A program made the position numbers and the translations under genes. Below the pieces are notes generated by a model that saw only the letters and a program-made list of their open reading frames with translations, did not search any database and had not been told where the DNA came from. A stretch of DNA of 64,000 bases from Candidatus Omnitrophota bacterium (GTDB taxonomy: Bacteria > Omnitrophota > Gorgyraeia > 2-01-FULL-45-10). The stretch covers positions 62,096 to 126,095 of the forward strand of contig JAPLME010000010.1 in assembly GCA_026387175.1 (NCBI GenBank), given 5' to 3'. This document shows, in pieces, positions 1-64,000 of the stretch. The number at the start of each line of letters is the position of its first letter. Positions within the stretch are counted from its first letter, which is position 1.

Positions 1-3000
1 ATAGAATCCACTATGCGCTATGGTATCACTGATATAGTGACAGGTGCCCCCCTCGCGCAATATTTCGACGCACGTGGTAACGCGAAATACCAGATTACTA
101 CAACCTCAAACCAGTTAAATATTACGGGCGATATAGCAGAGGCGCGTTTCCAGATGGTCGATACGACTCAGCGTGAAAATATTAAATTCGACGACCGTGG
201 CAGGGTCACTTCATATAAAGAAACATCCATAGACGGCGCGACGAACGGCAAAGTTATCACAGAGTCTGTAAATACGATCACCGGCTATGATTATAAGAAT
301 AGGACCACGGCGATCGAGTCGCTCGCGCACAAACATGGCGAGGATGTTGCTACCGGTGAGATCCTTGACGAAACATCCTGGACGAAGCGGGAGATCCTCG
401 AGTATGACTCGCTCGACAGAGCAATAAAGTATGACGAACTTTCGAGAAGCACCACTACCGGAGCTTCTCTTATAAATGGAAAGCTCGATGGAGGCATCCT
501 TGCCACAAAGAATACGACCGGCGTGGAGTACTATTTTAACGATAGCATGAAATCATACTGCGAAGTAACCTCTGCGGATAATATCGATATGAAGACCGAG
601 ACATTACGTTATGACATGAAGTATACCTATCTGAATCAGCTCATCTCCGACACCGAAAAAGCCCATCAGCATGATATAAGAGCCGATCTTACAGTCATTG
701 TCGATATCACAGCCATTACCGAGAGAAGCGGCATGACCTACAATGCTGTGGGCCAGATGACGGAATTCCAGGTTAAGTCCTGGTCGACGGCGGCTACAGA
801 TAGCGTAAGCACCGTTAAGACGACTGGTATGACTTATAATCAGCTAGGACGCATGATTGACTCGACTTCAGATGAGACTACCGGGAATGTTGCCGGAGAG
901 GCGATCAGCCGTATCGAAAGCGCGCTCCAGGGCTTTGACATTCTCACTCTCGAAGAGAAGAACGCGAAACTCGATGAGATAGGCGGCGCTCTCGGCCTCA
1001 AAAAAGGTGATATCACAGCCCGCAAAGCTCTCATAGACATGGGCGTCGCAAACTTTATAACAAGACTTAAGTCTGTCGGGGCTTTTGTCCTGAACTGTGC
1101 CGCCGCCGCTCTCACTTATATACTGGGAGCGTTCGGTAAGGTCCAAGCGGCCTACGAGACCATAAAGAGCCTGATCCTTACTGATCTCCTTACGGGCGGT
1201 ATCAATCCGGCAAATCTCACCGGCGCGATCGAGACATCAATGTACGCCATTATAAAGACGGCCCAGAAGAATGGCCTTAAGTTAGCCGGTGGAGCTGTGG
1301 CTCTCGACAGCCTTATAGGGATTGTGAATACGGTTAATCCCGTAATAGGTGTATTTATGAAAGGCGCCGAGACACACTATGTAGCTATCATCTATATTAC
1401 GCAGACCGTTATCAGCTACGTAGAGTCAGGACAAGTAGTTACGGTCGAGCGAAGCGAATTTGTAAAGCAGTATCAGTATACGGGAAAAGTTATCGCTAAT
1501 GAGGATATGCTTCGCGCAGACGAAATCCTGAATAATGAGGAACAAATTAAAGCCATTCGGGCGACAAAGAGCGCGGTCGAAGAGATAAATCCATTCACTA
1601 CCATAAAGACAACGACCGTGAAGACCAATATCCAATATACCAATATACAGACGGGCCTGGCGACCACATGGCATGAATATACCACGAGCGATAGTTCACC
1701 CGATAAAGTAACCAATGCCGATGTCGAAGCGACCTATAACGACAAAGGCCAGATGCTCAGCTATCGTACGCGTATGACAGAGACGGGCATTAACGGCGAG
1801 CTTGGCAAGTTAGAGAGGTCTTACAGCTTCCTTAAGAACAATTTCAGTTACGATCAAGCAACGGGGCAGGCCTCGCAGTGGCAACAAACCACATATGCGG
1901 ACACTCAGTCACCGGATCTTGTGATAGATTCGACCGTTGAAGTTACTTATGACTCGCTGCTACACATGGCTACATATACTGAGCAGGGCCATAAGAAGAG
2001 TCTCACTGATGAAGCTATATATAACGAAGCTTATACGCTAAAAAAGACAGAGCTTGTCTACAATGCATTCGGCCAGGCAGTATCCTGGACCGAAAAATCG
2101 TCATCAGATCCAGCCTTTGATCCCGCCCTCAATAAAGTGACCACAACAAAGGTCGTTGTCGAATATGATGATCTTGGCCGGACAGCGAAGAAGACAGACA
2201 ACATTAGTGAAAATGGCCCTGGCCTTGACCATACATATACCATAGTAAGCGGGATAACGGGTTATGACGGCCTAGGCAGTGTAAAGCGTGTGACTAAGAC
2301 CACGACCGATGGCGATAAGATATCGATCGAGAGCGATACGGAAGATAAAGAATATGATAGCCAGGGCCGTCTTGAGTATTCAAGGACGGACGTAACCGAG
2401 AAGTCTAAGGATGGCATTAGCCTTAATCACAAATATGCAGTCGAAACTTTCATGAAGGACATTGCCGGTGTTACACAATACTACAATGACCTTGGCCAGA
2501 TCCTCAAAATGAAGCGGGTTACCATAGATGACGGCAAGATTACGACCGAGACTGACACAGAAAACAGGACATACAATTCGCTAGGGCAGTTTAAGTATTC
2601 AAAGGCTGCAATTAGAGAACAATCTAAAGATCTTGTCAGCCTTGACCATACCTATACACAAGAGATGTCGGCAAATGAGTATAATTTGCTCGGCCAGATC
2701 AGCATTATGATCCGTACCACCGTTGATGAAGGTAAGACGACTACCGAGATCGATAGAGCGAAAAGGACCTATACAGAGGCTGGCCAACTCAAAACGTCGG
2801 ATGTTGAAATCACGGAGAAAGGCGGCGCGCTTGATCATATGTATAGGACTTATACCGATATTCAATTATATGACGGCCTCGGCCAGGTTGCGCGCATGAC
2901 CCGCACCACGACCGATGACGAAAAGCAAACCGTAGAGGCTGATGACGCCGTTGTCGTAAGGACCTATGACTCGCAGGGCCGTCTTAAGCATTCGAAGACC

Positions 3001-6000
3001 GCCATCACTGAACAATCGATAGAAGGCAGCGAGCTTAACCTTAACCACACCTACACGGTCGAGACTTCCATTAATACCTATAACCCTCTCGGGCAGACCC
3101 TCAGGATGTCTCATATCACTGTGGATGACAACAAGACTACGACAGAGACCGATACAGCTAATAGAACATATAATGTAAAGGGCCAGCTCGAGACTTCCGC
3201 CACTCGGATAAATGAAACGGGAGGCGTTTTAAACCATACCTATGACACAAAGATGACTATTAACTCTTACAATGATATCGGTCAGATAGAGAATATGACC
3301 CGCACCACGACCGATGACGAAAAGCAAACCGTAGAGGCCGATGATGCCAAAGTTGTAAGGGCCTATGACTCGCATGGCCGTCTTGAACATTCGAAGACCG
3401 CCATCACTGAACAATCGATAGAAGGCAGCGAGCTTAACCTTAACCACACCTACACGGTCGAGACTTCCGTTAATGCCTATAACCCTCTCGGGCAGACCCT
3501 CAGGATGTCTCGTGTTACCGTTGAATATTTAAAGGCTGCGGATGGAAATACTATAGTTGGGAAGACCACGACTGATACTGACGTATCTGATAGAACATAT
3601 AATGTGAAGGGCCAGCTTGAGACTTCCGCCAGCCGGATAAACGAGAAGGGCACAGGCCTGGATCATACTTACTATACAAGCATGAGAGTTGACGATTACG
3701 ATCTGCTTGGTCAAGTCGCGCGCATGACCCGCACCACGACCGACGATGAAAAGACTACCGTAGAGACTGATATAGCACCAAGAGCCTATGACTCGCAGGG
3801 CCGTCTTGAGCATTCGAAGACCGCCATCACTGAACAATCAATAGAAGGCAGCGAGCTTAACCTTAACCACACCTACACGGTCGAGACTTCCGTCAATACC
3901 TATAACCCTCTCGGACAGAACCTCAGGGTGTCTCATGTCACTGTTGATAATGGAAAGACCACGACCGAGACAGATACATCTGACAGGACATACGATATAT
4001 TGGGCCAGCTTAAGACTTCCACAAGCCTGATAGAGGAAAAAGGCACAGGCCTGTACCATATCTATAATATGGGCACGACTATCCTATCATACAATACACT
4101 GGGTCAGACCTTGGAGATGATACGCACCACAATAGAAGAGGACAAGACCACTACTGAGACGGATAAGGCGGAGAGGACTTATAATTCACTCGGGCAACTT
4201 CTGACTTCAGAAACTGATGTGCGCGAATATGGCCCGGGCCTTGACCGTACTTACACAATGAAGACAAGGGAAATATTATATAACGCTATTGGCCAGGCAA
4301 AGCGCATGTCTCGCACCATAGAAGATGGCGGTAAGACCACGACAGAAGAGGATACGGCAGATAGGAGATATGATGACCAGGGGCTTCTCAGCGCCACAAA
4401 CATCCACTACGTTGAGCAGGATATAGGGACTAAGGGCCTTGTGTTCAACCATTCTTATGATACCCAGACAATGATGGAGTGCAATGCGCTTGAGCAGGTT
4501 AAAAAGATGAAGAAAATTACGACAGACAATGGCAAGGTAACCACGGAAGAGGATGTTAGTGAAAGGAAGTATAAACTCGATGGCAAGTTAGAAAGCTCAG
4601 TTACCCAAATCCATGAAGAAGGCACCGTAGACGGGGTCCAGGTTCTGGAAAACGATTATAGGCTGACGACCGATGTTAAGGAGTATAATCTGCTCGGCCA
4701 GGTTAAGCGGATGGTCCGTATTACAAATGATGGATACAGAGTAGTAACTGAGACCGACAATAGTGGCAGGCTCTATGACACAAGTGGCAGGCTCTCAAAG
4801 TCGAATGTGAATAACCATGAAGTCGGCAGCTTGACGAAGTTGGATATGGGCAACAATGAAGTCGGCGGGCTTAACGGAACAGTTGTTCTGGACCATGCAT
4901 ACGACTTGATTACCGAGATCACAAAGTATAACGATCTCGACCAGACCCTGCAGATGACGCGCACGACGGTTGATGGCAAGAAGACCACGGTTGAGCTGGA
5001 CATCGAAAAAGATAGAACTTACGACATTCTAGGCCGGGTACTTGACACGAAAATTGCCATCACCGAACAGTCAGATGATAAACTTAGTCTTAATCATACC
5101 TACACCGTAGAGGCATCTATAACAGTTTACGACATGATGGGTCGGGTGCTTCAGTCGACGCGCACTACTATTGACGGCATTGACGGCGGCAAAAAAACCA
5201 TAGAAATCGATACGAAGGATCGGGCCTATGATATTGATAGCAGGCTCATATATTCAATGATCAAGTGCAGAGATACGAATAAGGCCACAGAAACTGCCGC
5301 CGAAGGCGCCCTCCTCGACCACACATATACGTTAACGACTAATATAAATAAGGAAAACGGCTATAACAACCTTGGCCAGCTTCTCCTTATGGACCGCAAG
5401 ACCGTTGATTACGTGATTGTTAATGGCAAGCTTGTAGAAGGCAAGACTACAACCGAGACTGATATCTCCACCTCGCCCAGAACCTATAACGTGCGCGGCC
5501 AGCTCAAGACCTCTGCTACCAGTATCAATGAATCGGGAGGGGCCTTGCCCGGTAACGTGCTTGATCATACATATACTGTGTCAGTGGAAGCAGCGAAGTA
5601 TGACGATTTCGGCCAAGTTCTTCGGATGACCCGCACGACTATCGACTACGGCCAACTTACTACCGCGATTGATATCAACGCTGGCAAGGTCACGACCGAG
5701 GTTGATACGGCTGACAGAACTTATGATTCAGCGGGCCAGCTCACATATTCAAAGGCAAGGATTACGGAAACTTCCGTAACCGGGATGGCCCTTAATCATT
5801 CATCCTTCCAGGAGAAGACGGTTTATGAGTACAACTCTCTTGGCCAGGCGACGAAATATCGCGACATATCAACCGAGCTTCTCGCTGATGGCGTGACTAC
5901 AGGCGTTGTGACCACTTCCAATACCAGTGATGTGCAATACAATAGGCAGGGTCAGATGGCCAGCATGACCAGCGCTTCATCCGCTTCATCAGGCCCCGAT

Positions 6001-9000
6001 CTCACGACGGTCAGGACCATGTCGGATATAGTATATGACACACTTGGCCTGATGATTTCATATAAGGATGCGGTAACCCAGAAGTCGTATAATATTAACG
6101 GCGATCCGAATTCTGGGATTAAATTCAATACCACGGATACCGTTATAGGTTATCATACGTCAAAAGATAAAGATGACGCAGGGAATCTCACAGGATACCC
6201 TCTCGGAGGCACGGTCATATCAAAATCGGATATTCAGGGTGATGTCACAACCTGGGTATATGACGCGCGTGACCGGCTCGTGAAGATCCAGAATCCGGAC
6301 GGCAGCATAACAGAGTACGTCTACGATGGCGACACCACTCTTATCAGGAAAGAGATCTACACTCTTGCCGATGGCAAAACAAAGACCACTAAAGAATATG
6401 ACGCAGACGGCAGGCTTGTGAAAATAGCTAACCCTGACGGCACCACGATCACATGGCAGTATGACACATTGGATAGGCTGAATATAATAACTGACGCGGA
6501 TGGCATGACTTCTACTTACACCTACTATGGGAATACTTCGATAATAAACTCGATCGAGGATTGTGATAAGAATAGCAGCGTCGTTAAGAAACGGCAGGTC
6601 TACTCCTATTATGACGCTTCCAGAAATCTTGTCGCAGCTGTAAATCTGACCAGCACCTCGGCATATGAAACTTATACTATAACCGAAACTGATCTCGACC
6701 CAGGCTACCTCTCATTCGGCGGGAGCGACTATCTCCAGCTTCCTCTCATACAGTTGAAACAGAATGGCACTATTGCGATGTGGGTGAAACTGAGCAACAC
6801 AGGTGACATGGATATCTATGGCGATGATGCATCAGGAAAAGGCGGCGGCCTGCAGGTGAAGGATGGATTTTTCTGTAGTGTTGTGGGTGCCAATAGATGG
6901 TCGACCGGTGTAGCGGTGGCGGCCGATAAATGGTACTACGTTGCGCAGGTATTTACCAGTACATCGACCACGACTTATATCTACGACGCTGATGGTAATA
7001 AATTATCGGGCGCGACAAAAGCCCTCGCCATTACCCAACAAAATCCGGCTGTCTGTCAGCTCCAGGTAGGAAGATCCTCGACAGACGTTGCTTTAGGCCT
7101 TAACGGTTTCAAGGGACAGATCGATCAGCTTGCGATATATAATACGGCGCTTTCAGAACAAGAGATGGATATGGGTAGGTATTCCGAAGGATCTGCCAGG
7201 AGCATGACCCAGAAGCTTATGGCATTCTATTCGTTCAATGATGGCACCGCGACCGATCTGACCGGCAATAAATATAACGGTTCATTTATCGGAGATCCGT
7301 CTTTTGCCATGGGGGCCAGGCCTGGGGTAAAAACCAGCTTTACTGCCGATCAGTATGATAAGAATGGCACATATATAAAGTCCTATCTTCCTGTTTTTGG
7401 GAGCTGCCCCATAGCTACGGCTGCGCTTTGGCCTAGCGGATGCTGGTCTCAGTCAGGCTTGCAATCGTTTTCTGCAGGTAATGTGAACGATGGAGGCAGC
7501 AGCATCGCTTTTCATACAGACTCGGCTGCTGTTGGTTCATGGCTTACACTAGATGCAGGCTCCGCAAAAGCGTTTACCGGAGTTACGATCTGTTCCGGAC
7601 GATCGATCCAGCCGAATGTTTCCAAATGGGAAATCCAATGGTCCGATAACGCTTCATCGTGGACTACAACAGGAGATAAAATCGATCTTAGCACCAATTA
7701 CGGTGGTTGGGTGGAGGCGCGATGGGCAAGTACCGCAGGCGCCCATAGATATTGGAGATTATATAAGCTGAATGCAGCCTCCGGCGGCGATTATGTCAGA
7801 GAAGTTCAATTCTTTACAGGGACCGATAAATATGCCAATGCCAATCCTGTGTCGAACACCGCCTTTGTTGCGTCCCCTGCGCCTGTACCGCCGATAACTA
7901 CCGGGCCGATTGGACTGACAGTAACTACGCCGCAGGCGAGCACTGCTTCTTACCCGCCGCCGGTAGTTACTTCGGTGCAGGAAGATCCCAACACCCCCGG
8001 TATCCTTCTTGTCACCTGGGGAGATAAGGGCGGCACAACGCAGACGCAGCGAAAATTTGACTTATCGACAAAGGATTATGTGCTGAATCCTGATGGCACT
8101 ATCTTCGAAACATCGATAGCTTTACCTGCCTTGGCTCCGTCAGATACTCAGACCCTTAATCTCGACGGCGGCGCTTCCATAAAGTATTGGGACCAGCCGT
8201 ACGCAGACGGCGCGTTTTACGTAACCGCATACCAGAATTACGATAACAAGGGTAATGCAGTAGGCGAGGTGCAGTATATCGGCCAGGCGCGTTCTTCGTC
8301 CGGGACGCTTCCTGTCATGACAAAACTGTCCGATGGCGGTTTCGCGCTCGTAGGGTGGGATGAAGGCAAAAAGGAGCTATACTATACCGAAATTTCGCCC
8401 AAGATGAGCGTCTCTTCGAATACCTCCCGCACGGATATCAAGTATGATATCCTGGGCCGTCTCATGACATATACCGATGTATCGAGCTCCTCCGCCTCGC
8501 CTGACCTTGAGACGACGACCGATAGGTCGGAGACCAGATACAATGCCCTCGGCCAGGTCACCTCATATATCGAGACGACGGCGAGCAAGGAATATGGCAG
8601 CGCTATATATCTTGAGAATACTAAGAATATGAGCGCTATCACATACAATACCCTCGGTCAAATGACGGAATATGTGGAGAAGAGCCACGATATCAGTACC
8701 GCTCCCGCTTCGGAGAAGATGCTCCTTGACACTGAGACCACCACGACGCGGACCATAAAGACTTATGATAAACAGGGCCGGATGACGGAGTATACGGATG
8801 TGATCGCGCCGGTGAGATCGAATGATGCCGATATTTCCATGATCACTACGACTAAGACCGTAAAGGATATAACTTACGACCCTTCGATCGGAGGCATGAG
8901 CGGATATCATGAAGACTCCAATGATAAAGGCGGCATGGTGCGAATGGATGATGGGAGCGTTACGTACGCGCTTGACATTACAACGACGACAGACCGATCC

Positions 9001-12000
9001 GGCGTCATATATAATTCCCAAAACCAGATCGCCGGATATACGGATAAGATCACGACAGACGGCGATACAAAGATCGAAACTAAGACTATTTCCGGGATGA
9101 AGTATTCGCGCACCGGACGGTCGGCCGGAAGCGTTACAAAGACGCGTGAGACCGGATCCACCGTGTTGGACGGCTATACATACGCGCTTGATTCTACTAC
9201 GACTACCACCCAGACCGATCTTGTTTATAACAAACTGGGGCAGCTTACTAAATATACCAATGTGACGATCGCCGATGCCGCCCCTGAGCGTGCCACTACA
9301 CTATTCATGAAGAATATCAAGTATGACGTGACGGGCCGCATTATAGACTATGACCAGAGTACAGTTGAACGGGCCTCTAATACATATGACCTTAACGGCG
9401 ACGGGGTGCTTGATCAAGGCGATCTTGATGCCCTGACAGAGTATATGGTCAATAAGGCGAAGGCAGATCCGGGGTATGGATATTGCCGCATCGATATCAA
9501 TGGCGATAACAAGATCGATGCAATTGATATCGATATTATCAAGAGTGCGTTGAAACCCTTTAGCGAGGGCGGTTTTGATATGGATGGGAACGGCTATATC
9601 GACGATATGGATAAACAGATATTCAGTCAAAATCTGATGGCGATCATCTCCGAGCACGCTAATATTCAGGGTCCCATTTATGACCAAACCACTCTCGCTC
9701 GTGTTCCCGAAGATACTACGGGGAGGCAGTTCGTCTGTGATGGCTATCTTACCGGAACTAATTATAAGGTCTATGTCGATGGAATAGAGCAGGCCCAAAC
9801 CGGTGTATATACGGTGAGTGAAGCAGATGAAAAAACTACCATCACCTTTAATGCACGAATAAATACCAGCAGTACAGTAGCTCTTAGTCGGCTCATCCAT
9901 GATGCGCAGCCCGGATGGGATAAGCGCTTTGACTTGAATGGCGATAATAAGATCGACCTCTCCGACCTCGAAGAGGCGTCAAAGAGGATACTGGAAATTA
10001 AAACACTCCTTATAGAGAAGTCCAAGGATATAGATTACCTTGCTCTATCTACGAGCGGTAAATATGACCTGAGTTATTCCGGAGGCGGGTACGACCTTAA
10101 TAACGATGGTTATATAAGCGCTGATGATATTAAGACATTCTTCGCGACCGTTACTGTTGATGGCCAACAGATGCCGCTCTACCAGGCATGGCTGCAGGAT
10201 ATGATGGGGAGCGTTGTTCTCAAAAATCCCTCCGGGGGTACGACGGGTAATCAATTCGTCACGAACGGCTCTCTTTCAGGAAAGCTTTGCACTGTCTATG
10301 TCAACGGGGTTGCTCAGGTGCTGAATTCCATCGCATCTAACGGATATACAGTGCTTGAGACAGGGACAGGAAATAATATCGTCAGCACAATTACCTTAAA
10401 AGCAACTATAACTGATCCAAATGCGAAGGTAGAGCTCTCCGTGCGTAAGCTTGAGAATAGCGTTACCCTTGCCAGCGTTTCCGGAGATACCACCGGAAAG
10501 CAGTTTACCCTAGACGGCTCTCTTGCGGGAAGGCTTTACACGGTCTTTGTCGATGGGACAGCTCAGGTTCTGAACAGCGGATATACGGTGAGCGAAATGA
10601 CGGACAGCACTACACATGCTGTTACCACCACGATCACCTTCACTACTGCGATACCCATCGGCAAAACAGTGAAGCTCTCCCAATGGGTGACCACGCCTGA
10701 CAATATCGCGACGGCTAACCTGAAGTCAAATCTCCTACCGCTCTACGTTAACACGGTAAAGGATGGCAAGACGGATGAATTAATGGTTGAAAACCCGTAC
10801 CTTGAAAGCCTTGCTGCCCAGATTAATAAAGTCATAGCGCAGTGTTTTAACATTAAAGCGACAGCACAAGGCACTCCTGGCACGTTTAACTTCTCCAGTT
10901 ACCTGTATTCATTAGCTAATGCTAAATATAACATCACGCTTGATAAGGTAATAGGTACCGGCGATGGATCGACCACGAGATTTGAGACCGGCCTTACGCT
11001 CGCAGATAAGAGCTATCAGATTTTTGTTAATGGTCAACTCAGTAAGTCGACCAGCTACACTGTGGATAGCGCTGGCGCTGTAACTTTCACTGCGGCTCCC
11101 GCCTCCGGCCAGGAGGTCAAGATATCGATTACACAGGTAAGGGAGAATAAAGATATAGGCCCCGGTAATGGGTCGACCAAGAAGTTTAATATCGGCTATC
11201 CGATCGTAGGCAAGACGGTCAATGTCTATGTGGATAGCGTGGTGAACGGCGTGGTAGTGAGCAGTGCGCTAATGGCTAACAACACCTATGACGTTGACCC
11301 GATTTTAGGTACCATTACTTTCAAAACAGGTACTCCGGCACCGCCAGCCAATACGAAAGTCAGGATAAAAGTGGACAATTATGACTGTTCCGTTGATGAC
11401 GCCGCCAAGACCATTACCTTTAACAATAATATTTCTACGTCTGGCATGGATGTCATGATCAAGATCAATAGCTCCGTAGGCACACTTTCCGCCCTGGATA
11501 TCATCCAGACTTTTGACAGCAATGGCAATAAAGTCCTCGATATAGCCGATGTTAATAAGCTATGGAACGACTGGAAGAAAGGAAATTTCGTATTACCTGG
11601 AGACCCTACTGATACTACGGGTGCGGGATTTAGTGGTATTTACGCCCTGGAGCTGGCAAAGTTCCTCGGCGGCGGGCAAGCTAATGGCGCTATCTCCGGG
11701 GTGCTCGATACATCCTACAGCTTTAAACAGGGAACCGCCGACTTTATGGCATTGCTCTCTCTGAGTTCTGGCTTATGGGCAGCGACGGACTATTTAGAAT
11801 TATTGAGCAGGTTCAAAGGCTTCACCAATATTGCCGTGTATGACAGTAATTCCGATAAACAGATCAGCGCAGTAAGGGATACTATTACGGGAAAAACAGC
11901 TGATGAGACCGCGTTTAGTAATCTTATACAGGATCTTCTGTATAAGAGCGGAGTAATAAAGAAAAGTAGCCTCGCCAGCGATGACCCGCTTCTTAATCTT

Positions 12001-15000
12001 AATGTCAATAATGACGACGTGATCAGTAAAGCCGACTGGGATGTTTTTGGCACCCTTATCGGCAAGTACAATAAGACCACGGACGGCCAGATCACTGCGG
12101 AAGACGCAACGGCTACTCTTATTTCTGTGGGAAGCGACGGCAAGAGTTTTGCGCTGCCCTCGAGTTACATGACGACATATTCACTGAAAGGGAAAACCTA
12201 TAAAGTCTTCAGCACTATAGGCGGCACATCGACAGAGATAAAATCAGGTTATACGCTTGACAGCACAGGCAGGATCATAACATTTGCTACAGCGCCTGGC
12301 GCAGGAACAACCATCACGATAGATTTCGATGATAAAGCGACTATCACTACCCTTCTTAGCAATTATGGAGCGGTAATTAAACCGAGTGATATAACCACAT
12401 ACCAGGACGCGATAAAGGTGGCGCTGCAAAATAGAGGATCTTTGGCGAGCGGTCAGACCGGATATCTGCTCGCTTACGATAGAAATAATGACGGCGTGAT
12501 CGATAAGTACGATATCAGCGCGAATGACAAGATCATTGATCAGCTTCTCACGTGGAATGGCGGCGCTGTTACAAACGATAAATTTGTTACCTGGGGACCG
12601 GTTACATCATCATCCGGCGTCTTCTCACAGCTTCATTGTAAAGGGTATGATATCGGCGCTGACGGCGTCATATTTATTGATCCAAAGAATTCATTGGACC
12701 CATCGGATCCATCTAGATATTACAGCATACCTGGCACTGACTATGAATTTACCTATGCCGATGATATCGCCTGGGCAAAGATCACTCAGGCCCATTTCGG
12801 AGACGCGACCCAGGCCGATAGGATCGAGAAATATATATATCTGAGTGAAATACCCGACTCATTTATCAGGAATAATCCCGCGTTTGTCAATCTGACCGAT
12901 ATAAACCAGCTTAATGTTTACCAGTACGGGACAAGCACCACAAAGATCATCACCCAGAAGGACATAGATCTTCTGAAGAAGGACTCATCAAAGAAGGCGT
13001 GGGGTGAAGCGCTTGAGAATTATTTAAACGGAGATACGAAAATAGGGGTTGGCAAGGATGGGAATTGTGTATTTGAATTCGATAAATCTTTGCTTGGATA
13101 CGCTCCTGATGGGAATAATCCTTATGAGATATACGTAAACGATACCAAAGTCACAAATTATACCGCAACCGTAGGCACCAGCACTGTAACCATAACCTTC
13201 ACCGCCGCACCGGCAAGCGATGCGGCAGTGAAGGTGAGGGTGCCCGGTACGGGACGCTTCCATCTGGGGATCATCCTGGAGGACGACGCCCAGTCGATGC
13301 GGTTCCTGGGCAAGGATTACATTACGTTGGGGTATCCGACACCATCGACCGGTTTCGGTCTAAATGAAATTGATAAATCGAGCGCCTGCACGATCGAAAC
13401 GTGGGTCGAATTCACGAATCTTAATACGGCCGGCGATCAGGTCATATTGAGCCAGGCAGATAACGGGAGTGGCCGTGCCATATGGCTAGGGTACAACAAT
13501 AATATAACTACGCCGTCATCCAGCAAGCTGAAGTTCTCTTTCCATGGTGTAACCGCTGAGCTTGATATGAAATTTATCCAGGGCGATTGGCATCATATTG
13601 CCGCGCAATATAACCCGAATGTCAATAGGGCCAGCGGCGAGGCCGGCGTGATCACGTTCTTTATAGATGGTGAGGTCTATGCGCCAAGCCGCTACCAAGT
13701 TGGCTCCCTGGTCCAATATGGAGGTTATCTCAATAAGAATATAATAGTGGGCGCCGATATCGTAGGCGGAGTGGCGACGAACGGATTTAAAGGGTCTATA
13801 GATGAGCTCGCCGTATACTCTTCAGGAGCGCTCACTGCCGCGGACATAAAGAGCCATATGGATAATAAGCGCAAGACGGATCCTTCAACAGGTATTGTCT
13901 CAGTTACGGATACGAGTATGCTGGCATACTATTCTTTCGATGACGGCTCTGTTCGTGACCAGACAGGGCATAGGAATGACGGGTCAATCGCCGTAGGTTC
14001 GACCACGGCCGGCGGGTTTGAGACAGATGTCTTCTGCACGCTGAACCAGAAGAAAGACAGGCTCCTGTTCGACAAAGATGGTGACGGTATTATAGCTATC
14101 TATAAGACATACGCCGGACCGACCGATACGGTCGGCACGTTCCTCGGCGCCCTCGATCTTGTCCCATCGTATGCGAAACTCATCGCTCCGAACTCCGGCG
14201 CTACTTTCATGGTGAGCCAAAAGATGCGGGATATCAATGGCAGATTAATCGACAATGTTCGCTGGGGTTCGGTCGCGCATTTAGACCTTAATGCGGATGG
14301 CTGCGTCTCTATCGATGATACAAAATTCAGAGGCGTTATGGAGAGCTCTGTAGCCAACTATGTCACGTTCACTTATCCCAGCGGCTCAGATATTTTCAGC
14401 GAGCTTTATAAGCATTATGACGCGAATGGCGACGGAATTCTGAGCGCTGTAGATGATGAAGCGGCTTTCTGGTCGAAGGCAAACCTTAACGATGTTAATT
14501 GGGGCGATCCGGAGTACCGCTGGCAAAGCGAGGATGTCGTTTCCCAGGCTGATATAAATACACTGAAAACATATATCTCTACTTATGGCAAGGTGACAAA
14601 GACTGGCGGGTCCTACCGGCTCAAGTATGATATTAATAAGGATGGTATCGTGGATGGTAATGACCTGACCAAGCTCGAGGAGCTTATCTCTACTTACTTT
14701 GATTACCAGACAGATACCGGCAGACAAAATATGAAATATAACGATCTCGGCCAGCTCATCGGTTACGAGGAAACCTCTACCTCCAGCACCGATTCTATCA
14801 CAACGACCACAAAGATGAAAGAGATGAAATATGATGTAAAGGGCAGGATGCTCACTTATATTGATGAGTCACATGAGGCTCTTAGTAAGATTACAGGCAC
14901 ATATACTGATGCCAATGACGTCAAGGTAACATACACAATAGGTAATCTGGCTTCATTGGATGAGTTTAAAAATGTTGTCGATGAAAATGGTATTACAAAT

Positions 15001-18000
15001 AGAGTAGAAGACAAAGACGGCATTCTGGATGAATCTAATGCCGCCGCTATTACAGATACCAATACACAGAGCCTCCTGCGCCGCGCGCTTGCGGAGTACG
15101 GGGTTAATGGCGCGATCGCGCTTATTGACATAACCAAGACCACGAAACGCCTATCCGCCTCATTCAACAATCTGGGCCAGATCGGCGCTTATACCGATGA
15201 AAGCACAGGTACCGATATAACTGGCTCGACCAGAACAGCGATTTTCAGCGGCATCACTTACAACATTAGCGGCCAGATGGAAGGATATAATAATATCTCG
15301 CAGGAAATCGTGAAGGATGGGGACGCGATAGTATACACGACAAATTCCGAGACTGATCGCAGAGATATTAACTATAACCTGAAGGGCCAGGTCAAGGGTT
15401 ATACAGACTACTCATATTCCAAAGATGAGACCTATATACCCAATCTTATAACCGTGAATACTATGTCCGATATCCTCTACGATTCACACGGCATGGTCCT
15501 GAGCTCCAAATCGCTGACTAATGAAGCCTCGACCATGGAATGGATCGACCCGACCGGTAGCAATTGGATTACAACGGGTGCGGATGACCTTAAGATCGAA
15601 AAGTGGTATCTCTCTGCGGACGTTAAAGCCTCATCCGCGTTCACCATTGCTGCTACCGTCACCGATAATAATGGTATCGAATATAAGATCTGTCTGGTGA
15701 GCGGCTACAACGTCGGGGATCCGAAGAAGATATATGATTATAACTCCACCGAAAAAACTATTACATACTACCTTGGCGATGTTGCGAATGGAGAATGGCA
15801 TAACATTAACGTAAAAGAGAGCGATTCACTTAGTTCCGGCCTTAAGTGGCTTATGAAGCAAACGGTCAATGTCGATTTCGGCCATCTGAAGAATATCAAG
15901 ATAAAAGGGTCCGATGTGACGATAAGGAACCTCAGCCTTGCCGAGAATCAAGAGCTTGCCAATATAGAGACGGTTTCGCTCGCTACTTCAGAGTGGATAG
16001 CGCCCGATAACACCACGAAGGCCAATTTAAAGGATACGGTACCTGCCGACAAACCGGCGCTTATTGGCTCAGGATCCGGTACACTTTCGAAGACCACATC
16101 TATCGAAAAGTCCGATGTAAAATATGATCCATTAAACGGTAATACCCTGTCGTATTCCGAAGAGTCGCGCTCCAGCGCAAGTCCCGATCTCAAGACTGTA
16201 AAGACCCTCGCGAACATGGCCTACAACGGCCTCGGCCAGGCGCTCGGATATGATGAGTCGAATCAGGATATAGAGAATGCCCTTGTAATCACGAGCCCCG
16301 CAGGTTACAGCGCCTCGATCAGGAGTATCGAGCCCGGCACCGATTGGGGCTATGGGCCGCGCATAGAGGGTAAGTCATTCCTGAGCTTTGATGTAAAAGC
16401 GACTAACGATTTTAGTTTTTCAGCCTGGGTACATGTCAATAACGGTGTCAATGATTTCACAAGCTGGTATTTTGTCACCTTTAAATCAGGCGATGGCGCC
16501 AATGAGTCCGGGGGCGGCGCCGACCGGAATGTCCTTATCTACCTCGGCTCGAACGCGACCGATGGCGGATGGCAGAGTTACACTTTCGACTTGAAGGATA
16601 TCTGCTCCAGATATATATCGTTATCACCGAAATATTTGAGCGTGGGAGAATTCCATATTACAGCTTCGAATGTTTCGATGAAGAATCTTAAGGTCTCGCA
16701 ATACGAAGATGGGAAGGACCCTACGACAGTTTCACTCGATCCGAAGCTCTGGACAAAGCCGGGCGCAATCTCGTTAGATAACGGCCCCGCGGCGGATACT
16801 AACATCTACCAGGTTCAAAAAGTGCTGACCGCGGTAAGCGAACTTTGTTTCCAGATAAAGCCGGGAGCCGGCGATTATGGCGTGAAAGCCCGTCTTGGAG
16901 TCAAAGATAGCGAAGGCGTAGAGAGTATTTATCTTATAGACTTCGTATCGGATCTCAATAGCGTAAAAGGAACTCTCACTCTTGTGCCCAATGCGGAGAG
17001 CGATAGTGATGTTAAATATACCCTTAGATATAATATGGGGGATCTTACCAATGAGCCGCAGGAAAGCGGTTACTACACTATCAGCGTTGATTTGCAGAAT
17101 ATTCTCAATAACGCCGCCGCGCTGACAGACAGTAGCGTCCAGCTCTTGTCCTTAAATTCCGTTGTATCGCATGGGGACGTTGATTTTATTAATAAGACAT
17201 ACACTTCCGATGAGCTTACAAAGCCTTCCGGCGATGAGGGCGATGCCTCCATGTTTACCAATCCTGCCGCTATTGACCCCGATGCTCAGGGCAGTTGGAT
17301 CAATAGGTACCTGTATTGGTCCGGCAACAGTACTTGGCCGAGCGGCTATGGCGATGAGATGTGGCATAAGCAGTGGCTAAAGGTTTCGTATATACCTAAA
17401 GCCTCTGCGGCAATGACGCTCTATGTAAAAGTTGTCGATAAAGCCGGTAATTCCTATAACCTTACCTATAATAAGCTCGAGACGGCTTCCGGAACGCCGG
17501 AGGTAACGAAGATGTGGAATCTCGCCGAAGACCTGGCGAAGCAATATAAGAACGCCGCGGCGTTCGACCACGTCAAGTATATCTCCCTCGAATGCGCCGA
17601 CGGGACCTTCACCAGCATAAAACTATCGGACAGTTTCAAGGAATGGGATGATCCCACGCGTATTATCGACATTCCTACTCAGAAGGAAGCATGGGTTCTG
17701 AATCCGTTCAGGGACGATACCCAGGATTACACCATAACCACAGACACAACCACAAACAGAACATACTATAAGGTCCGCTCGGCCGCCTTGAGCGATACAG
17801 AACTTTTTATGAACCTCAGAGACGCTGCTGATACATCGGATATCTATAATGATATCCTTAAGAGCAAGAACAAGCTGACATTCTATCTCAGAAATCTTGA
17901 AAGCGGCAAAGATTATATATTTGCGGATGGCGAACCGTTCATTTGCTCGCTCAATGTGCAGGATAAGGACGGCGTTAACCATTCGATCGTAGTCAATTCG

Positions 18001-21000
18001 TCCGAGCTTAAGCCAGGCTCAAAGCCGTGGCTTGCAGTCGATACCTCCGTTGCCGGTGCGACAAAGGTCACTATAGATCTTAAAGCCGCTTCCATTGCCG
18101 ATGGTATGGATCCTGAAAAATTCGATGGGTTGAGGCAGATCTCTCTAAGAGGCGGATACTATGATATTAGCAACATCGGGCTTTGGGAGAATGACGAGAC
18201 AGCGAATACCTCAGTTTTGCCCAGTCTATTAAACCGCCAGGACTGGTCAGTCTCCTTCATTATGCCCCGTGGCACAAATATAAGTTCGAATGCCGAGCTT
18301 GCCTTTAATTCCGGCTCCCGCTTAAAAGGTGAGGCCATTCGCCTTGTCGATGGCATTAGTACTGACTCGGGCGACCTCGGGCTGACTGATAGAAATCATA
18401 TAACCTTCAAACTTAAATCGATCGGCGCGACCACGCTCGGGTCGGACGGAAGGCCATATGCCCTTGATGAGAACTTTGCTATGAATGTCAAGGTTATGGG
18501 CACCGATGGCAAGACCTATGACATTAAGATCTCTCTCTTGGATAGAGAGAAGAAGCTGGATTGGACGATCATCGATCGTGATCTGGCAAAGCTCTTTAAT
18601 GATAACCTGCCAACCGATCCGTTAACCGGGCTGAAGGATGATGTGATGATAGACCATATCATGAACTTCTCGGTCGAAGGAGTTCAGTTCAGTATAAAGG
18701 ACATACGGTTTACCTCGAACGCGCAGACGGTAGTCGCCTTTGACGCGACGCGCAATCCCCAAACAATGTTTAAGGATGATGTGGGTGTATTAAGGAAGGA
18801 CAATGTAAAGGTAAAGGTTGAGTCTGTAGACCAGGACGGACACATTATCAAAGACCAGAACGGGAGAGCTATTCTGAAGCCGGAGACCTACACGGTCACA
18901 TTCCGAACCGGCGGTGTGCGCGGCACCGTTCTTGCGCCCGACTCGAATAAGGATATAGTCTGTTACCTTGGCACGGCTAATTCGTTATCCTCCGACCCTC
19001 AACACTATGAATTCAGCCTTGATTGGATATTGCGGAATGCTCTTGATAATAGCAAGCATCTCCCCGGTGAGCACATAGCCTTTGAAATAGTTGATCCTGA
19101 TATTAAAAATCCAGTTTCTCTTATTGGCGGCATTGACATTATAACGCTGGCACCATCATCCAACTCTGTATTCTCGCTCGTGAAGAAACCCGAGATCGAG
19201 GAAGCCTACCGTAAATACACTATTAACGACTGGGCGCAGTATGGGATACTTGCCTCTCCCTCGGGTTCGGGGCTTTTCAGCAGCGATTTTATGAACGCAC
19301 TCCAGGAGTCGAAGGTTATACAGCCTACCAAGGATTCGACCACGACCCGATCCGATATGGTTTACAATGATTTCGGCCAGGTAGTCTCTTACACGGATAC
19401 CAGCTTAAGCGCCGACTCCCCCGATCTTGAGAGCGTCTTGACCGTTACGGATGTAACCTATGACGAACATAACCAGATGATAAACCTCGTCCAAAATACG
19501 GAGGATTATTCAAAGAACATCAGGCAGTCGGTTATCGCCAAGGACAACGGGACGAACGTCCTTCACCTGAAGGCATCGTCCCAGTATGACTATACTACGA
19601 CCTTCTACGCTGAAGATACGAACGATATCCTTACCAATGGTAAGCATATCAAGTTCGAAGTTAATCAGGATGAGTATGGAGAGCTTTCGTCATTCGAATT
19701 AGACCTAGCTTTTGGCTCGGTTCCCATCCCTTCTGAGATTTCTCTGGTGAATTCTAAACTGCATGTGGTGTATAAAATAGATAAGACAGGCACCGCCGTG
19801 GCATCGTTATCAGGTGACCACAATACCCTCTATCTGCCATTTACGATGTCACAGAAGGCTGGGACCAATACATATGTCTTCGATAGAAGTATCTACACTG
19901 ATATAAAGGACGCTTTCGACAAATGTATAAAGGGCGCAGACGGCAAATCTTACAACGACTATCGAACCGAACTTACGGCGCTTGCCGCCATTCCGAACCG
20001 GAACCCGACCCAGCAAGCTAGATATGATCTTCTGACTGCGAAAATTGGCTCCCTGGCCGGGCTTGATGATAGTAACTATAGCATTACTGCGGGATCGGTT
20101 TTCTGTAAGTTTACGGCCAATACCAAGGTTATTTCCTCCTACTCAAGTGTCGACAACGTTGTAAGTTTTAATGTGAACCAGAATAGCCTGGGGACGCTTT
20201 CGTCATTTGACCAAATCGTTAATGTTTATCTTGTACAGTCCTCTAGCCATTATGAATATGACGCATATGAAGGCTATGTATATGATTCTTCTCTCGAACT
20301 ATATATGTCTGATGGAACGCAATGGTATCGATGGTATCCCCCCGCGCCAGAAGAGGGACAACCCTACACTTATTATTCTCGTGACTACGGTTTACATACG
20401 AGGAGAGAAGTATCTGACACAACTAATGTGCCGGCGCCTGGCCTGACAACCACTGCTCCTCACGTTATTTATGAGGCGGGCCGAACCGTAAACTCAATAT
20501 CATCCGATGGTAAGACTATCTATCTACCGCTTGTATTGACGTTGAATCCAGCCACCAGTATGTATGTATTTAACAAGAATGTTATAACTGATGTACAAAA
20601 CGCGCTCAATAATCCCCTCGCGGGATATACGTGTAGCATAGCAAGCGACCCCACATTCAATTTCACATCCGCTGAAGTTCCCATAACCTATTCCGATGGC
20701 AGAAACGTCAGATTCGATTTTGATCAGGATGCCTATGGAACTCTCTCATCATTCGAGATAAATATGGCCTTTGCGCTTACGCAGGGCCAGAGGATGGATG
20801 GCCTGGGCTTGACAAGCCCTAATCTCCGCGTCGTCTATAGGAAGGGCGATACTATGGCATCACTATCCTCAGATGGTACGACCCTCTATCTGCCGCTCAG
20901 ACTGACACAAGTAGGGACGACCAATACATATACCTTCGATACCAGTGTCCACGAGGATGTAAAGGCCGCGATCAACGGGTTATGCGGCTTATATATCACA

Positions 21001-24000
21001 GAACTCGCGGCCCTTAAGGCCCTCACCCAAAGAAGCACGACTCAACAGGCACGATATGAATTGTTGACCGCAAAAGTGGCCGCTTTTACCGATCTGGGCG
21101 TTAATGGCCTCAATAAATACAGCTATAGCCTGGCAGAATCCGCCTTTGGCATTATACCGATGCCCGCTACTGTTACCGCCGCCTACTCCGGTGATAGCTT
21201 AGACTTGACCGGCAAGGAGTACATCAGGTTCGAGGTTGACCAGAGTAACCCCAAAGACCTTTCATCTTTCGAAATAGACATGAACTTTAAGCTCAGAGAG
21301 GGCCAGACGCTGGCCGGGATCGGCCTGACAAATCCGAAACTCCGCGTGATCTATGGGGCTGACGTTAAGGAAGCATCAAAGTTCCTTGACGGCGGTACCC
21401 TCTATCTGCCGCTTGATGATAACAAATTGAAACTGAAAGAAGGAACGACAAATACATATATTTTTGATACCAATGTCCATGAGGATGTGAAGGCCGCGAT
21501 CCAAAAAATATTCGAGGGATATGCGACAGAGGCCGGCAATCTTGCCAATGCTCCCAGTATGACGCTGAGGGATGAAGATAGATATAAGTGGTTGATGGCA
21601 CAAGTGATTGCCTATACCGGGCTCGACGACTATAGCTATTCACTGGCAAGTCCGGCGTTTGGCCTTAAGCCCACTCCTGTCAAGGCCTCTACCGCATCAT
21701 ATAACCTCACGCCGATCACCGGTAAGAGCGTTCACTTCGAGGTTTATAAACAGAATGGCCCGAAAGATCTTTCATCTTTTGAAGTACAGCTGAATTTCAC
21801 GAAGAAAGATAGTGAGGCGATAACGACTCTTGCAATGAATCCTCTTGGTTTGACGACTACGACACCCAAAGTCGTCTACAGGGCGGATGTCACAACGGCA
21901 TCGAAGTCCCTCGACGGCGGCACCATCTATCTGCCGCTCACTTTGACATTGAAAACGGGGACGAACGATACGTATGTGTTCGATAGGGGCAATATTGATA
22001 CTGACATAATGGCCGCGCTTGGCGTTTCGGCCACGACGCTGGGCGGATATACCTATAGCCTGACAAACCCCCAGCTTGGCTCTATAGGCTCTCCGGTTAA
22101 GGACGCTGTTGCCAAAGAGGTCTTTATCAAGGACTTCTCATTCAGGCCTACGGTTGCGTGCGATGTCGACGAATCTATTCTTACATTCGTTACAAGTGAG
22201 TGGACAGTCGATGATGTGCGTAAGAAGCTCGATATAGAAGCGAGCTCTCCTGTATACGTAGCGTCGAAGGTTCTTACCGGTGCGGACAGCGCCAGGACCG
22301 ATGGAAGGTCGTTCATGTCCATCGACATCGTTACACGCGCCAATGCAAAGTTCGGCGTTAAAGTGCAGATCGCCGCTAATGACGGCGCTGGCAACAATTA
22401 CAATGGAGATTACCTCGTCCTATACGATATATGGAACGGCCGCGCCGAAATCTGGCAATATAAGGATTATAACGATAAGAACGCGGTAAGCGGCGCTCCA
22501 ATACCCGGCCGCAAACTCGTCCTTATCGACGGCGTCAATGAGATCGGCTCGGGAGGATGCGAGGCGAACGAATGGTACCATTTCGAGAGTGACATCGACA
22601 AGCTCCTGATGAAAGCTCTTGCCGTTACCAGCATCAGTAGTTTTGAAGTGAAAGGCCTCTATACAAGCGGCCAGGTCAGCCTCGCCAACCTCGGGTTCAG
22701 TAAAGATGAGGCGACAAAGACGGACCGTCAGGAGATCGGGCTTGGAGACAAGAAATCGGGAGACCCGGATTATGACCCAGCATATATATGGCATGCCGCC
22801 GCAAAGTCCGACTATATCAATTCCGACGGAACTTTAAATACCGCCTCGGTTGTGAAAGACTTCGATATTATGGATATAACCGGTTTTGCCAATTCCGGCG
22901 CTTCCGACCCGCTGTCCGAATACTATCTCTATGCCGATAAAGATAGTATCGACTCAACATCTAACAGTATCATCGATCCATTATCTGGTAGTATGAGAAG
23001 GTATCTGTCATTCGATGCGGCCGCGACATCCGATTTCAAGATCTGCTTTGAAGGGCTCAACAAAGCTGGAAACGCAGTGAAAATATATTTCGTTAATTCC
23101 AATTCCGGCACTGACAAAAAAATCGCGACACCGTATACCGATTCCAGCGGCGCCACCGTATACGAATATAATTTAAAGTCGGAGCTCTATAGTAATAATC
23201 TTATCGAAAACTACTATACTAACGGCGCCTGGAACCGTTTCTGTTTCGATCTTGTGGGGATAATCGGAACCAGCTCCTTTACCATAAATAAAGTGAACCT
23301 CTACGGCGGCGCCTTGAAGGTTGCCAATGTGAAGCGCGGGAATGATATCGTTGCCGGCGGTAATGATATGTTTGGCCATCCGCTCCTTGACAATAGATCG
23401 GCCTCGACCGTATCGCTCTTCTCAACCATGAATGAGATCGCCTGGAAGAAATCGGATAAAGCGAGCAAGGCAACCTCTACCATGACCTACACCGGCGTAA
23501 ATCGGTCCGACGATTTTATCGCATCGAATGGCACAGTCGAAGATACAGAGCCGTATAATGTAAAGACCACGACTATGCGCGGCGGCTCGGTATATCCGGA
23601 CGGTTCGCCTGCGACCAATATAAGCTATGATGAATTCGGCCAGATCTCCGGCTATAGCGACTGGATCACCGATTCGACAACTCCTAACATAGTCACGATA
23701 AAGAAGACGGACCATATTATGTATGACGAAGCCGGAAGGATGCTTGCTTATATCGAGACGAAATCCCAGAAGCCCATTTGCAAACTCAGTGACCCCGACA
23801 AGGCGGACATAGAGAAAGCCCTCATCAATGGCGGTGTCATCGGGGTGGATGATCCGGGGTATCAGGAGGGATACGATATTAACGGTGATAAGCAGATAGA
23901 TATGAGTGATTATATCAAACTCAAGAATTCTCTCACCCAGTCGCTGCTTGATTCTTCTCCTCGTCAGGCGATCGTTGTGGCAAATAACTATGACGAATAC

Positions 24001-27000
24001 AGCAAGTATAATATTGTCGATGATTCCCTCCTTACGGATATGGACCAGAAATATCTTAAATATTACGAAGAGTTCCTTAATGCCCCGAAACAGAATTTCC
24101 TTAATATAAACAGCCTTTCGGAGGCCCAGGTGAACGCCCTGATCAATGATGTCGGAGTGGCTGAAACTATAAATCTTGCGAGAGACGGTACCGTGACGCA
24201 TGCCGATGCCGTCACGCCGGGTTCGACATATCTTATCAGCGGGTGGACAGGGGGAAATGTCACAGTTCCGGAAAGTATGATCGTTCAGTGGCGGGAAGAG
24301 TCGTGGTCGAATCCTCGATTGGGATGGCAACCCGAAGACCTGGATTATAATAAAGACGGTGTTATCAATGGCTCGGATGGTACCAGTTTTGCGGAGATTG
24401 GCACTATGGTTGCTGCCTTCCAAACCCTCTTCGGGTCCGGGGCAAAGCTAACCCCGGAGCTGAGTGCGGCATATCACGCCCTTGATACTAATGGGGATAA
24501 CAAGATCGATATTCTGGACAAAAAGCCTGCTTCGAATCCTGCTAATACCGCGTTCAATGCTTATATTGATGCCCTTTTGAAAGCGGACGGGGCGGTTTCG
24601 CAGGGAGATGCCGGGAGAAAATTCCTCTCCTATGTTAATCTAGTCACGGCGGCCAATATAACTAAGTGTCAAGACCGCATCGCCCAAGTAAACAGAGATT
24701 TAGAGGCAGCCGGGTCGATCAACAGGCTTACGCCCCTTACACCCAACGATATCCTTAGCGGGATAATGGCGAGCGGCCAGAGTTATCTCGACAATCTTGC
24801 GCTCGTCACGAAGGATAGCATAGATACATCTATGCGTACAATCTCCGCGGCCAAAACCATCGTTACGACACTTAATATGAGCGCGGATGATGTCCTTAAA
24901 AATATATTAACGGACGGCGGGAAGTTCCTCGGGAACCTCGCGCTTGCCACGCCGGCTAATATAAATAAACTCCAAGACCGCATCGGCACTGCAAACGGTG
25001 TATTAGATGCGACCAATCAAATCAAGGCTAATCTAGTTATGTCTGTGAAAGATATCTTTAATAAGATATTGACGGATGGCAAGCCGTTCCTCGATAACAT
25101 AGACCTTGTCATAGCAACTAATATAACTGCGTTTCAAGGCCTCATTACCACGATTAATAATGCATTGCCAACAGGGACAGATAAACTTACGACCCCCCGG
25201 AGCGCGAACCAGGTCTTAAACGATATACTAACCGGCGGTAAGCAGTTCATTGACAATATCAATATCACGGATGAGAGTAAGAAACTCTTTACGGCAGCCC
25301 GAATAACCGCAGCTCAAGTTTGCATTGCCAAAGCAAATGAGGGATTGGCGGCGACTGACCAGCAGCTTACGCCTCTTAAGCCGGATGATGTCCTTAACGG
25401 TATAATATCGTACGGTAAGAAGTTCATCGATAATATAGGTCTCGTCACAGCCGGCAATATAACCACGCCTCAAAACTGTATCAGGGCGGCTAATTTGACA
25501 TTAACCGCCAAGATTCAGGTCCTGACAGCGGATCAGATTTATAGCAGGATAATATCGGGCGGCCAATGGTTCCTGAGCAACATTGCGCTCGTAACGGCGG
25601 ACAATATAACAGCGGCGCAAAACACCATTACCAAAGCTAATTTAGGCCTTACACCCCCGACCGTAAGCCAGCTCTTTGACGGGATAATAGCGAGCGGTGA
25701 GCAGGGCTATGAATACGATGTCGATGGTAACGGTCAGGTCAACCTTCAGGACAAGCACACTGTCGAATATGACGATATTGTGAAGAGGATTAAAAATGGT
25801 AATGCTTCCTCAGGTGATTATGCAAGACAAGCTGTCCTTGATAGCATATTCAATGACTATATTATCGCCAAAGGCTCTGTTTCCCGCGGGGAAAAGTCTG
25901 ATGTAAGGCTGAGTGACGCTACGGTAAATTCTGCCCTGGCTGGAGACAGTAAATTCTTATATTCCCGCTCTACGGCGCCGGTATTTAAAGTCGAAGATAC
26001 CGCAAAAGATAAGAAGATCTACTTTAAGATAATCAACGGCCCCGTTATAAAAGAGACGGATCCCGCAATCACATTTAATATCTCAAAAGACGGCGCGGTA
26101 AATGACTTTATGATAGATGAAACGGATGGATGGACATACGTGAGAGAGATCTCGTCCGTAGCTGACCGGGTGCTCATCGATTATAGTAAGGGCGAGAGAG
26201 TACTTATCGACGATGTAGAACAAAAACCCGAAACATATAGAATTGATACCGATGAAACTACAGGAGCCAAGACTATTGTATTCCTGAATTCACCGGTACC
26301 CGAGGGCAAGTTGGTAACGATAAAAGAGATAAAGACCGAAGCGTCTCCATATGTAAACAGTGATACATCCGGCGTAGATCCGGTGACCAAATGCGTTTTT
26401 GACGGGCAGCTCATACCTCTATCCGGTCTTGCTAATGAATATGAGATAAAGGTGGACGGCGTGGTTCGCCCGCATTTTTCCACGACAGACCCGAAATACG
26501 AGAACTACACGGTCACATGGGACGCAAAGACCGGGTATACGACCGTTGTTTTAAAGATGATGGACAGGTCGATCACTCCGACGTATACCACTGACGGTAA
26601 TAATCCTTGGTGGTATGGGTTCCTGGGCAAGCAACTTACGCTCGGCAGAACTATAGGCAGCGCGACTATAGACTGTGCTTATGATCCTCTCAACACCTAC
26701 GTGATATATCAGGACGGCAAAGAGCTAAAGGCCTCGGACTATACCGCCTCATCCGCGCAAGGCGGGAAGACGTTGATAGTATTTACCAATTCTTTACCAG
26801 GCACCGCGATCTTAAAGGCAAAATCCCTGGAAGGTAATCCTGTCATTGTAGCAACATATGCCCGCGTTACTACACCAATTAGTCGTACTTCAACCGATAC
26901 CAATAGGACAAGATATGCTATGAATGGATTCCTCCGCTCCTACGATCCTCTCGTACCCACAGGCGAACCTGCGGGTGAGCTGAAATTGTCGAGCCTGTGG

Positions 27001-30000
27001 CGCCAAGGCATCTTTTACCTTGAGAATGGGTATAATGCAAATCTCGATAAGAATTCTGACGGGTTCATAGAGGTCGCGCCATATCTGACAACGACCGATA
27101 CGACGTCGAAGCTGAGCGGTCTCCTCGACCAATGCAATATCACCCTGGCCCAAGGGTCGAATCCTACGAAATTCTACGCTGACCGGAACAGTGACGGCTA
27201 TATAGATCAGGCAGATGTTAACGATCTGATCCAATCTAGTGATGAGAACCTGAAAGCATGGGGTAATGCTATTCTAGGTATCCTCAATAAGAATAGCGAC
27301 GTTAACAGTATAATTGACGACAATGAGAGACTATGGATTGCGGATCCGGCTCCCAGTGAGGCCGCTCAAAAGGACGCCGCTATGATCCGCAGCTATCTCC
27401 TTACGCCGATGCATATACCCGGCACGATCATTGTGGATAAGGGGTTTGATTATATCGACCAGATGGATATTAATATACTTAAAGACACTTCGACAGAAGA
27501 TGTTGACTGTGTGACGAAAAAAGAATGGGCTAAGACTATCAAAAATTACCTTGCCAATAATAATAAGCGCGATCAGGGTATTCTCTATTGGCAGAGTGAT
27601 TATTATTCCAGCCATATTCTTCCGGATATGGATGGTAACGGTGTTGTAAATAATGCCGATATAACGGTCGTTGTGAAAGATGCCCAAGGCCACGAGACAC
27701 GGGAAAATAAGTCCGACATTTTGAAGGGATGGCTGAACGGCGATGTGCCCCAGGGAGATTACGAGCATATCATAATGCCCGGCGATGCAGGATGGGACTC
27801 TAGGTACGATCTCAATAATGACGGCATATTAAGCGGAGCAGACCTGGAAGTACTCGCAAGAAATCTAACCCTGCCCCAGGATATTGTCACTGAAGCAAAT
27901 AAGACATTGAGTGACGACAACAAGCTTTCGGATCTGACCACGTCCCAGGTTCTTAACGGCATAAAAGCGAATGGCCAGGGCTATTTCACCAATGTCAGGC
28001 TCGTCACGGCGGCTAATATCACCACGGTTCAAGCCCACCTCAATGAGGTGAACAATTTATTGGCGGATGGTAGCAAGTTTACGCGCGCTACTGAAAACCA
28101 GGTCATGACCGCAAATCAGGTCCTCGATCAGATAATATCAGGCGGCCAGAAATTCCTCGACAATATCCTGCTTGTCACAAAGGATAGTATAGAGAGTTCT
28201 CAAGCGCATCTCAATGATGTGAACAGTCAATTGAAGGGGGTTAAGTTTACGCTCACCGAGGGCCAGGTCATGACCGCGGATCAGGTCCTTAACGGTACAA
28301 TAATGAACGGCCAGACGTTCCTGAGCAATATTATGCTTGTCACAAAGGATCGTATAGTCGATTATCAGACTTCGACCAAGGCGATAAACGATGGGTTGGA
28401 TTCAGGCAATCAACTTACGTCCTTTACCCCCGACGAGATCCTTAGCGGGATAGTAGCAAACGGGCTGGTGTATTTCACCAATATCAATCTCGTCACAGTA
28501 GATAATATAACCACGTCTCAGGCCCATCTCAATGAGGTGAACAATTCATTGCCGAACGGTAACAAGTTTACACGCGCTACTGAAGACCAGGTCATGACCG
28601 CGGACCAGGTTCGTGAAGGTATAATAATGGACGGCCAGAAGTTCCTCGATAACATCAAAGATCTCGTCACGAAGGAGAATATAACCAAGTCTCAAAACTA
28701 CATCGTGGAAGCAAACAAGACATTATCGGATGGTAACCAGCTTACGCCACTGACCGCGGACCAGGTCCTTAACGGTATAATAGGGGGCGGCCAGAAGTTC
28801 CTGGACAACATCAGTTCCACACAGGCTGTTTTGGATGAATTTGTTCCTCACGGATTTGTCGCTCGTTTTAACGAATACATGATAAATAACGCGGCGCTTG
28901 TCGATGATCCGAAAGTGAGCACTGATGCTTATAGCGTATTGCTTGCCACTCATCCCGGAATTACAGATATCAATCTCGACCATAAAATAGACCATTTTGA
29001 TCTCGATACCTATTCTCTTAATTCGGAGACGCGTACGGAACGTGATCATGTGACCTATGAGACTTCGGGCAGGCTCTTTGGATACCGCGATACTGTTACA
29101 TCCCCTTCAACCCCATACCAGGTGACTGAGAGCATCGTATCGGACATCTATTATAACGAGAAGGGCCAGATGGAAGGATATAATCAACTGGATAATAGTT
29201 CGACCTTCCTCGAGTTGAACGGCAAAGACAGCGATTATGCCATTACGACCGAGAATGGGACTATGCCGGATCTCAATATAAGGAATGGGTACCTGAATTT
29301 TGATTTCAACGCCGCCACAGGAAAGTCATTCGAAGTGGGGGTGAGTATAGAAGTTGATAAATATATAGGGACATCCTTGACTCAGGAAGAGTACACTATC
29401 CATTTCGCTCTTGGTGAAAATACCGGCGAGATTAGCTACGATTCCAATACGCCATTCGAGGCTACCTATAATCTCGGCGCCGAATCAGATCTCTGCGACC
29501 GTAAATGGCATTCGGCCCTTCCCTTAAATCTGAGCCTTTATAGGATAATTGACCAGATAGCCAGTAAAAATGGCAGTCCTGCCGGCGCCCGCTATAAGCT
29601 TAACCATGTAAAAGCCATAACGCTTAAAGGCGAAGATGTCCAATTTAAAAATATATCGCTTTCGGCGGATAGCCTTCTCACCGATATAAAACCGGTTTCA
29701 GTCAAAAACTCGCAATGGAATAATGTTATTAAGACTGATCTCGGTACCTTCAATGCGCCCTACGAGAGCGAGCTTACCATAAAGGATATCAAGCGTAGAA
29801 ACTTCAAATATAATGAGCTGATGCAGTCCACCGGCTACCAGGATACGGTCTGGAGTTCCGATAACCCGGCTATCGAGACCGTAAGGACCATTTCCGCCAA
29901 CGTCTATAATGGGCTCGGCCAGATCGTAAGCTCTGACGAGAAGACCGAGACGCGCCAGAACTCGCTTACGGTGAGCTCTCCCGGCACATCGCTTTACGGT

Positions 30001-33000
30001 ATCGTCAGTAAGAAGGACAACATCTTATATAAAGACGCGAACCTGAAGTATTACGCGGATTCTATGTCCGCGGGAGTGCCGCTCGGGTTCCTCTCTTTTG
30101 AGATAGACGCCAAGAAGATGGAAGACCTGCGCGATCCTAGCCACAGTTTTAATGTCAACGCCCCGTCCGAGGATTTCGTCATTTATGTCGCGGCGAAGGT
30201 AAAAGTCGATGAAATAAACGGTAAGACAGAAGACGTCCTTGTAGCGGTGCATATTACCGAAGGTACAGAGGGGTGGAGAGATCCTTTAAACGAAGAGAAG
30301 ACAGACGAAGCGATAGGTGTGAAAAAGGTATACGACTATTATCTCTTAAACCATGTGAATAGCGATGGAGTCATTACCGACGCAAAGGATACCGGCCTCA
30401 GCATCTATGATTTTGATGCCAAAGAGAATGACAAAGATAACAATGAAGTGAAGCGCATAGCTCTCGCCAAGGAAAATGGGACCCTTGCCATAGACAGATG
30501 GTTCCGCATAGAAAGTATCAATCTCGAAACGATATGTGCCGGTAATATTCTTTCAGATAGCCACAACACACCATATGTCTTCGACCACGTTAAGTGGTTC
30601 TACATACGCGGCGGCAGTTATACGCTGCGCAACATGGTAGTTGCGGCGGATAAGTACAAATCAAATGCGGAGAAGATCTCTCTGGCGAGCTCTGACTGGC
30701 AGGTCTATGCCAGCAAAGCCACCATTATCAGTAATGATGATGCAAGCGGTTCTTCACCGGAGTCCCTCATACTCGATATCAGCACCGATTCGAGCCAGGA
30801 TACGTCAATCTCCCCCACTGACGCGGCCGGTAATACCCAGAACCTTAATTACACCGGCAAGAACTACCTGGTATTTGATTACAAAAATGACACAGAGGTT
30901 CTGGATACGCGCGACACCTTCTATATAGCCCTGTATGTTACAGGCAAGAATGGCAAGAATTACTCCCTCTATTACTATACTAATAAAATCGGTTCTCCGG
31001 TCTCAAAATATGAAACCATAAGCGGCGGATGGGCAAATTTCGGCATGGCTGAAGCATGCAAGAGCGATGTTGATTACCAGAATAAATTCAACACCGAATA
31101 TGTAGCCAAAACAGAAACAACTCCGGAAAAGGTGGGGGATGGTTTTACGACCGTTGTGAGAAATATCGATCAGGACCTGCTCGACCAGTTCGGCACCGGA
31201 CTGCAGAAGATAGGGTCGCTCTCTATGGTTACCAGGGGCGGCAAGTATCAGATCAGGAGCCTGAGATTTACCGCTTTAACCACTGCAAGTCCTACAGCGG
31301 ACTCTTGCGGCAACATTAAATACACTGACATACAGGGCAAAGAAACCAAGGTCCAGCGCGTGGCCCTTGATAAAAAACGGTGGAAAGCGACCAAGGGCGA
31401 TATATCGCTTGCGAGCGCCGGCAAGGTGACAACATCCCAGAAATGGGATATGAAGTACAATACGCAAGGCCAGCTCCTGTCTTATAAAGACAAATCTTCC
31501 AGTTCGACCGCGAAGATCATCTCTATGAATGGCGCTAAGGATGCCACTGTCTCTGTAACCGCCTCGCCATCAGAACCAGTATATCCATGGGGTGTCACAT
31601 CAGGAACAGCCGAGTTCACGCTGCTTATCGGAAATATGTATGACGACACCGAAAAGAATAATAATATTGTTATCTACTTCGGAGACTCTAAGGTTGGCTA
31701 TCAACTTACTATAAGGGCGACAGATGACCTGGGAGCCGACGCTTGGGCATGGCAGCTTGCCAAGACGGACGCGGAAGGAAACACTATGGGCCAGAGTGAA
31801 ACTAACAGTGGCCTGTGCGTTACCGGCAAGGAAGCGGATGGCTGCAAGCCGCTCAAAAAAGGCGGTTTCTATAAATTCAGAGTGGAGATATCGTCAGGCT
31901 ATGTCAGGTTTAAAGAGATATATACCAATACCGTAATAGAGCTGAAAGATCCCGATTCGCACTGGGACTGCGGCGCTCCGATCCTGAGGGTATCTGCCCG
32001 GAGCATGGACGCATCTATCGGCGCCATGTCATTTAAAGACTGGAGGACCGACGCTGACTATACTTATAACAATAACTCGCGCATCACGCCTTCCACCCCA
32101 TCGAATACGAGCGTAAGCATAACCGATCTGAGCAACCAGACCACCAAAGTCGATGCCATGTCGTACAATGAGAACGGGCTTATTCTTTCTCAGCGCGTTC
32201 GAGGCGTCGGCGCGAGCTCGCTCTACAAATTTACATATATAGATACTGATAAAGCCGCCATTATTGAGGTCAGTAACAGCACATCCTTTACTGTCCTGGA
32301 TGGGAATAATAATAAGATGTATTCCGACAGCTGGGCTGAGACGGGATCATCGGACACAGATCCGTCAAAACTGAAGAGGGACGCGGGCGCGGACAGCGTT
32401 AACTTCATGAGAGAGGTAAGCGGCTGGGACAAGAAACCGTCGTACATGGCCTATAACAATATCAAGTATGAGACGGTTAATGGGGAAGAGGGTGGGAAGG
32501 TAATAGGCATCGACTATATAGTCGACCATAAAGGGTACAGGTATGAGTTTGACAGCGAAGGGAGGCCGTCAGCGCTTTATGCAAAGGATACTTCTTTCCT
32601 TGCGGATAAAGTCGCCCACGTAACTTATTCATATGATCCCGACCTTGTCGTCAATATATACAGGGATAAATATGACGGCGATCACCATACCTCATTGCTT
32701 AAATTCAAGGCTCATTATGATGCGCACGGCACTCTGATAGCTCTCACGGGTACCGATGTCGGCGAGAACGAGAACTGTTATTCGGACTATAAAGCCGAAA
32801 TAGTTTATGATGAGGTGACCGGCGAGATCCTTACCGCCAACATTATGGAGCTCAGCACTACAGGCGATAATAAGACGGTCTTCAGCCAGTCGCAGGAGAT
32901 TTTCTATAACGGGACGCTTGTCTCGTTCACCGGGACCAGCTGGACGCTGGGTTCATCCCTTTCAAACACTGACGGCAATGTATCACTGGATACCCTTTCC

Positions 33001-36000
33001 AAATTCTTCTCCAGCCTACGTTTGAGTATCGGATCGGCGAATCAGAATGACGTTATGGCGCTTCTTACAAAGATCTCGAATAATATCAATGACGGTGATT
33101 CCAAAGCGCTTTTAGCTAAAATCGTTGGCGGAGCTGCGGCCAGTTCTATGATAGCGGCTCTCCAGGCATACGGCGGCCTGTTCGCAAGCCTTTTTGGAGC
33201 CGGTGATTTTACCGGAAAACTGGATGAATCGAAAGGTTATTTCGTATATGCCGGCAACATGCTTGTGGGCTCGGCGACCGACAAGACCTCGTATAACGTC
33301 ACTAAAGGGTCGTCTGCGGTCTCATCCGCCAGTTTCAGCCAGACGTTGATTACGAACGTTGACGAATATGGTAACGCTACCGGAAGCTCTACCGTGAGCG
33401 AAAAAGACGGTGTCATTACCAGTACCAAATGGAAGGGCGGCGATTACGATCAAAATGGCCATACCGGCTGGTATTCGACCGTCTCTTCACGCACGGATGG
33501 CACAACGACGATAACTTCAAAGAGCTCGGTAACTAACGCCAAGTATAACAACTACGGCCAGATAACGGGGTGGACCGACACCTCCTGGTCGTCTGCCACG
33601 CCCAACATAACCACGCTTACGATATATTCGAACGTCTCATACAACACTCTCGGCAAGATCGCAGGCTATACGCTTAATATCCATGATTTTGGCCAAGCGT
33701 ATGATTTTAGCCGCCTCCAGGTCTGGTCCAACATGACCTGGTCTGGCGATTTTATGACGAGCGCTACGTACACCAATATGCTGATAGACCCATCCGTTAC
33801 CGCGGGCTCCATCGAGACTATCAGTATCAACAGCCGTAAGGACGGCACAAATACGATCACCGACAGCGTATCTAACAAAAATGGCGTTCGGACTAATACG
33901 ACGAGCACCGCCAATGCCCTTGGCCTTACGATACACTCCACCAGCACCGTTTATGATGCCAATGTAAATGACCCGAGCAAGCGGACCTCGACAAACGAGA
34001 CTTATGAGATAAAATACAGCGCCTCGGGCAGTAAGATAAGCTCGCTTTCCGCGTCTGATGGCAATATTTCGCGTAGTTATTATAACGGCTACGGTAACAC
34101 ATACTATACCCATACCGACTACGCGGACGGCGGTAAATCCGATACCAGCTATTTGTATGGCAGTACCGGGCATCTCCTCTCCTCCAGCAGTTCTTATGTC
34201 AGCGCGCTACATACCGAGGACAAGGTTGAGAGTATAGACCAGGGCACGATGACATCGCATACCACGTACCGGATATACATTATCTCCGTTACGACCTACA
34301 ATGCCGCAGGCGATGCCGTTAATACCACCAGTGATTATCGTACAGAAGGCAGAACCGACATTGTTGCGATACAGGAAGGCGTTGAAGGGCACCACGATAG
34401 GCAAGACTATTGGCAGGGGCGTACTCATATCATTATAGATAACAATTATGATATCCACTGGAGTTCTACGACGCGTCAGGGAACGCAATGGACACAGACC
34501 CAGCGAACGGTAAGCGATGGCCATGGCAATGAGCTATCGAAGACGGAACTTAATACTGTGGAGAACTCTCTCTATAAGGATACCTCGACGTCCAGCTTCA
34601 TTACAGGGTATTACACGGTCTGGACGCAGACGGTCACCAGGAGCGGTAACGGTTGCAGCGGCTCCAGGCAGACGCAGACGACCTTTACCACATACATTCC
34701 GAATGCAACCGGAACAGGATTTGTAAAGGACGAGAGCAGATCATGGACACACACAACAATCGAGAAGACCGGATGGATGAACTCAGGCTGGTTCTCGATA
34801 CTCAAGATATTCGTCTCAGTCTTGGCGGCCATAAGCGGGCAGTGGTATCTGATCCTGGCAAGCGCCGCTCTCTCCGCTTTTCAGGGCATTGCGACGGGCA
34901 ACTGGATGGCGGTCGCGATGGCGATCGTGGGAGCCGTTGTAGCGATATATTTCCCCAACGGTATAGACTGGCTTCAGAATGGTAATCTCGGAATCAATGC
35001 AGTTTTTAACGGCCTCATCAGCCTGGGTATCGGAGCGGCCGCGTATTTAATCGGCTATCTCCTTAAAGATGTTTGCCCGGTGCTCGGCGCGTTATTACAA
35101 GGTGCAGGCCTTTCCATCGCGATGAGCGGCATCCAGCAGTTAGCGCGAGGTATTTGGGGTTCCTTTAATCAGACGCCAACTGGAAGTGCTGGTACTCAGA
35201 CCACTGAGAAACCGGACTTTTCATGGGCAAAAGTGTTCAGTCCGAGTAATGCCTCAAACATAGCATCAGCTGTAGTATCGGCCGGCGTGCAGATAATGGG
35301 GTTGGTAAGCGAGAGGAATAATTGGAGCCCATTCGTTAAATTCCTTGCATCTGTGGGAGGGGCCATTATTGGCGGCATCGTGGCGTGTGCCATAGGAAGT
35401 AATTTCATAAACGCTAGCCAATCAGTCCTTTCAAGTTTGGCCAATAGCTTCTTTAGCCTGGTTGGCACTTATGTCATACAGAAAATTTCTGAGAACATCG
35501 CGAAACGTTATACGGAGAAGAGAGAGGCGATAAATAAGAAGTATGATGTGCTGTTAGCCCGCCTGAAGAATGAATATAATGACGGTAAAGGCTCGATGTC
35601 ACAAGGGCAGTATGATTCGCAGAGCCAGGCCCTTGAAAATTCGCGCGGGCTGGAGCTGCAAGCCCTGGGAGACCAGCAAAATGTCGAAATGATGGGTATA
35701 AGCACCACTATAGGCGCGATCGGAGATATGTTTGCGGCAGTTATCGGGGCTATCGCCTCTAAGTATTTGATGCCGTTGATCGAGAATATATATGTAGCCG
35801 TTAAATATGACCGCAACCTGGATCAGGTAAATTTTCTACGGATAGCATTACCGAAGACATTCGAAGCTATGAAGACATCCGCGATGGCAGGAAAGCTCTT
35901 CCAGGGTAATATCGACCAATATATTCAGTTTGCTGCAAAGAATTATGGCGCAGATACGATTGAGAGCTGGGGCATTAATTTCGAGTCGTTGGGAGTAGGG

Positions 36001-39000
36001 CCGGCAGACCAGTATAAAGGCGAAGCGCTAAAACAGCAACAGTTGTCGGAAGGTAAGGGAGTCTGGGACGCTAAGGGCACAGGAATGGGCAACGCGCAAC
36101 TTAATGTACAGCAGATGAGCATGATAGACGCCATGATGTCTTTAGGATTATTTGGTGATTCAGCGAGTAATAGGGTTACCGCAGCGACATTCGGCAAGCT
36201 CACGGGTGACCAGACGATTAAAGATACGATAAGCGCGACACTTGGCGATAACGCTGTTGTGACCGATGTAAAGCTGACGACCGAGAACGGTAAGACCGTT
36301 ATAACATTTGCCGTGGACGCCAAGACCGTGACCGGCCAGGCAAAGAACCTTATGGAATCCGTCCTTAAGGCGGACTCTAACGCGAAGATCGAGGGACAGA
36401 TAGATATCCTTACCGGACAAGTCTCATTCGTGACAAAGATCGAGTCCGGCAGTATGGCGGTCCTCCTGGCTAACCTGGTCCAGAACAATGTCCTGAGCCA
36501 GGTGGCGGTCGCCAATATGACAGCTTCCGCGGAGCAAATGTGCAATGGAGATATATTTAGCGATGATGGCAAGCTCGACTTCAAGAAAGCCGCCGCAGGA
36601 GGCAGTGTCACCGTTAGACTTACCGCAAACGGCCAGGGCAGCTTCTCCTTTGATATGAACGCCAATAATCTGAACAACGAAATGAAGACTGTCGCCGGCG
36701 TTCTCGGTATTGTCGACTCTAATAATAACGTCAAAGTCGTTATCGATGCCGGATCCGGACAGATGTTCCTTGCGATGGGAAAATTGACTTCCACCCAGGC
36801 AGATAGCCTTATCGCGTTTGCCAATGATAACGGATGCAAGACATTCACCCAGCAGCTTGGCGGCCTGGGTGGCTGTGAAATCCTCGGTGGGCAGATAGGC
36901 CTGAACGCGGACGGCAACTTTGTCGGCAAGGTCCAGATCAATATTCGCGCCGGGTCGAGCACGGCCTCATTCTCACTGGGCAATGACGTGGCCGGCCTTA
37001 ACGATCTCGCGAGTATCTTTGGAAGCAATGTGCTCGCTACGATGACCGTTGAGGAAGGCGCCCAGCGGCCGACCCTTGACTCTCTGTCGTTCGGCGCGGC
37101 AAACCTTGACGATATCCTTCTCAAGCTTAACCAGATGCCGGATCTCCAGAAGGTCCTGGCCCCAGCTCTCACAAAACTCAAAGAGGCATCGGACCAGAAC
37201 CTTGTCAACCTGAACAATATAGTGGTGAAGACCGACTTTGGCATCGACAAGACGGGTGATGTGAGGGCGCTTGTCAGCTTCGTATTCAGCTCTATTACCA
37301 CGATAGACATTAAGAATATCCAGATCGCGTTCAAGGTCGATCTCTCGAAGGTCTCGATTGAGAATGGCCTGACTATAGCGACCCTGAACGGCAAGGACTT
37401 CTTCGTAGTTACCGCTGAGACCAAGGTCAATATGGCGGCCGCGCCGGTGAGTGAGATCGCGAGGGTTATCAATTCATACGCTGCCGTCCCGGAGACCGAG
37501 AGGCCTGCCGCTATGGATAAGATAAAAGAGTTAGTCGGGGAGGCCGTTGATACGAATGCGTTTTATGGAGACCGCGCTAGCGCCATAGGCGCCATTAAAG
37601 AACTGAGCGATGCCTCGAGCGCTATCCTGAACGGCCTTAAGAACGGTAATCTGACCATGCCTGAAAGATCAGAGATGGCGGATCTGCTTGAGGGCTGCCT
37701 CGATAAGGCGCGCGAACTGCTCGCATCCGACACGATCCCGTTCGATAAAGAGTTTGCGGGCCTCGCGCTAGGGATGCTGGTCAATGCCAATATCAATCTC
37801 GTCGCTCAAATAGGAAGATTCAGCAAAGATTTCGATCTCTTTGCCTGGGGCCAGATAGAAGCGTCTCTGGATGTGGTCATGAACCTTCTTTCCGTAGATA
37901 ACGTCAATAAGCTGCTGGCCGAGGGCGGCAAGGACTTCGTAATTGCCGCATTCAAGGCGCTTGGCGATATGGTCGTCAACCTTATTCAGAATTTTGCAAA
38001 TCTTGAGAAGAATGGTTTAGGCGAAAAGGCGATGAACAAGATAGCTGAGGCGTTTAACACCATAGAGGCATTCCTCACGATCGATAACGTCGTCTCTCTT
38101 CTCGACAAGGGTTTTGTGGATGTCCTTCGCGCCGCAGTCGAAACTCTGGTCAAAATGACCACAGCCCTTATAGCTAACTTTGGTAATATAAAGGATAAGG
38201 CCCTACAAGCGCAGGCCATGGGAATCATTAAAGGTGCGTTCAGTACGCTCTGTGACCAGAAGACAGGCATCCTGGCGATCGACAATGTCCTGAATATCCT
38301 TGATAAGCGGGATGGCGCTATGTTCCTCACTACAGCAGTTAATGCTCTGGGCAGCATGACCAAAGCGCTCATCGAGAACTTCTCGACATTTGCCAAGAAT
38401 GGTTTCGGCAAAGAAGCTATGGATATCATCACAACCTCGTTTAATACGCTCTGTGACCAGAAGATAGGAATTCTCGCCGTGGATAACGCGATGAAGATCC
38501 TGGCTAAGGTCGGCGGTGCGGTATTCCTTATCGCGGCTGTCAATAATCTCACGATGATGGCCGTAGCCATGATAGAGAACTTCGGTGTCTTCGCCAGTAA
38601 GGGTTTCGCGGCAGAAGCCATGAATGTGGTAGAGCTTGCTGTTACTACGGTCTCGAACCTTCTCCAGACGGATGTCATAACCGAAATGCTTAAGAAAGGC
38701 GGAGATTCGGTAAATGTCATTACCGCGGCACTCGCATCACTGACTACTATAACTGCCAAGCTCGCAGAGAACATAGCTAACTTTGGCGGTGAAAATAAGG
38801 AAGCGGCATTAAAGCTTGTACTGAAAGCGCTCGGCACATTGGTCAAGCTGGGGTCTTTTGAGGCCATCAATAATATTCTTGACTCAGCGAGGGCCGGCGG
38901 CGATGTCAAGAAGGGCGAAGCTGTGATAGCGACAGCCGCGGTAGATATCGCCTTACTGTCTAACGCGCTCTTGAATGGTAAAGGTATCGATGCCCTGACG

Positions 39001-42000
39001 ATGCTTAAAGAGAACCACTGTCTCGACGCGGTAGAAAATATGATGGAAGCGTCGATGAAATTCACCGATGACTCAAGTAAATGCCGTGTTGTCGCGGCGG
39101 CCTCATTAATGCTCGAGGGAGCCATCAATAACGTACAGTCGTTCGACAGGTCAAAGATCGAAGCGTTTGCCGCGACGTTCAAGGAGATATTAAAGAGCTA
39201 TATGCTGACCGTCGGCGGCGCCTCTGACACTGCGGTCAAAGAAGCGGACGCGTTCCTGAATGCCGTATTCGGGCCTACTATAGATCTGGACATACTCAAG
39301 AACGGCTTAGAGAAGATGAACAAAATCCTGACGCCGCTTCTCAAGACGACCACCGCTCTCGACATGATGATAGGCCAGTCTAATTATACGGTAGCCCTGA
39401 CTTACGCGCTTGGCGGCCGTGATGGAATGGAGCTTATGGTAACCGCCAGTTTAAGCGTGCTGCCGGCCGCTTTCCGTGACGCGAGAGGTATCATCGATAC
39501 CTTTAAGGTCGACCAGGTCTCAGACCTCCTTAAATTAAGCCCAGTCGATAAGTCGGCATTAAACGGCTCCCTCGCTGGGAAGGATATTGGGCCCGTAATC
39601 TTTACAACGACGAATGGCACCGATTTTACGCTGGGCGCGCTTACTCCTACCACTGGAGCGGCACCTGCAGCTACCGCCGCCGCTGTCGAAGCTGCTAAGG
39701 CATCCGCCATTTCAAAAGATAACGCCCCCGCCGCATTGGGCCTGTCCGAAAATCGTTTATCTGCGGATGCCAGCAGAGAACTGATGTCTTACGTTTCTGA
39801 TGGTATGAGGAAGGCCGCTGGTCTCACAGGCTCAGAGGATATTTACTTTGTTGCCCGTACATCGGGAGGTAAGACAGACTATGTTGCATATAAGGAGGGA
39901 GACAGTAACTCGCCCTTTACCCTATCGAGAAACGGGGAGGGTGTGTGGTATCTCTCTCATTACGGCGATAATTATTTCTATGGCGGCACATATAAGACCT
40001 CATCCGAGATCAAAGAGATCGGCGAGAAACGCGGGATGATAAATTGTTCCTTCGATCTGACCACCGGCACGCTAAGCGGCCAGCTTCTCAAAGACGGTGT
40101 TACGCATGATGTGAAGATGTTCCTGAGCGGATGGCTCATGGCAGTGGACGGGAAAGCGATAGAGACGATTTCCAACTACAAACTGAACGTCAAGAATGCC
40201 GCCGGTGATACCGTTTCAATGGCCGGCAAAATGGAAGTATGGGGCTATGATGCTAGTGACACTCCGTTTGGCAGGTTCAGCCCATCCGAAGCGATAACTA
40301 TACCATGGGTACAGGAGATACTGTCCAGCGCGAGAAGCGCGGCGGATGCAGTGAAGACGGCCTCAGGTTCTGGAATGCCGGCGCTTCCCCCAGAGCTTAA
40401 GAACATTGGCCTGACCGTAAGCACCGGCGCGGACGGTGTGAATTACATCGAGATGACATCCCAGAGCGCTCTCGTAGTGGTGGGTGGTCAGCTTATGCCG
40501 TTTGCCAACCCGCAGGATGTAGCCATTAAAGCCGGATATACGGAGAAGGACGCTTACGGCAAAACGATCATGGTTTATAGTACGGATGCGATTGTAACAG
40601 GTATCGATGCCCAGGGTAACAGAATGTACGCGTCGGAGTGCTTCTATGAAAAGGAAGTCGCCGGAACGATGGTGCAGTATGTGTACGTTAAGGACATGGT
40701 AGTGACGGAGACCGGCGAGAAGGTGACAGGAGAGTTCTGCCTTGCCGGACAAAGGATAACCCGGGACTGTGCATTCTTCGGCGTTCCAGGCACCTATAAA
40801 TTTAACTTTATATCAGGCAGTGATTTTGAATTTGAAATTAACGGAAGAACGGTGAAGGCCGGCGGCTTCGAACTCGATCACGCTGTCGGACAGAAGATAT
40901 CGATTCCGGGCGCGACTTTAGAAGTAGTCGAAAACGATAACGGTGTTAAGAATATCAAGGTCTATTATACAAATGCGATATCCGCCTCGACATCTACCAG
41001 GGTGGGAGAGCTTACTATCGGACCCCGATCGCTTATCTTCGATGCCGCGAGCCTCGCCGCGGGAGGCCCTAGGGTGATCGCGTACCTTGTTGACGATGTC
41101 GCGATACAGGGCTCGACGCTGCGCGAATGCGTGCTGAAGAATGGCGCCCAGTTGGCGATTGGCATGGACGGGTCCTTCGTAATACAGCAGGGCACGATCG
41201 TCTCGGGATGCGTGGAACGCTTAAATATTAATGGTATGCAGGTCGCCCCAGGCCAGCAGAAGGCCGGAGAGTCGGGCGGAGCCGCTCCAGAACCGGTCAG
41301 GCTCGGTCACGACGCGGAAGGTACGCACATTCTCTTCAAATCCATCTCGGTAGTAAACGGTGATTTCGCGCTTTCATTAGGGCAGGAGATGGTCATTGAC
41401 AGCAGCTTTACGTCCGCTCCCGCGGGTACCACATTCGCTCTCGGTAAAGCTATCCTCACCGCGACCGGTAATAACTGCATCCTTAGCGGCACAGACGGCG
41501 TTACGCAGTTCACTGGACAGCGCATTGATATAGTGAGGAATGATAATGGACAGATAGCATGGGGAATACCAGGCCTCGCGGATTATCTGGCCGGTAGCGA
41601 CGTGAAGATGAGGGATATCTATAAGATGACTCTTAGGGGGGAGTCTATCGGATATGTGGCGACGGTCGAGACGGAAGGGGGGACGGCAAGAGTCAGCTTT
41701 AAGAGTATAGATGAGCTTAGAGCGGCCGCAGCGAATTTCGTGGATAATATGGAGAGGCGCGAGGTCACCCTGACAGATATCCATAATACTCTTAACGGAG
41801 AGAGGAATATCCCCGTTTCGAAATCCGATCTCTTGAGCCTGATGTGGCGCTACAGCGCGGCGAAAGGCAATGCCTTCGACGACTTTATTGACAGGATTGA
41901 AAGCGGCGAGATGAACCGCGCTATCGTAGACGGTATTATCAATTCGGGTGCCGGTCTAGAGAATCCGATCAAATATTCCATCCTCGAAGCCCTTACCATA

Positions 42001-45000
42001 GCGGGAGGACTCGACAAGAAGGTCTTTAATGCTCTCAAAAACAGGATAGAGAGCGCCGACGTAACCACTCAAGATATAGACGGAATACAAAATGGCGCCG
42101 CAGCCATTAACAAGAAGTTATCTGAAAAAGATCAGATTAAGCTCACGGATAAGGAGATACACATCGCGCTGATAACGATGAATGATAAAGAGCTTGCGGA
42201 TATCAGGAATAATATAGGTAATCCGGACATAAACGCCAAGAATATAACCGACACGATCAAAATGATCGATGCTGCGGTAGGAGAAAAGTTCAGCAGTACC
42301 CAGGTCTTCATGATGCTGATGAGGATGAGCGAGACAAAGCTCGATAACTTCATATCGCACATAGGTGATGCGAGGATAAACGCCGAAAATGTAAATGCTT
42401 TGGTTGACAAAGCTCAATCCGCCGCAGGAGTTGATCTTTCTAAGATGCAGGCCTTCATGATGCTGATGACTCTGGACGATAAGAAGCTCGATAACTTCAT
42501 CGCGAACCTGGACAACAAAGCCATAAATAGCGGCAGTATAGGCCTTGTGGTAAAGATGAGCGGGATTATGGGCAAGGGGATATCCAGAGAACAGGCCTTC
42601 TTCATGCTGATGTCGATGAGCCCATCTGCGGTGGGGAGTTATCTCGCTGGGATGAGGGAAAAATATGAGTTCTTGACGAATAACCAGGAAAAGATACAAA
42701 ACTACCAGAAAGCTCTTACTGAAGTAACTGGCAAAAAAGCTACACTGGCCCAGGCAATGCAATACGCTATTAGGGCTGGAGAGAATCCGCGGGACACTGC
42801 ACTTTCAAAATACGGCACTTTAGAAATGATCGGCCAAAAACTTCTTGATCAAGATAAGCTTGAAACAGCCATAACTACGGCGCTTAGTTCCTCATTGATG
42901 TTGGATCCGACGGCCCAGCTTGTGGCTGCGCTGACGGATACCTTAAGCAAAGAGTTAAAATCTCCCGCGCTTGAGCCCGGAGTGGAAAAGGCGTTATATA
43001 CTCTTCGAGCAATGAGGCTAGATGAATATGCCCTTCAGGCAAACGAATCCAATAAGGCACAAACATTATTACCAGGTACGAGAGCGGATGCGGCGCTTCA
43101 GTGGTCGGCGGCTGACGGGAAGTCATTTAATCTTGGAGGAGATGATTTTGGAGCTTTGGTTGATTCGCTCAAATATGTCGGCCAGGTAATACAGCTTGAC
43201 GCCGTAGCATACAAATTCTCAGCAGAGATCCAAACATGCCTGGTGCAGAAATTCGGGACCGACATCAAAAATATTGTATCAGGGATCTCTATTGCTGCTG
43301 TGATGCGAAGTTCCGAGGTGTCTGATGAAAAGATCATCGCCGCGTTTTCCGACCAGGCAGTTCAGGCAGTGCTCTATGGTAGATCCGCCGAGATGAGCAT
43401 AGTGACGGATGCGACCGGTACTTACCTGAAAGCCGTGCTCGATTGTTCAGCGAAGCCGATTACGTCAATGGTGAACGGCAAAGAGCTCCTATTCTCGAGC
43501 ATGCTGAGCCCTGACGGGATGACTTCTACGCCATTCTTATCGTTGCGGCTCCTTGGGAACGGCAGCTGGCAGACGCTCAATAGCATGGCCGCCGTTACTA
43601 ATGAAGCGCTTAATTCGGCTGATAAATCGACAGGCATATATACCCTTAATAAAAATGCTGTTATCCGTCTCAATGCCGATGGTGGCATGAATATCGCGAA
43701 TGGCGTGCTTACCCTCGAAGGCAGCGCATATATAAATGCGTCTGTCGAAATGGGTGGTATTGCAGTGGCGAAAGGTCTCCCCGGTAAAGGCGGGGCTGGT
43801 GAAGTGCAGACGATCCATGTTACCGGTGATGGTATTCTATATAATGGCACTATCACTATTTCCGATGACAGGGCGGTGATAACCGAGAAACAGGTCTTTC
43901 TGTTAGACAGCGGCGCTTCCCTTACCGTTCATAATGGTGACATCACAAAAGAATATAAAGTCGATATCTGTATGGTCAATGGCGATTTGCAGCGTTTAGA
44001 CTGGGCGGTTCATGGTGTGACCGCTAAACAGGAGATAGCAAAATTCCTAAACAATCTCCTTGCTGGCGCTCTCGAGATAAGGATGGGCACAGATGCTATA
44101 CGTAGCGGCCTGGGAGATAATGCACCCATAGATTCAAAAGCCATTGAAGCTCTCGCAAAAGGAATCGCGAATAATGATATCGGATACAAGGAGGCATTGG
44201 AAAAGATTTCCGAATGGGGCAAGGTCTTCAAGGTAACGGAATTTGGTACTGCCGCCGATGGCTTCGCGGGTTTAGTCACGGATAGCGGCGCAAGCTACGA
44301 TCTTGTCAAAGAATTTAATGCCAGATGCGTCGATATATCGGCTATGTTCGGGGTAAAAAATGCGGAGACCCTAAGAACGGATATGAGAAAGATGCTTGTT
44401 GAAGGAATCGCTTTGGCGGAAAAAGCCGTGGCCGCAGAAAAGTATAAACCTCTCTCTACCGATGATTCTGAAAGATCCCTGACGACTTATCGAGGCGCTC
44501 TTGCAAGACTTGATAGTGGTGCGCCGTTATCAGAAGTGATGGATATAGTGCGCTATGTCTATCATTCTTCGCTATTCGGCGGAGTAAGCCGGGTAAGCGT
44601 CGAAGATGAGCTTGGTATCGCAAAAGTGGGTATGAGTACGGATGGAGTTCTCGATATGGCAAGGAGTTATGAAAGAGCTATGATCGGTGGTGACCTTGTT
44701 GGGGCTTTTGCCATCCTGTCGAGCGAAAAATACAATGCGGCAGTGCAGGCGGTAACGCTATTGGGTGATGAGATAGGTCAGGATACTGCGCGCCGTATCG
44801 CTTTCGGGGACGATAAGAGTGCCAAGATGCCCACGATAGATCAGCTTACGAATGCGATCATGTTAGGCGGAGAGAATGCCCTTCTCGCGAAAACAAAGGT
44901 GGAGGAGATAAGAAGTAATAATGAGCTCTGGGCAGAGTCGAGATCCACGTGGTGGTATCAGGCATCGAGCGCCCTGATGGGCAAGCAATATGAAAAAGCG

Positions 45001-48000
45001 GATAGCTGGGATATCGCGAAGGGTGCGGCGAAAGGAAGCCTGGCTATAATTGCTGCTACGACCATTTTGGTCCTTTCAGGCGGTACTGCTAGCGTTGCGC
45101 TTGGGACGTTTGGTAATTTCATGCTGGGTGCGGCTTATGTAGGCGCTGGGGCCATGGCACTGAACCTTGGCGCATATACTGCATACGGGATGATTACGGG
45201 GCGTGATCTTTATACAGGACAGCAGGCTTCAGCGTGGGGCGCGATCGGCGGAGCCATTGGTGGTCTTGGCGAGGGATTTGCATTTGCTCTCGCGTTCCAA
45301 GGCGCTGGTGCGCTTCTGGGCAATTTCAGCAAAATCGCATCAGCTGCTGAAACTGGATGGAAAGCATATGCTGTGCAGGGAGTTACCTCCGGCTTGATGG
45401 GTGGCGTTATTAACGTCGGAAGAGAATGGCTTACTAGTGGAAATGACTACTCAATATTCAGTAAGGAAGCGGCTCGAGACTTTGCCATAGGATTCGGGTT
45501 AGGCGCGATCGGTGGATACCTCGGAGCTTGGGGCGTTAATTTCGTGAACTTAGGAGGGGCTGCCCATACAACTATCCAGACGTTGGTTACAGTGGTTAGT
45601 ATGGGCATTGTAAGTGCCATAGGTGGTCTTATCAATAGAGCTTACTTCGGAAGCCAGGGCTGGAAGAGCGGCCTCGGTAACTGGAATACCTTATTAGATT
45701 TTGGCTTTGGGGCGAGTATCGCCGCTGGATTAAAGCTTGCCAGTGCAGGGCCAGCAGGCGCTTCAAGATTTATAAATTTTGCCGGAGTTAATGGCGGTTT
45801 CTGGGGAAGCATGAATGGCGCTATCGCAAGGACGCTTATGGTGACCACATCCTCGATTGCGATAAGCATTTTCCACTACCGTGACAAGATTTGGGTAGGT
45901 GAAGATAACGTTTTCAACTCCTCCAACTTCCTGCTTGCGGCAGCGAATGGCCTTATTACGGGCCTATTCATCTCATATATCTTAAGTCCGCGCGGCATTG
46001 GCCATTTGGCAGGCAAGGAAATCGGTGGTGTTAAAGATGGCGTGGCCCAGAAGATCATCAAAATTACAGATACTACCAGCGCAAATATCACGTGGTGGCC
46101 TGGAAAGACACTACCCATTAATTTCCCTGGTGCAGGTCTTCTTGCGGAAGGCATCAGAGGCGCCATGGTATTCACATTTATTAGTCCAATGTTCTATACC
46201 TTTAATACGCTTGTGTGGAATCCATTGATCAAGGGTGAAAAGACGGGCTGGAGTTGGGAGCAGTTTGCGGCAAGCATACCGCAAGGATGGATCTCAGGGT
46301 TCTATCTACAGCCTCTGATCAGTATATTTACCATAGAGCTTACCCGTCCCGAAGGCTTTGGGCAAGTCTTTACGCAGAGTGGTCTTATAGGCAAGGCGAT
46401 GGCGATAGGAGAATATGCGGTATCATGGATGAGGGGAAAGGCATTTGCTGCTACCGAAGATACTCTATGGATGAGAGGTATTGCTGCTCTGGGCGGGCGT
46501 GTAGGTGCCGGTATAGTCGCGCTTGATCAGTATGCGTGGATATCCGGTTTTGTCACGGGAATAGATGCCGCGCTGGATCTTGTATCGGGTCAACGACTCA
46601 ATCCTCTCACCGGCAAGCCTGAGTCCACGGGACACATCGGTTTCTCGCTAGCCTCCAGAGAGATTCTCTCGTGGGCCGCGCTATTTATACTGCCGATGGT
46701 TAAATATACGGTAGAGGCACAAATAAATATCGCTCTCAGGAGCCTTGACAGGAGCGTGAAGGTTTCTTCCGCAGAGAAGGCAGAGTTCTACAGCTTTGTT
46801 GCCGGTATACGGGAACTGCAGGGAAAGGAGCAGGTGAAAATATTAGAAAGCCTTGCTAAATACGGAGAGACAACTTTCAAGGATCATGCAGGCAGGTTTG
46901 TTTCATATTATCTTAAAGAAGGCATGACTCCTCTTGCTACGAACGAGCTCATAAGGATGGGATATGGTGAAAGGAATTTTGAATTCCTGAGAGATCTCTG
47001 TTTGAGTGACGTGACTAAGCCTGACCAGAATATCAAAATCGAAGGTGTTGACATTAGTATCGATAAGTATATGTCCGGGATAGGGGACTCCCTCTTTATA
47101 ACAGCTATCGCGAATTCTGGTATTAATCTGAGAGATCTATGTCTATCGATCGATCCAGGTAAGATGGAGACGCTTGGTACTGTATTGGACAGGATGCAAG
47201 ACGTGCCGGCTGTTTCCGAAGCCCTCAAGGACGTTACGCTGAGAATGGATGCCCAGATGGCATTAGCAAAACTTGCGGGCCTCGAGACCGCATTTGCGGT
47301 AAACGCGCAACGCAGAGAGGAATATGTAATTAAGTATAATGAAGCGGTGCGTGAGTCAGGGTTAAAGCTGAGCGATGGTGAATTTACCAATGAGCAATTT
47401 GATGGTAGAGCTGTTGAGCAGAACCTTAGGGAGAGAATAAAGTTTGCCCAAGATGCTCAGGCGCGAGGAGAGAAAGTTGATGGGGCTGAGCTTATGAAGA
47501 TGAAAGATCTCCTGACAAGGCTGGATGTTATGAGAGGAGAATATGAGAATATAACCTTCGTTGTCATTGGCAAGGAGAATATTGCCAATTTCAGAGAAAA
47601 GAATATGATCGTCGAAGAAGCGTCGAGCGGTAAAGGCAATATGGACTATATACTCCTCGAAGGCGCTATCGAGAATCTTATCAGATTCAATCAGGATGAT
47701 ATCATGAAGCCGCAGAAGGAAGAGACGGAGACGAATAGAGGCTTTGCTAAAAATTGGGAGAATTTCACTATTCTGATTAAGGACGGACTCAAGGGTGGTT
47801 GGGGTAAGATGATGGAATATTTCACGGAAAAGAAGTTTACCGAGGCTAATGTTATCGAGGTCTTTGGCGGCAAGTTGTCAGGTGATTTCATCGAGCAAAA
47901 AGGTAGAGAGCTTACTGGTGGGCAATTGGTGAATGGAAAAATCGTTGGCGGGAAATCAGATGCCGATGTTAATGGTAAGAATGCTATAAAAGGTGATGCT

Positions 48001-51000
48001 GCGCGCATTATCATGAAGGATGCCCTTGGAAGGCTTCAACAGCAGATGGAGATACTGAGAAGCGCAGGTGACACCAAGTCAGAAAACTATAAGGACCTTA
48101 ATTGCATGACTAGAACGCTCAAAGAGTGGATTGAGTGCAGTGAAATTATGGGCGATGGATTTGCCTTACAGCCATCTCAGTTGGCATATACCTATCTTAT
48201 GGCTCGTTCAAAATTAGCTCAGATGGAAGGGAAGAATATAGGCCTTCCGACGTTTGTAGCAAGGGTCGGTGCAGGAAAGATGGACGGAAATATCATTGGT
48301 TGTTTTATCGCTCTGGGCATGTATAAAGAGGCGACCGGTAAGGGCGCGAAGATGGTAATCATTGTCGATGCATCCAGGACGGATCTTGTTAGTCAGAATA
48401 TTACAGTTGCTGACAGCATGAAACTTGTCCTAAAACTCGCTGGCAGGGGAAGCTACGAAGATCTTGCAGTATATAAGGTGGCTTCCAATGAAGGCGCAGG
48501 CGGCAATGTGCTGGCGCATCAGGCGACCTTAGGTAAGGATACTGCCGGGAAAGATGTGGTAATTATTTCGGAGGATGGCATAACTGATAAGAGCAAGATT
48601 TCTGAACAGGCTATGTTTTTCGCGACGACAAGGGATATCCAGGAACAGATTGCGCGAAGTAGAGATGGCCAGTCAAGCCTCATGACCGAAGGTTTTCTCG
48701 ATAGTCTGCATATAGATGAGATCCAGAATACGATTGCGGCAAATGACCTCATTAAGAGCGCGGGACACGATCTCTATAAGAGGTTGCAGGTGCTTTCGCC
48801 TGACCTTGCGGCCAAAATAGAGTATCGTTCGAAACTCATTGACAGTATGGTCAGATATGTCGCAGGAGTTCTCGATGTAGAAGGTGACTCGTGGGACGCG
48901 GATGTATTGAGACAGGCAGGGCTTATTGAAAGTGTCAAGGGTGCCGCCAGAAGGACATTTACACTCAATGAGGCCTTGACCGGGAAATTAGAGAATATGG
49001 TAAAAAGTGACTCACTATTCAGCGCATATATTAATGAAAAAGGTGAGCTCAGTTCAAGTTTCCATGATTTTATCAGAGAAGTGGTGACATCCTGTCTCAT
49101 GAATGACAGAGAATATTATAAAGACGATATGCGGCAGGCTTATGTGATGACTGATGGGGATAGTGGAATGCCTATGCCTAATACAATATTCGGTGATAAT
49201 CTTAGGGCTGCCTGCGTGGCGGCTAAACATGGCTGGGGGATTGAAAAGATAGCGGATTCATTGTTACAGCACTCTTACATGAATGTTTCGACCGCTGATG
49301 TGATAAAGGCGTTTGGTGCATGGAATACCACGGGAGGCACTGGTACTGCTGAAGGCACAAGAAAGACTATAGAGAATATCAATGATAAAGCGCCAGGCCA
49401 TCTTGCCAAAGCCACCACAGAGACGCCGCTCATCAATAATTACCATTTACTGAGAAATGGTGAGGATGCGACTAGAAATGAAGGAGCTGTCCAGGTAGGT
49501 GAGAGCATTAAACGAGGTACCGATGCAATAGCTATTACAAGTGAATCGAGGAACGTTTGCTATGACATGTATGGCCGCGTGAAAGACGCGTACAAAAATA
49601 TGCCTGTCTATATTCTGATCAGAGGAGAGACAGATGGCGGTCTTACTTGCAGAATGGCGGATGGTAGTTATATGACGTTCAATGATGCCGTTAAAGATAT
49701 AAAGACCAGATTTAATGACGGCGAAAAGATGGTCGTTATTATTCAGGGTCTCTCGACAGGAAGTAACATATTCGGGCTGAGGGAAGGGGTCTCGAGAAAA
49801 GCGGACGTTATAAAACTTGGGCTTACCAGTTACGACAACCTGCGCCAGATAAGCGGTAGAATTAACGATGAAGGCGGAAAGCGTGCCCAAGGAGGGAATT
49901 TCATCCAGATAGTGAATATGTTTGACAGAGATATTAAGGATTCCGAAAAAGCGCTTTTGAGCGATCTCGCCGAAAGCAAGGACCCCGTTGACCAGGAATA
50001 CCTTAAGCTAGCCATTATAGCTATCCAGTCGGAAATTAACATGGAGATCGATGAGAGCAGGCTACAGCAGTTCATGGAGAAGTCTGGTAATTCGCGGGCA
50101 AATATAGCTGAGAAGATGGCTGATATCAGGAGGAGCTCGGAAGGAATGCTGACATTGCAGGATGTGGTATCGAAGAGCATACCGGTCACAGTGGCCGGTA
50201 TAGGAATGATCCAGGGCATATCTCCAAGCGGTAGTAATGCATTGACAAATATGATGGTCGATATGACAGAGTCGGGAGGTGTAGATCTGGTCTTCAGGAA
50301 CAGGAACATAAACGGCGCTTACGATGATATTGTCATCGATGCGGTAACCGGCAAGGTTGATTCGAATACGCGGCTTACTTATGATGGTGCGGTCTTTGTG
50401 AAGAACGTGATTGCCGCCAATAATCTCTTAAGTGCCGCCGCGGATGCCCGTCAAGCGATTGCATTTGCCCTAAAGGATGCGGGGGTAATGACAGATGGTA
50501 TTACGACAGCTTTGGGTAATTATATAGAAGTAGAAAAAGGCGGTTCCACTGGTGTTAATATAGATGCAACGTTAGGGCTTGTAAAGGAACTGCGTACAAA
50601 TGGAATCTATGACGGCATTATGCCCATCAGCGTTCTGATAAATAACCTGGTTGCAATCGGAAACTTCTGGGGCGGTATCAAAGCTATTTCTAACACAGGG
50701 CATACTATGACGAAGGATGAGATAACTTCGATGGTAAAATCTAGTGATATCAGGCAATCTTTTGTGGATTATTGTGGGCGGATCGGTATAGAGACAGTAT
50801 TGATTAATGTCCTTAAGAATAATATAAAGGCAGAGAGAAATTTGCGTTTTATTGAAGAAAATTTGGCGACCGCTATCAAAATTTACGGACCGCAATCGCG
50901 CGAGGTCAAGAGCTTGCAGACCCAGGTTGAAAAAGCCCAGAGTAGCCTTAACATGTACACGATCTCGGTCAGGGAGTTCTTAAAGAATCAGGATCAATAC

Positions 51001-54000
51001 GGTCTTTCGGCAATCAAGCTCTTCGTTAGCAATTCCATTACCGATGAGGAGATGAAGGTGCTTACGCAGATGGCCGAGAACCTTGAGGCGCGTAACCCCG
51101 GAATCATTGCTCAGGTCTCGATGATCGACCTCTACAATATGATGAAGTCGAACGGCACGGTCGAGTCTCTCGAGAAGTCTAAGGCGAAAGCTCCTGTGAT
51201 ACCGGAGCTTAATGCGCGTAAGTACGTAACAGTTATGCTTCCGAAGCTTGGATCGAAGACGTTCGCCATGAGCCTGGAAAGCGCCTATAACCTTATTACA
51301 GGTAAGAGTGTCGCGGGCATGGGCGTCACCGCGGTGATCAGTGTTGCAGTCGCAGGACTAGCGATCGGTGGAATAGTGATGCCCGCGATCATCATTATGA
51401 GCCTCAAAACTATTATTACCGCGGCGGCCGAAGCGGCTAATTACCATTATAGCCTAAAAGTTGCCGAGGGCGGCGCGATTATGATGAAGACCGCCGGCAT
51501 ATTCATCCGGGAAGTAATGCAAGGCGCTATATCAACGTCACTTTACGTATTGATGCTCGGATCAGGTTTCAACTCGCTCGGCGGCTTGGTGTTCGGTGGA
51601 TACAGCCTGGTGAGCGCGGCTCTCTCGTCCGTGAAACAGTCGCTCGGCGAACTTACTTCTTCGCCTATCATCAATGCGATCCTCAATACACTCTTTGTGA
51701 AAGAGCCGGTGGCAAAGACTGCAGTGACATCGAAGGCACAAAAAGCGTCGAATATTGTGCGTGACCTAAAGAAGGCAGATAAGCTTGATTGGAAGAATAT
51801 TATGGACAAGGCGGGCGTTGATAATGAACTTTTACTTCAGATAGTTATCCTTCTGGCGCCAGCGGCGGTTGCCAGGGATGTCGAACGCATGGCAGCTGTT
51901 GACAGTATTCTTCCGAACGCGGTAGACCAGGCACAGGATGTGAGGAATGGCATAAGCGTTTCCGCAGTACTTGCGTCGCTCGCAGCCTATGCTTCAGACC
52001 GAGATGCGGCAGCATCCCTTATCGTCCCATCCATCCTTAAAGGCATAAAATCGGTGAACGCCACGAGCATTCAGCAAGTTGCCGATACCTTAGTAATCGA
52101 CTTCGGTATTGATAAGGCTCAAGCAAAACTTATCGCATACCGGTCCCTCAATTCGAACTACAGTGAATCCGATATTTACAAAATTGAAAATGCCTGGAAA
52201 GGGAAATTTAAGTTCTACGCAGAGAAGACCGGTATACCCGAAGATGTATTCGCAAAGGCCTTTGGTACCGGTGATATGTCGATCGAGAAGATTGAAGCGT
52301 TTATCAGTATTCAGGGCTCTCTCTCCGGGGTTGCTCCGGAAAATATGGGCTTAAGCCGCTTTATGCAGCTTGCCGAAAGTAACGGTATACGAGGTCCTCC
52401 TGAGTTGATAAAACTTGCGATATTCCTTGGTATCCAGCTTCCATTAGAAGTAAAATCCGCAGTAGAGACGGGCAAGATGCTTTCCGCTGATGCCAGAAAT
52501 CTCACGCCGGTGCAAAACGCTATTAGTGCATTAAAACTGAAAGAGAAGTTCGCCGCCATAGAATCTCTGAAAAAGGCGTTCGATGAAGTTGATAAAGGCT
52601 GCGAAACGACGCTTGCCGAAAAGATCTCATTTAATAAAGCGATGGAGATTGCGTTATCGGATGATCCTGCCGCGGCATTTCGTAAGTACATATCTGACAA
52701 AACAGACGGTAACATTAATGATCTTATTAACGCGAGCCTCGCTATGGTCAGTCGAGGCGATATCACTGATCAGAATATAGGGCCGCTCGTTGATCTTGCC
52801 GCAGGTATGCAGGTAGCGGGCCCCATGTCCGCAGACCTTGTCAAAAAGCTTAATATGAATAAATTGGAACGGGATATAAATACCATAGCGTTCCTTGCAG
52901 ATCCTTTTAGGAAAGATATTCCGGTGTCGGCCTTCTCCTTGAGCGGGTATTTGGCCATTGTTTGTTACAACGATGCTAATAGGTGGCTGGATATGGCTAA
53001 AGATCTGTCGAGTCCAATCTTACCTGAAGATAGGAAAGCTTACGCCAAAGAGGCTCTGGTGACATTTGAAATTGCCAGGATAGTTTACGAAAAGCCTGCT
53101 CTTGGGCAGATAACCGAATCAGAAAAACAGATTCAAGATCTTGAGAAGATGGGCCAGAATAATCCCGAATACATCGAACACATAAAGAGCGCAATCGCGC
53201 GTTTACGCGATAGGATCAAGGAGCGCCGGACAGAGGCCGACTCTGGTGTTGAGTTTATATTGTCGCCCACGTTACAAGCGCGCTTGGTGGCTGATCAGCC
53301 GGCGCTGACGGATAGCATTGCAAAAGTGTTTCAAGCTAGGGATGGCAGGCTGTATATAGCCGACTTAGCCAGCATTGCCTTAGAAAGCGTTATTCCCGGA
53401 GCGATGGTAACTCCCGTTGTGATAAAAGGGTTATCAGAGGAGAAGCGGAAAGAATTTGAAAAAGCGTTTGTTGACGCAAGTTTAATATGGAATCCCGAAG
53501 TGGATACGGCGCAGCTTACCATCCGCAGAGATAATTATCTGGCGGCGCTCGAATGGGTTGATATTGCAAAGGATTATGCTAAAGAGAAAGACTTTAGCTC
53601 GGCGCTTGGTGCCCTGAACGAAGGGATCTTGCAGAGTCGCTCCGATGTGCTCGGGAATGACAGCGTAAGCGGCTTAACGAAAGAATGGACGATGCAGTCC
53701 TTGTTACAAGATAAAGAAAAGCGAATAGCGAGCGCTAAGGTATTGAGCGATATGGCCACAGAATTTGCGGGCATTGGCGATTACATCATGGCCGTAGAGG
53801 CGCTTGAACAGGCGGCGGCATTGGATGCCAGGATAGTCGCTAACGCTGATTGGCAGAAGATGGCCAAGGAACAGGATGCGAATAACTGGATAGCTATTGC
53901 TATTGAATATGCCTCTAGTGGCAAAGATAAGTATGCCAGGGCGGCCCTGAAAGAGGCGAAAGATATACTCGGAAGCCGTGCGGCTGAGGTTATTGTCGCG

Positions 54001-56244: not shown

Positions 56245-56269
56245 CGCCGTAGTTTGATTCGCGCATCTC

Positions 56270-56298
56270 TTGCAATACATGCCACCCTACGGTATAAT
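56270..56298 (+). promoter_or_regulatory. Sigma70-type promoter (TTGCAA, 17-nt spacer, TATAAT) for lgt; predicted start site falls on the lgt ATG, giving a leaderless mRNA
   Basis: TTGCAA at 56270-56275, a 17-nt spacer, then TATAAT at 56293-56298. The lgt ATG at 56305 lies about 7 nt downstream with no Shine-Dalgarno sequence. Confidence 0.5.
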
Positions 56299-56304
56299 TA
56301 CTCC

Positions 56305-57081
56305 ATGCATCCATTCCTATTCCAAGGCACGCCTTACGAGACGCCGAGCTGGGATGTTATTTTATTTGCCGGATTTTTTATCGCCTTGACAATAGCGCTT
56401 ATTGTAAAACCCAAAGATTTTCCGGTTACGCGCCGCGGTATCATAGCTTTCACCTTCATTACCTTATTTACCGGTTCACTCGGGGCCAAGCTTCTCTATA
56501 TCTTCCTTCACCGCGAAGAGCTATTCGGCGCTATGCACTTGTCATTCAGTGACGCCTTCCTATCATCCGGATATGCCTTTTTAGGTACCCTTGTCGCTGA
56601 GCTCATTACGATGTGGGCATTTACAAAGATCAGATTAAAACCGATCAGTTTTCTTGTCTTTGCGGACTTCTTAATGCCATTTCTTCTGTTACAGCAGGCG
56701 TTTACCCGCATTGGCTGTTTTTTAAACGGCTGTTGTTATGGCCCGGTAACAAACCTGCCATGGGGATGCGTTTTTGTGGATGAAACGGTCAAACGTCATC
56801 CCACGCAGATATATTTCGCCATAGCCCTCGTGATAATATTCTTTTATACGAGACATCTCTATAAAATGAAGCTGCCCAAAGGCATAGTTTTCTTCACAAC
56901 GCTCTTTACCTACGGCCTTTTCAGGTGTATACTTGAGTCATGGAGGGTCGATAGTCCTCATATCCTGGGGCCTGTCACGCTCGCGCAGGTCACGACATTT
57001 ACGCTCGCCGTTATCAGCGGCGCCTGTTTATATGCGATCATGGTACGAAACGGTCTTATAAAATCAAGGAGGAAGGGATGA
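56305..57081 (+). CDS. lgt: Prolipoprotein diacylglyceryl transferase (Lgt), 258 aa from ATG 56305. The ORF track extends it to a TTG at 56254.
   Basis: Polytopic membrane protein. It has the RIGCFLNGCCYG...WG motif (compare E. coli RLGNFINGELWGR) and HPTQIYFAIALVIIF (compare E. coli HPSQLYE). The N-terminal W..GFF region aligns with the E. coli WYGLMYLVGF region. Confidence 0.8.
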   Translation: MHPFLFQGTPYETPSWDVILFAGFFIALTIALIVKPKDFPVTRRGIIAFTFITLFTGSLGAKLLYIFLHREELFGAMHLSFSDAFLSSGYAFLGTLVAELITMWAFTKIRLKPISFLVFADFLMPFLLLQQAFTRIGCFLNGCCYGPVTNLPWGCVFVDETVKRHPTQIYFAIALVIIFFYTRHLYKMKLPKGIVFFTTLFTYGLFRCILESWRVDSPHILGPVTLAQVTTFTLAVISGACLYAIMVRNGLIKSRRKG

Positions 57082-57725
57082 AGAAATACGCATTCGTTGT
57101 AGCGGTGGTATTTATATGCACAAATGCCTATGCGATCGATTTTCCATGGTCCAAGCCGCCCCAGAAAAAAGATGCCGCTGCGGATACGGCTAAGCCGGCA
57201 GCTCCGGCAAAAGCGGTTGTTGCTAAGCCGGTTGTTCCTGCGGCTCCTGTAAAAGCAGTTGCTGCCGCGCCGGTTCAGCCGGCAAAGGCCGCTGTTGTGG
57301 CTCCCGCAGCCCCGGCGAATGCGACCCAGCCCGCTCCGGTAGTAGCGCCCCAGAAAAAACTCACCAAGGAGGAGATGATAACCCGCATTACTGAGGTGCT
57401 GAAGAGTCGTCCGAACCTGGTCTCCGTTGTCCAGGGGCTTGTGGCGACGCCAGGAGAGGACGGCGTTACAATCTATACATATAATGGTAAAAAGTTGGCG
57501 GATCTCGATGAGGATACGCTCTTCAAGATCCTCTCCCAAATAAATCAGCAGATTTCGCTGGATAATCTTCAGAAACTAGAACGCCAGCAGAGACAACTCA
57601 AGAATCTTCAGCAGATAGACCAAATAAATAAGACTCAGCGTATGCTGCAACAACAGCAGGCGCTTTCAAAGCCCGCGGCGCCTAAGGTCTATACGCCCCC
57701 TAAGGTACCCAGGACACACTATTAA
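57078..57725 (+). CDS. Secreted hypothetical protein: signal peptide, Ala/Pro/Val-rich low-complexity linker, and a C-terminal Gln-rich coiled-coil domain
   Basis: The ATG overlaps the lgt stop (ATGA at 57078-57081), indicating translational coupling. A strong AGGAGG Shine-Dalgarno sequence lies about 8 nt upstream. The N-terminus MKKYAFVVAVVFICTNAYA is a typical signal peptide. The linker is repeats of PA(A/V)PAKAVVAKP. Confidence 0.7.
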   Translation: MKKYAFVVAVVFICTNAYAIDFPWSKPPQKKDAAADTAKPAAPAKAVVAKPVVPAAPVKAVAAAPVQPAKAAVVAPAAPANATQPAPVVAPQKKLTKEEMITRITEVLKSRPNLVSVVQGLVATPGEDGVTIYTYNGKKLADLDEDTLFKILSQINQQISLDNLQKLERQQRQLKNLQQIDQINKTQRMLQQQQALSKPAAPKVYTPPKVPRTHY

Positions 57726-57743
57726 AAAGTAATAGTCTCCATC

Positions 57744-57769
57744 GTAGCCGACATTTAAATGTCGGCTAC
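57744..57769 (+). terminator. Perfect 11-bp stem with 4-nt loop, a plus-strand terminator candidate (no T-run)
   Basis: GTAGCCGACAT-TTAA-ATGTCGGCTAC sits 19 nt after the stop of the 57078-57725 CDS. Confidence 0.45.
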
Positions 57770-57810
57770 GACATTGATGGTACACTTCATTAAGAATAGA
57801 TAATAACTCG

Positions 57811-57844
57811 AAAAAAAGAAGCCCGGCAGGATATGCCGGGCTTC
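57811..57844 (-). terminator. Rho-independent terminator of the cold-shock gene (minus strand)
   Basis: GAAGCCCGGCA-GGATA-TGCCGGGCTTC is an 11-bp stem. On the plus strand it is preceded by seven A (a U-run on the minus-strand RNA). It lies immediately 3' of the csp stop at 57862. Confidence 0.75.
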
Positions 57845-57861
57845 TTCATCCTAAGTCATTG

Positions 57862-58062
57862 CTATAGTTTTACTACGTTTGCCGCCTGTTCGCCTTTAGG
57901 GCCCTGAGTAACATCGAACTCTACATCCTGGCCTTCTTTTAAAGATTTAAAGCCATCCCCCTGGATAACGCTGTGATGCACGAATACATCCTTACCGTTT
58001 TCCGGCGTGATGAAACCGTATCCCTTAGCGTCGTTGAACCATTTTACTTTACCTTTTACCAT
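57862..58062 (-). CDS. cspA: Cold-shock protein, CspA family (66 aa)
   Basis: [16 protein letters not shown] (RNP1) and VFVHHSVI (RNP2-like) are present. An AGGAGG Shine-Dalgarno sequence (58072-58077 on the minus strand) lies 9 nt upstream of the ATG. Confidence 0.95.
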
Positions 58063-58184
58063 TATTCACTACCTCCTTCCGGTGGAATTAATAGTAAATA
58101 ATGGCATTATATGAGGCCCTATTTACTACCGGGCGCATTTTACCATTTTCCTTAGATGCCGGCCAGCACTTTTTTAAAAAACTC

Positions 58185-58214
58185 TTGATATAATGCCCCT
58201 TAAGAGGCTATAAT
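58185..58214 (+). promoter_or_regulatory. Candidate sigma70 promoter for the patatin operon (TTGATA, 18-nt spacer, TATAAT)
   Basis: TTGATA at 58185-58190 and TATAAT at 58209-58214. The ATG of the first patatin gene is at 58230. Confidence 0.4.
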
Positions 58215-58229
58215 CTGGTTGATAAACAT

Positions 58230-59465
58230 ATGATAAAGATATCCCGCATAAAAATACCGCTGGCAATATTATTGATATCGGCATTTATTCTCTCCGGATG
58301 CTCGGAAGGAAGGCGTGCCGTTCCTCAGGCCCTTGCCGATAAAGCGGAAGTTCCGGGAATGCCCGGAGTCCGCTCCAATTGTGATTCTACTAACCCTTTA
58401 ATGGAAAAGAGCCTTCTCGAATCATTTAAATACGAATATCCCACCTATTTCCCGTCAGACGCTGATGGAGTGAAAACATACTCTTCGCTCGCCATATCCG
58501 GAGGCGCCGATAATGGCGCTTATGGCGCCGGAGTATTAAAGGGCTGGTCGGAAGCAGGTTCCCGGCCCGTCTTTAAAGTTGTCACGGGGGTCAGCACCGG
58601 GGCACTCATTGCCCCCTATGCTTTCTTAGGCAGTGAATACGATAAAGAAGTAGAGACTCTATTTACGAATATATCCACTGATGACATAGTAAAACGTAAA
58701 GGCTTCTTAAGCGGGGTCTTCGGAAACTCACTCACAAGCTCGGAACCTCTGGCAAGACTGATATCGGCCTCTGTGAACGATCGTCTATTGAGCGACATTG
58801 CCCGTGAATATGGCCGCGGCAGGCGCCTCTTTGTCGGCACGGTGAATCTGGATGCCTGCAAGCTGATCATATGGGATATGGGAGCGATCGCGGTGCTGGC
58901 ATCGCGCGGAAATCTTCAGGCCAGGGAACTCTTTAAGAAAGTGCTGCTTGCCTCAGCGTCTATACCCGTCACATTTTCCCCGGTACTGATAGACGTGGAA
59001 GCGGACGGGAAGATGTATAAGGAGATGCATGTCGACGGCGGCACGCTCTCCCAGGTCTTCTTTATATACGGCCTGGCGCATAACCTGCGGAAAATGGCCG
59101 GGAAGGCCGGTGTAGATATCTCCAAGGTAAAGGCGAAACTTTACGTGATCCGTAATGGCAAAGTAACACCCGGATATAAGGAGATGAAGAGCTGGCTGGG
59201 CGCGATAGCTGAAAGGTCCATCGATGCCATGACCGGAGCGCAGACTGTAGGCGATATCTACAGGCTATATGCCATCTCCGTGGAAAAGGGCAATGATTTC
59301 AACCTCGCGTATATACCGGACAATTATGTTTCGGGCAAGAAGGAATTTTTTGATAAGTACGAAATGCGCCGGCTCTTCGAGCGCGGTTATCAGGACGCCC
59401 TTAAAGGGTATTCCTGGCATAAAACCCCTCCGGGATGGGAGAAGACATTGGCCGGGGAAGAATGA
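58230..59465 (+). CDS. Patatin-like phospholipase, predicted lipoprotein (411 aa)
   Basis: Lipobox ILSGC after an N-terminal hydrophobic region. Gly-rich oxyanion motif SGGADNGAYGAG. Nucleophile elbow GVSTG (GxSxG). Catalytic Asp in HVDGGT. Confidence 0.85.
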   Translation: MIKISRIKIPLAILLISAFILSGCSEGRRAVPQALADKAEVPGMPGVRSNCDSTNPLMEKSLLESFKYEYPTYFPSDADGVKTYSSLAISGGADNGAYGAGVLKGWSEAGSRPVFKVVTGVSTGALIAPYAFLGSEYDKEVETLFTNISTDDIVKRKGFLSGVFGNSLTSSEPLARLISASVNDRLLSDIAREYGRGRRLFVGTVNLDACKLIIWDMGAIAVLASRGNLQARELFKKVLLASASIPVTFSPVLIDVEADGKMYKEMHVDGGTLSQVFFIYGLAHNLRKMAGKAGVDISKVKAKLYVIRNGKVTPGYKEMKSWLGAIAERSIDAMTGAQTVGDIYRLYAISVEKGNDFNLAYIPDNYVSGKKEFFDKYEMRRLFERGYQDALKGYSWHKTPPGWEKTLAGEE

Positions 59466-59475
59466 AAGGGTGAGG

Positions 59476-59742
59476 ATGATGCGTAAAATATGGGCAATTT
59501 TATTAATGATCGCGGGTATGGCCGTTTCGGCGTTTTCGGTAGCCTTGATGAACGATTTTATCATGTTGGCCCGGCCCATCATCTTAATGGGCTCTAAGCT
59601 TCGGCCGAATAACACCGTTGTCGAAAGCGCCGTTGCGATGGCCCTTATAATGTTAATTTTTATGGTGGGCTTGGCGCTTATCGTCATAGCCGGTGTAAAT
59701 ATAATAAAATCATTTTATAAACAGGGAGGGAGACCTTCATGA
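59476..59742 (+). CDS. Small two-helix membrane protein (88 aa), translationally coupled between the two patatin genes
   Basis: A GGTGAGG Shine-Dalgarno sequence then ATGATG at 59476. Two hydrophobic helices (AILLMIAGMAVSAFSVAL, AMALIMLIFMVGLALIVIAGV). Its stop overlaps the ATG of the next gene (ATGA at 59739-59742). The ORF track extends the frame back to 59269, inside patatin 1, which is unlikely to be real. Confidence 0.55.
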   Translation: MMRKIWAILLMIAGMAVSAFSVALMNDFIMLARPIILMGSKLRPNNTVVESAVAMALIMLIFMVGLALIVIAGVNIIKSFYKQGGRPS

Positions 59743-60956
59743 GGCGCATATTGAGATTCAGGCTTTTTGTTTTTCTGTTAATACTTTGCATGTCCGCGGT
59801 TATTTCAGGATGCGCCACGACACGCCATCCGGTGCCGCTTAATCTGGTTGATAAGGCCCGTATCGGAAATATGGACGATATACGGGCCGTAGTAGGAGAA
59901 TCCAATACCAAACTGCAGGAGAATCTGGTGCAATCGGTCAAAGAGGAGCGCCCCGAAGACTTTCCGATAGGGCAGGATGGCATAAAAGTGTATCCCGTCC
60001 TTGCCATATCCGGCGGCGGGGCTAATGGCGCATACGGAGCGGGCCTTTTGAAAGGGTGGTCGGCGGAAGGTTCCAGGCCGGTATTTAAGGTGATTACAGG
60101 CGTCAGCACGGGAGCGTTAATAGCTCCATACGCGTTCCTTGGCAGTAAATATGATGCCGATCTCGAAAAGCTTTACACGACGATGTCGACCAAAGATGTG
60201 ATGTCGTCGAAGGGCCCCTTCGGGGCTCTTTTCGGAAATTCGCTGGCCAATAATCGTCCTCTCGACAAAAAGATAGCGGGAATATTAAACCAGGACCTGT
60301 TGGATAAGATAGCCACTGAACACAAACATGGCCGCAGGCTATTAGTCGGCACCGTTAATCTTGACGCCCAGCGCTTTGTGATATGGGATATGGGCGCCAT
60401 CGCCGCCAGAGGCGACGCCGATCTATTTCGCAGGGTGATCATTGCCTCCGCCGCGATACCGGTGGTATTCCCTCCCTCGATCTTTCATGTCAAAGTCGAC
60501 GGTAAGCCTTACGACGAGATGCACGTTGACGGCGGGACCCTGACGCAGGTCTTCACCACCTACAAGCTTCTCGAGGGCATGCAGGGGGCCGCTAAAAACC
60601 TGGGTATCGATCCGTCGAAGGTAAAGGCGAAACTCTACATATTACGTAACGGTTATATGTCGCCAAACTATAAGAAAGTGGAAGACAGCCTCCCGTCGCT
60701 TGCCGACAGGTGTTTCGATACGATAATCAATGCACAGGGGATCGGCGACGTATACAGGATATACGTATTTATGAAACAGCGAGGGAGCGATTACAATCTC
60801 GCGTTCATACCGCCCGATTTTAAGCAGGAGTCTAAAGAGATGTTCGACCCCCAGGATATGAAGCGGCTCTTCGACAGGGGGTATCAGGACGCCGTCAAAG
60901 GATACAACTGGAGCAAGTGCCCGCCCGGGTTGACGGAGAAAGAGCCGGTCCAATAA
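59739..60956 (+). CDS. Patatin-like phospholipase, predicted lipoprotein (405 aa); paralog of the 58230 gene
   Basis: Lipobox VISGC, motifs SGGGANGAYGAG, GVSTG and HVDGGT. About 55-60% identical to patatin 1 by eye. A GGGAGGG Shine-Dalgarno sequence lies about 10 nt upstream. Confidence 0.85.
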   Translation: MRRILRFRLFVFLLILCMSAVISGCATTRHPVPLNLVDKARIGNMDDIRAVVGESNTKLQENLVQSVKEERPEDFPIGQDGIKVYPVLAISGGGANGAYGAGLLKGWSAEGSRPVFKVITGVSTGALIAPYAFLGSKYDADLEKLYTTMSTKDVMSSKGPFGALFGNSLANNRPLDKKIAGILNQDLLDKIATEHKHGRRLLVGTVNLDAQRFVIWDMGAIAARGDADLFRRVIIASAAIPVVFPPSIFHVKVDGKPYDEMHVDGGTLTQVFTTYKLLEGMQGAAKNLGIDPSKVKAKLYILRNGYMSPNYKKVEDSLPSLADRCFDTIINAQGIGDVYRIYVFMKQRGSDYNLAFIPPDFKQESKEMFDPQDMKRLFDRGYQDAVKGYNWSKCPPGLTEKEPVQ

Positions 60957-60961
60957 ATATA

Positions 60962-60990
60962 TGGACATAGTTATCGGTTTAGGTTATAAT
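60962..60990 (+). promoter_or_regulatory. Candidate sigma70 promoter (TGGACA, 17-nt spacer, TATAAT)
   Basis: TGGACA at 60962-60967 and TATAAT at 60985-60990, upstream of the 61039 ORF. A direct repeat CGAATAT-C-CGAATAT lies in the leader at 60992-61006. Confidence 0.4.
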
Positions 60991-61038
60991 ATCGAATATC
61001 CGAATATTGAATAATAAGGAAATAAAAAATCTGCGGTT

Positions 61039-61314
61039 ATGTATATGAAAGAAGAGCGTATAGTGGCTGAGACGATAGTGCTGAAGGTAGGCGACGCGAT
61101 CGGGTATCATAGTAACGATAAAGCGGTGATTGAGAAGATAAGGGTGATATCCACCGGTAAGTTTATCGAACAGGTCAAGTATGACGGTGAGAACGATGAT
61201 ATTGTGCTGACTTTAAGGGACGGTGCGGGCATTTGTAGCCTCTGGCTTAAAGATAATCCTGTACGTATATTGGAAGAGAAAAAAGAGAAGGGCAGAGCAC
61301 TCCGCAAAAAATAG
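61039..61314 (+). CDS. Hypothetical small protein (91 aa)
   Basis: ORF with a promoter-like region upstream and no recognisable motif. Weak Shine-Dalgarno sequence. Confidence 0.4.
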   Translation: MYMKEERIVAETIVLKVGDAIGYHSNDKAVIEKIRVISTGKFIEQVKYDGENDDIVLTLRDGAGICSLWLKDNPVRILEEKKEKGRALRKK

Positions 61315-61354
61315 ATCTTTCCCCGGATCGCAATAAATTAAATAGAATAATACT

Positions 61355-61684
61355 ATGGACGACCTGGCTTATAAAATTAAGGCGGATTTTTTGAAAGCGT
61401 TAGCGCATCCGTTGCGCCTGACGATTATAGAATTCCTGAAAAGCGGAGAGCAGAAAGTGGGGGTCATCGCGAAGAGGCTAGGTATCCCGCAGTCCAGCCT
61501 TTCGCGCCACCTTACGATTTTAAGAGAAGGCGGTGTATTAAAATCGAGACAGGTGGGGACGATAATCTTCTACGATATCGAGAGCCGTGATATATTCAAT
61601 GTCCTGAGGCCTGTCGCGGAGATGCTGCGCCGGAAATTAAAGAGAACAGAAAAGGTATTGGACAGTTTGGGGAAGGAAAAATAG
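61355..61684 (+). CDS. ArsR/SmtB-family HTH transcriptional regulator (109 aa)
   Basis: LKALAHPLRLTIIEFL...VGVIAKRLGIPQSSLSRHLTILREGGVL is a winged-HTH of the ArsR family. No obvious metal-sensing Cys motif. Confidence 0.8.
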   Translation: MDDLAYKIKADFLKALAHPLRLTIIEFLKSGEQKVGVIAKRLGIPQSSLSRHLTILREGGVLKSRQVGTIIFYDIESRDIFNVLRPVAEMLRRKLKRTEKVLDSLGKEK

Positions 61685-61689
61685 AAGCT

Positions 61690-63513
61690 TTGTCCGGAAT
61701 ATTGATATTCGATCCGCTTTCGTTATTCTTTCTTGTGGTGATCTCCATCGTTTCGCTGCCCTCGGCCGTTTACTCGATAGGTTATCTAAGAGGGGAATGC
61801 GCCGCCCTGAAGGCCGTCCTGGCATGGTCGCTGCTTTTCTTTTTCGTGATATCGATGGCCCTCGTGGTGACCGCAGGCAACCTCCTTGTCTTCCTTGTCG
61901 CCTGGGAGATAATGTCCCTGGTCTCGTACCTTCTCGTAGTATTCGATACAAAGAACAAAGAATCCGTCCGCGCGGGCACCATCTACATAGTGATGACGCA
62001 CATAGGGACAGCTTTTCTGGTCGCGGCATTCCTGATCATGTATAAGCACGCCAATTCGTTTGATCTCGCCGCTATAAAAAACGCCTGTACGACGATGCCG
62101 CTCCAGGAGCGAAATATCGTCTTCCTGCTTCTCTTGATAGGATTCGGCACCAAAGCCGGCATAGTGCCTTTACACATATGGCTTCCGTACGCCCATCCGC
62201 AGGCGCCGAGCCATATTTCAAGTATCATGTCAGGCGTGATGATCAAGACCGCGATATATGGAATAATCCGGTTTGTAATATTCATACTTGGCGTTAATTC
62301 TTCATGGTGGGGCGTATTAATTCTAATTCTGGCGGTCATCTCCTGTCTTGTAGGTGTCATTTACGCGCTTATGGAGCATGATATTAAAAGGCTTCTCGCG
62401 TATCATAGTGTTGAAAATATCGGGATCATTTTATTAGGAGTTGGAATGGCGATGTTTTTCCTCAGTATGAATATGCCGTATTTAGCTGTATTTTCCATGG
62501 CCGCCGGATTATATCACTTGATCAATCACGCGATCTTCAAGGGGCTCTTATTTTTGTGCGCCGGTAGCGTATATAAAGCCACAGGGACGCGCGATATCGA
62601 AAAATTGGGAGGCCTTATTAAAAATATGCCGCAGACTGCCGCCTGTTTTTTGATCGGAGCGATGGCGATCTCCGCTCTCCCTCCTTTAAACGGCTTTGTG
62701 AGCGAATGGCTGACTTTCCAGGCGTTCTTTATGGGTATTTTAACTGCCGTCGGAGGCGCCAAACTCTTCCTGGGTATCTGCGCGGCGATGTTAGCCCTGA
62801 CAAGCGGTTTGGCGGCTGCCTGTTTCGTTAAAGCGTTCGGCATAACATTTTTGGCGCGTCCGCGGAGCCATTACGCGCAGAACGCGAAAGAGGCCTCTTT
62901 CTCTATGAGGGCGGGTATGTTTTTTCTGGCCATCCTGACAGCCGTTTTTGGTCTGGGAGCCTCCTTTATTATAAAATTACTGGCAAAAGTCGCGGGAGCC
63001 GCGACCGGCATCAATACGCTCGGCATGAATTTCGCTTTAAACAATTTCGGCACGCTTGACGTTCATCACGGAAAAGGTATCTATCTCTCCACGCCTTTGC
63101 TGGCGTTCGTATTGATAGTTTTGGGTATAACGGCTTTTGTCATTTACAGGTTCTTCGGCAGGGGAAAGGCAGTTATCTACAAAACCTGGGACTGCGGTTA
63201 TTACACCCTGGATTCGCGGAATGAATATACCGCGACGGCCTTTTCTAAGCCTTTCAGGGTCGTCTTCAGTTTCTTTCTTCAGCCTTATCGTAAAACGGTG
63301 AAGATAAGAGATTCGTTCTATCACATAAAATCCTTTACATATGAAACGCACACAACGAAGGTTTTTAAAAAATATGTTTATATACCTGTCCTCACCTTGA
63401 TCTTCAGGTCCGCCAGGTTCATGAGAAAGATCCAGCCGGGCAGCATACATCTCTACCTATCCTATATATTTGTTACGGTATTATTGCTGTTATTTTTTAT
63501 GCGGAAATTTTAA
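61690..63513 (+). CDS. hyfB: Hydrogenase-4 component B / NuoL-like proton-conducting antiporter membrane subunit (607 aa; TTG start in the ORF track)
   Basis: Polytopic. It has the NuoL/M/N-family core (WLPYAHPQAPSHISSIMSGVMIKTAIYGIIRF, LAYHSVENIGIILLGVG, GLYHLINHAIFKGLLFLCAGSV). It lies 5 nt after arsR. A GGAAGGA Shine-Dalgarno-like sequence is upstream. Confidence 0.8.
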   Translation: MSGILIFDPLSLFFLVVISIVSLPSAVYSIGYLRGECAALKAVLAWSLLFFFVISMALVVTAGNLLVFLVAWEIMSLVSYLLVVFDTKNKESVRAGTIYIVMTHIGTAFLVAAFLIMYKHANSFDLAAIKNACTTMPLQERNIVFLLLLIGFGTKAGIVPLHIWLPYAHPQAPSHISSIMSGVMIKTAIYGIIRFVIFILGVNSSWWGVLILILAVISCLVGVIYALMEHDIKRLLAYHSVENIGIILLGVGMAMFFLSMNMPYLAVFSMAAGLYHLINHAIFKGLLFLCAGSVYKATGTRDIEKLGGLIKNMPQTAACFLIGAMAISALPPLNGFVSEWLTFQAFFMGILTAVGGAKLFLGICAAMLALTSGLAAACFVKAFGITFLARPRSHYAQNAKEASFSMRAGMFFLAILTAVFGLGASFIIKLLAKVAGAATGINTLGMNFALNNFGTLDVHHGKGIYLSTPLLAFVLIVLGITAFVIYRFFGRGKAVIYKTWDCGYYTLDSRNEYTATAFSKPFRVVFSFFLQPYRKTVKIRDSFYHIKSFTYETHTTKVFKKYVYIPVLTLIFRSARFMRKIQPGSIHLYLSYIFVTVLLLLFFMRKF

Positions 63514-63514
63514 G

Positions 63515-64000
63515 ATGAGAAAGATATTTATTTTACTGAATCCGGTTTTATTTATTGCGGTATCTCCGCTTATAAGCGGCCTGATCGCCAGGATAAAGAA
63601 TAATATCAGGATGCGCCAGGGGCAAAGCATTTTTCAGCCGTATTTCAATCTTTCGAAATTATTTTCCAAGGGAGAGGTGGTCTCGGAAACCGCGTCCTGG
63701 ATATTCAGGACCGCTCCTTTCGTAGTCTTAGCCTCTTCACTTGCGGCGGCTTTATTGATACCCGTATTTATCATGCCTAATCCCATGTGCCGCATGGGGG
63801 ACTTTCTGGCGCTTATATTCATCTTCGCCCTGGGGCGTTTCTTCCTGGCACTTGCGGCGCTGGATGCCGGAAGCTCTTTCGGCGGCATGGGCTCATCCAG
63901 GGAGATGTTCATCTCGAGCCTGGTCGAGCCCGTGGCCTGCCTGGTGGTCCTGTCTATATCGCTGCAGTTCGGCTCGACAAATATTTCGGCGTTCAGCGGC
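63515..64000 (+). CDS. hyfC: HyfC/HycD/NuoH-like hydrogenase membrane subunit (5' portion; runs off the window)
   Basis: N-terminus MRKIFILLNPVLFIAVSPLISGLIARIKNNIRMRQGQSIFQPYFNLSKLFSKGEVVSETASWIFRTAPFVV aligns with the HycD/NuoH pattern (L.SG..R...AR...RRGP...Q.Y.D..KL..K). It starts 2 nt after the hyfB stop. The displayed sequence near 63481-63541 appears shifted by one base relative to the ORF track, so coordinates here may be off by one. Confidence 0.7.
   Translation, partial: MRKIFILLNPVLFIAVSPLISGLIARIKNNIRMRQGQSIFQPYFNLSKLFSKGEVVSETASWIFRTAPFVVLASSLAAALLIPVFIMPNPMCRMGDFLALIFIFALGRFFLALAALDAGSSFGGMGSSREMFISSLVEPVACLVVLSISLQFGSTNISAFSG

Follow-up and report, generated by a model that had tools for sequence, protein, structure and literature searches.

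How single chains of tens of thousands of residues are made, exported and used is an unsolved problem, for which the giant proteins of the Omnitrophota are the main natural test case. The giant ORFs (>20 kb) of the Omnitrophia encode discoidin (PF00754), Laminin_G_3 (PF13385) and non-cellulosomal dockerin (PF00404) domains together with multiple transmembrane (TM) helices and large extracellular parts (Seymour 2023, PMC10066038). In the giants described as Dockerin-type, the N-terminal majority is free of TM segments while C-terminal TM anchors are followed by divergent SecA domains, and C39 domains and a Rhs-like beta-helix are also present (West-Roberts 2023, 10.1101/2023.11.21.568195). Architecture clusters with dockerin, C39 and SecA_DEAD domains have been catalogued as well (10.64898/2026.06.07.730766). 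In length the ORFs reach 147,155 aa (Nielsen & Lui 2026), and their products are classed as 'large' from 10,000 aa and as 'giant' from 30,000 aa, the latter threshold being that of 10.1101/2023.11.21.568195.

The gene described here lies in a 64,000-nucleotide stretch of contig JAPLME010000010.1 (the window) and belongs to these adhesin-like or Dockerin-type giant ORFs, a kind that is already well documented; the locus leaves the published picture of the Omnitrophota giants unchanged. The proteins encoded downstream are MCX5678596-603 at NCBI ('MAG: Candidatus Omnitrophica/Omnitrophota bacterium', 234,929-bp contig), and the relatives of the motor domain discussed below that occur in GTDB species genomes are all from Omnitrophota as well. 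The initial annotation, which had guessed an Omnitrophota-like origin and a resemblance to the giant ORFs of this group, was therefore correct on both counts, as the domain set and the C-terminal architecture match the published classes. Overall, the locus is probably best explained as a giant Omnitrophota gene of the adhesin-like/Dockerin type with an export-motor cassette. A literature search on the run, protein and locus-tag identifiers of the locus returned no match. What the locus adds is a well-supported example, present in two independent assemblies and with a frame that is clean over at least 17.5 kAA.

On the + strand, frame 1 contains zero stops from nt 1 until the stop codon at 56,242-56,244, giving 18,747 sense codons (18,743 aa from the first in-frame ATG at nt 13). 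The chance of a stop-free run of this length is about 1e-439 at the base composition of the window. With the six genes downstream as the codon-usage reference, frame 1 scores positive and frames 2 and 3 negative in all 3-kb tiles of the ORF. Over the 9.2 kb fetched from the 3' end of the gene, two independent Logan assemblies, SRR20698638 and SRR25046533, match the window with 100% identity, and in each of them an uninterrupted 17,459-aa product, open at the contig start, was called. The 56-kb frame, reported as uninterrupted in the initial annotation, is thereby confirmed as a genuine gene and as the 3' part of one giant gene. Both Logan contigs begin at nt 3,864 of the window, as computed from the assembled sizes, within diverged ~400-nt YD repeats, so that doubt about repeat copy number is confined to nt ~2,640-4,164.

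It is extremely unlikely that the long frame is instead an assembly artefact in which several smaller genes were fused as a chimera or through mis-joined or collapsed repeats. Such an origin would fit the end of the short-read assemblies within YD repeats of 64-86% identity, the shift in GC skew beyond nt ~40,000 and a 5' part that lacks homologues for corroboration. However, the two read sets each yield the same long product, the codon usage of frame 1 is uniform and contigs from independent Omnitrophota MAGs align collinearly with the C-terminal ~3,700 aa. The GC-skew shift follows a shift in amino-acid composition, no tandem DNA repeats were found in the ORF and no dispersed DNA repeats exceed 86% identity.

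At the 5' edge, the within-protein profile matches a YD-type repeat at aa 1-121, the first residues of the window, and the gene therefore extends upstream, in line with the earlier claim that the ORF starts mid-repeat and that the true gene is longer. Genome and metagenome contig collections contained no exact match to a 50-mer taken at the window start, and no homologues of the N-terminal 560 aa were found. With its 5' end missing, the protein has at least 18,747 aa; this exceeds the 10,000-aa 'large' threshold, and the part in the window is below 30,000 aa. The initial annotation placed the gene among the largest bacterial genes known, a statement that is outdated since Omnitrophota ORFs of 85,804 and 147,155 aa have been published, along with thousands of at least 10 kAA.

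The gene directly after the giant ORF encodes Lgt (PF01790, E 8e-37). Other products encoded in the 7.7 kb of downstream sequence are a secreted protein of 215 aa, CspA, two patatin-like lipoproteins, a regulator of the ArsR type and a Mrp/NuoL-like subunit. The published class is characterized by a T2SS/T4P-like secretion locus on the upstream side and by PilZ, which is frequent, and sugar-uptake genes on the downstream side; neither PilZ nor solute-binding protein genes are present in these 7.7 kb. No Rfam families or tRNAs were found in the window.

Table 1. Features of the giant ORF, with nucleotide positions counted from the start of the window
Feature (residues)	Position (nt)	Strand	Evidence
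Giant ORF, 5' end open at window edge	1..56244	+	Stop-free frame, codon usage, independent assemblies
YD/Rhs-like segments (aa 1-325); window opens mid-array	1..975	+	Within-protein YD profile, self-BLAST family
Probable C39-like (papain-fold) peptidase domain (aa ~340-500), borderline	1018..1500	+	Pfam PF03412, motifs
Main YD/Rhs array (aa 502-2,192)	1504..6576	+	RHS_repeat E 3e-18, TIGR01643, partial NF041261, PDB Rhs cores
Laminin_G_3/concanavalin-like lectin domain 1 (aa 2,239-2,388)	6715..7164	+	Pfam PF13385 E 8.3e-15
F5/8 type C (discoidin) domain (aa 2,488-2,598)	7462..7794	+	Pfam PF00754 E 1.7e-8, PF22633
YD-like segments (aa 2,742-3,139)	8224..9417	+	Within-protein profile
Dockerin/EF-hand Ca-loop region (aa 3,129-4,430)	9385..13290	+	Dockerin_1 E 9e-8, EF-hand families, weak DUF2460, motifs, profiles
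Laminin_G_3 domain 2 (aa 4,457-4,617)	13369..13851	+	Pfam PF13385 E 1.5e-13
Dockerin/EF-hand loops (aa 4,762-4,893)	14284..14679	+	Dockerin_1 E 2e-5, motif scan
YD-like segments in alternation with unannotated beta-rich modules of ~120-165 aa (aa 4,843-6,537)	14527..19611	+	Within-protein profiles
Unannotated ~100-180-aa repeat domain, five copies (aa 6,540-7,378)	19618..22134	+	Self-BLAST, within-protein profile
Dockerin-like loops and two 50-aa helical repeat arrays	23875..28842	+	Pfam, motifs, DNA families D2, D3, D6, profile
Last YD-like segments and beta modules ahead of membrane part (aa 9,628-11,253)	28882..33759	+	Within-protein profiles
TM block 1 (aa 11,603-11,827), about 6 charge-free hydrophobic stretches	34807..35481	+	Hydropathy scans
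Helical repeat array (aa 12,620-12,918)	37858..38754	+	Self-BLAST, within-protein profile
Helical repeat pair (aa 14,005-14,207)	42013..42621	+	Self-BLAST, DNA family D9, profile
TM block 2 (aa 15,012-15,410)	45034..46230	+	Hydropathy scans, homologue alignment
Predicted SecA-like ATPase motor (aa ~16,054-16,711), between TM blocks 2 and 3	48160..50133	+	AF2 model, Foldseek
TM block 3 (aa 17,103-17,211)	51307..51633	+	Hydropathy scans
Last hydrophobic segment (aa 18,230-18,266)	54688..54798	+	Hydropathy scans
Conserved C-terminal 'HSHP' module (aa 18,283-18,563), possibly JAMM/MPN-like	54847..55689	+	
C-terminal alpha/beta tail (aa 18,564-18,747), common to P0003, fold uncertain	55690..56241	+	

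The first ~11,000 residues in the window are a mosaic of YD/Rhs-type segments, inserted lectins, Ca loops, beta modules and helical arrays (Table 1). By the within-protein profile there are 37 YD-like segments dispersed along 11,000 aa, with the canonical RHS repeats forming the end of the main array (aa ~2,055-2,192). The lectin set found by Pfam is exactly two Laminin_G_3 domains and one F5/8-type-C discoidin domain. Two 1000-aa tiles contain Dockerin_1 above the Pfam cut-off and one contains EF-hand_1, EF-hand_6 and EF-hand_7 above theirs, while the strict Ca-loop motif D-x-[DN]-x-[DN]-...-D has 17 matches between aa 3,130 and 9,270. In the first Ca-loop region the loops alternate with ~70-90-aa beta modules of the 'TTGxQF...VYVDG' type. 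The 50-aa helical repeat amounts to 13 units in two arrays (aa 8,195-8,551 and 9,306-9,614). Of these elements the initial annotation had listed YD/RHS hairpin arrays, two LamG domains plus a discoidin, many dockerin-like Ca loops and helical repeat arrays. The beta-rich modules that alternate with YD-like segments after aa 4,843 gave no Pfam or PDB sequence match, and a four-copy profile of them was also negative against the PDB. As homologues of the N-terminal 15,000 aa were not detectable, function in this part is deduced from the few Pfam domains only.

Near the window start, a probable C39-like peptidase domain scores 21.2 bits against PF03412, just under the cut-off of 22 (E 2.7e-4), with Cys366 (NCAAAAL) and His459 (THYVAI) as candidate catalytic residues. 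Against PDB sequences this region had no match.

The RHS/YD repeats are genuine and significantly match the Rhs cores of T6SS proteins in the PDB (8qja, Tse15, Tse5 and Tre23), a likeness to the Rhs/YD polymorphic toxins and the BC components of Tc toxins. These matches, and the number of YD-like segments, would be expected of a giant polymorphic toxin in which a YD cocoon encapsulates a C-terminal toxin for T6SS- or Tc-like delivery. Such a toxin is nevertheless very improbable here. The repeats are many and short, with lectin, dockerin and other modules between them, and being so scattered they do not make up one ~1,200-aa shell. Neither NCBIfam nor Pfam detected a Rhs-associated core or tip domain, and the DPxGL motif of the autoprotease occurs zero times in the whole sequence. 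At the C-terminus there is a TM/SecA-like/JAMM-like cassette instead of a toxin, and the neighbouring gene is lgt instead of an immunity gene. An RTX adhesin or MARTX toxin was also considered and rejected, as the protein has zero GGxGxD motifs and no RTX/MARTX Pfam families, and no T1SS genes are among the downstream genes. The earlier view that the ORF matches neither a classical Rhs toxin nor an RTX adhesin or MARTX toxin thus stands. LPXTG and PEP-CTERM motifs are absent from the protein.

The C-terminal ~7,700 aa contain four TM blocks predicted by a hydropathy heuristic, in which a strong segment is a charge-free stretch whose best 18-aa window has a mean of at least 1.4. Strong stretches are clustered solely beyond aa 11,600, and the four blocks coincide with the four separate hydrophobic clusters of the initial annotation. 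Ahead of aa ~11,000 there is one strong stretch, at aa 358-379 in the C39-like domain, along with four weak isolated ones. The region of TM block 2 can be aligned with the homologues P0002/L005 and with an 884-aa fragment (P0005), and the TM segment after the motor is found in homologues too.

YD repeats, dockerin/EF-hand Ca loops, discoidin domains and Laminin_G_3 lectins are usually extracellular modules. Their presence argues against a membrane-tethered and mostly cytoplasmic scaffold of the 'TM-only' class with its large N-terminal part inside the cell, a reading that we find improbable. The window shows no signal peptide and a SecA-like ATPase has to be cytoplasmic, both of which would suit such a scaffold, as would the prediction that 46% of Omnitrophota long proteins are TM-only (10.64898/2026.06.07.730766). 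However, a signal peptide would lie in the 5' end of the gene, which the window lacks, and for the published Dockerin-type giants an extracellular N-terminal majority is predicted (10.1101/2023.11.21.568195).

Between TM blocks 2 and 3 the protein is, by its predicted structure, a SecA-fold ATPase, visible by fold alone. In a Foldseek search of the PDB with the AF2 model (pLDDT 72.7, pTM 0.73), ranks 1-25 are all SecA or SecA2, with a best E of 1.6e-15 and, for 5eul_A, a TMq/TMt of 0.49/0.52. The alignments extend over ~700-910 columns and near full-length SecA chains (3jv2, 1tf2, 5eul, 6itc and others). Other SF2 helicases have E values of at least 1e-7, about 8 orders of magnitude worse than SecA. 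Likeness to the SecA translocase extends to an insert at the PPXD position and, by eye, to a Walker A-like GxGK, a Walker B-like DE, 'GTGTA' and an arginine-finger region; the motifs read GAGKMDG (16,090), HIDEIQ (16,237), AAKHG, GGTGTAEG (16,446), QGLSTGSN and DNLRQISGRIND. As patterns, GxGK, DE[IV]Q, G-TGT-EG and QG-S-GSN all occur. In the alignment of the motor family, the Walker B Glu and several Gly, Arg and Gln residues of the later motifs are invariant. In contrast to these likenesses, the motor is only 11-15% identical to SecA, has a Met after the Walker A lysine in place of Thr/Ser and is embedded between the TM blocks of a giant protein, whereas SecA is a soluble protein of ~900 aa.

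Sequence comparison did not reveal the likeness to SecA: Pfam to E<=1 (PF07517 absent), NCBIfam and phmmer against the PDB were all negative, as were a profile built from 9 sequences against the PDB and Pfam scans of all homologues. The SecA-like motor of the giant class can thus diverge until structure prediction alone finds it. The motor and the borderline C39-like domain were both absent from the initial annotation, nearly all of whose specific claims were otherwise borne out. The motor family is small, with 14 representative clusters in 1.84 billion proteins, and a word-indexed homologue search with the motor region found none. Its relatives in GTDB species genomes are three, all in Omnitrophota MAGs, and P0015 is likewise from Omnitrophica.

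Compared with the Dockerin-type giants of the same phylum (e.g. CAILPI010000004_73), the gene shares dockerin/EF-hand repeats, discoidin and unannotated repeated beta modules, and the hydropathy scan reproduces their TM-free N-terminal majority and C-terminal TM anchors. Their Rhs-like beta-helix scaffold has a counterpart in the YD/Rhs repeats, their C39 peptidase in the sub-threshold C39-like match, and their divergent SecA DEAD-like domain in the predicted motor, by fold and not by HMM (PF07517). The gene differs from them in having detectable canonical RHS/YD repeats and two Laminin_G_3 domains. Of other domains of the Dockerin-type giants, DUF1080, ILEI and GNAT were not detected here by Pfam; for the bacterial TSP3 repeats frequent in published giants, no tile contains PF18884 and no TSP3-like motif was seen. 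The giants of Seymour 2023 (PMC10066038) have the same Pfam set (PF00754, PF13385, dockerin), described there without sequence or architecture detail on a SecA-like motor, YD arrays or a C-terminal module. The 39,678-aa protein of Velamenicoccus archaeovorus and the other 'Archaeovorins' are likewise giant multi-TM Omnitrophota surface proteins, implicated in attaching to or attacking another cell, and have SecA_DEAD-like and C39 domains, as the gene here may by fold and by a borderline match. However, the Archaeovorins are rich in glycosyltransferases, methyltransferases, NUDIX and HEAT/TPR, none of which was detected here, and lack the dockerins present here (10.1101/2023.11.21.568195).

The product most likely serves as a fibre that is anchored in the membrane, binds glycans and Ca and attaches to a host or prey cell, and that carries an export motor in cis. 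Under this scenario, the C-terminal TM blocks would hold the protein in the cytoplasmic membrane of the cell that makes it and the N-terminal fibre would point outward for Ca2+-dependent binding to surface glycans of the host or prey. The SecA-like motor would be cytoplasmic and may aid the threading or insertion of the enormous chain in cis. As the SecA-like domain is made only after ~16,000 residues have been synthesized, its timing counts against in-cis export of the N-terminal parts, and the domain might act on other substrates instead of its own chain.

Processing of the polypeptide may fall to the C39-like and JAMM-like domains. Taken further, one or both peptidases could cut the chain of a polyprotein into several mature surface and membrane proteins. 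We regard this as rather unlikely, as the peptidase assignments are sub-threshold (C39-like) or weak (JAMM-like) and no cleavage sites are known. It would modify and not replace the attachment fibre as the preferred reading.

The HSHP-motif domain noted initially at the C-terminus is kept in two other Omnitrophota proteins, and four of its residues (E18382, H18429, H18431 and D18444) do not vary among the three known copies. Compared with the JAMM motif E...H-x-H-x7-S-x2-D, the Asp is at +13, not +11, and the Ser is present in P0003 only; fold similarity to JAMM/MPN is weak. From about TM block 2 on, the protein is collinear with proteins of other Omnitrophota contigs (P0001-P0005 and L005-L007/L010). 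One of these relatives, at most ~4.7 kAA long, includes the C-terminal module, which makes the C-terminal part a portable, modular cassette of anchor and motor. Tentatively, this ~3.7-kAA part could be a self-contained 'cis-export and anchoring engine' that has been fused to very different extracellular arrays and was overlooked so far because no sequence profile detects its motor. The order within the cassette is a polytopic TM block, the SecA-fold ATPase, a TM hairpin, a helical region and the E..HSHP..D JAMM-like module. It is joined here to a fibre of at least 15 kAA and elsewhere forms part of a protein of at most ~4.7 kAA, while the motor alone occurs in proteins of 0.8-2 kAA.

The giant ORF runs without a stop in frame 1 of the + strand from nt 1 to the stop codon at 56,242-56,244 (18,747 sense codons; 18,743 aa from the first ATG, at nt 13), and the probability of such a run arising at random at the base composition of the window is ~1e-439. 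Measured against the six downstream genes, codon usage scores above zero in frame 1 and below zero in both other frames in 19 of 19 tiles of 3 kb, so that the ORF appears throughout to be coding sequence that belongs to this genome. The strongest support comes from two independent Logan assemblies of different runs (SRR20698638, 55,002 bp; SRR25046533, 53,873 bp), each encoding an unbroken 17,459-aa product open at the contig start and both 100% identical to the window across the 3' 9.2 kb of gene sequence that was fetched. The single uninterrupted ORF of more than 56 kb proposed in the initial annotation is thus upheld. The lack of tandem DNA repeats in the window (Tandem Repeats Finder), together with the longest dispersed repeats being only 64-86% identical, argues against repeat collapse. 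The 5' ends of both Logan contigs, calculated from size, fall at window nt 3,864, within YD/Rhs-type (YD) repeat DNA of ~400-nt period (window ~2,640-4,164, copies 61-86% identical; the D1 repeat-family copy lies at 3,780-4,039). As both short-read assemblies break inside these repeats, copy number at nt ~2,640-4,164 is the sole assembly doubt. The window itself opens inside a YD-type repeat, so the gene runs on upstream, as its mid-repeat start had suggested.

GC skew climbs from ~0.02 to ~0.2 across window ~34,000-56,000. The rise coincides with the change from a Thr/Asp/Tyr-rich beta part to an Ala/Gly-rich TM/helical part and is a compositional effect, not a sign of chimerism. Stop-free stretches of 341-539 codons also occur antisense within the gene (- strand; 35,943-37,562, 37,986-39,197, 53,781-54,923 and 23,422-24,447); these are probably shadow frames of the GC3-rich coding frame rather than genes.

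From aa 1 to ~11,300 (in-window codons), Pfam searches of 1000-aa tiles recovered the YD/RHS arrays, the two LamG domains with one discoidin, and the dockerin-like Ca loops that had been read from the sequence alone. NCBIfam matched YD_repeat_2x and, in part, RHS_core, with no match to an Rhs-associated tip domain, and T6SS Rhs cores were the sole matches in a PDB sequence search (aa 2,055-2,192). Self-comparison and within-protein profiles place ~37 YD-like segments between aa 1 and 11,253, which form a scaffold joining inserted modules. A motif scan found 17 strict dockerin/EF-hand-type loops from aa 3,130 to 9,270. Four other within-protein repeat families have no Pfam or PDB sequence match. 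A domain resembling C39 peptidases (PF03412) at aa ~340-500 scores 21.2 bits, just below the Pfam threshold of 22, with Cys366 and His459 as candidate catalytic residues. Hydropathy gave no convincing TM segment in the N-terminal part; the one strongly hydrophobic stretch there, aa 358-379, coincides with the C39-like domain's putative catalytic helix.

Features of the giant ORF product (aa) and of the genes downstream (window nt)
Feature	Position	Strand	Basis or remark
RHS_repeat			Pfam, E 3e-18
Laminin_G_3 (two)	aa 2,239-2,388; 4,457-4,617		Pfam
F5/8-type-C discoidin (one)	aa 2,488-2,598		Pfam
Dockerin_1 and EF-hand families	several places, N-terminal part		Pfam
DUF2460	N-terminal part		weak Pfam match
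~100-180-aa repeat domain, five copies	aa 6,540-7,378		within-protein repeats
Beta modules, 'TTGxQF...VYVDG' type, ~70-90 aa	N-terminal part		within-protein repeats
Beta-rich modules, ~120 aa	N-terminal part		within-protein repeats
50-aa helical units, thirteen in two arrays	N-terminal part		within-protein repeats
Charge-free hydrophobic blocks 1-4	aa 11,603-11,827; 15,012-15,410; 17,103-17,211; 18,230-18,266		hydropathy
lgt (prolipoprotein diacylglyceryl transferase)	56,254/56,305-57,081	+	~10-60 nt past giant gene stop
215-aa ORF, NCBI hypothetical NTY76_05745	57,078-57,725	+	4-nt overlap with lgt
Patatin-like phospholipase paralogues, tandem pair	58,230-59,465; 59,739-60,956	+
ArsR-type HTH regulator, then proton-conducting Mrp/NuoL-like membrane subunit	61,355-63,513	+	window end

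From aa ~11,600 to 18,747 there is no informative Pfam or NCBIfam match, the one match, to NuoC (15.8 bits), being spurious. The four hydrophobic clusters expected from the initial annotation all lie past aa 11,600. Between blocks 2 and 3, SecA-like motifs can be picked out by eye (GAGKMDG, HIDEIQ, AAKHG, GGTGTAEG, QGLSTGSN and DNLRQISGRIND). No sequence method applied linked this motor region (aa ~16,054-16,711) to SecA, and a word-indexed homologue search with it returned no matches. An exhaustive HMMER scan found 14 relatives among 1.84 billion representatives, and 185,579 GTDB species genomes hold three, all in Candidatus Omnitrophota MAGs. An AlphaFold2 model from an alignment of nine of the scan's sequences was usable (pLDDT 72.7, pTM 0.73). 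Foldseek against the PDB ranked SecA or SecA2 at positions 1-25 (best E 1.6e-15), SecA matches aligning over ~700-910 columns (5eul_A, TMq/TMt 0.49/0.52) and other SF2 helicases (MDA5, DinG, XPD) scoring no better than E 1e-7. The model indicates that the region between blocks 2 and 3 has a SecA fold. Across the motor family the Walker B Glu is invariant, as are several Gly/Arg/Gln positions in the later motifs; unlike in SecA, the residue following the Walker A lysine is Met, not Thr/Ser. Walker A varies among the relatives, with a more canonical GEGK in P0013 and GK-T in P0011.

Five relatives (P0001, P0002, P0003, P0004 and P0005) are collinear with portions of aa ~15,000-18,746, with a TM block ahead of the motor in P0002 and TM segments behind it in P0001-P0004. 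P0003 and the ORF upstream of it across a 100-N gap on CAYZCP010000003 come to at most ~4.7 kAA (thousand aa) together, and this locus is without the YD/lectin part. The motor alone also occurs in small proteins of 756-2,039 aa (P0008, P0009, P0011 and P0013), two of the four with an N-terminal signal-like hydrophobic segment. Given the collinear homologues, the P0003 context and the motor-only proteins, the C-terminal part is a portable cassette. On CAYZCP010000003.1 the cassette homologue spans 213-14,388, followed by AAA_14/DUF4143 and TPR genes.

The alignment with P0003 extends into the HSHP module (aa 18,283-18,563), and the tail (aa 18,284-18,746) is ~30% identical to the P0003 C-terminus (BLASTP). 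The closest relative of the module, at 72% identity, is P0015, a partial Omnitrophica protein of 703 aa. Its 413 aa upstream of the module are unrelated to the giant ORF, a combination that speaks for modules having been shuffled between large proteins of Omnitrophota. Consistent with the C-terminal HSHP-motif domain described earlier, the E...H-S-H-P...D pattern (E18382, H18429, H18431, D18444) is invariant against P0015 and P0003.

Seymour et al. (2023, PMC10066038) found ORFs >20 kb in most Omnitrophia genomes; the encoded proteins have numerous TM helices and, outside the cell, discoidin, laminin_G_3 and dockerin domains. West-Roberts et al. (2023, 10.1101/2023.11.21.568195) defined Dockerin-type giants, which combine dockerin/EF-hand, TSP3, discoidin, C39 and Rhs-like antiparallel beta-helix domains, the N-terminal majority without TM and C-terminal TM anchors preceding divergent SecA domains. 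Architecture clusters of Nielsen & Lui (2026, 10.64898/2026.06.07.730766) likewise include dockerin, C39 and SecA_DEAD. As anticipated, the giant ORF fits this Omnitrophota class on most features tested. In contrast to Dockerin-type giants, it lacks TSP3 repeats, has no PilZ genes in the 7.7 kb downstream, carries canonical YD repeats, and has a SecA domain that has diverged beyond the reach of PF07517. A classical Rhs toxin was rejected, there being no core tip, DPxGL motif or toxin/immunity pair, as was an RTX or MARTX protein (GGxGxD repeats absent), in line with the initial annotation. Its ranking among the largest bacterial genes known is outdated, as published giants reach 85,804 aa (10.1101/2023.11.21.568195) and, among 916 catalogued proteins >=10 kAA, 147,155 aa (10.64898/2026.06.07.730766). 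The giant ORF is a further example of these giants, with rarity no longer claimed; its remaining interest lies in a SecA-like motor detectable by fold alone and in the portable C-terminal cassette.

With domain content, hydrophobic-block positions, SecA fold and modular cassette established, the remaining mechanism can be inferred. The cassette would anchor the protein in the cytoplasmic membrane, and the SecA-like motor, in the cytoplasm, may aid export or insertion of the giant chain. The YD/lectin/dockerin fibre, at least 11,000 aa, would reach outward from the cell and, dependent on Ca2+, bind glycans of a partner cell, either host or prey. Synthesis order makes cis-export harder to explain, since ~16,000 residues precede the motor on the growing polypeptide. 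The C39-like domain and the HSHP module, possibly JAMM-like, may have a role in processing the giant protein; JAB/JAMM domains are unmentioned in both giant-gene preprints (10.1101/2023.11.21.568195, 10.64898/2026.06.07.730766).

The downstream proteins match NCBI MCX5678596-603 exactly. As the gap between the giant gene and lgt holds no terminator-like site, the two are likely co-transcribed. The NTY76_05745 product is Ala/Pro/Gln-rich with an apparent N-terminal signal peptide. The patatin-like pair, which closely follows the giant gene and lgt, is 52% identical, each member having a lipoprotein-type signal with a lipobox (LSGC/ISGC); they could be secreted membrane-attacking enzymes acting alongside the giant protein. 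The ArsR-type regulator and Mrp/NuoL-like subunit are ordinary housekeeping context.

Follow-up and report, generated by a model that had tools for sequence, protein, structure and literature searches.

A mosaic of near-identical and diverged sequence in three tandem YD-like units of a giant Omnitrophota protein

Three tandem units in an array of YD-like modules

Does a run of similar tandem units inside a very long bacterial gene record a recent expansion, or older copies whose resemblance was later restored in places? The question is raised by three head-to-tail units in the 64-kb window (the whole stretch of DNA analyzed here), for which a preliminary description had proposed the recent triplication of a ~134-aa module at above 95% nucleotide identity. 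The units are present as described, starting at positions 2899, 3301, and 3727 and ending at 4125, all in the frame of one giant open reading frame (ORF). In the phase used in that description, unit 1 spans positions 2899 to 3300 (402 nt, 134 aa), unit 2 positions 3301 to 3726 (426 nt, 142 aa), and unit 3 positions 3727 to 4125 (399 nt, 133 aa); these and all other features below lie on the plus strand. Self-BLAST aligns the units at offsets of 399 and 423 to 429 nt (E = 0), and they are one another's closest relatives over their entire length. Their supposed near-identity, however, is not borne out: whole units are 73 to 81% identical (72.5 to 78% globally with gaps counted, 78 to 81% over aligned codons), the best BLAST segment between units reaches 82.6% over 340 nt, and Tandem Repeats Finder (TRF) reported no array at the three units. 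Codon alignment places a 30-nt insertion (3529 to 3558, LKAADGNTIV) in unit 2 only, and structural modeling suggests that it forms a longer hairpin loop, at which the pLDDT is lower. The flanking repeats are more diverged, as had been noted, with the neighbors U0 and U4 being 40 to 66% identical to the units in nucleotide sequence throughout.

The giant ORF is listed from 13 to 56244 and encodes 18,743 aa. This is a lower bound, as the frame continues without a break as far as base 1 of the window (nucleotides 1 to 12 hold no in-frame stop upstream of the listed start); homologues carry an N-terminal extension of 400 to 1,100 aa beyond this start. An Omnitrophota origin and a length above 10,000 aa place the product among the giant proteins, and neighboring proteins match MCX5678597, MCX5678598, and MCX5678603 from a Candidatus Omnitrophota metagenome-assembled genome (MAG) exactly. 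In the giant protein, Pfam detects Dockerin_1 (E = 5.4e-7), F5_F8_type_C (E = 5e-7), and Laminin_G_3 (E = 8e-27), as well as a subthreshold C39 peptidase match near the N-terminus (PF03412, E = 2.7e-4, 21.2 bits versus a cutoff of 22); the Cys362 and His455 motifs of this putative C39-like domain are kept in the homologue P0004. Pfam searches over all 18,743 aa reported no Rhs-associated core or toxin domain, and hence no sign of the closed cocoon, with its core or aspartyl protease, in which Rhs proteins enclose a C-terminal toxin.

As first proposed, the units are paralogues in tandem inside a YD-like repeat array. The array comprises about 20 divergent modules of ~67 aa between positions 1735 and 5949 (aa ~575 to 1979, a length of ~1,400 aa), as delimited by motif anchors, a module alignment, and a module HMM; the block alignment of the array was built from its nonoverlapping segments. 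The module consensus is YDxxGxL...LxHTY...YNxLGQ..M.RTT.D.GKTTTE.D...RT, with Y1 and G5 showing little or no variation across the aligned modules. A YDxxGRL-type motif recurs at a regular period, and 38 anchors of the Y[DN]xxG[QR] type, alternating between two contexts, were found from aa 575 to 2008. This motif is shared with canonical RHS/YD repeats (PF05593 and TIGR01643, found in Rhs effectors, Tc toxin BC components, and teneurins), as would be the long β-hairpins predicted to form a continuous antiparallel sheet, and true RHS repeats adjoin the array in the same protein: five PF05593 stretches (6220 to 6582, E = 1e-24) lie directly 3' of it.

The modules nevertheless differ from the canonical repeats in their period (67 aa and four strands, versus ~20 aa) and in profile searches, the units having no PF05593 or TIGR01643 match at an E value of ≤10. 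The Pfam scan that recognized the canonical repeats at aa ~2070 to 2190 found no PF05593 match at this threshold in the three units or in the 1,195-aa array, and an NCBIfam scan of aa 1 to 2100 matched no YD-repeat model. When the module profile was compared with the protein's own canonical repeats, hhalign aligned nine columns with a probability of 8%, and the profile had no match among PDB sequences. The ~67-aa YD-like module lies outside Pfam and NCBIfam, and a new profile would be useful. Two sets of weak matches were set aside, namely a 16-residue subthreshold match to TIGR04497 ("ATP-grasp RiPP target," aa 994 to 1009, 16.8 bits versus a cutoff of 32) and matches of the units to the Pfam families Ig_TMEM131_2, CLP1_N, and Sec8_N, each below its own cutoff. 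AlphaFold2 gives four β-strands per module with a pLDDT of 86 to 90, and models of 274 and 533 aa predict a continuous antiparallel β-meander, in which DSSP assigned no helix to the 533 modeled residues or to the 274-aa model. All 13 significant Foldseek matches in the PDB are Rhs, Tc, or teneurin shells (best 8uy4_A, E = 1.2e-8), with global TM-scores of just 0.12 to 0.26.

Synonymous divergence within the units and in relatives

Two modules of ~67 aa, A and B, make up each unit. The A-type modules M4 (2965 to 3168, aa 985 to 1052), M6 (3364 to 3597, aa 1118 to 1195), and M8 (3787 to 3990, aa 1259 to 1326) form a homogenized set, while the B-type modules M5 (3169 to 3363, aa 1053 to 1117), M7 (3598 to 3786, aa 1196 to 1258), and M9 (3991 to 4179, aa 1327 to 1389) are diverged. 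A further B-type module, M3 (2770 to 2964, aa 920 to 984), is an older paralogue upstream of unit 1, 60% identical to M5 and M7 in amino acids; its tail lies inside the homogenized tract, and an exact repeat of 26 to 44 nt spans its 3' end. Among the 17 modules compared, M4, M6, and M8 alone stand out, being 89 to 90% identical in nucleotides with a pS of 0.20 to 0.25, versus a pS of ~0.6 to 0.9 for all other module pairs; M5 and M7, for example, are 70% identical with a pS of 0.59.

The units are mosaics of two kinds of sequence. The A core is 94 to 96% identical in nucleotides between units, with a Ks of 0.03 to 0.16 and few synonymous differences (one to five per pair), whereas the B half, the 3' half of the unit, is 65 to 67% identical with a near-saturated Ks of 0.85 to 1.5, a 10- to 50-fold gap in Ks between two halves of one unit. 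Where two units encode the same amino acid, the codons are identical in 87 to 95% of cases in the A half versus 56 to 67% in the B half (Fisher's P = 4.7e-6, 0.01, and 4.5e-3), and the longest identical runs measure 81, 51, and 53 nt versus an expected 20 to 23 nt (permutation P ≤ 5e-5 to 2.5e-4). The fraction of same codons also separates three age classes: 0.85 for A-A pairs, 0.59 for B-B pairs, and 0.45 for all other module pairs, codon usage alone predicting 0.37.

The conserved portion consists of discrete tracts, homogenized at synonymous sites and flanked by diverged paralogous sequence, the pattern by which gene conversion is recognized. The tract of unit 1 (2896 to 3114, 219 nt) is 94% identical to that of unit 2 (3295 to 3513) and contains exact repeats of 81, 44, and 36 nt; the unit 3 copy (3784 to 3948) matches the cores of units 1 and 2 at 94% identity over 155 to 164 nt. 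At a threshold of ≥94%, the latter pairs comprise a 164-nt tract (2963 to 3126 versus 3785 to 3948) and a 155-nt tract (3361 to 3515 versus 3784 to 3938). The longest exact repeat of the whole window, 81 nt (2989 to 3069, with a second copy at 3388 to 3468; run-length permutation P ≤ 5e-5), is among them, and all eight exact direct repeats of at least 25 nt in the 64-kb window fall inside the three-unit region. The tract end points differ from pair to pair, and units 1 and 2 share a second patch, of 86 to 93% identity, where B begins; together, these features make up the patchwork expected from several conversion events.

The family is rare, with 45 relatives among 1.84 billion representative proteins and none above ~50% identity in the collections searched. 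The A modules are 76 to 87% identical to one another, whereas no module from another protein exceeds 62% identity to them, and the relatives (at most 44% identical overall) are too distant for positional orthologues. Local homogenization recurs among them: in the distant relative L002, a tract of ~170 nt is 100% identical inside four-module units that are ~75% identical, and 6 of 28 family proteins contain module twins of at least 80% amino acid identity. An alignment of 17 modules proved too diverged for search patterns, and one of 7 modules was used in its place; with it, a scan of genome contigs returned four distant loci only, while a scan with the three-unit region gave no confirmed loci. 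An indexed protein search with aa 1 to 2100 and the 7-module profile had no matches, the database evidently being without this family. Logan contigs of four other samples would also carry the repeat region.

Origin of the mosaic

Since a single recent duplication would give a uniform Ks along the unit, the nonuniform values argue that the triplication is old and that the A core alone was homogenized later. We consider it probable that the A+B unit was triplicated long ago and that short tracts of the A core underwent more recent gene conversion. The history would begin with in-frame tandem copying of a two-module A+B segment of ~134 aa within a divergent YD-like β-hairpin array toward the N-terminus of a giant surface protein of Omnitrophota, and the copies would then have drifted apart until synonymous sites were nearly saturated. 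Short stretches of one unit may subsequently have been written onto another by homologous recombination among these tandem paralogues, in a nonreciprocal conversion with tracts of ~155 to 220 nt. Rehomogenization would thereby have covered the final part of the B module upstream and strands 1 to 3 of each A module, the rest of each B module staying diverged. From this single sequence, we infer both the conversion and its mechanism, presumably an intragenic conversion of the RecA type.

The opposite history, in which whole units were triplicated recently and the B halves were then overwritten by conversion from other diverged modules or diversified by a local mutational or diversifying process, appears improbable to us. 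It would fit the Ka of the B halves (0.29 to 0.36), far above that of the A core (0.04), and the identity gradient that falls toward the 3' end of each unit. However, a Ka/Ks of ~0.2 to 0.4 in the B halves is contrary to diversifying selection, and no B module has a closer match elsewhere in the array, the best being other B modules at 70% nucleotide identity. With no closer donor there, the B modules were not overwritten from other modules of the array.

The source is a MAG contig, and it could be asked whether the mosaic or the unit count stems from strain variants that were collapsed, expanded, or joined into chimeras during metagenome assembly. An 81-nt exact repeat would form a loop in a de Bruijn graph with k below 81, and homogenized modules coincide with a contig break at the end of P0010 and with a scaffold gap (100 N) in L002. 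Nonetheless, such an artifact is quite improbable here. Assembler duplications are identical, whereas the copies here differ in their B halves and each carries substitutions not found in the others; the reading frame is intact across 56 kb, and the exact repeats are below normal read lengths. Given the distinct B half of each copy and the private insertion of unit 2, duplication by an assembler does not account for the three copies. In principle, a metagenome assembler could trace a chimeric path through the 81-nt repeat, which would alter the order or number of units but could not create the near-identity itself. Of the suggestion that this region is a misassembly hotspot, the breaks in the two relatives lend it some substance, while the risk at the three units is modest.

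The first proposal, in which slipped-strand or unequal recombination recently triplicated whole ~134-aa units and continues to expand them, is very unlikely. The units are indeed tandem, in frame, and mutually closest along their whole length, and truly identical tandem modules exist in relatives, among them P0010, which ends in three such modules of 67 aa. Against it stand the overall identity of the units, the near-saturated B halves, the unevenness of Ks across the unit, the silence of TRF, and the insertion gained by unit 2 alone; the uniform high identity, synonymous sites included, that would mark a recent duplication was seen neither in Ks nor in the Fisher, permutation, and TRF analyses. 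Recombination has clearly acted, so this part of the proposal stands, but slipped-strand mispairing is unlikely because the 400-nt units share at most 81 identical bases. Least probable of all, and only marginally worth considering, is that the A core is kept identical by selection at the nucleotide level, for example for RNA folding, for a regulatory site within the core, or for a gene that overlaps it: synonymous sites are conserved across the three copies, but folding of the tract shows no advantage over shuffled sequence (z = +0.25), no Rfam family matches anywhere in the window, antisense ORFs vary in frame and extent among the copies with none conserved, and orthologous modules in relatives are just 53 to 62% identical to the A module in amino acids.

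Under an old triplication with later conversion of the core, copy number variation, also anticipated in the preliminary description, is mechanistically plausible, since every repeat offset is in frame. The identical stretches of 51 to 81 nt lie at offsets of 399 to 825 nt, all multiples of three, and could support unequal recombination that gains or loses whole eight-strand units. We further speculate, while giving the idea only a small chance of being right, that the homogenized A cores are maintained as recombination hinges, by which populations would add or remove eight-strand units (133 to 142 aa) in frame and so tune the length or surface of a YD-like β-sheet fiber at the tip of a giant cell-contact protein. 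The in-frame offsets, the 81-nt identity, the independently homogenized or amplified modules of other lineages, and the assembly breaks at such modules are compatible with this idea, which, if true, would describe a device for varying length or antigens in a bacterium that lives as an episymbiont or predator.

Comparison with known repeat proteins

Intragenic conversion and concerted evolution occur in tandem-repeat surface proteins such as the streptococcal alpha C/Rib and M proteins and staphylococcal repeat adhesins, in which whole repeats are usually near-identical and copy number is visibly variable among strains. The Omnitrophota units resemble these in being in-frame tandem copies in a large extracellular protein, with short tracts near-identical at synonymous sites within older diverged copies, lineage-specific homogenization that recurs in the family, and identical stretches long enough for RecA-type recombination. 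They differ in that ~40 to 55% of each unit is homogenized, in a comparison drawn from one sequence. The recopying of a core between units is an ordinary process in repetitive bacterial genes; it is the gene itself that is unusual, and current understanding of repeat evolution is unchanged by these findings. A striking "near-identical triplication" can nevertheless be a mosaic, whose true identity and age structure become visible only when synonymous sites are compared half by half.

Giant proteins of Omnitrophota have been described with an RHS-like antiparallel β-helix region of ~1,500 aa that forms a hollow tube whose exterior bears α-helices at regular intervals (West-Roberts et al. 2023, bioRxiv 10.1101/2023.11.21.568195), a study in which nucleotide-level homogenization is undiscussed. 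Our protein shares with them the phylum, the giant ORF, and dockerin/EF-hand and F5/8-type-C domains, and probably the C39-like domain at the N-terminus, and its unannotated repeat region of ~1,400 aa is predicted to be all-β and to resemble Rhs shells; the exterior α-helices of that region are absent from our models of 274 and 533 aa. A preprint on complete genomes from 2026 (bioRxiv 10.64898/2026.06.07.730766), in which the term "gene conversion" has no occurrence, considers the repeats of Omnitrophota giant genes to be ancient duplications whose nucleotide tandems have dissolved. The bulk of our array and the B halves agree with this picture, being TRF negative, with module pairs at or near synonymous saturation. 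The A cores, in contrast, are a local exception, with tracts of 155 to 219 nt at ~94% identity, which suggests that homologous recombination still acts inside Omnitrophota giant genes.

Mosaic structure of the tandem units

Near the 5' end of the giant ORF, three units of 402, 426 and 399 nt (134, 142 and 133 aa) start at positions 2899, 3301 and 3727 and follow each other head-to-tail and in frame. They align with one another at offsets of 399 and 423 to 429 nt by self-BLAST (E = 0), and a repeat finder gives the same spacing; the units proposed in the preliminary description therefore exist, and chance cannot account for them. Tandem Repeats Finder reported no array at the three units. The identity above 95% that had been attributed to them at the nucleotide level does not hold for the units as a whole, which are 72.5 to 78% identical globally and 78 to 81% identical across aligned codons, the top local BLAST segment reaching 82.6% over 340 nt.

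Codon alignment showed that the 5' halves (A modules) are nearly identical across copies, third codon positions included, whereas the 3' halves (B modules) differ at many synonymous sites. In the core of the A half (codons 21 to 71, 153 nt), nucleotide identity is 94 to 96% and Ks is 0.03 to 0.16, versus 65 to 67% and 0.85 to 1.5 in the B half, values that contradict the recent triplication of the whole unit claimed previously. Accordingly, when only codons for the same amino acid are considered, 60/63, 54/60 and 52/60 are identical in the A half of the three unit pairs, compared with 19/34, 22/33 and 20/34 in the B half (Fisher p = 4.7e-6, 0.01 and 4.5e-3). The longest identical runs measure 81, 51 and 53 nt, while about 20 to 23 nt are expected by permutation (P ≤ 5e-5 to 2.5e-4). 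Tracts of at least 94% identity link positions 2896-3114 with 3295-3513 (219 nt), 2963-3126 with 3785-3948 (164 nt) and 3361-3515 with 3784-3938 (155 nt), and the identity profile places their end points differently in each unit pair. Units 1 and 2 share a further patch of 86 to 93% identity where the B half starts. All eight exact direct repeats of at least 25 nt found in the 64-kb window fall in the unit region, the longest being 81 nt.

The units are part of an array (aa ~575-1979) in which a module of about 67 aa recurs some 20 times, with the consensus YDxxGxL...LxHTY...YNxLGQ..M.RTT.D.GKTTTE.D...RT. In a pairwise matrix of 17 modules, the A-type modules M4, M6 and M8 alone stand out (89 to 90% nucleotide identity, pS 0.20 to 0.25); the interleaved B-type modules M3, M5, M7 and M9 are 59 to 70% identical (pS ~0.6), and the remaining module pairs have pS values of 0.6 to 0.9. 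At sites encoding the same amino acid, the same codon is used in a fraction of 0.85 in A-A pairs, 0.59 in B-B pairs and 0.45 in all other pairs, codon usage alone predicting 0.37. These three age classes indicate that the array itself is ancient, that amplification of the A+B unit is of intermediate age and that homogenization of the A cores is recent.

Origin of the pattern and copy number

A high synonymous conservation could have other causes. An overlapping antisense gene was rejected, as the antisense ORFs at the three cores are unlike in frame and extent. A conserved RNA structure was rejected as well: the predicted fold of the 164-nt tract is not more stable than those of shuffled sequences (z = +0.25), and no Rfam family was matched in the window. 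A recent triplication followed by overwriting of the B halves from inside the array is unsupported, since the B modules best match one another and the module matrix holds no closer donor for any of them elsewhere in the array.

The best-supported reading is that the A+B unit triplicated long ago and that at least one short-tract, non-reciprocal recombination event between the tandem paralogues later rehomogenized the region formed by the B tail and the A core. Both the pattern and what is generally known of repeat evolution point to gene conversion of the RecA type as the probable mechanism. Gene conversion inside tandem-repeat surface proteins is well known. Repeats in Omnitrophota giant genes have been described as duplications of ancient date that are no longer recognizable as tandems at the nucleotide level (2026 preprint on 176 complete genomes, bioRxiv 10.64898/2026.06.07.730766). 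The bulk of the array agrees with this description, whereas the A cores depart from it locally.

The A cores are separated by 399, 423 to 426 and 822 to 825 nt, all multiples of three, so that unequal recombination would gain or lose whole units of 133 to 142 aa (8 strands) in frame. Copy-number variation of the units is therefore plausible. The accompanying concern about mis-assembly is modest for this contig, because each copy has its own distinct B half, unit 2 has a 30-nt insertion (3529-3558) of its own, the frame is open over 56 kb and exact repeats do not exceed 81 nt. Nevertheless, an assembly loop through the 81-nt repeat is conceivable and could hide extra near-identical units.

Recurrence in related arrays

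Searched exhaustively with HMMER (E ≤ 1e-3), 1.84 billion representative proteins yielded only 45 relatives of the array, the top match being 41% identical; the array of a close strain was absent from the protein and genome-contig collections searched. The N-terminal architecture of the giant protein recurs in two of the related proteins, P0004 and P0006. A survey covered 245 modules in 44 proteins; of the 28 proteins having at least three modules, 6 contained module twins with at least 80% amino acid identity inside one protein. The related protein P0010 ends at a contig break within three identical 67-aa modules, P0001 contains a large internal segmental duplication, and P0005 has three similar tandem modules of about 80 aa (aa ~1590-1830).

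Four related DNA loci were found, in MAGs labeled Planctomycetia and Clostridia and in two metagenome contigs, and all four are fragments of giant ORFs, open over the entire contig. The two MAG loci, L001 and L002, are titled "uncultured Clostridia bacterium" and "uncultured Planctomycetia bacterium"; either the array family extends beyond Omnitrophota or these short contigs were assigned to the wrong bins. In L002 (CAZMYR010000045.1), which is only distantly related, a tract of about 170 nt is 100% identical between 7889-8060 and 8660-8834, within 4-module units that are just ~75% identical. This tract adjoins a scaffold gap of 100 N (8835-8934), and the modules on either side of the gap are 93% identical. 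Taken together, L002, P0010 and the module twins argue that short-tract homogenization within older units recurs in the family, and the break in P0010 and the gap in L002 indicate that assemblers do break at homogenized modules.

The module and the giant protein

At the sequence level, the modules appear to lie outside the curated RHS repeat family. With E values up to 10 allowed, neither the units nor the array (1,195 aa) matched the Pfam RHS_repeat model (PF05593), and the YD model of NCBIfam did not match them. Comparison of the module profile with the canonical YD repeats of the same protein by hhalign aligned only the 9-residue YDxxGRL motif, with a probability of 8%, and a PDB sequence search using this profile returned no matches. 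AlphaFold2, run on shallow alignments of paralogous blocks from the window, a caveat for both predictions, gave models of four modules (pLDDT 89.6, pTM 0.74) and eight modules (pLDDT 86.4, pTM 0.66) with a continuous antiparallel β-meander, to which each module contributes four long strands and in which helices are absent. Because both models are antiparallel β-meanders, "YD-like" would be a fair term for the local architecture of the module.

The giant ORF is listed at 13-56244 on the plus strand (18,743 aa). No in-frame stop occurs in nt 1-12, which leaves its frame open up to position 1, and the homologues P0001, P0004 and P0005 have an additional 400 to 1,100 aa on the N-terminal side of the position corresponding to residue ~20; therefore, the window edge probably truncates the protein, whose full length would exceed 18,743 aa. 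A candidate papain-fold, C39-like peptidase domain lies at ~1060-1482 (aa ~350-490), with Cys362 (NCAAAAL) and His455 (THYVAII) and a borderline match to PF03412 in Pfam (21.2 bits versus a cutoff of 22). Both residues are kept in P0004 and substituted in P0006. Canonical RHS repeats (~6220-6582, aa ~2070-2190; PF05593, E = 1e-24) directly follow the divergent array, and Laminin_G_3 (6715-7164), F5_F8_type_C (discoidin; 7468-7794) and dockerin/EF-hand (~9385-10150) domains lie farther 3'. This domain set fits that of the Omnitrophota giant proteins studied by West-Roberts et al. (2023), which are described as having C39 domains at the N terminus and an RHS-like β-helix region about 1,500 aa long. 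The exterior α-helices described in that paper, however, have no counterpart in our predicted models.

From aa 5001 to 18743 (15013-56241, about 13,700 residues), the protein is essentially without Pfam matches, apart from sub-threshold EF-hand/dockerin ones. Its translation contains several further internal repeat families, none near-identical at the nucleotide level, and C-terminal hydrophobic segments. Composition is heterogeneous inside this one gene: GC content rises to 0.50-0.53 at 36-42 kb, and GC skew is +0.10 to +0.23 in the final ~16 kb (~40000-56000) versus about 0 to +0.05 upstream.

The genes 3' of the giant ORF are ordinary bacterial ones, encoding Lgt (56254-57081), a cold-shock protein, two patatin-like proteins, an ArsR-type regulator and a proton-antiporter subunit. 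The patatin-like phospholipase genes (58230-59465 and 59739-60956), just downstream of the Lgt gene, are tandem paralogues with lipoprotein-type N termini. In a Candidatus Omnitrophota MAG, a contig of 234,929 nt encodes MCX5678597, MCX5678598 and MCX5678603, to which proteins flanking the giant ORF are identical. A patatin protein of the window also has an identical counterpart on four Logan contigs, L005 to L008, assembled from four other sequencing runs (SRR25046533, ERR15302182, ERR15302191 and ERR15302175), indicating that several public samples contain this strain or one very close to it.

Follow-up and report, generated by a model that had tools for sequence, protein, structure and literature searches.

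The region 6670–7815 of the window (the whole stretch of 64,000 nucleotides analysed here) encodes two consecutive modules of ligand-binding type, a LamG/ConA-like domain and a discoidin (F5/8 type C) domain, within a giant Omnitrophota protein. It is reasonably likely that these modules act in adhesion, with glycans as the most probable ligands. Both domain families and the adhesion reading have already been published for the Omnitrophota; the assignment is a correct but ordinary annotation and adds no new principle. On the practical side, the LamG–discoidin fragment, about 380 residues long, is among the few parts of the 18,743-aa protein that can realistically be expressed for ligand-binding tests, and knowing its ligand could show which partner surface this uncultured bacterium binds. 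The features are listed in Table 1.

Table 1. Features of the giant ORF, in window coordinates; fragment residues are counted from position 6670.
Feature	Position	Strand	Description	Basis
Giant ORF	13..56244	+	18,743 aa within the window, possibly longer	ORF list
Canonical RHS/YD repeats	6193..6555	+	directly upstream of LamG; 3 stretches	Pfam RHS_repeat, 66.2 bits
LamG/ConA-like jelly-roll core	6715..7164	+	fragment aa 16–165	Pfam Laminin_G_3 match
Conserved β-element KLMAFYSFNDGTATDLTGNKYNGSFIG	7201..7314	+	fragment aa 178–215, ~38 residues	alignment A2, AF2
Low-confidence linker between LamG and discoidin	7315..7419	+	~35 residues	AF2 pLDDT 41–57 in both models
Discoidin (F5/8 type C, CBM32-like) domain	7420..7815	+		PF00754, AF2, Foldseek
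Pro/Ser/Thr-rich linker, then a region of ~150 aa	7816..8415	+		sequence reading
Dockerin type I / EF-hand motifs	9385..10149	+		Pfam
Second LamG with the same C-terminal β-element	13369..13971	+	Pfam core 13369–13851	Pfam
First cluster of predicted TM helices	34798..35397	+	giant-protein aa ~11,596–11,795	Kyte-Doolittle scan

Folds of the LamG and discoidin domains

The region 6670–7815 is read in the frame of the giant ORF and corresponds to residues 2220–2601 of its product. The earlier note had proposed a LamG/ConA-like domain and a discoidin domain here, and both are borne out by Pfam, AF2 and Foldseek. Laminin_G_3 (PF13385) matches with E=1.5e-15 and 58.1 bits (cut-off 27.6) over profile positions 1–149 of 151. 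F5_F8_type_C (PF00754) matches with E=5.9e-9 and 36.6 bits (cut-off 28.2) over profile positions 12–121 of 127, at fragment residues 265–375 (window 7462–7794), while the sister model F5_F8_type_C_2 yields 22.9 bits, under its cut-off of 27.8. Thus the Pfam comparison suggested in that note gives significant matches above threshold for both families, and structure prediction, suggested there as well, is confident for both domains. The borders of the region were also well placed: 7815 ends the last discoidin residue (..EVQFF), and the Pfam LamG match begins 15 codons after 6670. Searched against the PDB as a single sequence, the 6670–7815 fragment yielded nothing significant.

The LamG model was built by AF2 from a register-matched LamG alignment (A2); a mixed LamG and discoidin alignment modelled this domain poorly. 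The LamG strands are at fragment residues 12–157, with pLDDT mostly 80–96. The model of LamG with its C-terminal element (255 aa) is all-β, with the mean pLDDT of 81 and pTM of 0.79. The Foldseek matches of the LamG model in the PDB are the LamG domain of PAPP-A, PTX3, SAP, CRP, 4dqa, neurexin LNS2 and the laminin/agrin LG domains, with E down to 1e-9, and also domain 4 of a GH43 arabinanase. Judging by this model, the first LamG domain has the two-sheet jelly-roll fold of the LamG/pentraxin type.

The Pfam matches of LamG and discoidin are separated by about 100 residues, of which about 38 form the β-element and about 35 the linker. In tandem LamG_3 arrays, the homologue of the β-element is formed by the N-terminal strands of the following unit; the consensus in alignment A2 is GLVAYYxFDDGTAxDxSGNGxNGT. 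In many LamG matches the aligned query stretch extends to residues 205–235. The element is modelled with pLDDT 93–97 (residues 181–210) and has strands at 183–187, 205–207 and 211–214. In the model, this element apparently belongs to the LamG domain and completes it on its C-terminal side.

The second LamG, which the earlier note had placed at 13258–13860, is confirmed by a PF13385 match of 54.4 bits (E=2.1e-14) with slightly different borders of the Pfam core, and it aligns in A2. The β-element follows this copy too: BLASTP of residues 135–190 of the first LamG against giant-protein residues 4590–4653 shows 37.5% identity over 64 aa.

The discoidin domain, modelled from the mixed LamG and discoidin alignment, has pLDDT 90–98 (fragment residues 250–382). 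Its best-scoring structural matches in the PDB are CBM32 modules, all solved with sugars: those of NagH (2w1u), GH89 (4a42/4a44) and AlyQ (7d2a). The same Foldseek list includes neuropilin b1/b2, the C2 domains of factors V and VIII, the CASPR2 discoidin domain and APC10/Doc1. The predicted fold is the β-sandwich of the discoidin/CBM32 type. Downstream of it, the region 7816–8415 has no Pfam match at E<=1, no PHROG match and no PDB sequence match better than E=0.58; after it, non-canonical YD-like repeats resume.

Relatives of the two domains

An exhaustive HMMER search of 1.84 billion representative sequences produced 662 homologues of 6670–7815 at E<=1e-3, 120 of them at E<=1e-10. They fall into two groups, one related to LamG and the other to discoidin, and none of the best 150 of the 662 matches contains both domains. 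No close orthologue of the LamG–discoidin cassette was found in the GTDB genomes or the JGI metagenomes, the latter yielding one 29-residue match; hence conservation of the arrangement is unusable as support for function. A word-indexed homologue search with the fragment returned two weak discoidin matches and no self-match, so the giant protein is apparently absent from that collection.

Relatives in pilin-like and phage tail-type proteins are of the same discoidin sequence subfamily as the window domain, at 41–61% identity and with the motifs WSQSGL, FHTD, QYSDD..W and HRYWRLYKTNAAxGG. The window domain has all 11 of the 11 invariant positions of the subfamily alignment (A3). A discoidin profile search of genomes found two loci only, in the Elusimicrobia and Wolfebacteria. 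The Wolfebacteria protein MBN2197627.1 has an N-terminal pilin methylation motif and a C-terminus diversified by a DGR; the Elusimicrobia relative also carries a fibrinogen-C/COLFI-like match. The best match, P0025, contains GNVGIGT repeats and was read as tail-fibre-like, another member is a uvMED phage protein, and the N-termini of several further matches were read as pilin-like or phage-tail-like. The occurrence of the relatives in pilin-like, probable phage, tail-fibre-like and other surface proteins fits a role in cell-surface recognition. In a fold search of BFVD, phage F5/8C, minor-tail and tip-attachment proteins were matched, with large multi-domain rmsd values that make for weak support. 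The closer relatives of the LamG domain include the Omnitrophota LamG-repeat proteins P0033 and P0046 and the JGI 'surface protein' P0098.

It is conceivable, but rather unlikely, that the discoidin domain comes from a mobile pool of host-recognition domains and was grafted beside a circularly permuted LamG, the cassette being a determinant of host or prey. Such a pool would be shared by Omnitrophota giants, proteins of phage tails and, in ultra-small episymbionts, pilin-like adhesins (CPR, archaea-type pilins). The permuted jelly roll would have arisen when one LamG unit was excised out of register from an array of tandem LamG units. Were this true, the cassette would be a lineage-specific determinant of the envelope to which the bacterium attaches.

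The giant protein and its other domains

Omnitrophota are ultra-small bacteria, host-dependent or predatory. Their giant proteins are assumed to serve in attaching to other cells, and perhaps in attacking them, and most of the giant protein sequence still has no annotation. The ORF considered here is encoded in an Omnitrophota genome: the neighbouring proteins are identical to NCBI MCX5678596–603, encoded on a 234,929-bp contig of a Candidatus Omnitrophota MAG. It runs through 18,743 codons (56 kb) without interruption. Since bases 1–12 (ata gaa tcc act) upstream of it contain no in-frame stop, the frame is open to the 5' edge of the window, and the true N-terminus may lie outside. No signal peptide or other secretion signal is visible in the window part of the protein. 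The same giant gene is present in Logan contigs, where it is broken inside the gene and cut at at least 17,459 aa. A 40-mer taken from the start of the window has no exact match in the JGI metagenomes, and the upstream part of the gene was not recovered there. For giant proteins of this class, the genes further upstream would be expected to include a type II secretion-like locus.

The TM segments were predicted by a simple hydropathy scan (Kyte-Doolittle, 19 residues, threshold 1.6). It produced no convincing segment before residue ~11,596 and clusters at residues ~11,596–11,800, ~15,004–15,330, 17,111 and 18,229. The TM-free N-terminal part, which holds the LamG and discoidin domains, ends at the first of these clusters. 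A single weak hydrophobic segment at residues 355–373 lies just upstream of a C39-like match (residues 405–488). The earlier note had assigned the modules to the distal part of the giant protein; their place far ahead of the first TM cluster agrees with this, the orientation itself being presumed.

The NCBIfam search gave YD/RHS repeats only, with TIGR01643 (YD_repeat_2x) scoring 49.3 bits on the stretch upstream of LamG. The calcium-binding type of motif is represented by two Dockerin_1 matches of 32.6 and 29.0 bits (cut-off 22.9), EF-hand_7 (31.1 bits) and EF-hand_1 (29.7 bits); the scores of EF-hand_7, EF-hand_1 and EF-hand_6 exceed their Pfam cut-offs or come close to them. Further dockerin/EF-hand copies are at about 14533–14679, and weaker ones are within 24013–30012. 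Residues 10,000–18,743 have no Pfam match at all (E<=0.01), and the PHROGs search returned 0 matches. Across the 18,743 aa, Pfam detected no catalytic family, be it of glycoside hydrolases, lyases or other enzymes; the enzyme matches below cut-off are Peptidase_C39 (16–20 bits) and weak ones to a TRM5-TYW2 methyltransferase and Polysacc_lyase.

Proposed function and comparison with known systems

We infer that the LamG–discoidin region is extracellular, serves in adhesion and has a glycan as its ligand, as follows. The jelly roll and the CBM32-like β-sandwich are independently folded modules separated by about 35 flexible residues and flanked on both sides by RHS/YD-type repeat segments, in the TM-free N-terminal ~11,600 residues of a membrane-anchored protein. 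This long part is presumed to be extracellular and would present the modules to the envelope of another cell, a host or a prey, along with the second LamG and the calcium-binding dockerin/EF-hand motifs. The modules would then bind surface ligands, most probably glycans.

Glycan recognition by this region is plausible by analogy. The folds had been called typically carbohydrate or ligand binding in the earlier note, and the CBM32 modules among the structural matches agree with that; protein- and lipid-binding members, namely neuropilin b1, factor VIII C2, neurexin LNS and the pentraxins, stand in the same lists, hence the fold does not fix the class of the ligand. In particular, the modules may bind protein, not glycan, either in self-assembly into a cell coat or on the S-layer or pili of a partner. 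This is the less probable reading, though one of some weight, given such Foldseek neighbours as neuropilin b1 with its peptide ligands, APC10/Doc1, neurexin LNS–neurexophilin, PAPP-A and the pentraxins. However, the top structural matches of the discoidin domain are without exception the sugar-bound CBM32 modules, and LamG_3 modules can act as CBMs, according to Sakka 2019 as cited in PMC10066038 (reference 41). Alternatively, the modules could be targeting CBMs that hold a cell-wall-degrading region of the same giant protein on polysaccharide (the 'cell wall degradation' model). CBM32 and LamG_3 modules are typically found attached to glycoside hydrolases or to lyases (among the structural matches NagH, GH89, alginate lyases, chitosanase, domain 4 of GH43 arabinanase), and West-Roberts et al. 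2023 (bioRxiv 10.1101/2023.11.21.568195) argue that giant proteins degrade carbohydrate. We consider this improbable here, as the whole translated length contains no catalytic Pfam family and only sub-threshold enzyme matches.

The neighbourhood of the cassette suggests another candidate: the cassette could bind the receptor for an RHS/YD polymorphic toxin, or for a Tc-toxin-like shell delivering an encapsulated effector. Canonical repeats adjoin the LamG domain upstream, and YD-like repeats dominate residues 1–2,100 and recur later. However, neither PxxxxDPxGL nor any DPxG[LW] turned up when the whole protein was searched by regular expression, and the toxin reading was rejected because this core-terminal motif is missing. 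Moreover, the RHS_core match (NF041261) is partial, covering profile positions 582–697 with 42 bits against the cut-off of 2000, no toxin domain was detected, and the repeats run on both sides of the cassette rather than closing a shell, which makes this origin very improbable. Finally, the two domains could be decaying, functionless relics of domain shuffling, since the arrangement is absent from the other proteins among the best 150 of 662 matches and the stretch after LamG resembles the start of a truncated second repeat. This we regard as the least probable explanation of all: the frame is open over 56 kb, all the invariant subfamily residues are kept, the AF2 confidence is high, and the two LamG copies, although diverged elsewhere, have both kept the post-LamG element. 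By their sequences, the discoidin and LamG domains are intact, not decayed.

The region can be compared with several known systems. The CBM32 modules of NagH (from C. perfringens), GH89 and AlyQ belong to the same Pfam family as the discoidin domain and have the same β-sandwich fold, with Foldseek E of 6e-6 to 2e-4 and TM to target of 0.6–0.7. However, the sequence identity is 15–23% only, and the window domain has no recognisable attached glycoside hydrolase or lyase. The pilin-like and phage tail-type proteins (MBN2197627.1, the uvMED phage protein, P0025) share the discoidin sequence subfamily, but they are 300–1,300 aa long, are situated on pili or probably on phage particles, and have no LamG detectable with the window's LamG.

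The tandem LamG_3 repeat proteins, including Omnitrophota P0033 (7,042 aa, partial) and P0046 (5,387 aa, partial), belong to the same Pfam family ('LamG-like jellyroll fold'). They have the same set of motifs, FDGxxDY, TxxAWV, WxHVA, YxNG and FxGxIDExRIYNRALS, followed by the GLVAYYxFDDGTAxDxSGNGxNGT element. In the window, LamG occurs as single copies and not as arrays, each copy retaining only the first β-element of the would-be next repeat. In other Omnitrophota giant proteins PF13385 is present in up to 36 copies.

The Dockerin-type giant proteins, for which discoidin repeats have been reported (West-Roberts et al. 2023), resemble the present one in the dockerin/EF-hand motifs, discoidin, RHS-like β-helical regions and a C39-like peptidase signal, and in the general layout, with the N-terminal majority TM-free and the TM anchors towards the C-terminus, the orientation here being presumed. 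The differences are as follows. No bacterial TSP3 repeats are seen among the Pfam matches at E<=0.01 of the whole protein. No SecA DEAD-like domain was detected after the TM anchors: residues ~15,800–16,800 have no Pfam match at E<=1 and no PDB match in sequence-level searches, such domains being called divergent in that paper. The C39-like match scores below threshold and lies towards the N-terminus instead of the C-terminus. The size may differ too: the window contains 18.7 kaa, with the 5' frame open, versus at least 30 kaa in the three described Dockerin-type examples.

A close parallel is provided by the giant Omnitrophota ORFs of Seymour et al. 2023 (Nat Microbiol, PMC10066038), whose discoidin (PF00754), laminin_G_3 (PF13385) and dockerin (PF00404) domains were interpreted as adhesion domains. 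The phylum, the several TM helices, the large TM-free part, the Pfam families and the adhesion reading are the same, but the genome is different, and the likeness is one of domain content. Seymour et al. list Pfam matches only, to which the present analysis adds models of the folds and a survey of relatives within the discoidin subfamily.

The LamG and discoidin domains

Both domains that the earlier note had placed at 6670-7815 are present, and its boundaries proved accurate when checked with Pfam and AlphaFold2. Position 6670 is in the frame of the giant ORF, so the cassette comprises residues 2220-2601. Laminin_G_3 (PF13385) is matched with E=1.5e-15 (58.1 bits, cut-off 27.6), and F5_F8_type_C (PF00754) with E=5.9e-9 at 7462-7794 (36.6 bits, cut-off 28.2). 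The discoidin part has pLDDT 90-98 in the first AlphaFold2 run, and its Foldseek matches in the PDB are family-32 carbohydrate-binding modules (NagH 2w1u, GH89 4a42/4a44, AlyQ 7d2a), neuropilin b1 and factor VIII C2. LamG was modelled poorly in that run. The second run, covering LamG and the next 90 residues with a register-matched alignment (A2), yielded mean pLDDT 81 and pTM 0.79; the matches are the PAPP-A LamG, pentraxins, 4dqa (a putative carbohydrate-binding protein of Bacteroides) and the neurexin/laminin/agrin LG domains. The second LamG cited in the same note is found by Pfam at about 13369-13851 (54.4 bits).

Coordinates of the features (window positions, unless the L011 contig is named)
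Feature	Position	Strand	Details
Giant ORF	13..56244	+	18,743 codons, single ORF
RHS/YD repeats, 3 canonical	about 6193-6555		directly upstream of LamG
LamG core	6715-7164	+	Pfam PF13385, profile positions 1-149 of 151
Low-confidence linker, about 35 residues	7315-7419		between LamG and discoidin
Discoidin domain	7420-7815	+	Pfam PF00754 and AlphaFold2
Wolfebacteria locus	L011:5161-9273		JAFGBB010000005.1; pilin-like discoidin gene through reverse transcriptase
Variable repeat, 128 nt	7352-7479 of L011 contig		3' end of pilin-like discoidin gene
Template repeat	7948-8075 of L011 contig		upstream of reverse transcriptase
RVT_1 reverse transcriptase	8257-9273 of L011 contig

The Pfam match of LamG stops at residue 165 of the fragment (counted from 6670), and the alignment of many LamG homologues reaches residues 205-235, because KLMAFYSFNDGTATDLTGNKYNGSFIG, following the LamG core, fits the consensus GLVAYYxFDDGTAxDxSGNGxNGT, that is, the first strands of the following repeat in tandem LamG_3 arrays (alignment A2). 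Here no LamG repeat follows, and the KLMAFYSFNDGTATDLTGNKYNGSFIG residues are still built as strands by AlphaFold2 (pLDDT 93-97, model pTM 0.79). The same element also trails the second LamG, and no other part of the two copies is as well conserved (37.5% identity over 64 residues vs about 24% overall). It is probable that the register was shifted when each LamG unit was cut out of a tandem array. This would be a circular permutation, the usually N-terminal LamG strands coming from the C-terminal side, with the packing judged from the confidence values only.

The region 3' of the discoidin (7816-8415) begins with a Pro/Ser/Thr-rich linker; the roughly 150 residues after it match nothing in Pfam, PHROGs or the PDB sequences. 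YD-like repeats follow, and the region may be a third module of the same insertion.

Relatives of the two domains

The exhaustive HMMER search among 1.84 billion representatives yielded 662 homologues at E<=1e-3, cleanly split into the LamG type and the discoidin type; none of the 150 best representatives combines the two. Closer LamG relatives include the Omnitrophota LamG-repeat proteins P0033 and P0046 and a 'surface protein'. No close orthologue of the cassette was revealed by scanning GTDB genomes and JGI metagenomes, which agrees with a 2026 preprint that describes most long Omnitrophota proteins as unique in sequence.

The discoidin subfamily is characterized by the motifs WSQSGL, FHTD, QYSDD..W and HRYWRLYKTNAAxGG, and all 11 invariant positions of its alignment are present in the window's domain. 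The best match, protein P0025 (61% identity), has GNVGIGT repeats, which we read as tail-fibre-like. Other members are an uncultured Mediterranean phage protein, an Elusimicrobia protein (60% identity) with additional fibrinogen-C/COLFI-like matches, and a Wolfebacteria protein with an N-terminal pilin methylation motif (N_methyl) and a discoidin 46% identical to the one considered here. The N-termini of several more appear to be those of bacterial/archaeal pilin-like or phage tail proteins. These associations, along with those of the LamG relatives, point to a portable cell-surface-recognition module. In the Wolfebacteria locus, mismatches between the template and variable repeats fall almost entirely at template adenines; judging by its sequence, this is a classical diversity-generating retroelement, predicted to act on a discoidin-bearing adhesin.

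The giant protein and the proposed role of the cassette

The four codons ahead of the ATG at 13 (window 1-12) contain no stop, leaving the frame open to the 5' edge, and the first residues of the protein are repeat-like, without a signal peptide; therefore the gene may start upstream of the window, and it probably exceeds 18,743 codons. It is also seen in Logan assemblies from three sequencing projects, whose contigs end within the gene (product of at least 17,459 aa). Of seven neighbouring proteins looked up, six have an identical sequence in public collections; five of these have NCBI accessions (MCX5678596-603 range, Candidatus Omnitrophota MAG), and for several the record gives a contig of 234,929 bp.

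Pfam identifies little in the giant protein: RHS repeats, two LamG, one discoidin and, in several places, dockerin/EF-hand motifs, and, below the threshold, DUF2460 and Peptidase_C39. The latter match (16-20 bits, cut-off 22; 1225-1476, aa 405-488) is close to the start of the ORF, and directly before it comes the sole hydrophobic segment (aa 355-373) among the first 11,000 residues. In nearly half of the protein (aa 10,001-18,743, window 30013-56241) Pfam finds nothing at E<=0.01. Globular insertions alternate with recurring YD-like repeat segments. Two mutually similar blocks (aa ~8201-8600 and ~9201-9600, window ~24600-25800 and ~27600-28800) resemble helical repeats of about 35 residues with the motif ..LVT..NIT..Q.., and separate internal repeat families connect aa 3201-3600, 5201/9801 and 12601-13000. 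From about 44 kb up to the gene's end, the GC skew climbs steeply to about +0.2.

The hydropathy scan features transmembrane clusters at residues ~11,596-11,800, ~15,004-15,330, 17,111 and 18,229, and none before ~11,596. In the best-supported account, these C-terminal clusters would anchor the protein, and the N-terminal ~11,600 residues would project away from the cell as a fibre in which binding modules interrupt β-helical segments of the YD type. One station on this fibre would be the LamG-discoidin pair, whose ligands would be on the envelope of host cells or prey. The analysis establishes the folds, the topology signal and the associations; that the cassette is extracellular, serves adhesion and, most cautiously, binds a glycan is what we infer.

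An alternative is that the modules bind protein, or self-assemble the giant protein into a coat, and protein binders are indeed present in the same Foldseek lists. The modules might instead target a hidden catalytic region of the giant protein, but no catalytic family was detected in it. The RHS repeats notwithstanding, the giant protein is not a classical RHS toxin, since the defining core-terminal motif PxxxxDPxGL is absent from it. Decay of the domains is contradicted by the intact frame, conserved residues and confident folds.

Directly 3' of the giant gene (56254-60956) are the genes of Lgt (prolipoprotein diacylglyceryl transferase), of an Ala/Pro-rich protein of 215 aa whose N-terminus is hydrophobic and, on the opposite strand, of a cold-shock protein. 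Two paralogous patatin-like phospholipases with lipoprotein-signal-like N-termini follow (58230-59465 and 59739-60956); they could act on membranes of partner cells.

Comparison with published giant proteins

In the class Omnitrophia, giant ORFs are described as having large parts that are predicted to be extracellular and contain domains of cell adhesion, discoidin PF00754, laminin_G_3 PF13385 and dockerin PF00404 being named (Seymour et al. 2023, PMC10066038), and PF13385 occurs in Omnitrophota giants in up to 36 copies (2026 preprint). Dockerin-type giant proteins combine dockerin/EF-hand and discoidin repeats, a TM-free N-terminal majority and C-terminal TM anchors with SecA-related domains, C39-like peptidase domains and RHS-like β-helices (West-Roberts et al. 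2023, bioRxiv 10.1101/2023.11.21.568195). Most of these features are shared by the present protein. However, neither TSP3 repeats (Pfam) nor a SecA DEAD-like domain is detectable in it at the sequence level, and hence we describe it as resembling this class rather than as a proven member. Related giant proteins are reported to have a divergent SecA-like domain after the TM anchors, where the present protein has no Pfam match, and the C39-like match is N-terminal here, whereas giant Omnitrophota proteins are reported with it at the C-terminus.

To what was known, our analysis makes a modest addition: the fold-level confirmation, the probable register shift of LamG, a two-domain combination absent among the best 150 matches, and a connection between the discoidin subfamily and proteins of the pilin-like and probable phage kinds. 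The functional reading of the cassette is reasonable, and is the same as the published interpretation for giant Omnitrophota proteins.

Follow-up and report, generated by a model that had tools for sequence, protein, structure and literature searches.

A repeated tyrosine motif in a giant open reading frame

Short motif pairs of the YD type recur along a giant protein encoded in the window (the whole 64,000-nucleotide stretch of Omnitrophota DNA analysed here). What are these pairs, and what do they do between the large modules of the protein? The first-pass annotation listed ten such sites and read them as inter-domain staples or hinges. All ten are present, in frame 1 of a single open reading frame (ORF):

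nt 13-56244, + strand: giant ORF, 18,743 aa; start possibly upstream of the window

Nucleotides 1-12 carry no in-frame stop, so the 5′ end of the ORF may lie outside the window. An Omnitrophota origin is indicated by the gene flanking the ORF, which is 68-80% identical to Omnitrophota MAG genes. A Pfam scan of the ORF found two Dockerin_1 domains, F5_F8_type_C and weak EF-hand matches.

The excess of the motif over shuffled sequence was borne out both by pattern counts and by a unit profile. YNxLGQ was observed 17 times compared to 0.0 across 200 shuffles, [YF][NDE]xx[GNDM][QRK][LMIVA] 59 times compared to 2.3, and [YF][NDE]xxG[QRK][LMIVA]xx[YWF] 25 times compared to 0.0. An HMM iterated on the giant protein delimited 51 units (i-E<=0.01); at relaxed thresholds it gave 56, with 0-1 in five locally shuffled controls. 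The unit consensus is YNxLGQLxGYTETxTSSAxPDLTTTxxRSNIT, with a strongly conserved core (Y 96%, N/D 96%, G 88%, Q/R 92%), and units are preferentially spaced by 30-33 aa (mode 32 aa). The Ser-rich turn resembling SSSASPDLET, noted earlier beside many pairs, turned out to belong to the family consensus of the 32-aa units (S 47%, S 45%, P 60%, n=105). The motif is not confined to nt 8400-33680, the range proposed for it: 35 of the 51 units are upstream. No YD unit is found C-terminal of aa 11,228.

The YD-bearing, Thr/Tyr-rich part of the protein is bounded by a hydrophobic region, located by a hydropathy and composition scan:

nt 34798..35409, + strand: first cluster of TM-like hydrophobic segments (aa 11596-11799)

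Before aa ~11,600 a rough hydropathy scan showed no TM-like cluster, only two isolated hydrophobic segments over threshold (aa 355-375 and 11032-11050). Apart from these two, TM-like segments are confined to the C-terminal ~40% of the protein. Composition switches near aa 12,000, and the last ~7,000 residues come after the TM segments.

Long runs of units and their relation to YD/RHS repeats

The N-terminal part carries the longest runs of units:

nt 1726..6102, + strand: N-terminal array of long-period YD units (aa ~572-2030), ~40 units, 30-38 aa apart, with a higher-order repeat
nt 6280..6582, + strand: canonical YD/RHS repeats of ~21-aa period (aa 2090-2190), matched by PF05593 and TIGR01643
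nt 8416..9375, + strand: block B (aa 2802-3121), a row of 10 long hairpins with 20 strands; contains site 1
nt 9385..9552, + strand: Dockerin type I (aa 3125-3180; Pfam), directly after block B

Units follow each other almost continuously over aa 683-2030 (~40 units over ~1,400 aa), and DNA-level repeats with 77% identity occur within this array at nt 2878-4146. Judging from its sequence, the aa 683-2030 run probably forms a continuous sheet of about 80 strands. Site 1, listed as a motif pair, is the beginning of the 10-hairpin block B and not an isolated pair.

The assignment of the motifs to the YD type was supported. PF05593 (44.5 bits, cut-off 22) and TIGR01643 (33.2 bits, cut-off 15.8) both match the giant protein, through the canonical repeats at aa 2129-2170, which adjoin long-period ones. 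At site 1, TIGR01643 also exceeds its cut-off (23.6 bits) and PF05593 stays just under it (21.8 bits). At the remaining nine sites the curated YD models score below threshold or give no signal, and PF05593 matches 3 of the 28 long-period blocks. With a mode of 32 aa, the long-period units do not have the canonical period of ~20-21 residues, as seen in teneurin with its 78 strands in about 800 residues. Searched against solved chains, the pair profile matched Rhs effectors weakly (Tse15, E=0.004; Tse5, E=0.94); its only other matches up to E=1 were three non-Rhs chains with values of about 0.9-1. Weak sequence signals, taken with the structural prediction, thus suggest homology of the long-period units to YD repeats.

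A confident AlphaFold2 model of aa 2780-3190 (pLDDT 82.4, pTM 0.72) is a continuous up-and-down beta-meander in which block B contributes 20 strands of 10-18 residues each. In this model the Tyr is the final strand residue ahead of every 5-residue turn; the tight turn consists of (N/D)xxG(Q/R), and the turn on the opposite side is made by the Ser-rich segment. The earlier reading of the motifs as hairpins with a Ser-rich turn is reproduced by the prediction, which makes each unit a beta-hairpin with the Ser-rich stretch in the opposite turn. In Rhs cores the Tyr likewise stands at the transition from strand to sharp turn, and this common geometry supports a YD-repeat structure. The best six Foldseek matches of the block B model were Tc/Yen RHS shells. 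Overall, fold searches describe a strongly curved sheet, about equally like barrels and Rhs shells. The resemblance to large beta-barrels is geometric only: structure-based identity with porins, TonB-dependent receptors and VDAC/Tom40 is only 4-8%, without a shared motif, and unlike those membrane proteins block B has a Thr/Ser/Asp-rich sequence set in a soluble multidomain region.

Short runs at module borders

Downstream of block B the units are dispersed:

nt 14536..14679, + strand: Dockerin type I (aa 4842-4889; Pfam), directly before C1
nt 14722..14880, + strand: C1, site 2; two hairpins, units at aa 4904 and 4935
nt 14881..15132, + strand: ~85-aa non-YD insert at a distal-turn position, missing from ortholog P0001
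nt 15148..15522, + strand: C2, site 3; four hairpins, units at aa 5046, 5078, 5116 and 5153
nt 15523..16107, + strand: ~200-aa beta-rich module between C2 and C3, kept in P0001 and in paralog block D
nt 16123..16278, + strand: C3, site 4; two hairpins, units at aa 5373 and 5400
nt 19348..19482, + strand: site 5 pair, units at aa 6446/6478; 65% identity in P0129
nt 23614..23778, + strand: site 6 pair, units at aa 7868/7899, with a dockerin-like Ca loop next to it downstream
nt 29041..29205, + strand: D1, site 7 pair, units at aa 9677/9709
nt 29794..29952, + strand: D2, site 8 pair, units at aa 9928/9961; 79% identity in P0097, 46% in P0053
nt 31441..31512, + strand: site 9, one unit only (aa 10477), conserved in both P0097 and P0053
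nt 33529..33696, + strand: site 10 pair, units at aa 11173/11205; last YD unit of the protein

Site 9 had been counted among the pairs and proved to be a single unit. The short runs do abut large modules, as first described, but some of these modules are related to each other: aa 5104-5429 and 9663-9990 (blocks C and D) are paralogous YD-module-YD cassettes with the same layout. Cassette paralogy also links block B with block C.

The 85-aa insert demonstrably divides one homologous sheet into two halves, sites 2 and 3. The same distal turn is found in three states: joined directly in P0001, extended by four extra hairpins in block B, and interrupted by the 85-aa insert in block C. Together with the common layout of the C and D cassettes, these states support the logic of insertion, and insertion at a distal turn is demonstrated at this one site only. 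A mixed model including the modules (block C region) was of low confidence (pLDDT 48), with the insert helical.

The position of the motif at module borders was confirmed in orthologous fragments: P0097, P0053, P0084 and P0129 keep YD units at the same borders, to within -5 to +8 aa. In four ortholog comparisons, down to ~35% identity, conservation of the YD units equals or exceeds that of the flanking modules; the site 6 pair, for example, has 45% identity in P0084 compared to 31-35% for its flanks. No DNA-level similarity linking the sites was found, which argues that they are old and maintained.

The unit profile matches 283 of 1.84 billion (1.84e9) proteins. Twenty of these matches were looked up, and every named one is a 'hypothetical protein'. 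Among 150 relatives the spacing mode is again 32 aa, with hardly any spacing at 21 aa, and long runs are mixed with isolated singles or pairs as in the giant protein. In matches of at least 3000 aa, singles (143) and pairs (50) are the commonest run sizes. As part of the explanation favoured below, the long-period variant is probably restricted to a few very large proteins, a small unannotated family from Omnitrophota and Elusimicrobiota-labelled MAGs.

Proposed organisation and alternative readings

We consider it probable, taking the explanation as a whole, that each motif pair represents successive copies of a YD/Rhs beta-hairpin variant of ~32 residues, with a structural role as connector or scaffold. 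Each unit would consist of a strand ending in the conserved Tyr, a tight 5-residue turn formed by (N/D)-x-x-G-(Q/R), and a return strand that bears an acidic residue and another Tyr; the distal turn, made by the Ser/Thr-rich S-S-A-x-P-D-L, would then connect to the T-T-x-R strand of the following unit. Adjacent units would hydrogen-bond laterally into one curved up-and-down antiparallel sheet, with all YD turns along one edge and all Ser-rich turns along the opposite edge. Large sheets would result from the long runs (aa ~683-2030 and 2802-3121), and the short runs of 1-4 hairpins at module borders would be pieces of the same kind of sheet. Modules would behave as excursions inserted at distal-turn positions, possibly every large module. 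The YD units may thus serve as rigid beta-sheet connectors, holding and spacing adhesive and enzymatic modules in the N-terminal 11,000 residues, presumably extracellular, of a membrane-anchored giant protein.

The reading of the first-pass annotation, in which each pair is an autonomous four-stranded staple or hinge that clasps or spaces two unrelated domains, outside any larger YD sheet, is less likely. The pairs at aa 6446, 7868 and 11173 lie 700-1,800 residues from other units, with no degenerate copies between; border positions and sequences of the pairs are conserved in orthologs, and singles and pairs predominate in the relatives. Against a separate staple element, the same repeat builds long continuous sheets within this very protein (20 strands as modelled, probably ~80 in the N-terminal array), and only an insert separates sites 2 and 3 within what is a single sheet. 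Without partners, moreover, four strands of 11-17 residues in a sheet with both edges exposed would be unlikely to be stable. The opposite extension, somewhat more speculative still, is that the ~20 dispersed hairpins (aa 4,900-11,230) assemble with block B, and perhaps the N-terminal array, into a single unbroken YD sheet or tube that spirals. On that reading all large modules of 200-1,800 aa would loop out at Ser-rich turns, with the two ends of each module brought together, for instance by the two dockerin halves bracketing aa 3125-4889.

That the short runs are functionless relics of an ancestral YD array, broken by module insertion or cassette shuffling and tolerated as junction scars, appears improbable. 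The cassette paralogy (C/D and B/C), the variable indel at one distal turn and the degenerate second units of many pairs are what such a history could leave. However, the units stay at the same borders in orthologs and are at least as conserved as the flanking modules down to ~35% identity, no DNA-level repeat signal of recent recombination accompanies them, and the four ortholog comparisons already point towards stronger purifying selection on the hairpins than on the linkers. Least probable by far is a classical closed Rhs/Tc-type cocoon that encapsulates and delivers a toxin domain, in spite of the YD repeats themselves, the Tc and Yen BC shells as best Foldseek matches, and a weak PT-TG pre-toxin match at about aa 15,050 (E=0.008, below cut-off). 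The units spread across 11,000 residues with modules of up to 1,800 aa between them, their strands are longer and their period is 32 instead of 21 aa, and the C-terminal 7,000 residues come after TM segments, not after a shell. Rhs/TcC cocoons close a shell around a C-terminal toxin and have an Rhs-associated core with a DPxGL autocleavage motif, plus PVxxxxGE on the N-terminal side. In the giant protein no Rhs-associated core family was found (Pfam, whole protein; NCBIfam, aa 1-9500), nor any DPxG[LWIV] or P.[ST]..DP.G motif in the 18,743 aa. The toxin cocoon is thus largely refuted.

Comparison with known systems and significance

Among known systems, these units stand closest to the YD/RHS repeats of Rhs effectors (Tse5, Tse15), Tc toxin BC components (TcdB2-TccC3, YenB/YenC2) and teneurins. 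The core Y-(D/N)-x-x-G-(R/Q)-hydrophobic is common to both, as are successive hairpins forming one continuous curved up-and-down antiparallel sheet, and the NHL propeller of YenB is a precedent for a domain inserted into a YD sheet. No new principle is involved: YD repeats as a class, the hairpins they form and the insertion of domains into their sheets are already known. The differences lie in the period (~32 aa, not ~21), in strands of 10-18 residues, not ~10, in a Ser-rich S-S-A-x-P-D-L distal turn in place of the short D-x-x-G type, and in a sequence mostly missed by curated models. The units here are also scattered as short runs between large modules along 11,000 residues and, in contrast to Rhs effectors and Tc toxins, without an Rhs core, DPxGL motif or enclosed toxin.

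In the literature searched, this motif organisation was not described beyond a structural remark on RHS-like tubules: beta-helix tubules of Omnitrophota giant proteins, ~1,500-aa antiparallel beta-helices, were noted by the authors to resemble RHS proteins (West-Roberts et al. 2023, bioRxiv 10.1101/2023.11.21.568195). That study gives no sequence motif, YD naming or short hairpin runs at module borders. The tubules match the ~1,400-aa hairpin run in size, and identity of fold with the array is a candidate only; they have regularly interspersed exterior helices, which block B lacks. With the 'Dockerin-type' giant proteins of that study, the protein shares its Omnitrophota origin, dockerin/EF-hand and discoidin (F5/8 type C) domains, and a long N-terminal part without a TM cluster, with TM segments towards the C-terminus; the position of the TM cluster and the composition switch near aa 12,000 fit this class. 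Members have numerous bacterial thrombospondin type 3 repeats, whereas the Pfam scan found none in the giant ORF at E<=0.01, and they are at least 30,000 aa long, whereas the ORF reaches 18,743 aa within the window, its 5′ end perhaps lying outside.

Omnitrophota giant proteins are mostly unannotated 'dark' sequence. A searchable 32-residue repeat (consensus and HMM) now accounts for several thousand residues of one of them and marks module borders in ~280 related representative proteins, tying the RHS-like beta-helix regions of published structure predictions to a recognisable sequence family. If the continuous sheet were real, a discontinuous YD 'spine' would organise the 11,000-residue ectodomain and would provide a general rule for parsing what is unannotated in Omnitrophota giant proteins, with hairpin positions as rational cut points for foldable units. 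More broadly, YD hairpins with longer strands may serve as a scaffold that tolerates insertions, in a role other than that of toxin cocoons.

The recurrent motif is a long-period YD/Rhs repeat

All ten motif sites claimed by the first-pass annotation (sites 1–10) translate as written. YNxLGQ was observed 17 times against 0.0 in shuffled sequence, a looser core 59 times against 2.3, and the core with a second aromatic residue 25 times against 0.0. A hidden Markov model of the unit, for which 25 strict matches served as seed, converged at 51 units (i-E ≤ 0.01) after iteration on the giant protein. At relaxed thresholds 56 units were retained, all before aa 11,300, compared to 0–1 in five controls in which the protein was shuffled within 60-residue windows; no degenerate YD copies were detected at these thresholds in the large gaps beyond aa 3122. 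Global and local shuffles therefore rule out chance or a compositional artefact. The range originally given for the motifs (nt 8400–33680) does contain them far above chance but is incomplete, since 35 of the 51 units lie 5′ of nt 8400. About 40 units form a nearly continuous run at aa 683–2030, spaced by 30–38 aa, with a higher-order repeat visible in the DNA as well (window 2878–4146, 77% identity over 450–805 bp). That this repeat is still 77% identical in DNA points to a fairly recent tandem expansion of the N-terminal array, in contrast to the dispersed sites.

Profiles of known families relate the motif to YD/Rhs repeats. Pfam RHS_repeat and TIGR01643 YD_repeat_2x matched the giant protein with 44.5 bits (cut-off 22) and 33.2 bits (cut-off 15.8), most strongly at aa 2129–2170, where 4–5 textbook 21-residue YD repeats are found ('...KEYDADGRLVKIANPDGTTITWQYDTLDRLNIITDADG...'). 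When sites were scored singly, site 1 alone passed a curated threshold, the remaining ones giving half-repeat matches of 13–15 bits or none, and among 28 family blocks of long period just three were matched by PF05593. Curated YD models thus mostly miss these units because of their period. The consensus of the 105 units spaced by exactly 32 aa, drawn from the window and from relatives, is Y-N-x-L-G-Q-L-x-G-Y-T-E-T-x-T-S-S-A-x-P-D-L-T-T-T-x-x-R-S-N-I-T, with frequencies of 96% for the Y, 88% for the G, 81% for the second Y and 60% for the P. The 'SSSASPDLET' Ser-rich turn noted earlier corresponds to the consensus between two YD cores; position-specific composition was used here, a strict regular expression giving too low a figure (~5% of units).

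When all PDB sequences were searched with a profile built from 15 pairs (alignment A2), five chains matched at E ≤ 1, and of these the Rhs effector Tse15 alone came near significance (E = 0.004, 'KIQYNELGQMISYTDCSGKSST'); Tse5 (E = 0.94) scored no better than three non-Rhs chains (E 0.9–1). A whole-block profile (A3) searched against the same sequences gave matches to Tse15 only, none of them significant. The motif is a lineage-restricted, long-period variant of the YD/Rhs hairpin repeat.

Relatives of the repeat

Word-indexed homolog searches, with block C (which holds sites 2–4) or with an alignment, gave just two Omnitrophica fragments, so that an exhaustive profile search was needed. It retrieved 283 of 1.84 billion proteins at E ≤ 0.001 (147 at 1e-10), the best being 1.6–8 kaa long with up to 72 matched stretches. 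Among 20 relatives looked up, the named ones are all 'hypothetical protein', and originate from Omnitrophota MAGs (six), Elusimicrobiota-labelled MAGs (two) or an unclassified 'bacterium' (three). Units in the giant protein are preferentially spaced by 30–33 aa; in relatives, the commonest spacing is 32 aa, another maximum lies at 64–70 aa, and 21 aa is almost empty. The layout of relatives is likewise mixed: long runs, together with numerous single units or pairs that lie hundreds of residues apart.

Predicted fold of the long-period units

Site 1, listed as a motif pair, does carry the motif but is merely the start of a 10-hairpin block (block B, aa 2802–3121). An AF2 model of aa 2780–3190, built on a 28-row alignment of relatives (A3), reached pLDDT 82.4 and pTM 0.72, the YD part being mostly >90. 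In this model, block B is one up-and-down antiparallel meander of 20 successive strands of 10–18 residues each. Each conserved Tyr is the final strand residue ahead of a 5-residue turn (DILGR, NALGQ, NTLGQ, DKQGR, NSQNQ, NKLGQ, DVTGR), and turns at the opposite edge are Ser-rich or equivalent (SS|SA|SP, YGSAI, APASEK, DAAPE). The six best Foldseek matches were all RHS shells (TcdB2-TccC3, YenB/YenC2, YenB/RHS2; probability 0.66–0.99), with marginal E-values and low TM-scores. Block B is thus predicted to form a YD-type sheet, strongly curved and with unusually long strands, longer than in teneurin, where 78 strands occupy ~800 residues.

For block C (aa 4835–5445, 4-row alignment), overall pLDDT was 48. 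YD stretches were predicted as long hairpins at pLDDT 63–79 and are alone usable, the modules being uninterpretable; a fold search with this model was not significant.

Insertions and module borders

Block C consists of C1 (site 2), an insert, C2 (site 3), a module and C3 (site 4). It is 46% identical to the ortholog P0001, and C1+C2 is paralogous to block B. Alignment of the three revealed one distal turn in three states: a direct hairpin join in P0001, four extra hairpins in block B and a ~85-aa non-YD insert in block C. One sheet, split by an inserted segment, thus accounts for both site 2 and site 3, each being a half of it. Insertions are evidently tolerated at distal turns, and block C parallels YenB, in which an NHL propeller is inserted in the YD domain.

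The modules between motifs had been described as unrelated, which is not so for all: aa 5104–5429 and aa 9663–9990, both YD-module-YD cassettes, are paralogs that share 28% identity over 353 aa. The same large modules are carried by orthologous fragments P0124, P0129, P0084, P0097, P0053 and P0052, and in the last five YD units lie at matching module borders, offset by −5 to +8 aa. Conservation of these border units is equal to or above that of their flanks.

Identity of border YD units and neighbouring modules in orthologous fragments
P0053, pair at aa 9923–9985: YD 46%; following module 35%
P0053, single unit at aa 10471–10505: YD 37%; flanking modules 35–42%
P0097: YD unit(s) 77–79%; flanking modules 62–68%
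P0084: YD unit(s) 45%; flanking modules 31–35%
P0129: YD unit(s) 65%; flanking modules 47–65%

The giant gene and its neighbourhood

The giant ORF is a 'giant gene' of the kind reported by West-Roberts et al. 2023 (bioRxiv 10.1101/2023.11.21.568195), on an Omnitrophota chromosome segment. Features in the window are as follows.

13–56244, + strand: single unbroken ORF, 18,743 aa
6280–7794: canonical 21-aa YD repeats (aa 2090–2190), then Laminin_G_3 (aa 2235–2384) and F5/8 type C discoidin (aa 2486–2594) domains
9385–9552 and 14536–14679: Dockerin_1 domains
19588–22113 (aa 6526–7367): internal repeat family
24613–25704 and 27811–28854 (aa 8201–8564 and 9267–9614): internal repeat family
37765–38907 (aa 12585–12965): internal repeat family
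aa 11596–11799, 12833, 15010–15325, 17099–17139 and 18222–18254: TM-like hydrophobic segments
23422–24423, 35943–37472, 37986–39182, 42118–42762 and 53781–54848, − strand: five antisense ORFs, 214–509 aa, all with TTG start
within 56254–63513, downstream of the giant ORF: lgt (prolipoprotein diacylglyceryl transferase), starting 10 nt 3′ of it; a 215-aa ORF with no Pfam match; two paralogous patatin-like phospholipase genes; a Mrp/Nuo-type antiporter subunit gene

No stop interrupts the four in-frame codons ahead of the ATG at nt 13 (window 1–15: ATA GAA TCC ACT). The ORF may therefore begin 5′ of the window, which would take its length beyond 18,743 aa. A signal peptide is absent from its predicted N-terminus. 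The antisense ORFs, all wholly contained within the giant ORF, most likely arise spuriously, as shadows of its long reading frame. The nearest relatives of the antiporter subunit (68–80% identical) all come from Candidatus Omnitrophota MAGs; short Logan contigs of other samples also carry the phospholipase pair.

Dockerins excepted, the canonical YD, Laminin_G_3 and discoidin stretch is the only well-annotated one in the N-terminal 11,000 residues. None of the three internal repeat families is related to YD units or has a Pfam match. The first cluster of TM-like segments begins at aa ~11,600, two isolated hydrophobic segments (aa 355–375 and 11032–11050) also being above threshold. From aa ~11,600 on (window 34798–56244) the character of the protein alters, with Tyr and Thr down and Ala up; Tyr falls from 5% to 0.3–3% near aa 12,000. 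Pfam is silent in this region apart from a sub-threshold PT-TG match at ~aa 15,050, and GC skew rises to ~0.2 at nt 44–50 kb.

The 'Dockerin-type' Omnitrophota giant proteins, as outlined by West-Roberts et al., combine dockerin, EF-hand and discoidin domains, with TM segments near the C-terminus and none in the N-terminal part. The giant protein agrees with this class in most respects but is shorter and has no TSP3 repeats. Its two Dockerin_1 domains, each adjoining a YD run, enclose a ~1,660-aa module whose ends they might bring together, recalling the 'split dockerin flanking a CBM-like barrel' of the same authors. The first-pass annotation knew of no description of the YD organisation. Indeed, the literature searched, including West-Roberts et al. 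and a survey of long Omnitrophota proteins from 2026, gives none, and names neither the YD motif, its 32-residue period nor border hairpin pairs for Omnitrophota giant proteins.

Role of the YD repeat in the giant protein

Several readings of the dispersed units can be set aside. A Rhs cocoon or toxin was rejected: no Rhs-associated core family was matched (Pfam, whole protein; NCBIfam, aa 1–9500) and the DPxGL motif is absent throughout the giant protein, in which YD units are scattered across 11,000 residues. Recent recombination among YD-coding DNA was likewise rejected; no two dispersed sites share DNA-level similarity, and they are therefore not recent recombination scars. Dockerin-like Ca loops are too few to be the regular partner of YD pairs, with six in the protein and three within ~60 aa of a YD run.

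The pairs had been read as inter-domain staples, an interpretation that receives partial support. Hairpin pairs do stand at module borders and are evolutionarily maintained there, but they are fragments of a sheet-forming repeat and no distinct element. Isolated pairs may pack on the domains beside them; that one discontinuous YD spine, with modules looped out, organises the whole ectodomain seems unlikely. We infer that the long-period YD repeat serves as an insertion-tolerant, sheet-forming scaffold and connector in a giant, presumed surface protein.

Follow-up and report, generated by a model that had tools for sequence, protein, structure and literature searches.

A single giant gene of Candidatus Omnitrophota carries a domain repeated in tandem. 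This raises the question of what the repeated domain is, whether it belongs to a known family, and why one protein has several copies of it. The window, that is, the whole stretch of DNA analyzed here, is 64,000 nucleotides long, and the ORF listing shows that one ORF of 18,743 aa at nt 13-56244 of the forward strand holds the whole array. This ORF was assigned as the gene of an Omnitrophota giant protein from the ORF listing, Pfam and neighbor-gene matches. The genes flanking it are exact matches to MCX5678597-603, which are NCBI MAG proteins annotated as Candidatus Omnitrophica bacterium. The window thus comes from such a MAG, and the host protein shares the phylum of the Dockerin-type class of Omnitrophota giant proteins. 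Sequencing runs SRR25046533 and ERR15302175 to ERR15302213 contain this organism. Pfam domains of the host protein (Laminin_G_3, RHS_repeat, F5_F8_type_C and Dockerin_1) are confined to its first 3,200 aa. Dockerin_1 scored 30.1 bits (cut-off 22.9), with the PF00404 match at aa 3125-3180, and F5_F8_type_C (discoidin) scored 30.3 bits (cut-off 28.2). EF-hand-like repeats and a weak N-terminal C39 match are also present. No Pfam match was obtained for aa 10001-18743, and TSP3 (PF18884), a bacterial thrombospondin type 3 repeat expected in large numbers in the Dockerin-type class, had no match at E <=0.01 anywhere in the protein. The predicted combination of dockerin/EF-hand and discoidin domains is that of the Dockerin-type class, which the host protein resembles.

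The array consists of five tandem units at nt 19630-22113 (aa 6540-7367), as the first-pass annotation had proposed for about 19640-22100. When one unit was compared with the whole protein by BLASTP, the other four were found at E = 7.6e-38, 1.3e-23, 3.8e-22 and 6.7e-06. An HMM built from the five units recovered all of them, with E-values from 1e-42 to 1e-79, and no sixth copy in the 18,743 aa. The motifs quoted earlier are present: LSSF[ED] and [TI][LI]YLP[LF] occur five times each, and TNTY.FD is there as well. All units are on the forward strand. U1 (nt 19630-20145, aa 6540-6711), U3 (nt 20692-21204, aa 6894-7064) and U4 (nt 21205-21720, aa 7065-7236) contain an inserted helical hairpin at nt 19918-20061, 20974-21108 and 21502-21621, respectively. 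U2 (nt 20146-20691, aa 6712-6893) and U5 (nt 21721-22113, aa 7237-7367) are without the hairpin, and U2 has instead a 68-aa Tyr/Trp-rich loop inserted at nt 20233-20436. Thus, what had been described as a domain of ~170 aa is a conserved core of ~125 aa with optional insertions, and unit length is not uniform but ranges from 131 to 182 aa. Likewise, the ~80% nucleotide identity reported for the core holds for islands of 24-94 nt alone (with 66-90% identity), while whole units share 46-62% of their nucleotides and 29-49% of their residues. Tandem Repeats Finder did not detect the array. Ahead of each FEV strand, at a distance of 12-18 aa, a short Tyr-containing strand (..V.A.YS..) is conserved; it probably belongs to the following unit, with the repeat register slightly off.

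Does the unit belong to a known family? We took a profile HMM match at or above the curated threshold as the standard of family membership, and this was not reached in Pfam, NCBIfam or PHROGs. When Pfam was searched with the whole protein and with single units, even a limit of E 10 brought nothing beyond chance matches for the units (LSM, E 0.12; AP1AR, E 0.16). NCBIfam gave no match at E up to 1, and the best PHROGs match (E 0.0015) was for one member only, below this standard. The first-pass annotation had named a confident match to a known Pfam/CATH family as its own refutation, and none was obtained in these searches. Furthermore, a structure search of BFVD gave nothing at E <=0.001, and tblastn with U4 found no match in phage and plasmid collections. 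PdpA (6u9e) appeared at E 0.016 with the five-unit profile and was lost with the eight-unit profile, so that we treat it as a chance match. By eye, the unit could be taken for a trimmed relative of other beta modules of the same protein, which share patterns such as G-K-x-I-x-F-E-V and N-x-Y-x-F-D, but hhalign did not support this: the probability was 0.7-0.8% (P 0.066-0.085) against the protein's own family of ~181-aa orphan beta modules and 0.4% (P 0.15) against the adjacent module at aa 7368-7565. Twilight-zone scores were obtained against the small beta jelly rolls CFAP20/FAP20 (DUF667) and GH11/GH12 glycoside hydrolases, and against the orphan protein TM0875 (PDB 1o22), at 2-17% identity. 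None of these has a functional or contextual link to the unit, and the likeness is not evidence of homology. The module is previously undescribed and one of many uncharacterized modules in such proteins.

AlphaFold2 models of U3 and U5 were built on a five-sequence alignment with the probable first strand omitted. The U3 model (pLDDT 77, pTM 0.74) has strands at residues 5-11, 20-28, 44-50, 64-68, 79-85, 144-147 and 151-153 and helices at 86-109 and 116-135. The U5 model (pLDDT 79.5, pTM 0.74) has strands at 4-8, 19-28, 50-54, 68-72, 85-89 and 110-120. The two models are concordant in predicting a beta-rich and weakly jelly-roll-like fold. The earlier interpretation as a candidate novel beta-domain, possibly ligand-binding, is partly supported. 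A more conservative explanation, which we consider unlikely, is that one of the known beta-sandwich superfamilies (Ig-like/FN3, cohesin-like or CBM-like jelly roll) includes the unit as a member too diverged for the searches used to detect, and that neither fold nor family is new. The short tails between units have pLDDT <50, which fits flexible linkers.

The insertions lie at two sites. The hairpin of ~40 aa, present in three of the five copies and missing in orthologues, extends the helix that comes after the TNTY.FD strand, and the U2 loop sits between strands 2 and 3; the 73-aa stretch spanning this loop contains 12 Tyr and 2 Trp. The hairpin was considered as a type I dockerin and rejected, as PF00404 matches none of the units and D-x-[DN]-x-D-G calcium loops are absent from the hairpin sequences. 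In Dockerin-type giant proteins, beta modules that lack annotation recur with paired helices between them (West-Roberts et al. 2023, bioRxiv 10.1101/2023.11.21.568195); these subunits are reported to be CBM35-like barrels, with flanking helices that resemble calcium-binding dockerins. Our units are similar to them in being tandem, ~170-200 aa long, composed of a beta module and two antiparallel helices, invisible to Pfam and of proposed function in attachment. They differ from the published description of these subunits (CAILPI010000004_73) in that the beta part has no CBM match and the helices are inserted within the unit, in three of five copies here and in none of the orthologues, without calcium-loop motifs.

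One possibility is that the units are dedicated carbohydrate-binding (lectin/CBM-like) modules. With five copies, the array would then bind cell-wall glycans of prey or host multivalently and at high avidity, and the Tyr-rich loop in U2 would contribute to a sugar-binding platform. We hold this reading to be improbable. A superposable jelly-roll fold with a sequence-profile match to a CBM35/CBM6-like module was not found for the units. In the alignment of eight units, seven positions are invariant (F, F, L, V, Y, F and one Asp). No enzyme signature was seen among them, and no conserved aromatic or polar cluster was seen in the alignment. Another possibility is that the units are protein-protein docking modules, analogous to cohesins, that bind dockerin/EF-hand repeats of the same or partner proteins and organize a surface complex. 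Cohesins, which have a beta jelly-roll sandwich of ~140 aa, are close to the units in size, and Dockerin_1 and EF-hand-like repeats do occur in the same protein. Nevertheless, we regard a docking role as very improbable.

The module is rare. When 1.84 billion representatives were searched exhaustively with hmmsearch, four matches were obtained, two of which were true: P0001 (E 3e-25) and P0003 (E 7.5e-11). The other two, P0002 and P0004, are false positives due to repetitive sequence of low complexity or RTX-like type. Only three carriers are known in a total of about 15 billion predicted proteins. A homologue index gave no match to the unit alignment, to aa 6395-7400 or to U5 joined to the module downstream; it evidently lacks the known partial orthologues, and these negatives are uninformative. 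Scans for related loci in genome and metagenome contigs confirmed none. P0001 and P0005, both orthologues, are MAG proteins annotated as Candidatus Omnitrophica. So far, all known copies of the module are in giant proteins of a narrow Candidatus Omnitrophota clade.

The unit HMM found one copy in P0005 and one in L006, against five here, although the available orthologues are all contig-truncated fragments. Residues 2-1256 of P0005 align with aa 5366-6665 of the host protein and residues 1133-2152 with aa 7238-8311, and outside the copy-number difference orthologues are about 58% identical. The flanks are conserved as well. Directly upstream of the array is a YD/RHS-like segment (nt 19348-19494, forward strand, aa 6446-6494), which matches other YD segments of the same protein, aligns with P0001, P0003 and P0005, and is kept in orthologues. 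Directly downstream is a second orphan beta-rich module (nt 22114-22707, forward strand, aa 7368-7565), unlike the unit and with no PDB or Pfam match. It is 66% identical to its orthologue, where a single unit precedes it. The block order of YD segment, unit and second orphan module is therefore conserved, with one unit in related genomes. Parsimony of copy number favors an expansion from one unit to five. In a neighbor-joining tree of the units, U4 forms a clade with the orthologue unit (bootstrap 0.98). Of the five copies it is the one nearest to that unit (59% identity to the unit of P0005), and U1, U2, U3 and U5 are further from U4 than the orthologue unit is. Since the orthologue unit groups with U4 only, the tree would equally be compatible with an array that is old and has collapsed in the relatives.

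Where is the array in the cell? In a Kyte-Doolittle scan, a crude method on which the topology rests, the stretch from aa 374 to 11031 contained no hydrophobic 19-mer above the threshold, and transmembrane clusters were found first at aa 11596-11914 and then at 15004-15324, 17111 and 18229. The N-terminal ~11,000 aa are acidic and rich in Thr, Ser, Asp and Asn. Reading the N-terminus directly, we recognized no signal peptide. The N-terminal majority is thus predicted to be free of transmembrane segments, with putative anchors towards the C-terminus. The array lies in this acidic portion upstream of the anchor clusters, and on this ground it is probably extracellular, in a surface protein. The host protein is similar to those of West-Roberts et al. 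2023 in phylum, dockerin/EF-hand and discoidin domains, the long transmembrane-free N-terminal part and the C-terminal membrane anchors. For a SecA DEAD-like domain after the anchors, Pfam gave no match in aa 10001-18743 or, with the limit raised to E 1, in aa 15850-16650, and there was no PDB match. Because the domains in the literature are said to be extremely divergent, the missing HMM match is weak evidence.

Taken together, we give an even chance to the whole reading, in which the units are five paralogues of one orphan beta-rich module that has a ~125-aa core and is not an enzyme, arranged in a stalk for attachment. The copies have diverged to 29-49% identity and gained insertions at two surface sites, and they would stand as beads on a string in a surface stalk. 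The analysis shows the repeats and their rarity, the difference in copy number, the predicted secondary structure and the lack of a family match, and the location outside the cell and the part played in a stalk or in adhesion are inferred. Each unit would add length and present variable loops, and expansion may therefore increase reach and provide more numerous and diverse contact surfaces for attachment to the envelope of a host or prey. For Dockerin-type giant proteins, attachment to surfaces of a host or prey has been proposed (bioRxiv 10.1101/2023.11.21.568195).

The architecture has a familiar parallel. Giant bacterial adhesins carry tandem arrays of extender domains, among them the Ig-like repeats in RTX adhesins. 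Our array shares with them the repetition of a small, diverged beta domain within a giant surface protein, a copy number that differs among relatives, conservation mostly of core residues, and a presumed role in reach and spacing. In contrast to these extenders, the units resemble Ig-like or FN3 domains neither in sequence nor, convincingly, in structure, and the array has only five copies, which are much more diverged and have large unit-specific insertions. A more far-reaching explanation is that the core is a new fold, restricted to a small Omnitrophota clade, in which birth of a module is under way, with a conserved U4 and four fast-diverging paralogues onto which a hairpin or a Tyr-rich loop was grafted. 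We consider this doubtful; if true, the array would be akin to a natural library of binding scaffolds for recognizing prey or host surfaces.

Two recent preprints stress that giant Omnitrophota proteins are nearly all sequence-unique and that their repeat modules are undescribed. Resources on the phylum include 229 complete genomes and the 916-protein catalogue of Nielsen and Lui (bioRxiv 10.64898/2026.06.07.730766). The array leaves this picture unchanged, and orphan modules of such a kind are expected there. These proteins are mostly dark matter for annotation, and the array is a cleanly delimited example; its ~130-aa unit is a small expressible target for structure determination and binding assays. 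The difference between one and five copies, the unit-specific insertions and the rarity of the module therefore make it a concrete case in which to study growth of these genes by tandem module duplication followed by divergence.

A single open reading frame on the + strand (nt 13-56244 of the window, from the ORF listing) encodes a giant protein of 18,743 aa, and about aa 6540-7367 of this protein consist of five tandem repeat units, all on the + strand: U1 (nt 19630-20145, aa 6540-6711), U2 (nt 20146-20691, aa 6712-6893), U3 (nt 20692-21204, aa 6894-7064), U4 (nt 21205-21720, aa 7065-7236) and U5 (nt 21721-22113, aa 7237-7367). Within what corresponds to aa 6543-7363, the first-pass annotation had described five copies of an unassigned ~170-aa domain with about 80% nucleotide identity in its core. 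The five copies are real. Its motifs recur five times, every 170-182 aa; BLASTP of one unit against the whole giant protein recovered the other four (E = 7.6e-38, 1.3e-23, 3.8e-22 and 6.7e-06); and a profile built from the five units scored each at E 1e-42 to 1e-79, with no sixth copy in all 18,743 aa. The length of ~170 aa holds as a motif spacing, but the units are not uniform and their conserved core is ~125 aa. Likewise, high nucleotide identity (66-90%) occurs only in islands of 24-94 nt, whereas whole units are 46-62% identical in codon-aligned pairwise comparison (29-49% as protein). The array is invisible to Tandem Repeats Finder. Because the units are so diverged, an assembly artefact was dismissed as the source of the copies.

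From N- to C-terminus, the core comprises a G-K-x-I-x-F-E-V-x-Q strand, LSSFE-I-x-M-x-F, a variable loop, GLT...L-R-V-V-Y, S..DG.TLYLPL, GTTNTY.FD, a short helix (.V..D.KAA) and Y.YSL..P.FG. Past the short helix, U1 (nt 19918-20061), U3 (nt 20974-21108) and U4 (nt 21502-21621) carry an insertion of 40-48 aa. In U2 this insertion is missing, but 68 aa (nt 20233-20436) form a loop between strands two and three; 12 Tyr and 2 Trp occur within 73 aa that include the loop. Neither insertion occurs in U5. Upstream of each FEV strand, those of U1 and the orthologues included, lies a short conserved stretch, ..V.A.YS.. with an invariant Tyr, at a distance of 12-18 aa. It is probably the true start of the unit, which would make the C-terminal tail as delimited the opening strand of the following unit. 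AlphaFold2 models of U3 and U5 were made from an alignment of the five units alone. The U3 model (mean pLDDT 77.0, pTM 0.74) has strands at 5-11, 20-28, 44-50, 64-68, 79-85, 144-147 and 151-153, and a helical hairpin (86-109 and 116-135) between strands 79-85 and 144-147. The U5 model (mean pLDDT 79.5, pTM 0.74) has strands at equivalent positions and only short helices in place of the hairpin. The C-terminal tail falls below pLDDT 50 in both. The two models agree on a predicted beta-rich core, in which the hairpin would be an excursion lengthening a helix common to all units.

The view that the domain is novel and unassignable survived the searches. Pfam searches with the whole giant protein and with the single units, E being allowed up to 10, returned nothing credible for the units and no confident known family; NCBIfam gave no match, PHROGs no consistent match, and Foldseek against BFVD none. 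In the PDB sequence search with the five-unit profile, PdpA was a marginal match (E 0.016) and was lost with an eight-unit profile (best E 0.41). By eye, the first strand and an N-x-Y-x-F-D strand recall the other orphan beta modules of the giant protein; this kinship was unsupported by hhalign (probability <1%, P 0.07-0.15). Weak structural matches of the unit models, none near confident, include GH11/GH12 enzymes, which are jelly rolls. FAP20/CFAP20, also among them, is described as a beta jelly roll (PMC6994238). With both groups being jelly rolls, the weak hits lean towards a compact jelly-roll-like sandwich. The unit may be a member of a known sandwich superfamily that has diverged past detection, although the tests run gave this no support; they gave none to a cohesin-like docking module either.

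The unit is rare. An exhaustive hmmsearch of its profile against 1.84 billion cluster representatives, standing for ~15 billion predicted proteins, gave four matches. Two of these were repetitive false positives; the genuine ones, P0001 and P0003, are pieces of orthologous giant proteins truncated at contig ends. P0001 comes from the NCBI MAG GCA_018815945.1 and shares a 90% cluster with P0005 (2,404 aa, MBU0895976.1) and P0006, all three labelled Candidatus Omnitrophica bacterium; P0003 comes from a JGI metagenome. No further unit was found in scans of representative genomes and JGI metagenomes or by tblastn in phage or plasmid collections.

P0005 is colinear with the giant protein: its residues 2-1256 align to aa 5366-6665 (58% identity) and residues 1133-2152 to aa 7238-8311 (47% identity). 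Both alignments overlap on one unit (P0005 ~1130-1252), whose left flank matches U1 and right flank U5. With the unit HMM, a single copy was found in P0005 and likewise in L006, a distant orthologue (JGI 3300063051 contig Ga0598267_0253087). Neither copy has the hairpin, and in both cases the module that comes next is the counterpart of aa 7368-7565 of the giant protein. The conserved block is therefore a YD segment, one unit and the downstream module, and the giant protein has five units in that slot. In L006, an in-frame stop lies between unit and downstream module (860-894); it may reflect an error in sequencing, a gene that is split or a pseudogene. In a neighbour-joining tree (107 ungapped columns), the P0005 unit and U4 are sisters (bootstrap 0.98) and share 59% identity, equal to that of the flanks; U1, U2, U3 and U5 share only 34-55% with U4. 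The conserved copy is therefore U4. By copy-number parsimony, a lineage-specific expansion from one to five units is favoured, the new copies then diverging fast, although the tree taken by itself would fit just as well with the collapse of an older array in relatives.

Other repeats surround the array. A very large YD/RHS-like block occupies aa ~570-2000 (nt 1720-6012), with copies up to 76% identical in self-comparison, and short YD segments are dispersed at aa ~2700-3100, 4900-5100, 5360-5430, 6430-6500, 7860-7930, 9670-9740, 9920-9980 and 11170-11230. They bracket groups of orphan beta modules, the segment at aa 6430-6500 lying just upstream of the array and that at aa 7860-7930 downstream, which makes the modules look like excursions from an interrupted YD sheet. 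A second orphan family of ~181 aa has at least seven copies (nt ~15556-30831; aa 5182-5371, 5442-5637, 5613-5783, 6220-6437, 7648-7838, 9745-9928 and 10092-10273) and more in P0005, and matches neither PDB sequence profiles nor Pfam. Helical repeats of ~55 aa (LTP..D.LNGI..GQ.FLDNI.LVT..NIT..Q) form two arrays, nt 24613-25704 (aa 8201-8564) and nt 27763-28854 (aa 9251-9614). P0005 has no counterpart of aa ~8311-8609, so that the two proteins also differ in copy number here.

Recognised Pfam domains of the giant protein are few and confined to its first 3,200 aa (RHS repeat, Laminin_G_3, F5_F8_type_C, Dockerin_1 and weak EF-hands), and aa 10001-18743 (nt 30013-56241, ~8,700 aa) have no Pfam match at E <=0.01, even in the part where members of this protein class would be expected to carry a divergent SecA-like domain. 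A weak Peptidase_C39-like region (PF03412, E 2.7e-4; 21.2 bits, just short of the cut-off of 22) lies at nt 1225-1479 (aa ~405-489), with an NCAAAAL-type Cys motif ~45 aa upstream at aa 361; N-terminal C39 domains have been described in such proteins (West-Roberts et al., bioRxiv 10.1101/2023.11.21.568195). A candidate JAMM-like motif (HSHPVMPAD...D) was seen by eye at aa 18425 (nt 55285). In composition the N-terminal part is acidic, with abundant Thr, Ser, Asp and Asn, and a Kyte-Doolittle scan gave no transmembrane-like segment at aa 374-11031 and clusters from aa 11596 onwards. GC skew is ~0 in the first 34 kb of the ORF, rises to +0.10 to +0.23 in the last 16 kb (window 40000-56000) and falls again past the stop codon, probably an amino-acid composition effect of the Ala/Gly-rich C-terminal part. 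The genes 3' of the ORF are ordinary bacterial ones, including an Lgt-like membrane protein and a cold-shock protein (by eye), two patatin-like proteins, an ArsR-type regulator and a proton-conducting transporter subunit; four neighbour products exactly match NCBI MCX5678597-603, from a MAG labelled Candidatus Omnitrophica/Omnitrophota bacterium. The patatin-like phospholipase genes are a tandem paralogous pair just 3' of the giant gene (nt 58230-59465 and 59739-60956) with lipoprotein-like N-termini, an arrangement also present in several Logan assemblies (SRR25046533; ERR153021xx and ERR153022xx runs).

This layout matches the Dockerin-type class of Omnitrophota giant proteins, which combine dockerin/EF-hand and discoidin domains, a transmembrane-free N-terminal majority, C-terminal anchors and unannotated repeating beta modules of ~200 aa linked by paired helices, and are proposed to attach to host or prey surfaces (West-Roberts et al., bioRxiv 10.1101/2023.11.21.568195). 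Two further features listed for the class, thrombospondin type 3 repeats and a divergent SecA-like domain, were searched for in the giant protein and not found. Repeats are the rule in these proteins, with nucleotide tandems mostly dissolved and domain architecture persisting (Nielsen and Lui, bioRxiv 10.64898/2026.06.07.730766); the five-unit array fits this description. The array is one more orphan repeat module of the kind known from these giant surface proteins of Omnitrophota and is presumably extracellular. Across the eight units, seven positions are invariant (F, F, L, V, Y, F and one Asp), which suggests a non-catalytic array. It may instead be a dedicated lectin/CBM-like array, a reading that found no support in the tests run; the ligand binding considered in the first-pass annotation is putative. 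In a surface stalk, the units may be strung together like beads, where their multiplication would add reach and would multiply variable surface loops contacting the host or prey envelope. The module is a rare, beta-rich orphan with no family match, present in five diverged tandem copies against one in orthologues and bearing insertions at two sites. Orphan modules are expected in such proteins, so the surprise is modest; the most useful result is the one-versus-five copy-number contrast together with the unit-specific insertions.

Follow-up and report, generated by a model that had tools for sequence, protein, structure and literature searches.

In the giant Gram-positive surface protein Ebh of Staphylococcus aureus, the repeats of the FIVAR/GA type are helical modules that form a rod. 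Alpha-solenoid repeats, such as HEAT, TPR and TALE, have units made of two antiparallel helices, and trimeric autotransporter adhesins display coiled-coil stalks whose core contains polar (Asn) layers.

Omnitrophota encode giant proteins that for the most part lack annotation. An attachment role has been ascribed to those of the Dockerin type, which are anchored C-terminally and whose N-terminal region contains no transmembrane segments; their reported elements include beta-helix tubules and CBM35/dockerin ladders, and the helical repeat described here is not mentioned in the accessible part of that report (West-Roberts et al. 2023, bioRxiv 10.1101/2023.11.21.568195). The repeat architecture of these giant genes has been attributed mostly to ancient duplication and not to recent expansion (bioRxiv 10.64898/2026.06.07.730766).

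The host protein and its two repeat arrays

The window analysed here, the whole stretch of 64,000 nucleotides from an Omnitrophota bacterium, contains a giant ORF of 18,743 aa (positions 13-56244, + strand, frame 1, according to the ORF list and its translation) in which two arrays of a repeat unit, A and B, are present. All the features described below are located on this same + strand. As far as the Dockerin-type giant proteins of Omnitrophota are covered by the accessible part of their description, the host protein matches them: it shares their origin in Omnitrophota and a size above 10,000 aa, it contains dockerin/EF-hand motifs, F5_F8_type_C and an RHS-like repeat region and, by a crude hydropathy scan, it combines a long transmembrane-free N-terminal part with C-terminal transmembrane segments. 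It differs from what that part describes in that TSP3 repeats, a C39 peptidase and a SecA-like domain were not detected in it by Pfam.

The Pfam domains of the N-terminal half are RHS_repeat, Laminin_G_3, F5_F8_type_C (30.4 bits, the cut-off being 28.2) and Dockerin_1, which is above its cut-off twice in the protein. No Pfam domain is called in the last 9,000 consecutive residues, and three further pieces from the C-terminal half had no Pfam match either. In this crude hydropathy scan, the first transmembrane-like segment appears at aa 11,626 and eight are found from there on; both arrays are N-terminal of this position. From this topology, the N-terminal part bearing the arrays is probably extracellular. 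The first-pass annotation had regarded the protein around the arrays as beta-rich, a description that suits the recognisable N-terminal domains, which are beta folds (RHS/YD, Laminin_G_3, F5/8 type C), but not the last ~7,000 aa, where transmembrane-like segments and other repeats, helical-looking by eye, are found.

The neighbouring HyfB-like gene shows 68-80% identity to genes of Omnitrophota MAGs. Among the 62 related loci found through this gene, neither a homologue of the giant gene nor the arrays were present. A fragment annotated in a Candidatus Omnitrophica MAG (P0004) is 65% identical to the giant protein, the related stretch beginning 143 aa past array B. The same organism was found elsewhere only as Logan contigs of 1.7-4.4 kb around the downstream patatin gene.

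Array A (24613-25710, aa 8201-8566) is constituted by six full units and array B (27850-28842, aa 9280-9610) by five, each with one partial unit per end, as delimited with a unit HMM. These boundaries are in close agreement with those of the first-pass annotation (24600-25680 and 27900-28810), whose units of ~47-58 aa and consensus motif (LTP..VLNGII..GQKFLDNI.LVT..NIT..Q) are also recovered: the units measure 47-59 aa (about 53 residues) and the HMM consensus is ..LTADQVLnGIi.gGQkFLDNI.LVT..NIT..Q..I..AN..L. Array A opens with the partial unit A0 (24613-24723), followed by A1 (24724-24864), A2 (24865-25026), A3 (25027-25185), A4 (25186-25362; 7 aa are inserted ahead of its last helix), A5 (25363-25509) and A6 (25510-25650). 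It is closed by the partial unit A7 (25651-25710), in which only the first helix is present before a Ca-loop motif. In array B, the partial unit B0 (27850-27921) consists of the last helix only and is preceded by a dockerin-like loop-helix; it is followed by B1 (27922-28092), B2 (28093-28257), B3 (28258-28410), B4 (28411-28581), B5 (28582-28737) and the partial unit B6 (28738-28842). The HMM scores are 64-77 bits per full unit in array A and 72-80 bits for the units of array B. Pairwise protein identity among units ranges from 23 to 63%, and the two arrays align colinearly with 42% identity.

The existence of two arrays of one repeat unit is real and far beyond chance. An HMM built from array A alone recovered every unit of array B (31-56 bits), and one built from array B alone recovered every unit of array A (21-53 bits), with cross-array E-values of 1e-12 to 1e-19. 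These single-array HMMs had no match elsewhere in the 18.7-k aa protein, and the array-A HMM gave zero matches in 20 shuffled copies of it. With respect to composition, N, Q and T are abundant in the arrays (N reaches about 11% in array B versus 6% over the protein as a whole), and charged and aromatic residues are few (Y 1.2-1.4%, W 0-0.3%); the density of NxS/T is 1.9-2.7 per 100 aa, versus 0.87 overall.

The inter-array segment (25711-27849, 713 aa) contains no copies of the unit. A motif scan detected in it EF-hand/dockerin-like DxDxDG loops at 25717-25752, 27046-27075, 27181-27216, 27625-27660 and 27808-27843, and Pfam gives both EF-hand and Dockerin_1 as weak matches. Just upstream of array A, the same scan found the Ca-loop-like motifs DLDYNKDGVINGSD (24337-24378) and DTNGDNKIDILD (24484-24519). 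Eight strict Ca-loop motifs are present in the giant protein; motif starts at aa 8109, 8158, 8569, 9012, 9057, 9205 and 9266 are in the flanks only, and the 12-residue Ca-binding loop of dockerin type I/EF-hand (DxDxDG...D) is absent from the repeat units. Loops of this EF-hand/dockerin-like kind bracket both arrays, the flanks of A and B showing a weak mutual alignment through loop-helix motifs.

Predicted fold of the unit and search for relatives

The fold was modelled with AlphaFold2 for two consecutive units (A5-A6), using as alignment six non-overlapping two-unit paralogous windows of the same protein; windows without overlap were chosen because MAFFT staggered overlapping multi-unit windows by identity. 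With this unusual input, the A5-A6 model is predicted to be all helix (pLDDT 88.9, pTM 0.72), in keeping with the alpha-helical units proposed in the first-pass annotation. Four of the five models reached a pLDDT of 85-89 and the fifth 46.6, array B modelled as a single sequence giving 36. The 10-residue blocks that hold the inter-unit linker have a pLDDT of 85-90, the linker being confidently placed.

According to this prediction, each unit would begin with two helices, of 11 and then 7 residues, separated by a kink at an invariant glycine. The turn xLVT, of four residues, would come next, its Thr probably capping the following helix, and the unit would end with a 17-residue helix that packs back on the first two. 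Successive units would be joined by linkers of 6-19 residues. The columns G18, N24, L27, I33, I14, T29, Q37, N44 and L47 show no or almost no variation. Conserved hydrophobic residues of the core are V10, L11, I14, F21, L22, I25, L27, I33, I40 and L47; G18, N24 and T29 occupy turn or cap positions, and Q37 and N44 constitute a polar pair on one stripe of the last helix. Such conservation is more in line with a structural repeat than with a catalytic or ligand-specific site.

At the level of sequence, the repeat unit matches no known repeat family and is without detectable relatives in the databases searched. Searches of Pfam (E <= 10), NCBIfam (E <= 1) and PHROGs with the arrays and the surrounding segments found nothing significant in the arrays. 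The family phrog_10142, of unknown function, was discarded; its summed matches to the arrays were weak (E 2e-4 and 6e-4) and no single stretch passed. A set of 50,697 phage records contained no tblastn match to array B, and aa 8181-9630 (arrays plus inter-array segment) matched none of 5.8 billion proteins in a word-indexed search. Locus scans of GTDB genomes, IMG/VR and, in two rounds, JGI metagenomes did not find the repeat, a BFVD fold search gave nothing and Foldseek no match at E <= 0.001. When the unit profile was searched against PDB sequences, only matches at E > 1 were obtained, to heptad repeats of paramyxovirus fusion proteins.

An exhaustive profile search of 1.84 billion representatives yielded three marginal matches (P0001-P0003) to unrelated repeat proteins, which were rejected as homologues because only the motif of the last helix was matched. 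For instance, P0002, a YadA-type trimeric autotransporter, is matched at E 2.6e-4 over a motif of ~17 residues. The protein P0003, of 3,948 aa, is composed of helical repeats and matches the unit profile weakly; hhalign of this profile against its repeats gave a probability of 0.3%, it has no relative in the PDB, and Pfam calls no FIVAR in it.

The unit resembles several known systems. Like the FIVAR/GA repeats of Ebh, it is a short helical module present in tandem in a very large surface protein, and its copies would build an elongated rod. However, the arrays do not match PF07554 or its relatives in Pfam even at E <= 10, and the Omnitrophota unit, of about 53 aa, would be formed by a kinked helix plus one long helix and is N/Q/T-rich. 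With alpha-solenoids (HEAT, TPR, TALE and designed ones) it would share a helix-turn-helix unit arranged head-to-tail in a predicted fixed orientation (pTM 0.72), but HEAT, TPR, ARM, ANK, TALE and Sel1 are absent from the Pfam (E <= 10) and NCBIfam (E <= 1) results, and the linkers between units would be longer than those of the HEAT/TPR/TALE-type families. The 3-4 spacing of the stripe on the last helix, with its conserved Gln and Asn, and the weak match to that motif in P0002 are reminiscent of trimeric autotransporter stalks; in contrast to these, Pfam detects no YadA_anchor in the giant protein and the units are predicted to fold back within one chain.

Possible functions of the arrays

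We favour, with moderate confidence, a reading in which the arrays, as tandems of a lineage-specific and predicted helical module of ~53 residues, would act as a stiff rod or spacer in a giant membrane-anchored dockerin-type protein, probably in its extracellular part. Consecutive units would keep a fixed orientation, so that each array would be an elongated and fairly stiff helical rod. In the setting of a very long adhesion-type protein, such rods would fix the spacing and the orientation between the flanking Ca-binding and beta-domain segments. This spacer role is one that we infer from anatomy and context. As a separate observation on the side of a spacer, no enzymatic or binding family matched the arrays in Pfam, the PDB, NCBIfam or PHROGs. 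The finding is a modest one, since giant adhesin-like proteins are already well known to contain helical spacer repeats.

Alternatively, though this is rather unlikely, the arrays could be ligand-binding helical solenoids whose repeated polar Asn/Gln/Thr surface binds a repetitive target (for example a glycan chain or a surface-layer protein) on another cell. The N/Q/T-rich composition with few charged or aromatic residues and the polar invariant positions (N24, T29, Q37, N44) are in accordance with it; the conserved polar residues N24, Q37 and N44, together with the NIT that opens the last helix, could equally make up a binding surface. The host protein also contains the lectin-type domains Laminin_G_3 and F5_F8_type_C, and the accessible part of the description of such giant proteins proposes that they attach to host or prey surfaces (bioRxiv 10.1101/2023.11.21.568195). 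However, no binding repeat family was matched in Pfam or NCBIfam, and the conserved polar residues either cap helices, lie in turns or belong to the stripe of the last helix that faces the core, positions suggestive of a structural role. Moreover, the arrays have few of the aromatic residues that typify glycan binding.

In spectrin and talin rods, tension makes the helical units unfold, and later refold, individually. It is improbable that the arrays work as a mechanical spring of this kind, their units yielding singly and buffering the force on a long intercellular tether. In favour of it, the arrays string together many small helical modules that resemble one another, in a protein with ~11,600 aa probably outside the membrane, and the Ca-binding loops at the two ends of each array could modulate its stiffness. 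Nevertheless, with 6-8 units per array the gain in extension would be minor relative to the protein as a whole, and nothing distinguishes a spring from a passive spacer.

Little credence is also given to a role in pairing or oligomerisation, in which array A would zip onto array B within one chain, or arrays from several chains onto each other, leaving the 713-aa Ca-binding segment as a loop between them. The last helix shows a heptad-like stripe (I33, Q37, I40, N44, L47) whose core positions include polar residues, as in the stalks of trimeric adhesins; the arrays have like unit numbers (six and five, plus two partial units each) and align colinearly, and the motif of this helix is the part weakly matched by the YadA-type stalk P0002 and the viral fusion-protein heptad repeat. 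But the E-values of these matches make them marginal (2.6e-4 in the exhaustive profile search, above 1 in the PDB), and the AlphaFold2 monomer folds each unit back on itself confidently, a partner not being needed. A more speculative version, and a doubtful one, would be a new type of helical repeat whose Gln/Asn ladder zips A onto B or several chains, giving a stalk with a 713-aa Ca-binding head as a self-assembly device; the NIT could also be a repeated site of N-glycosylation, in view of the raised NxS/T density of the arrays.

A helical module with exact boundaries and a confident predicted fold provides a handle for annotation and for a family profile. Fragments of ~100-370 aa would be small enough to express, so that the build of very long cell-surface proteins could be examined structurally and mechanically.

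Age of the copies in array B

Array B had been credited with near-identical ~480-nt duplicates, considered fresh, with 28030-28110 matching 28510-28590, and these had been taken as a sign of ongoing repeat turnover. The duplicates are neither near-identical nor about 480 nt in length. At the 480-nt offset of these coordinates, identity between the two stretches is 20%. The copies are in fact displaced by 489 nt, which equals 163 aa or three units, and the partner of 28030-28110 is 28519-28599, to which it is identical at 72 of 81 positions (89%). This pair is the best-kept core of a three-unit super-repeat (27918-28656, period 489 nt), in which the match of 27918-28167 with 28407-28656 extends over 250 nt at 75% identity, so the high figure applies to the core only. 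The full block B1-3 is 71% identical to B4-6, and the closest pair of units, B1/B4, shares 63% identity in protein and 75% in DNA.

Neither freshness nor ongoing turnover is borne out. The youngest pair has a dS of ~0.6-0.7 (~0.43 in the best-kept 30 codons), Tandem Repeats Finder reported nothing in either array, and the longest exact DNA repeat within 24600-28850, of 19 nt, is not long enough to favour slippage or recombination. The dN/dS of the array B duplicates is 0.2-0.4 (~0.3). The copies are old, diverged and under purifying selection, which argues for a maintained structural role.

That the repeats are an assembly artefact (collapsed or expanded) or a chance similarity is practically discarded, since unit copies only 43-75% identical in DNA, with the short exact repeats mentioned, leave an assembler nothing to confuse, the frame is open across 18,743 codons, substitutions are skewed to synonymous changes and the cross-array E-values find no counterpart in shuffled sequence. 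The old and conserved repeats of this locus agree with the published view of ancient duplication in giant genes of this kind (bioRxiv 10.64898/2026.06.07.730766).

The repeat unit and its two arrays

Both arrays of the repeat lie entirely within a single ORF (13-56244, + strand) that makes up 88% of the window and encodes a giant protein of 18,743 aa. The motif described in the first-pass annotation was seen in the translation of 24013-29412. For its delimitation, 12 units were cut by anchoring on the conserved core [ILV]L.G[IT]I..G..FL..I and aligned, and an HMM was built from them. Against the whole giant protein, this unit HMM picks out two clusters, with no other match of note. Array A (aa 8201-8566, nt 24613-25710, + strand) is composed of six full units of 47-59 aa, and array B (aa 9280-9610, nt 27850-28842, + strand) of five full units of 51-57 aa; each array carries a partial unit at either end. 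The unit consensus, ..LTADQVLnGIi.gGQkFLDNI.LVT..NIT..Q..I..AN..L, is followed by a variable linker. In the unit alignment G18, N24, L27 and I33 (numbered along the consensus) are invariant, and I14, T29, Q37, N44 and L47 nearly so.

The similarity between the two arrays exceeds chance, since an HMM built from array A only matches every array B unit (31-56 bits, E 1e-12 to 1e-19), an array-B-only HMM matches every array A unit (21-53 bits), neither finds a further copy in the other ~18,000 residues of the giant protein, and the array-A HMM gives zero matches in 20 shuffled copies of it. The repeat is genuine and its limits are clear. Sequons of the N-x-S/T type occur in the arrays at 2-3 times their overall density (1.9 and 2.7 against 0.87 per 100 aa) because a conserved N-I-T opens the last helix of the unit.

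The super-repeat of array B

Near-identical duplicates of ~480 nt had been reported in array B, but the stretches at the coordinates given (28030-28110 and 28510-28590, offset 480 nt) share 20% identity. The true register is 489 nt (163 aa, or three units), in which 28030-28110 and 28519-28599 are identical at 72 of 81 positions (89%). This match spans 250 nt at 75% (repeat family D5), and the whole block B1-B3 shares 71% DNA identity with B4-B6. Individual units are 23-63% identical in protein and 42-75% in DNA; the closest pair, B1/B4, shows a dS of 0.6-0.7 (0.43 in the best-kept 30 codons) and a dN/dS of 0.2-0.4. The longest exact DNA repeat within 24600-28850 measures 19 nt, and Tandem Repeats Finder reported nothing in array A or array B. 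Therefore, the three-unit super-repeat of array B is an old one, shaped by purifying selection. The dS and the exact repeats bear no sign of the fresh duplication and ongoing turnover that had been proposed, an element that would have raised the interest of the repeat. An old super-repeat agrees with a recent survey of Omnitrophota giant genes, which concluded that tandem repeats have for the most part disappeared from the nucleotide sequence but that the repeat architecture is retained in the protein (bioRxiv 10.64898/2026.06.07.730766).

Predicted fold and possible role

Submitted to AlphaFold2 as a single sequence, array B gave a pLDDT of 36. Since there are no homologues from which to build an alignment, paralogous units were used instead: six non-overlapping two-unit windows, checked for in-register alignment, with A5-A6 (aa 8451-8552) as query. 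The resulting model (mean pLDDT 88.9, pTM 0.72; four of the five models at 85-89) is helical, in support of the earlier prediction that the units are alpha-helical. The modelled unit consists of an 11-residue helix, a kink at the invariant glycine, a 7-residue helix, an xLVT turn and a 17-residue helix; in the second of the two units, helices one and two are merged into a single helix of 19 residues. Judging from the alignment and the DSSP string, T29 probably caps the last helix and N24 probably marks the end of the second one. The nine-residue linker between units sits in 10-residue blocks with a mean pLDDT of 85-90, which, together with the pTM, argues for neighbouring units held in a fixed orientation and against units strung loosely together. 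The conserved residues of the last helix (I33, Q37, I40, N44 and L47) are spaced 4-3-4-3, and thus lie on one stripe.

EF-hand/dockerin-like Ca loops flank each array on both sides, the terminal partial units run straight into Ca loop-helix motifs, and the 713 aa between the arrays contain more Ca loops and have no homologue in the word-indexed protein search and no more than weak matches in Pfam. Two YD/RHS-like segments (aa 7869-7929 and 9663-9779) enclose both arrays. Pfam domains (RHS_repeat, Laminin_G_3, F5_F8_type_C and Dockerin_1) are found in the first half of the giant protein only, with zero Pfam matches across its last ~9,000 aa, and transmembrane-like segments appear only from aa 11,626 onward. 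In its domains and late transmembrane-like segments, the giant protein has the same build as the "Dockerin-type giant proteins" of Omnitrophota, for which a role in attaching to host or prey cells has been proposed (bioRxiv 10.1101/2023.11.21.568195). The TSP3, C39 and SecA-like domains of that group were not detected.

With about an even chance of being right, we propose that each array is a stiff helical rod. Its six to eight modules would set the distance and orientation of the adjoining Ca-binding and beta-domain segments, within the extracellular portion of an attachment protein of great length. This reading is favoured by the conservation pattern of the unit (core hydrophobics, kink glycine and cap residues), by a confident helical model in which the linker is ordered, by purifying selection, and by the lack of any catalytic or binding signature in the arrays. 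A solenoid binding a ligand through its N/Q/T-rich surface is considered unlikely. A mechanical spring has little probability. Just as improbable is pairing through the Gln/Asn stripe of the last helix, which would zip array A to array B, or chains together. An assembly artefact, raised in the first-pass annotation, is excluded, there being nothing in the arrays for an assembler to mis-join. Helical modules in tandem are a familiar type of element in giant surface proteins, and the repeat is one of this type.

Relatives and genomic setting

Relatives of the repeat are not demonstrable in the databases searched. For the arrays, Pfam (E <= 10), NCBIfam and PHROGs gave nothing meaningful, a PDB sequence search gave nothing, and a word-indexed search of 5.8 billion proteins with the whole 1,450-aa region as query gave zero matches. 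An exhaustive HMMER search of 1.84 billion representatives with the unit profile yielded three marginal matches (E 7.5e-6 to 6.7e-4), namely a eukaryotic protein resembling mucin, a trimeric autotransporter of the YadA type and a helical-repeat protein of 3,948 aa, all confined to the LVT..NIT..Q..I..AN..L helix. Profile-profile comparison with the last of these gave a probability of 0.3%. Pattern scans of GTDB species genomes, IMG/VR and JGI metagenomes revealed no encoded relative, and Foldseek with the two-unit model found nothing in PDB or BFVD at E <= 0.001. As far as these databases show, the repeat is a new sequence family without close structural match. The stretches at 24553-25752 (E 6e-4) and 27802-28902 (E 2e-4) gave weak matches, as summed scores, to phrog_10142, a phage family of 60 positions and unknown function; array B had no tblastn match in phage records.

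Relatives may exist and yet be missing from these collections, because short-read assemblies usually fragment giant genes. How severe this is in public assemblies is shown by P0004 (KJ994_01030, from a Candidatus Omnitrophica MAG), a partial 822-aa protein on a 2.5-kb contig. It is 65% identical to the giant protein, covers aa 9753-10567 (window 29278-31722) from 143 aa past array B, and is the sole database relative of that region. The same organism is present in four sequencing runs, solely as contigs of 1.7-4.4 kb. Downstream of the giant gene, a HyfB-like gene (61690-63513) shares 68-80% identity with genes in about 30 Candidatus Omnitrophota MAGs and <=46% with genes outside Omnitrophota; therefore, the window is of Omnitrophota origin. 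The Omnitrophota loci related through this gene contain no giant-gene homologue.

Other parts of the giant protein are also repetitive. The most repetitive stretch in a self-comparison map, at about aa 600-2000 (window about 1800-6000), contains dense internal repeats with a recurring Y-N-x-L-G-Q, YD/RHS-type in appearance. At about aa 3200-4000 (window about 9600-12000, for instance 10960-10992) a beta-type domain of ~90 aa recurs, GDGSTxxF...V.VDG....YTV.....ITF, with a weak DUF2460 match below the Pfam cut-off at aa 3619-3705; similar domains are present between arrays A and B. Repeats of ~75 aa, ..NVLNILDKRDGAMFLTTAVNALGSMTKALIENF.., helical by eye and unrelated to the unit of the arrays, adjoin transmembrane-like segments at about aa 12600-13000 (window about 37800-39000, for instance 38284-38325). 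Near the C-terminus, the motif WLVHSHPVMPADEG (55276-55317, aa 18422-18435), in a region with no Pfam match, is similar to HxHP..D, a metal-binding motif of JAB/MPN-type domains. The giant gene is followed by two consecutive patatin-like phospholipase paralogues (PF01734; 58230-59465 and 59739-60956, + strand), with a gene for a cold-shock protein (57862-58062, - strand) and one for an ArsR-type regulator next to them.
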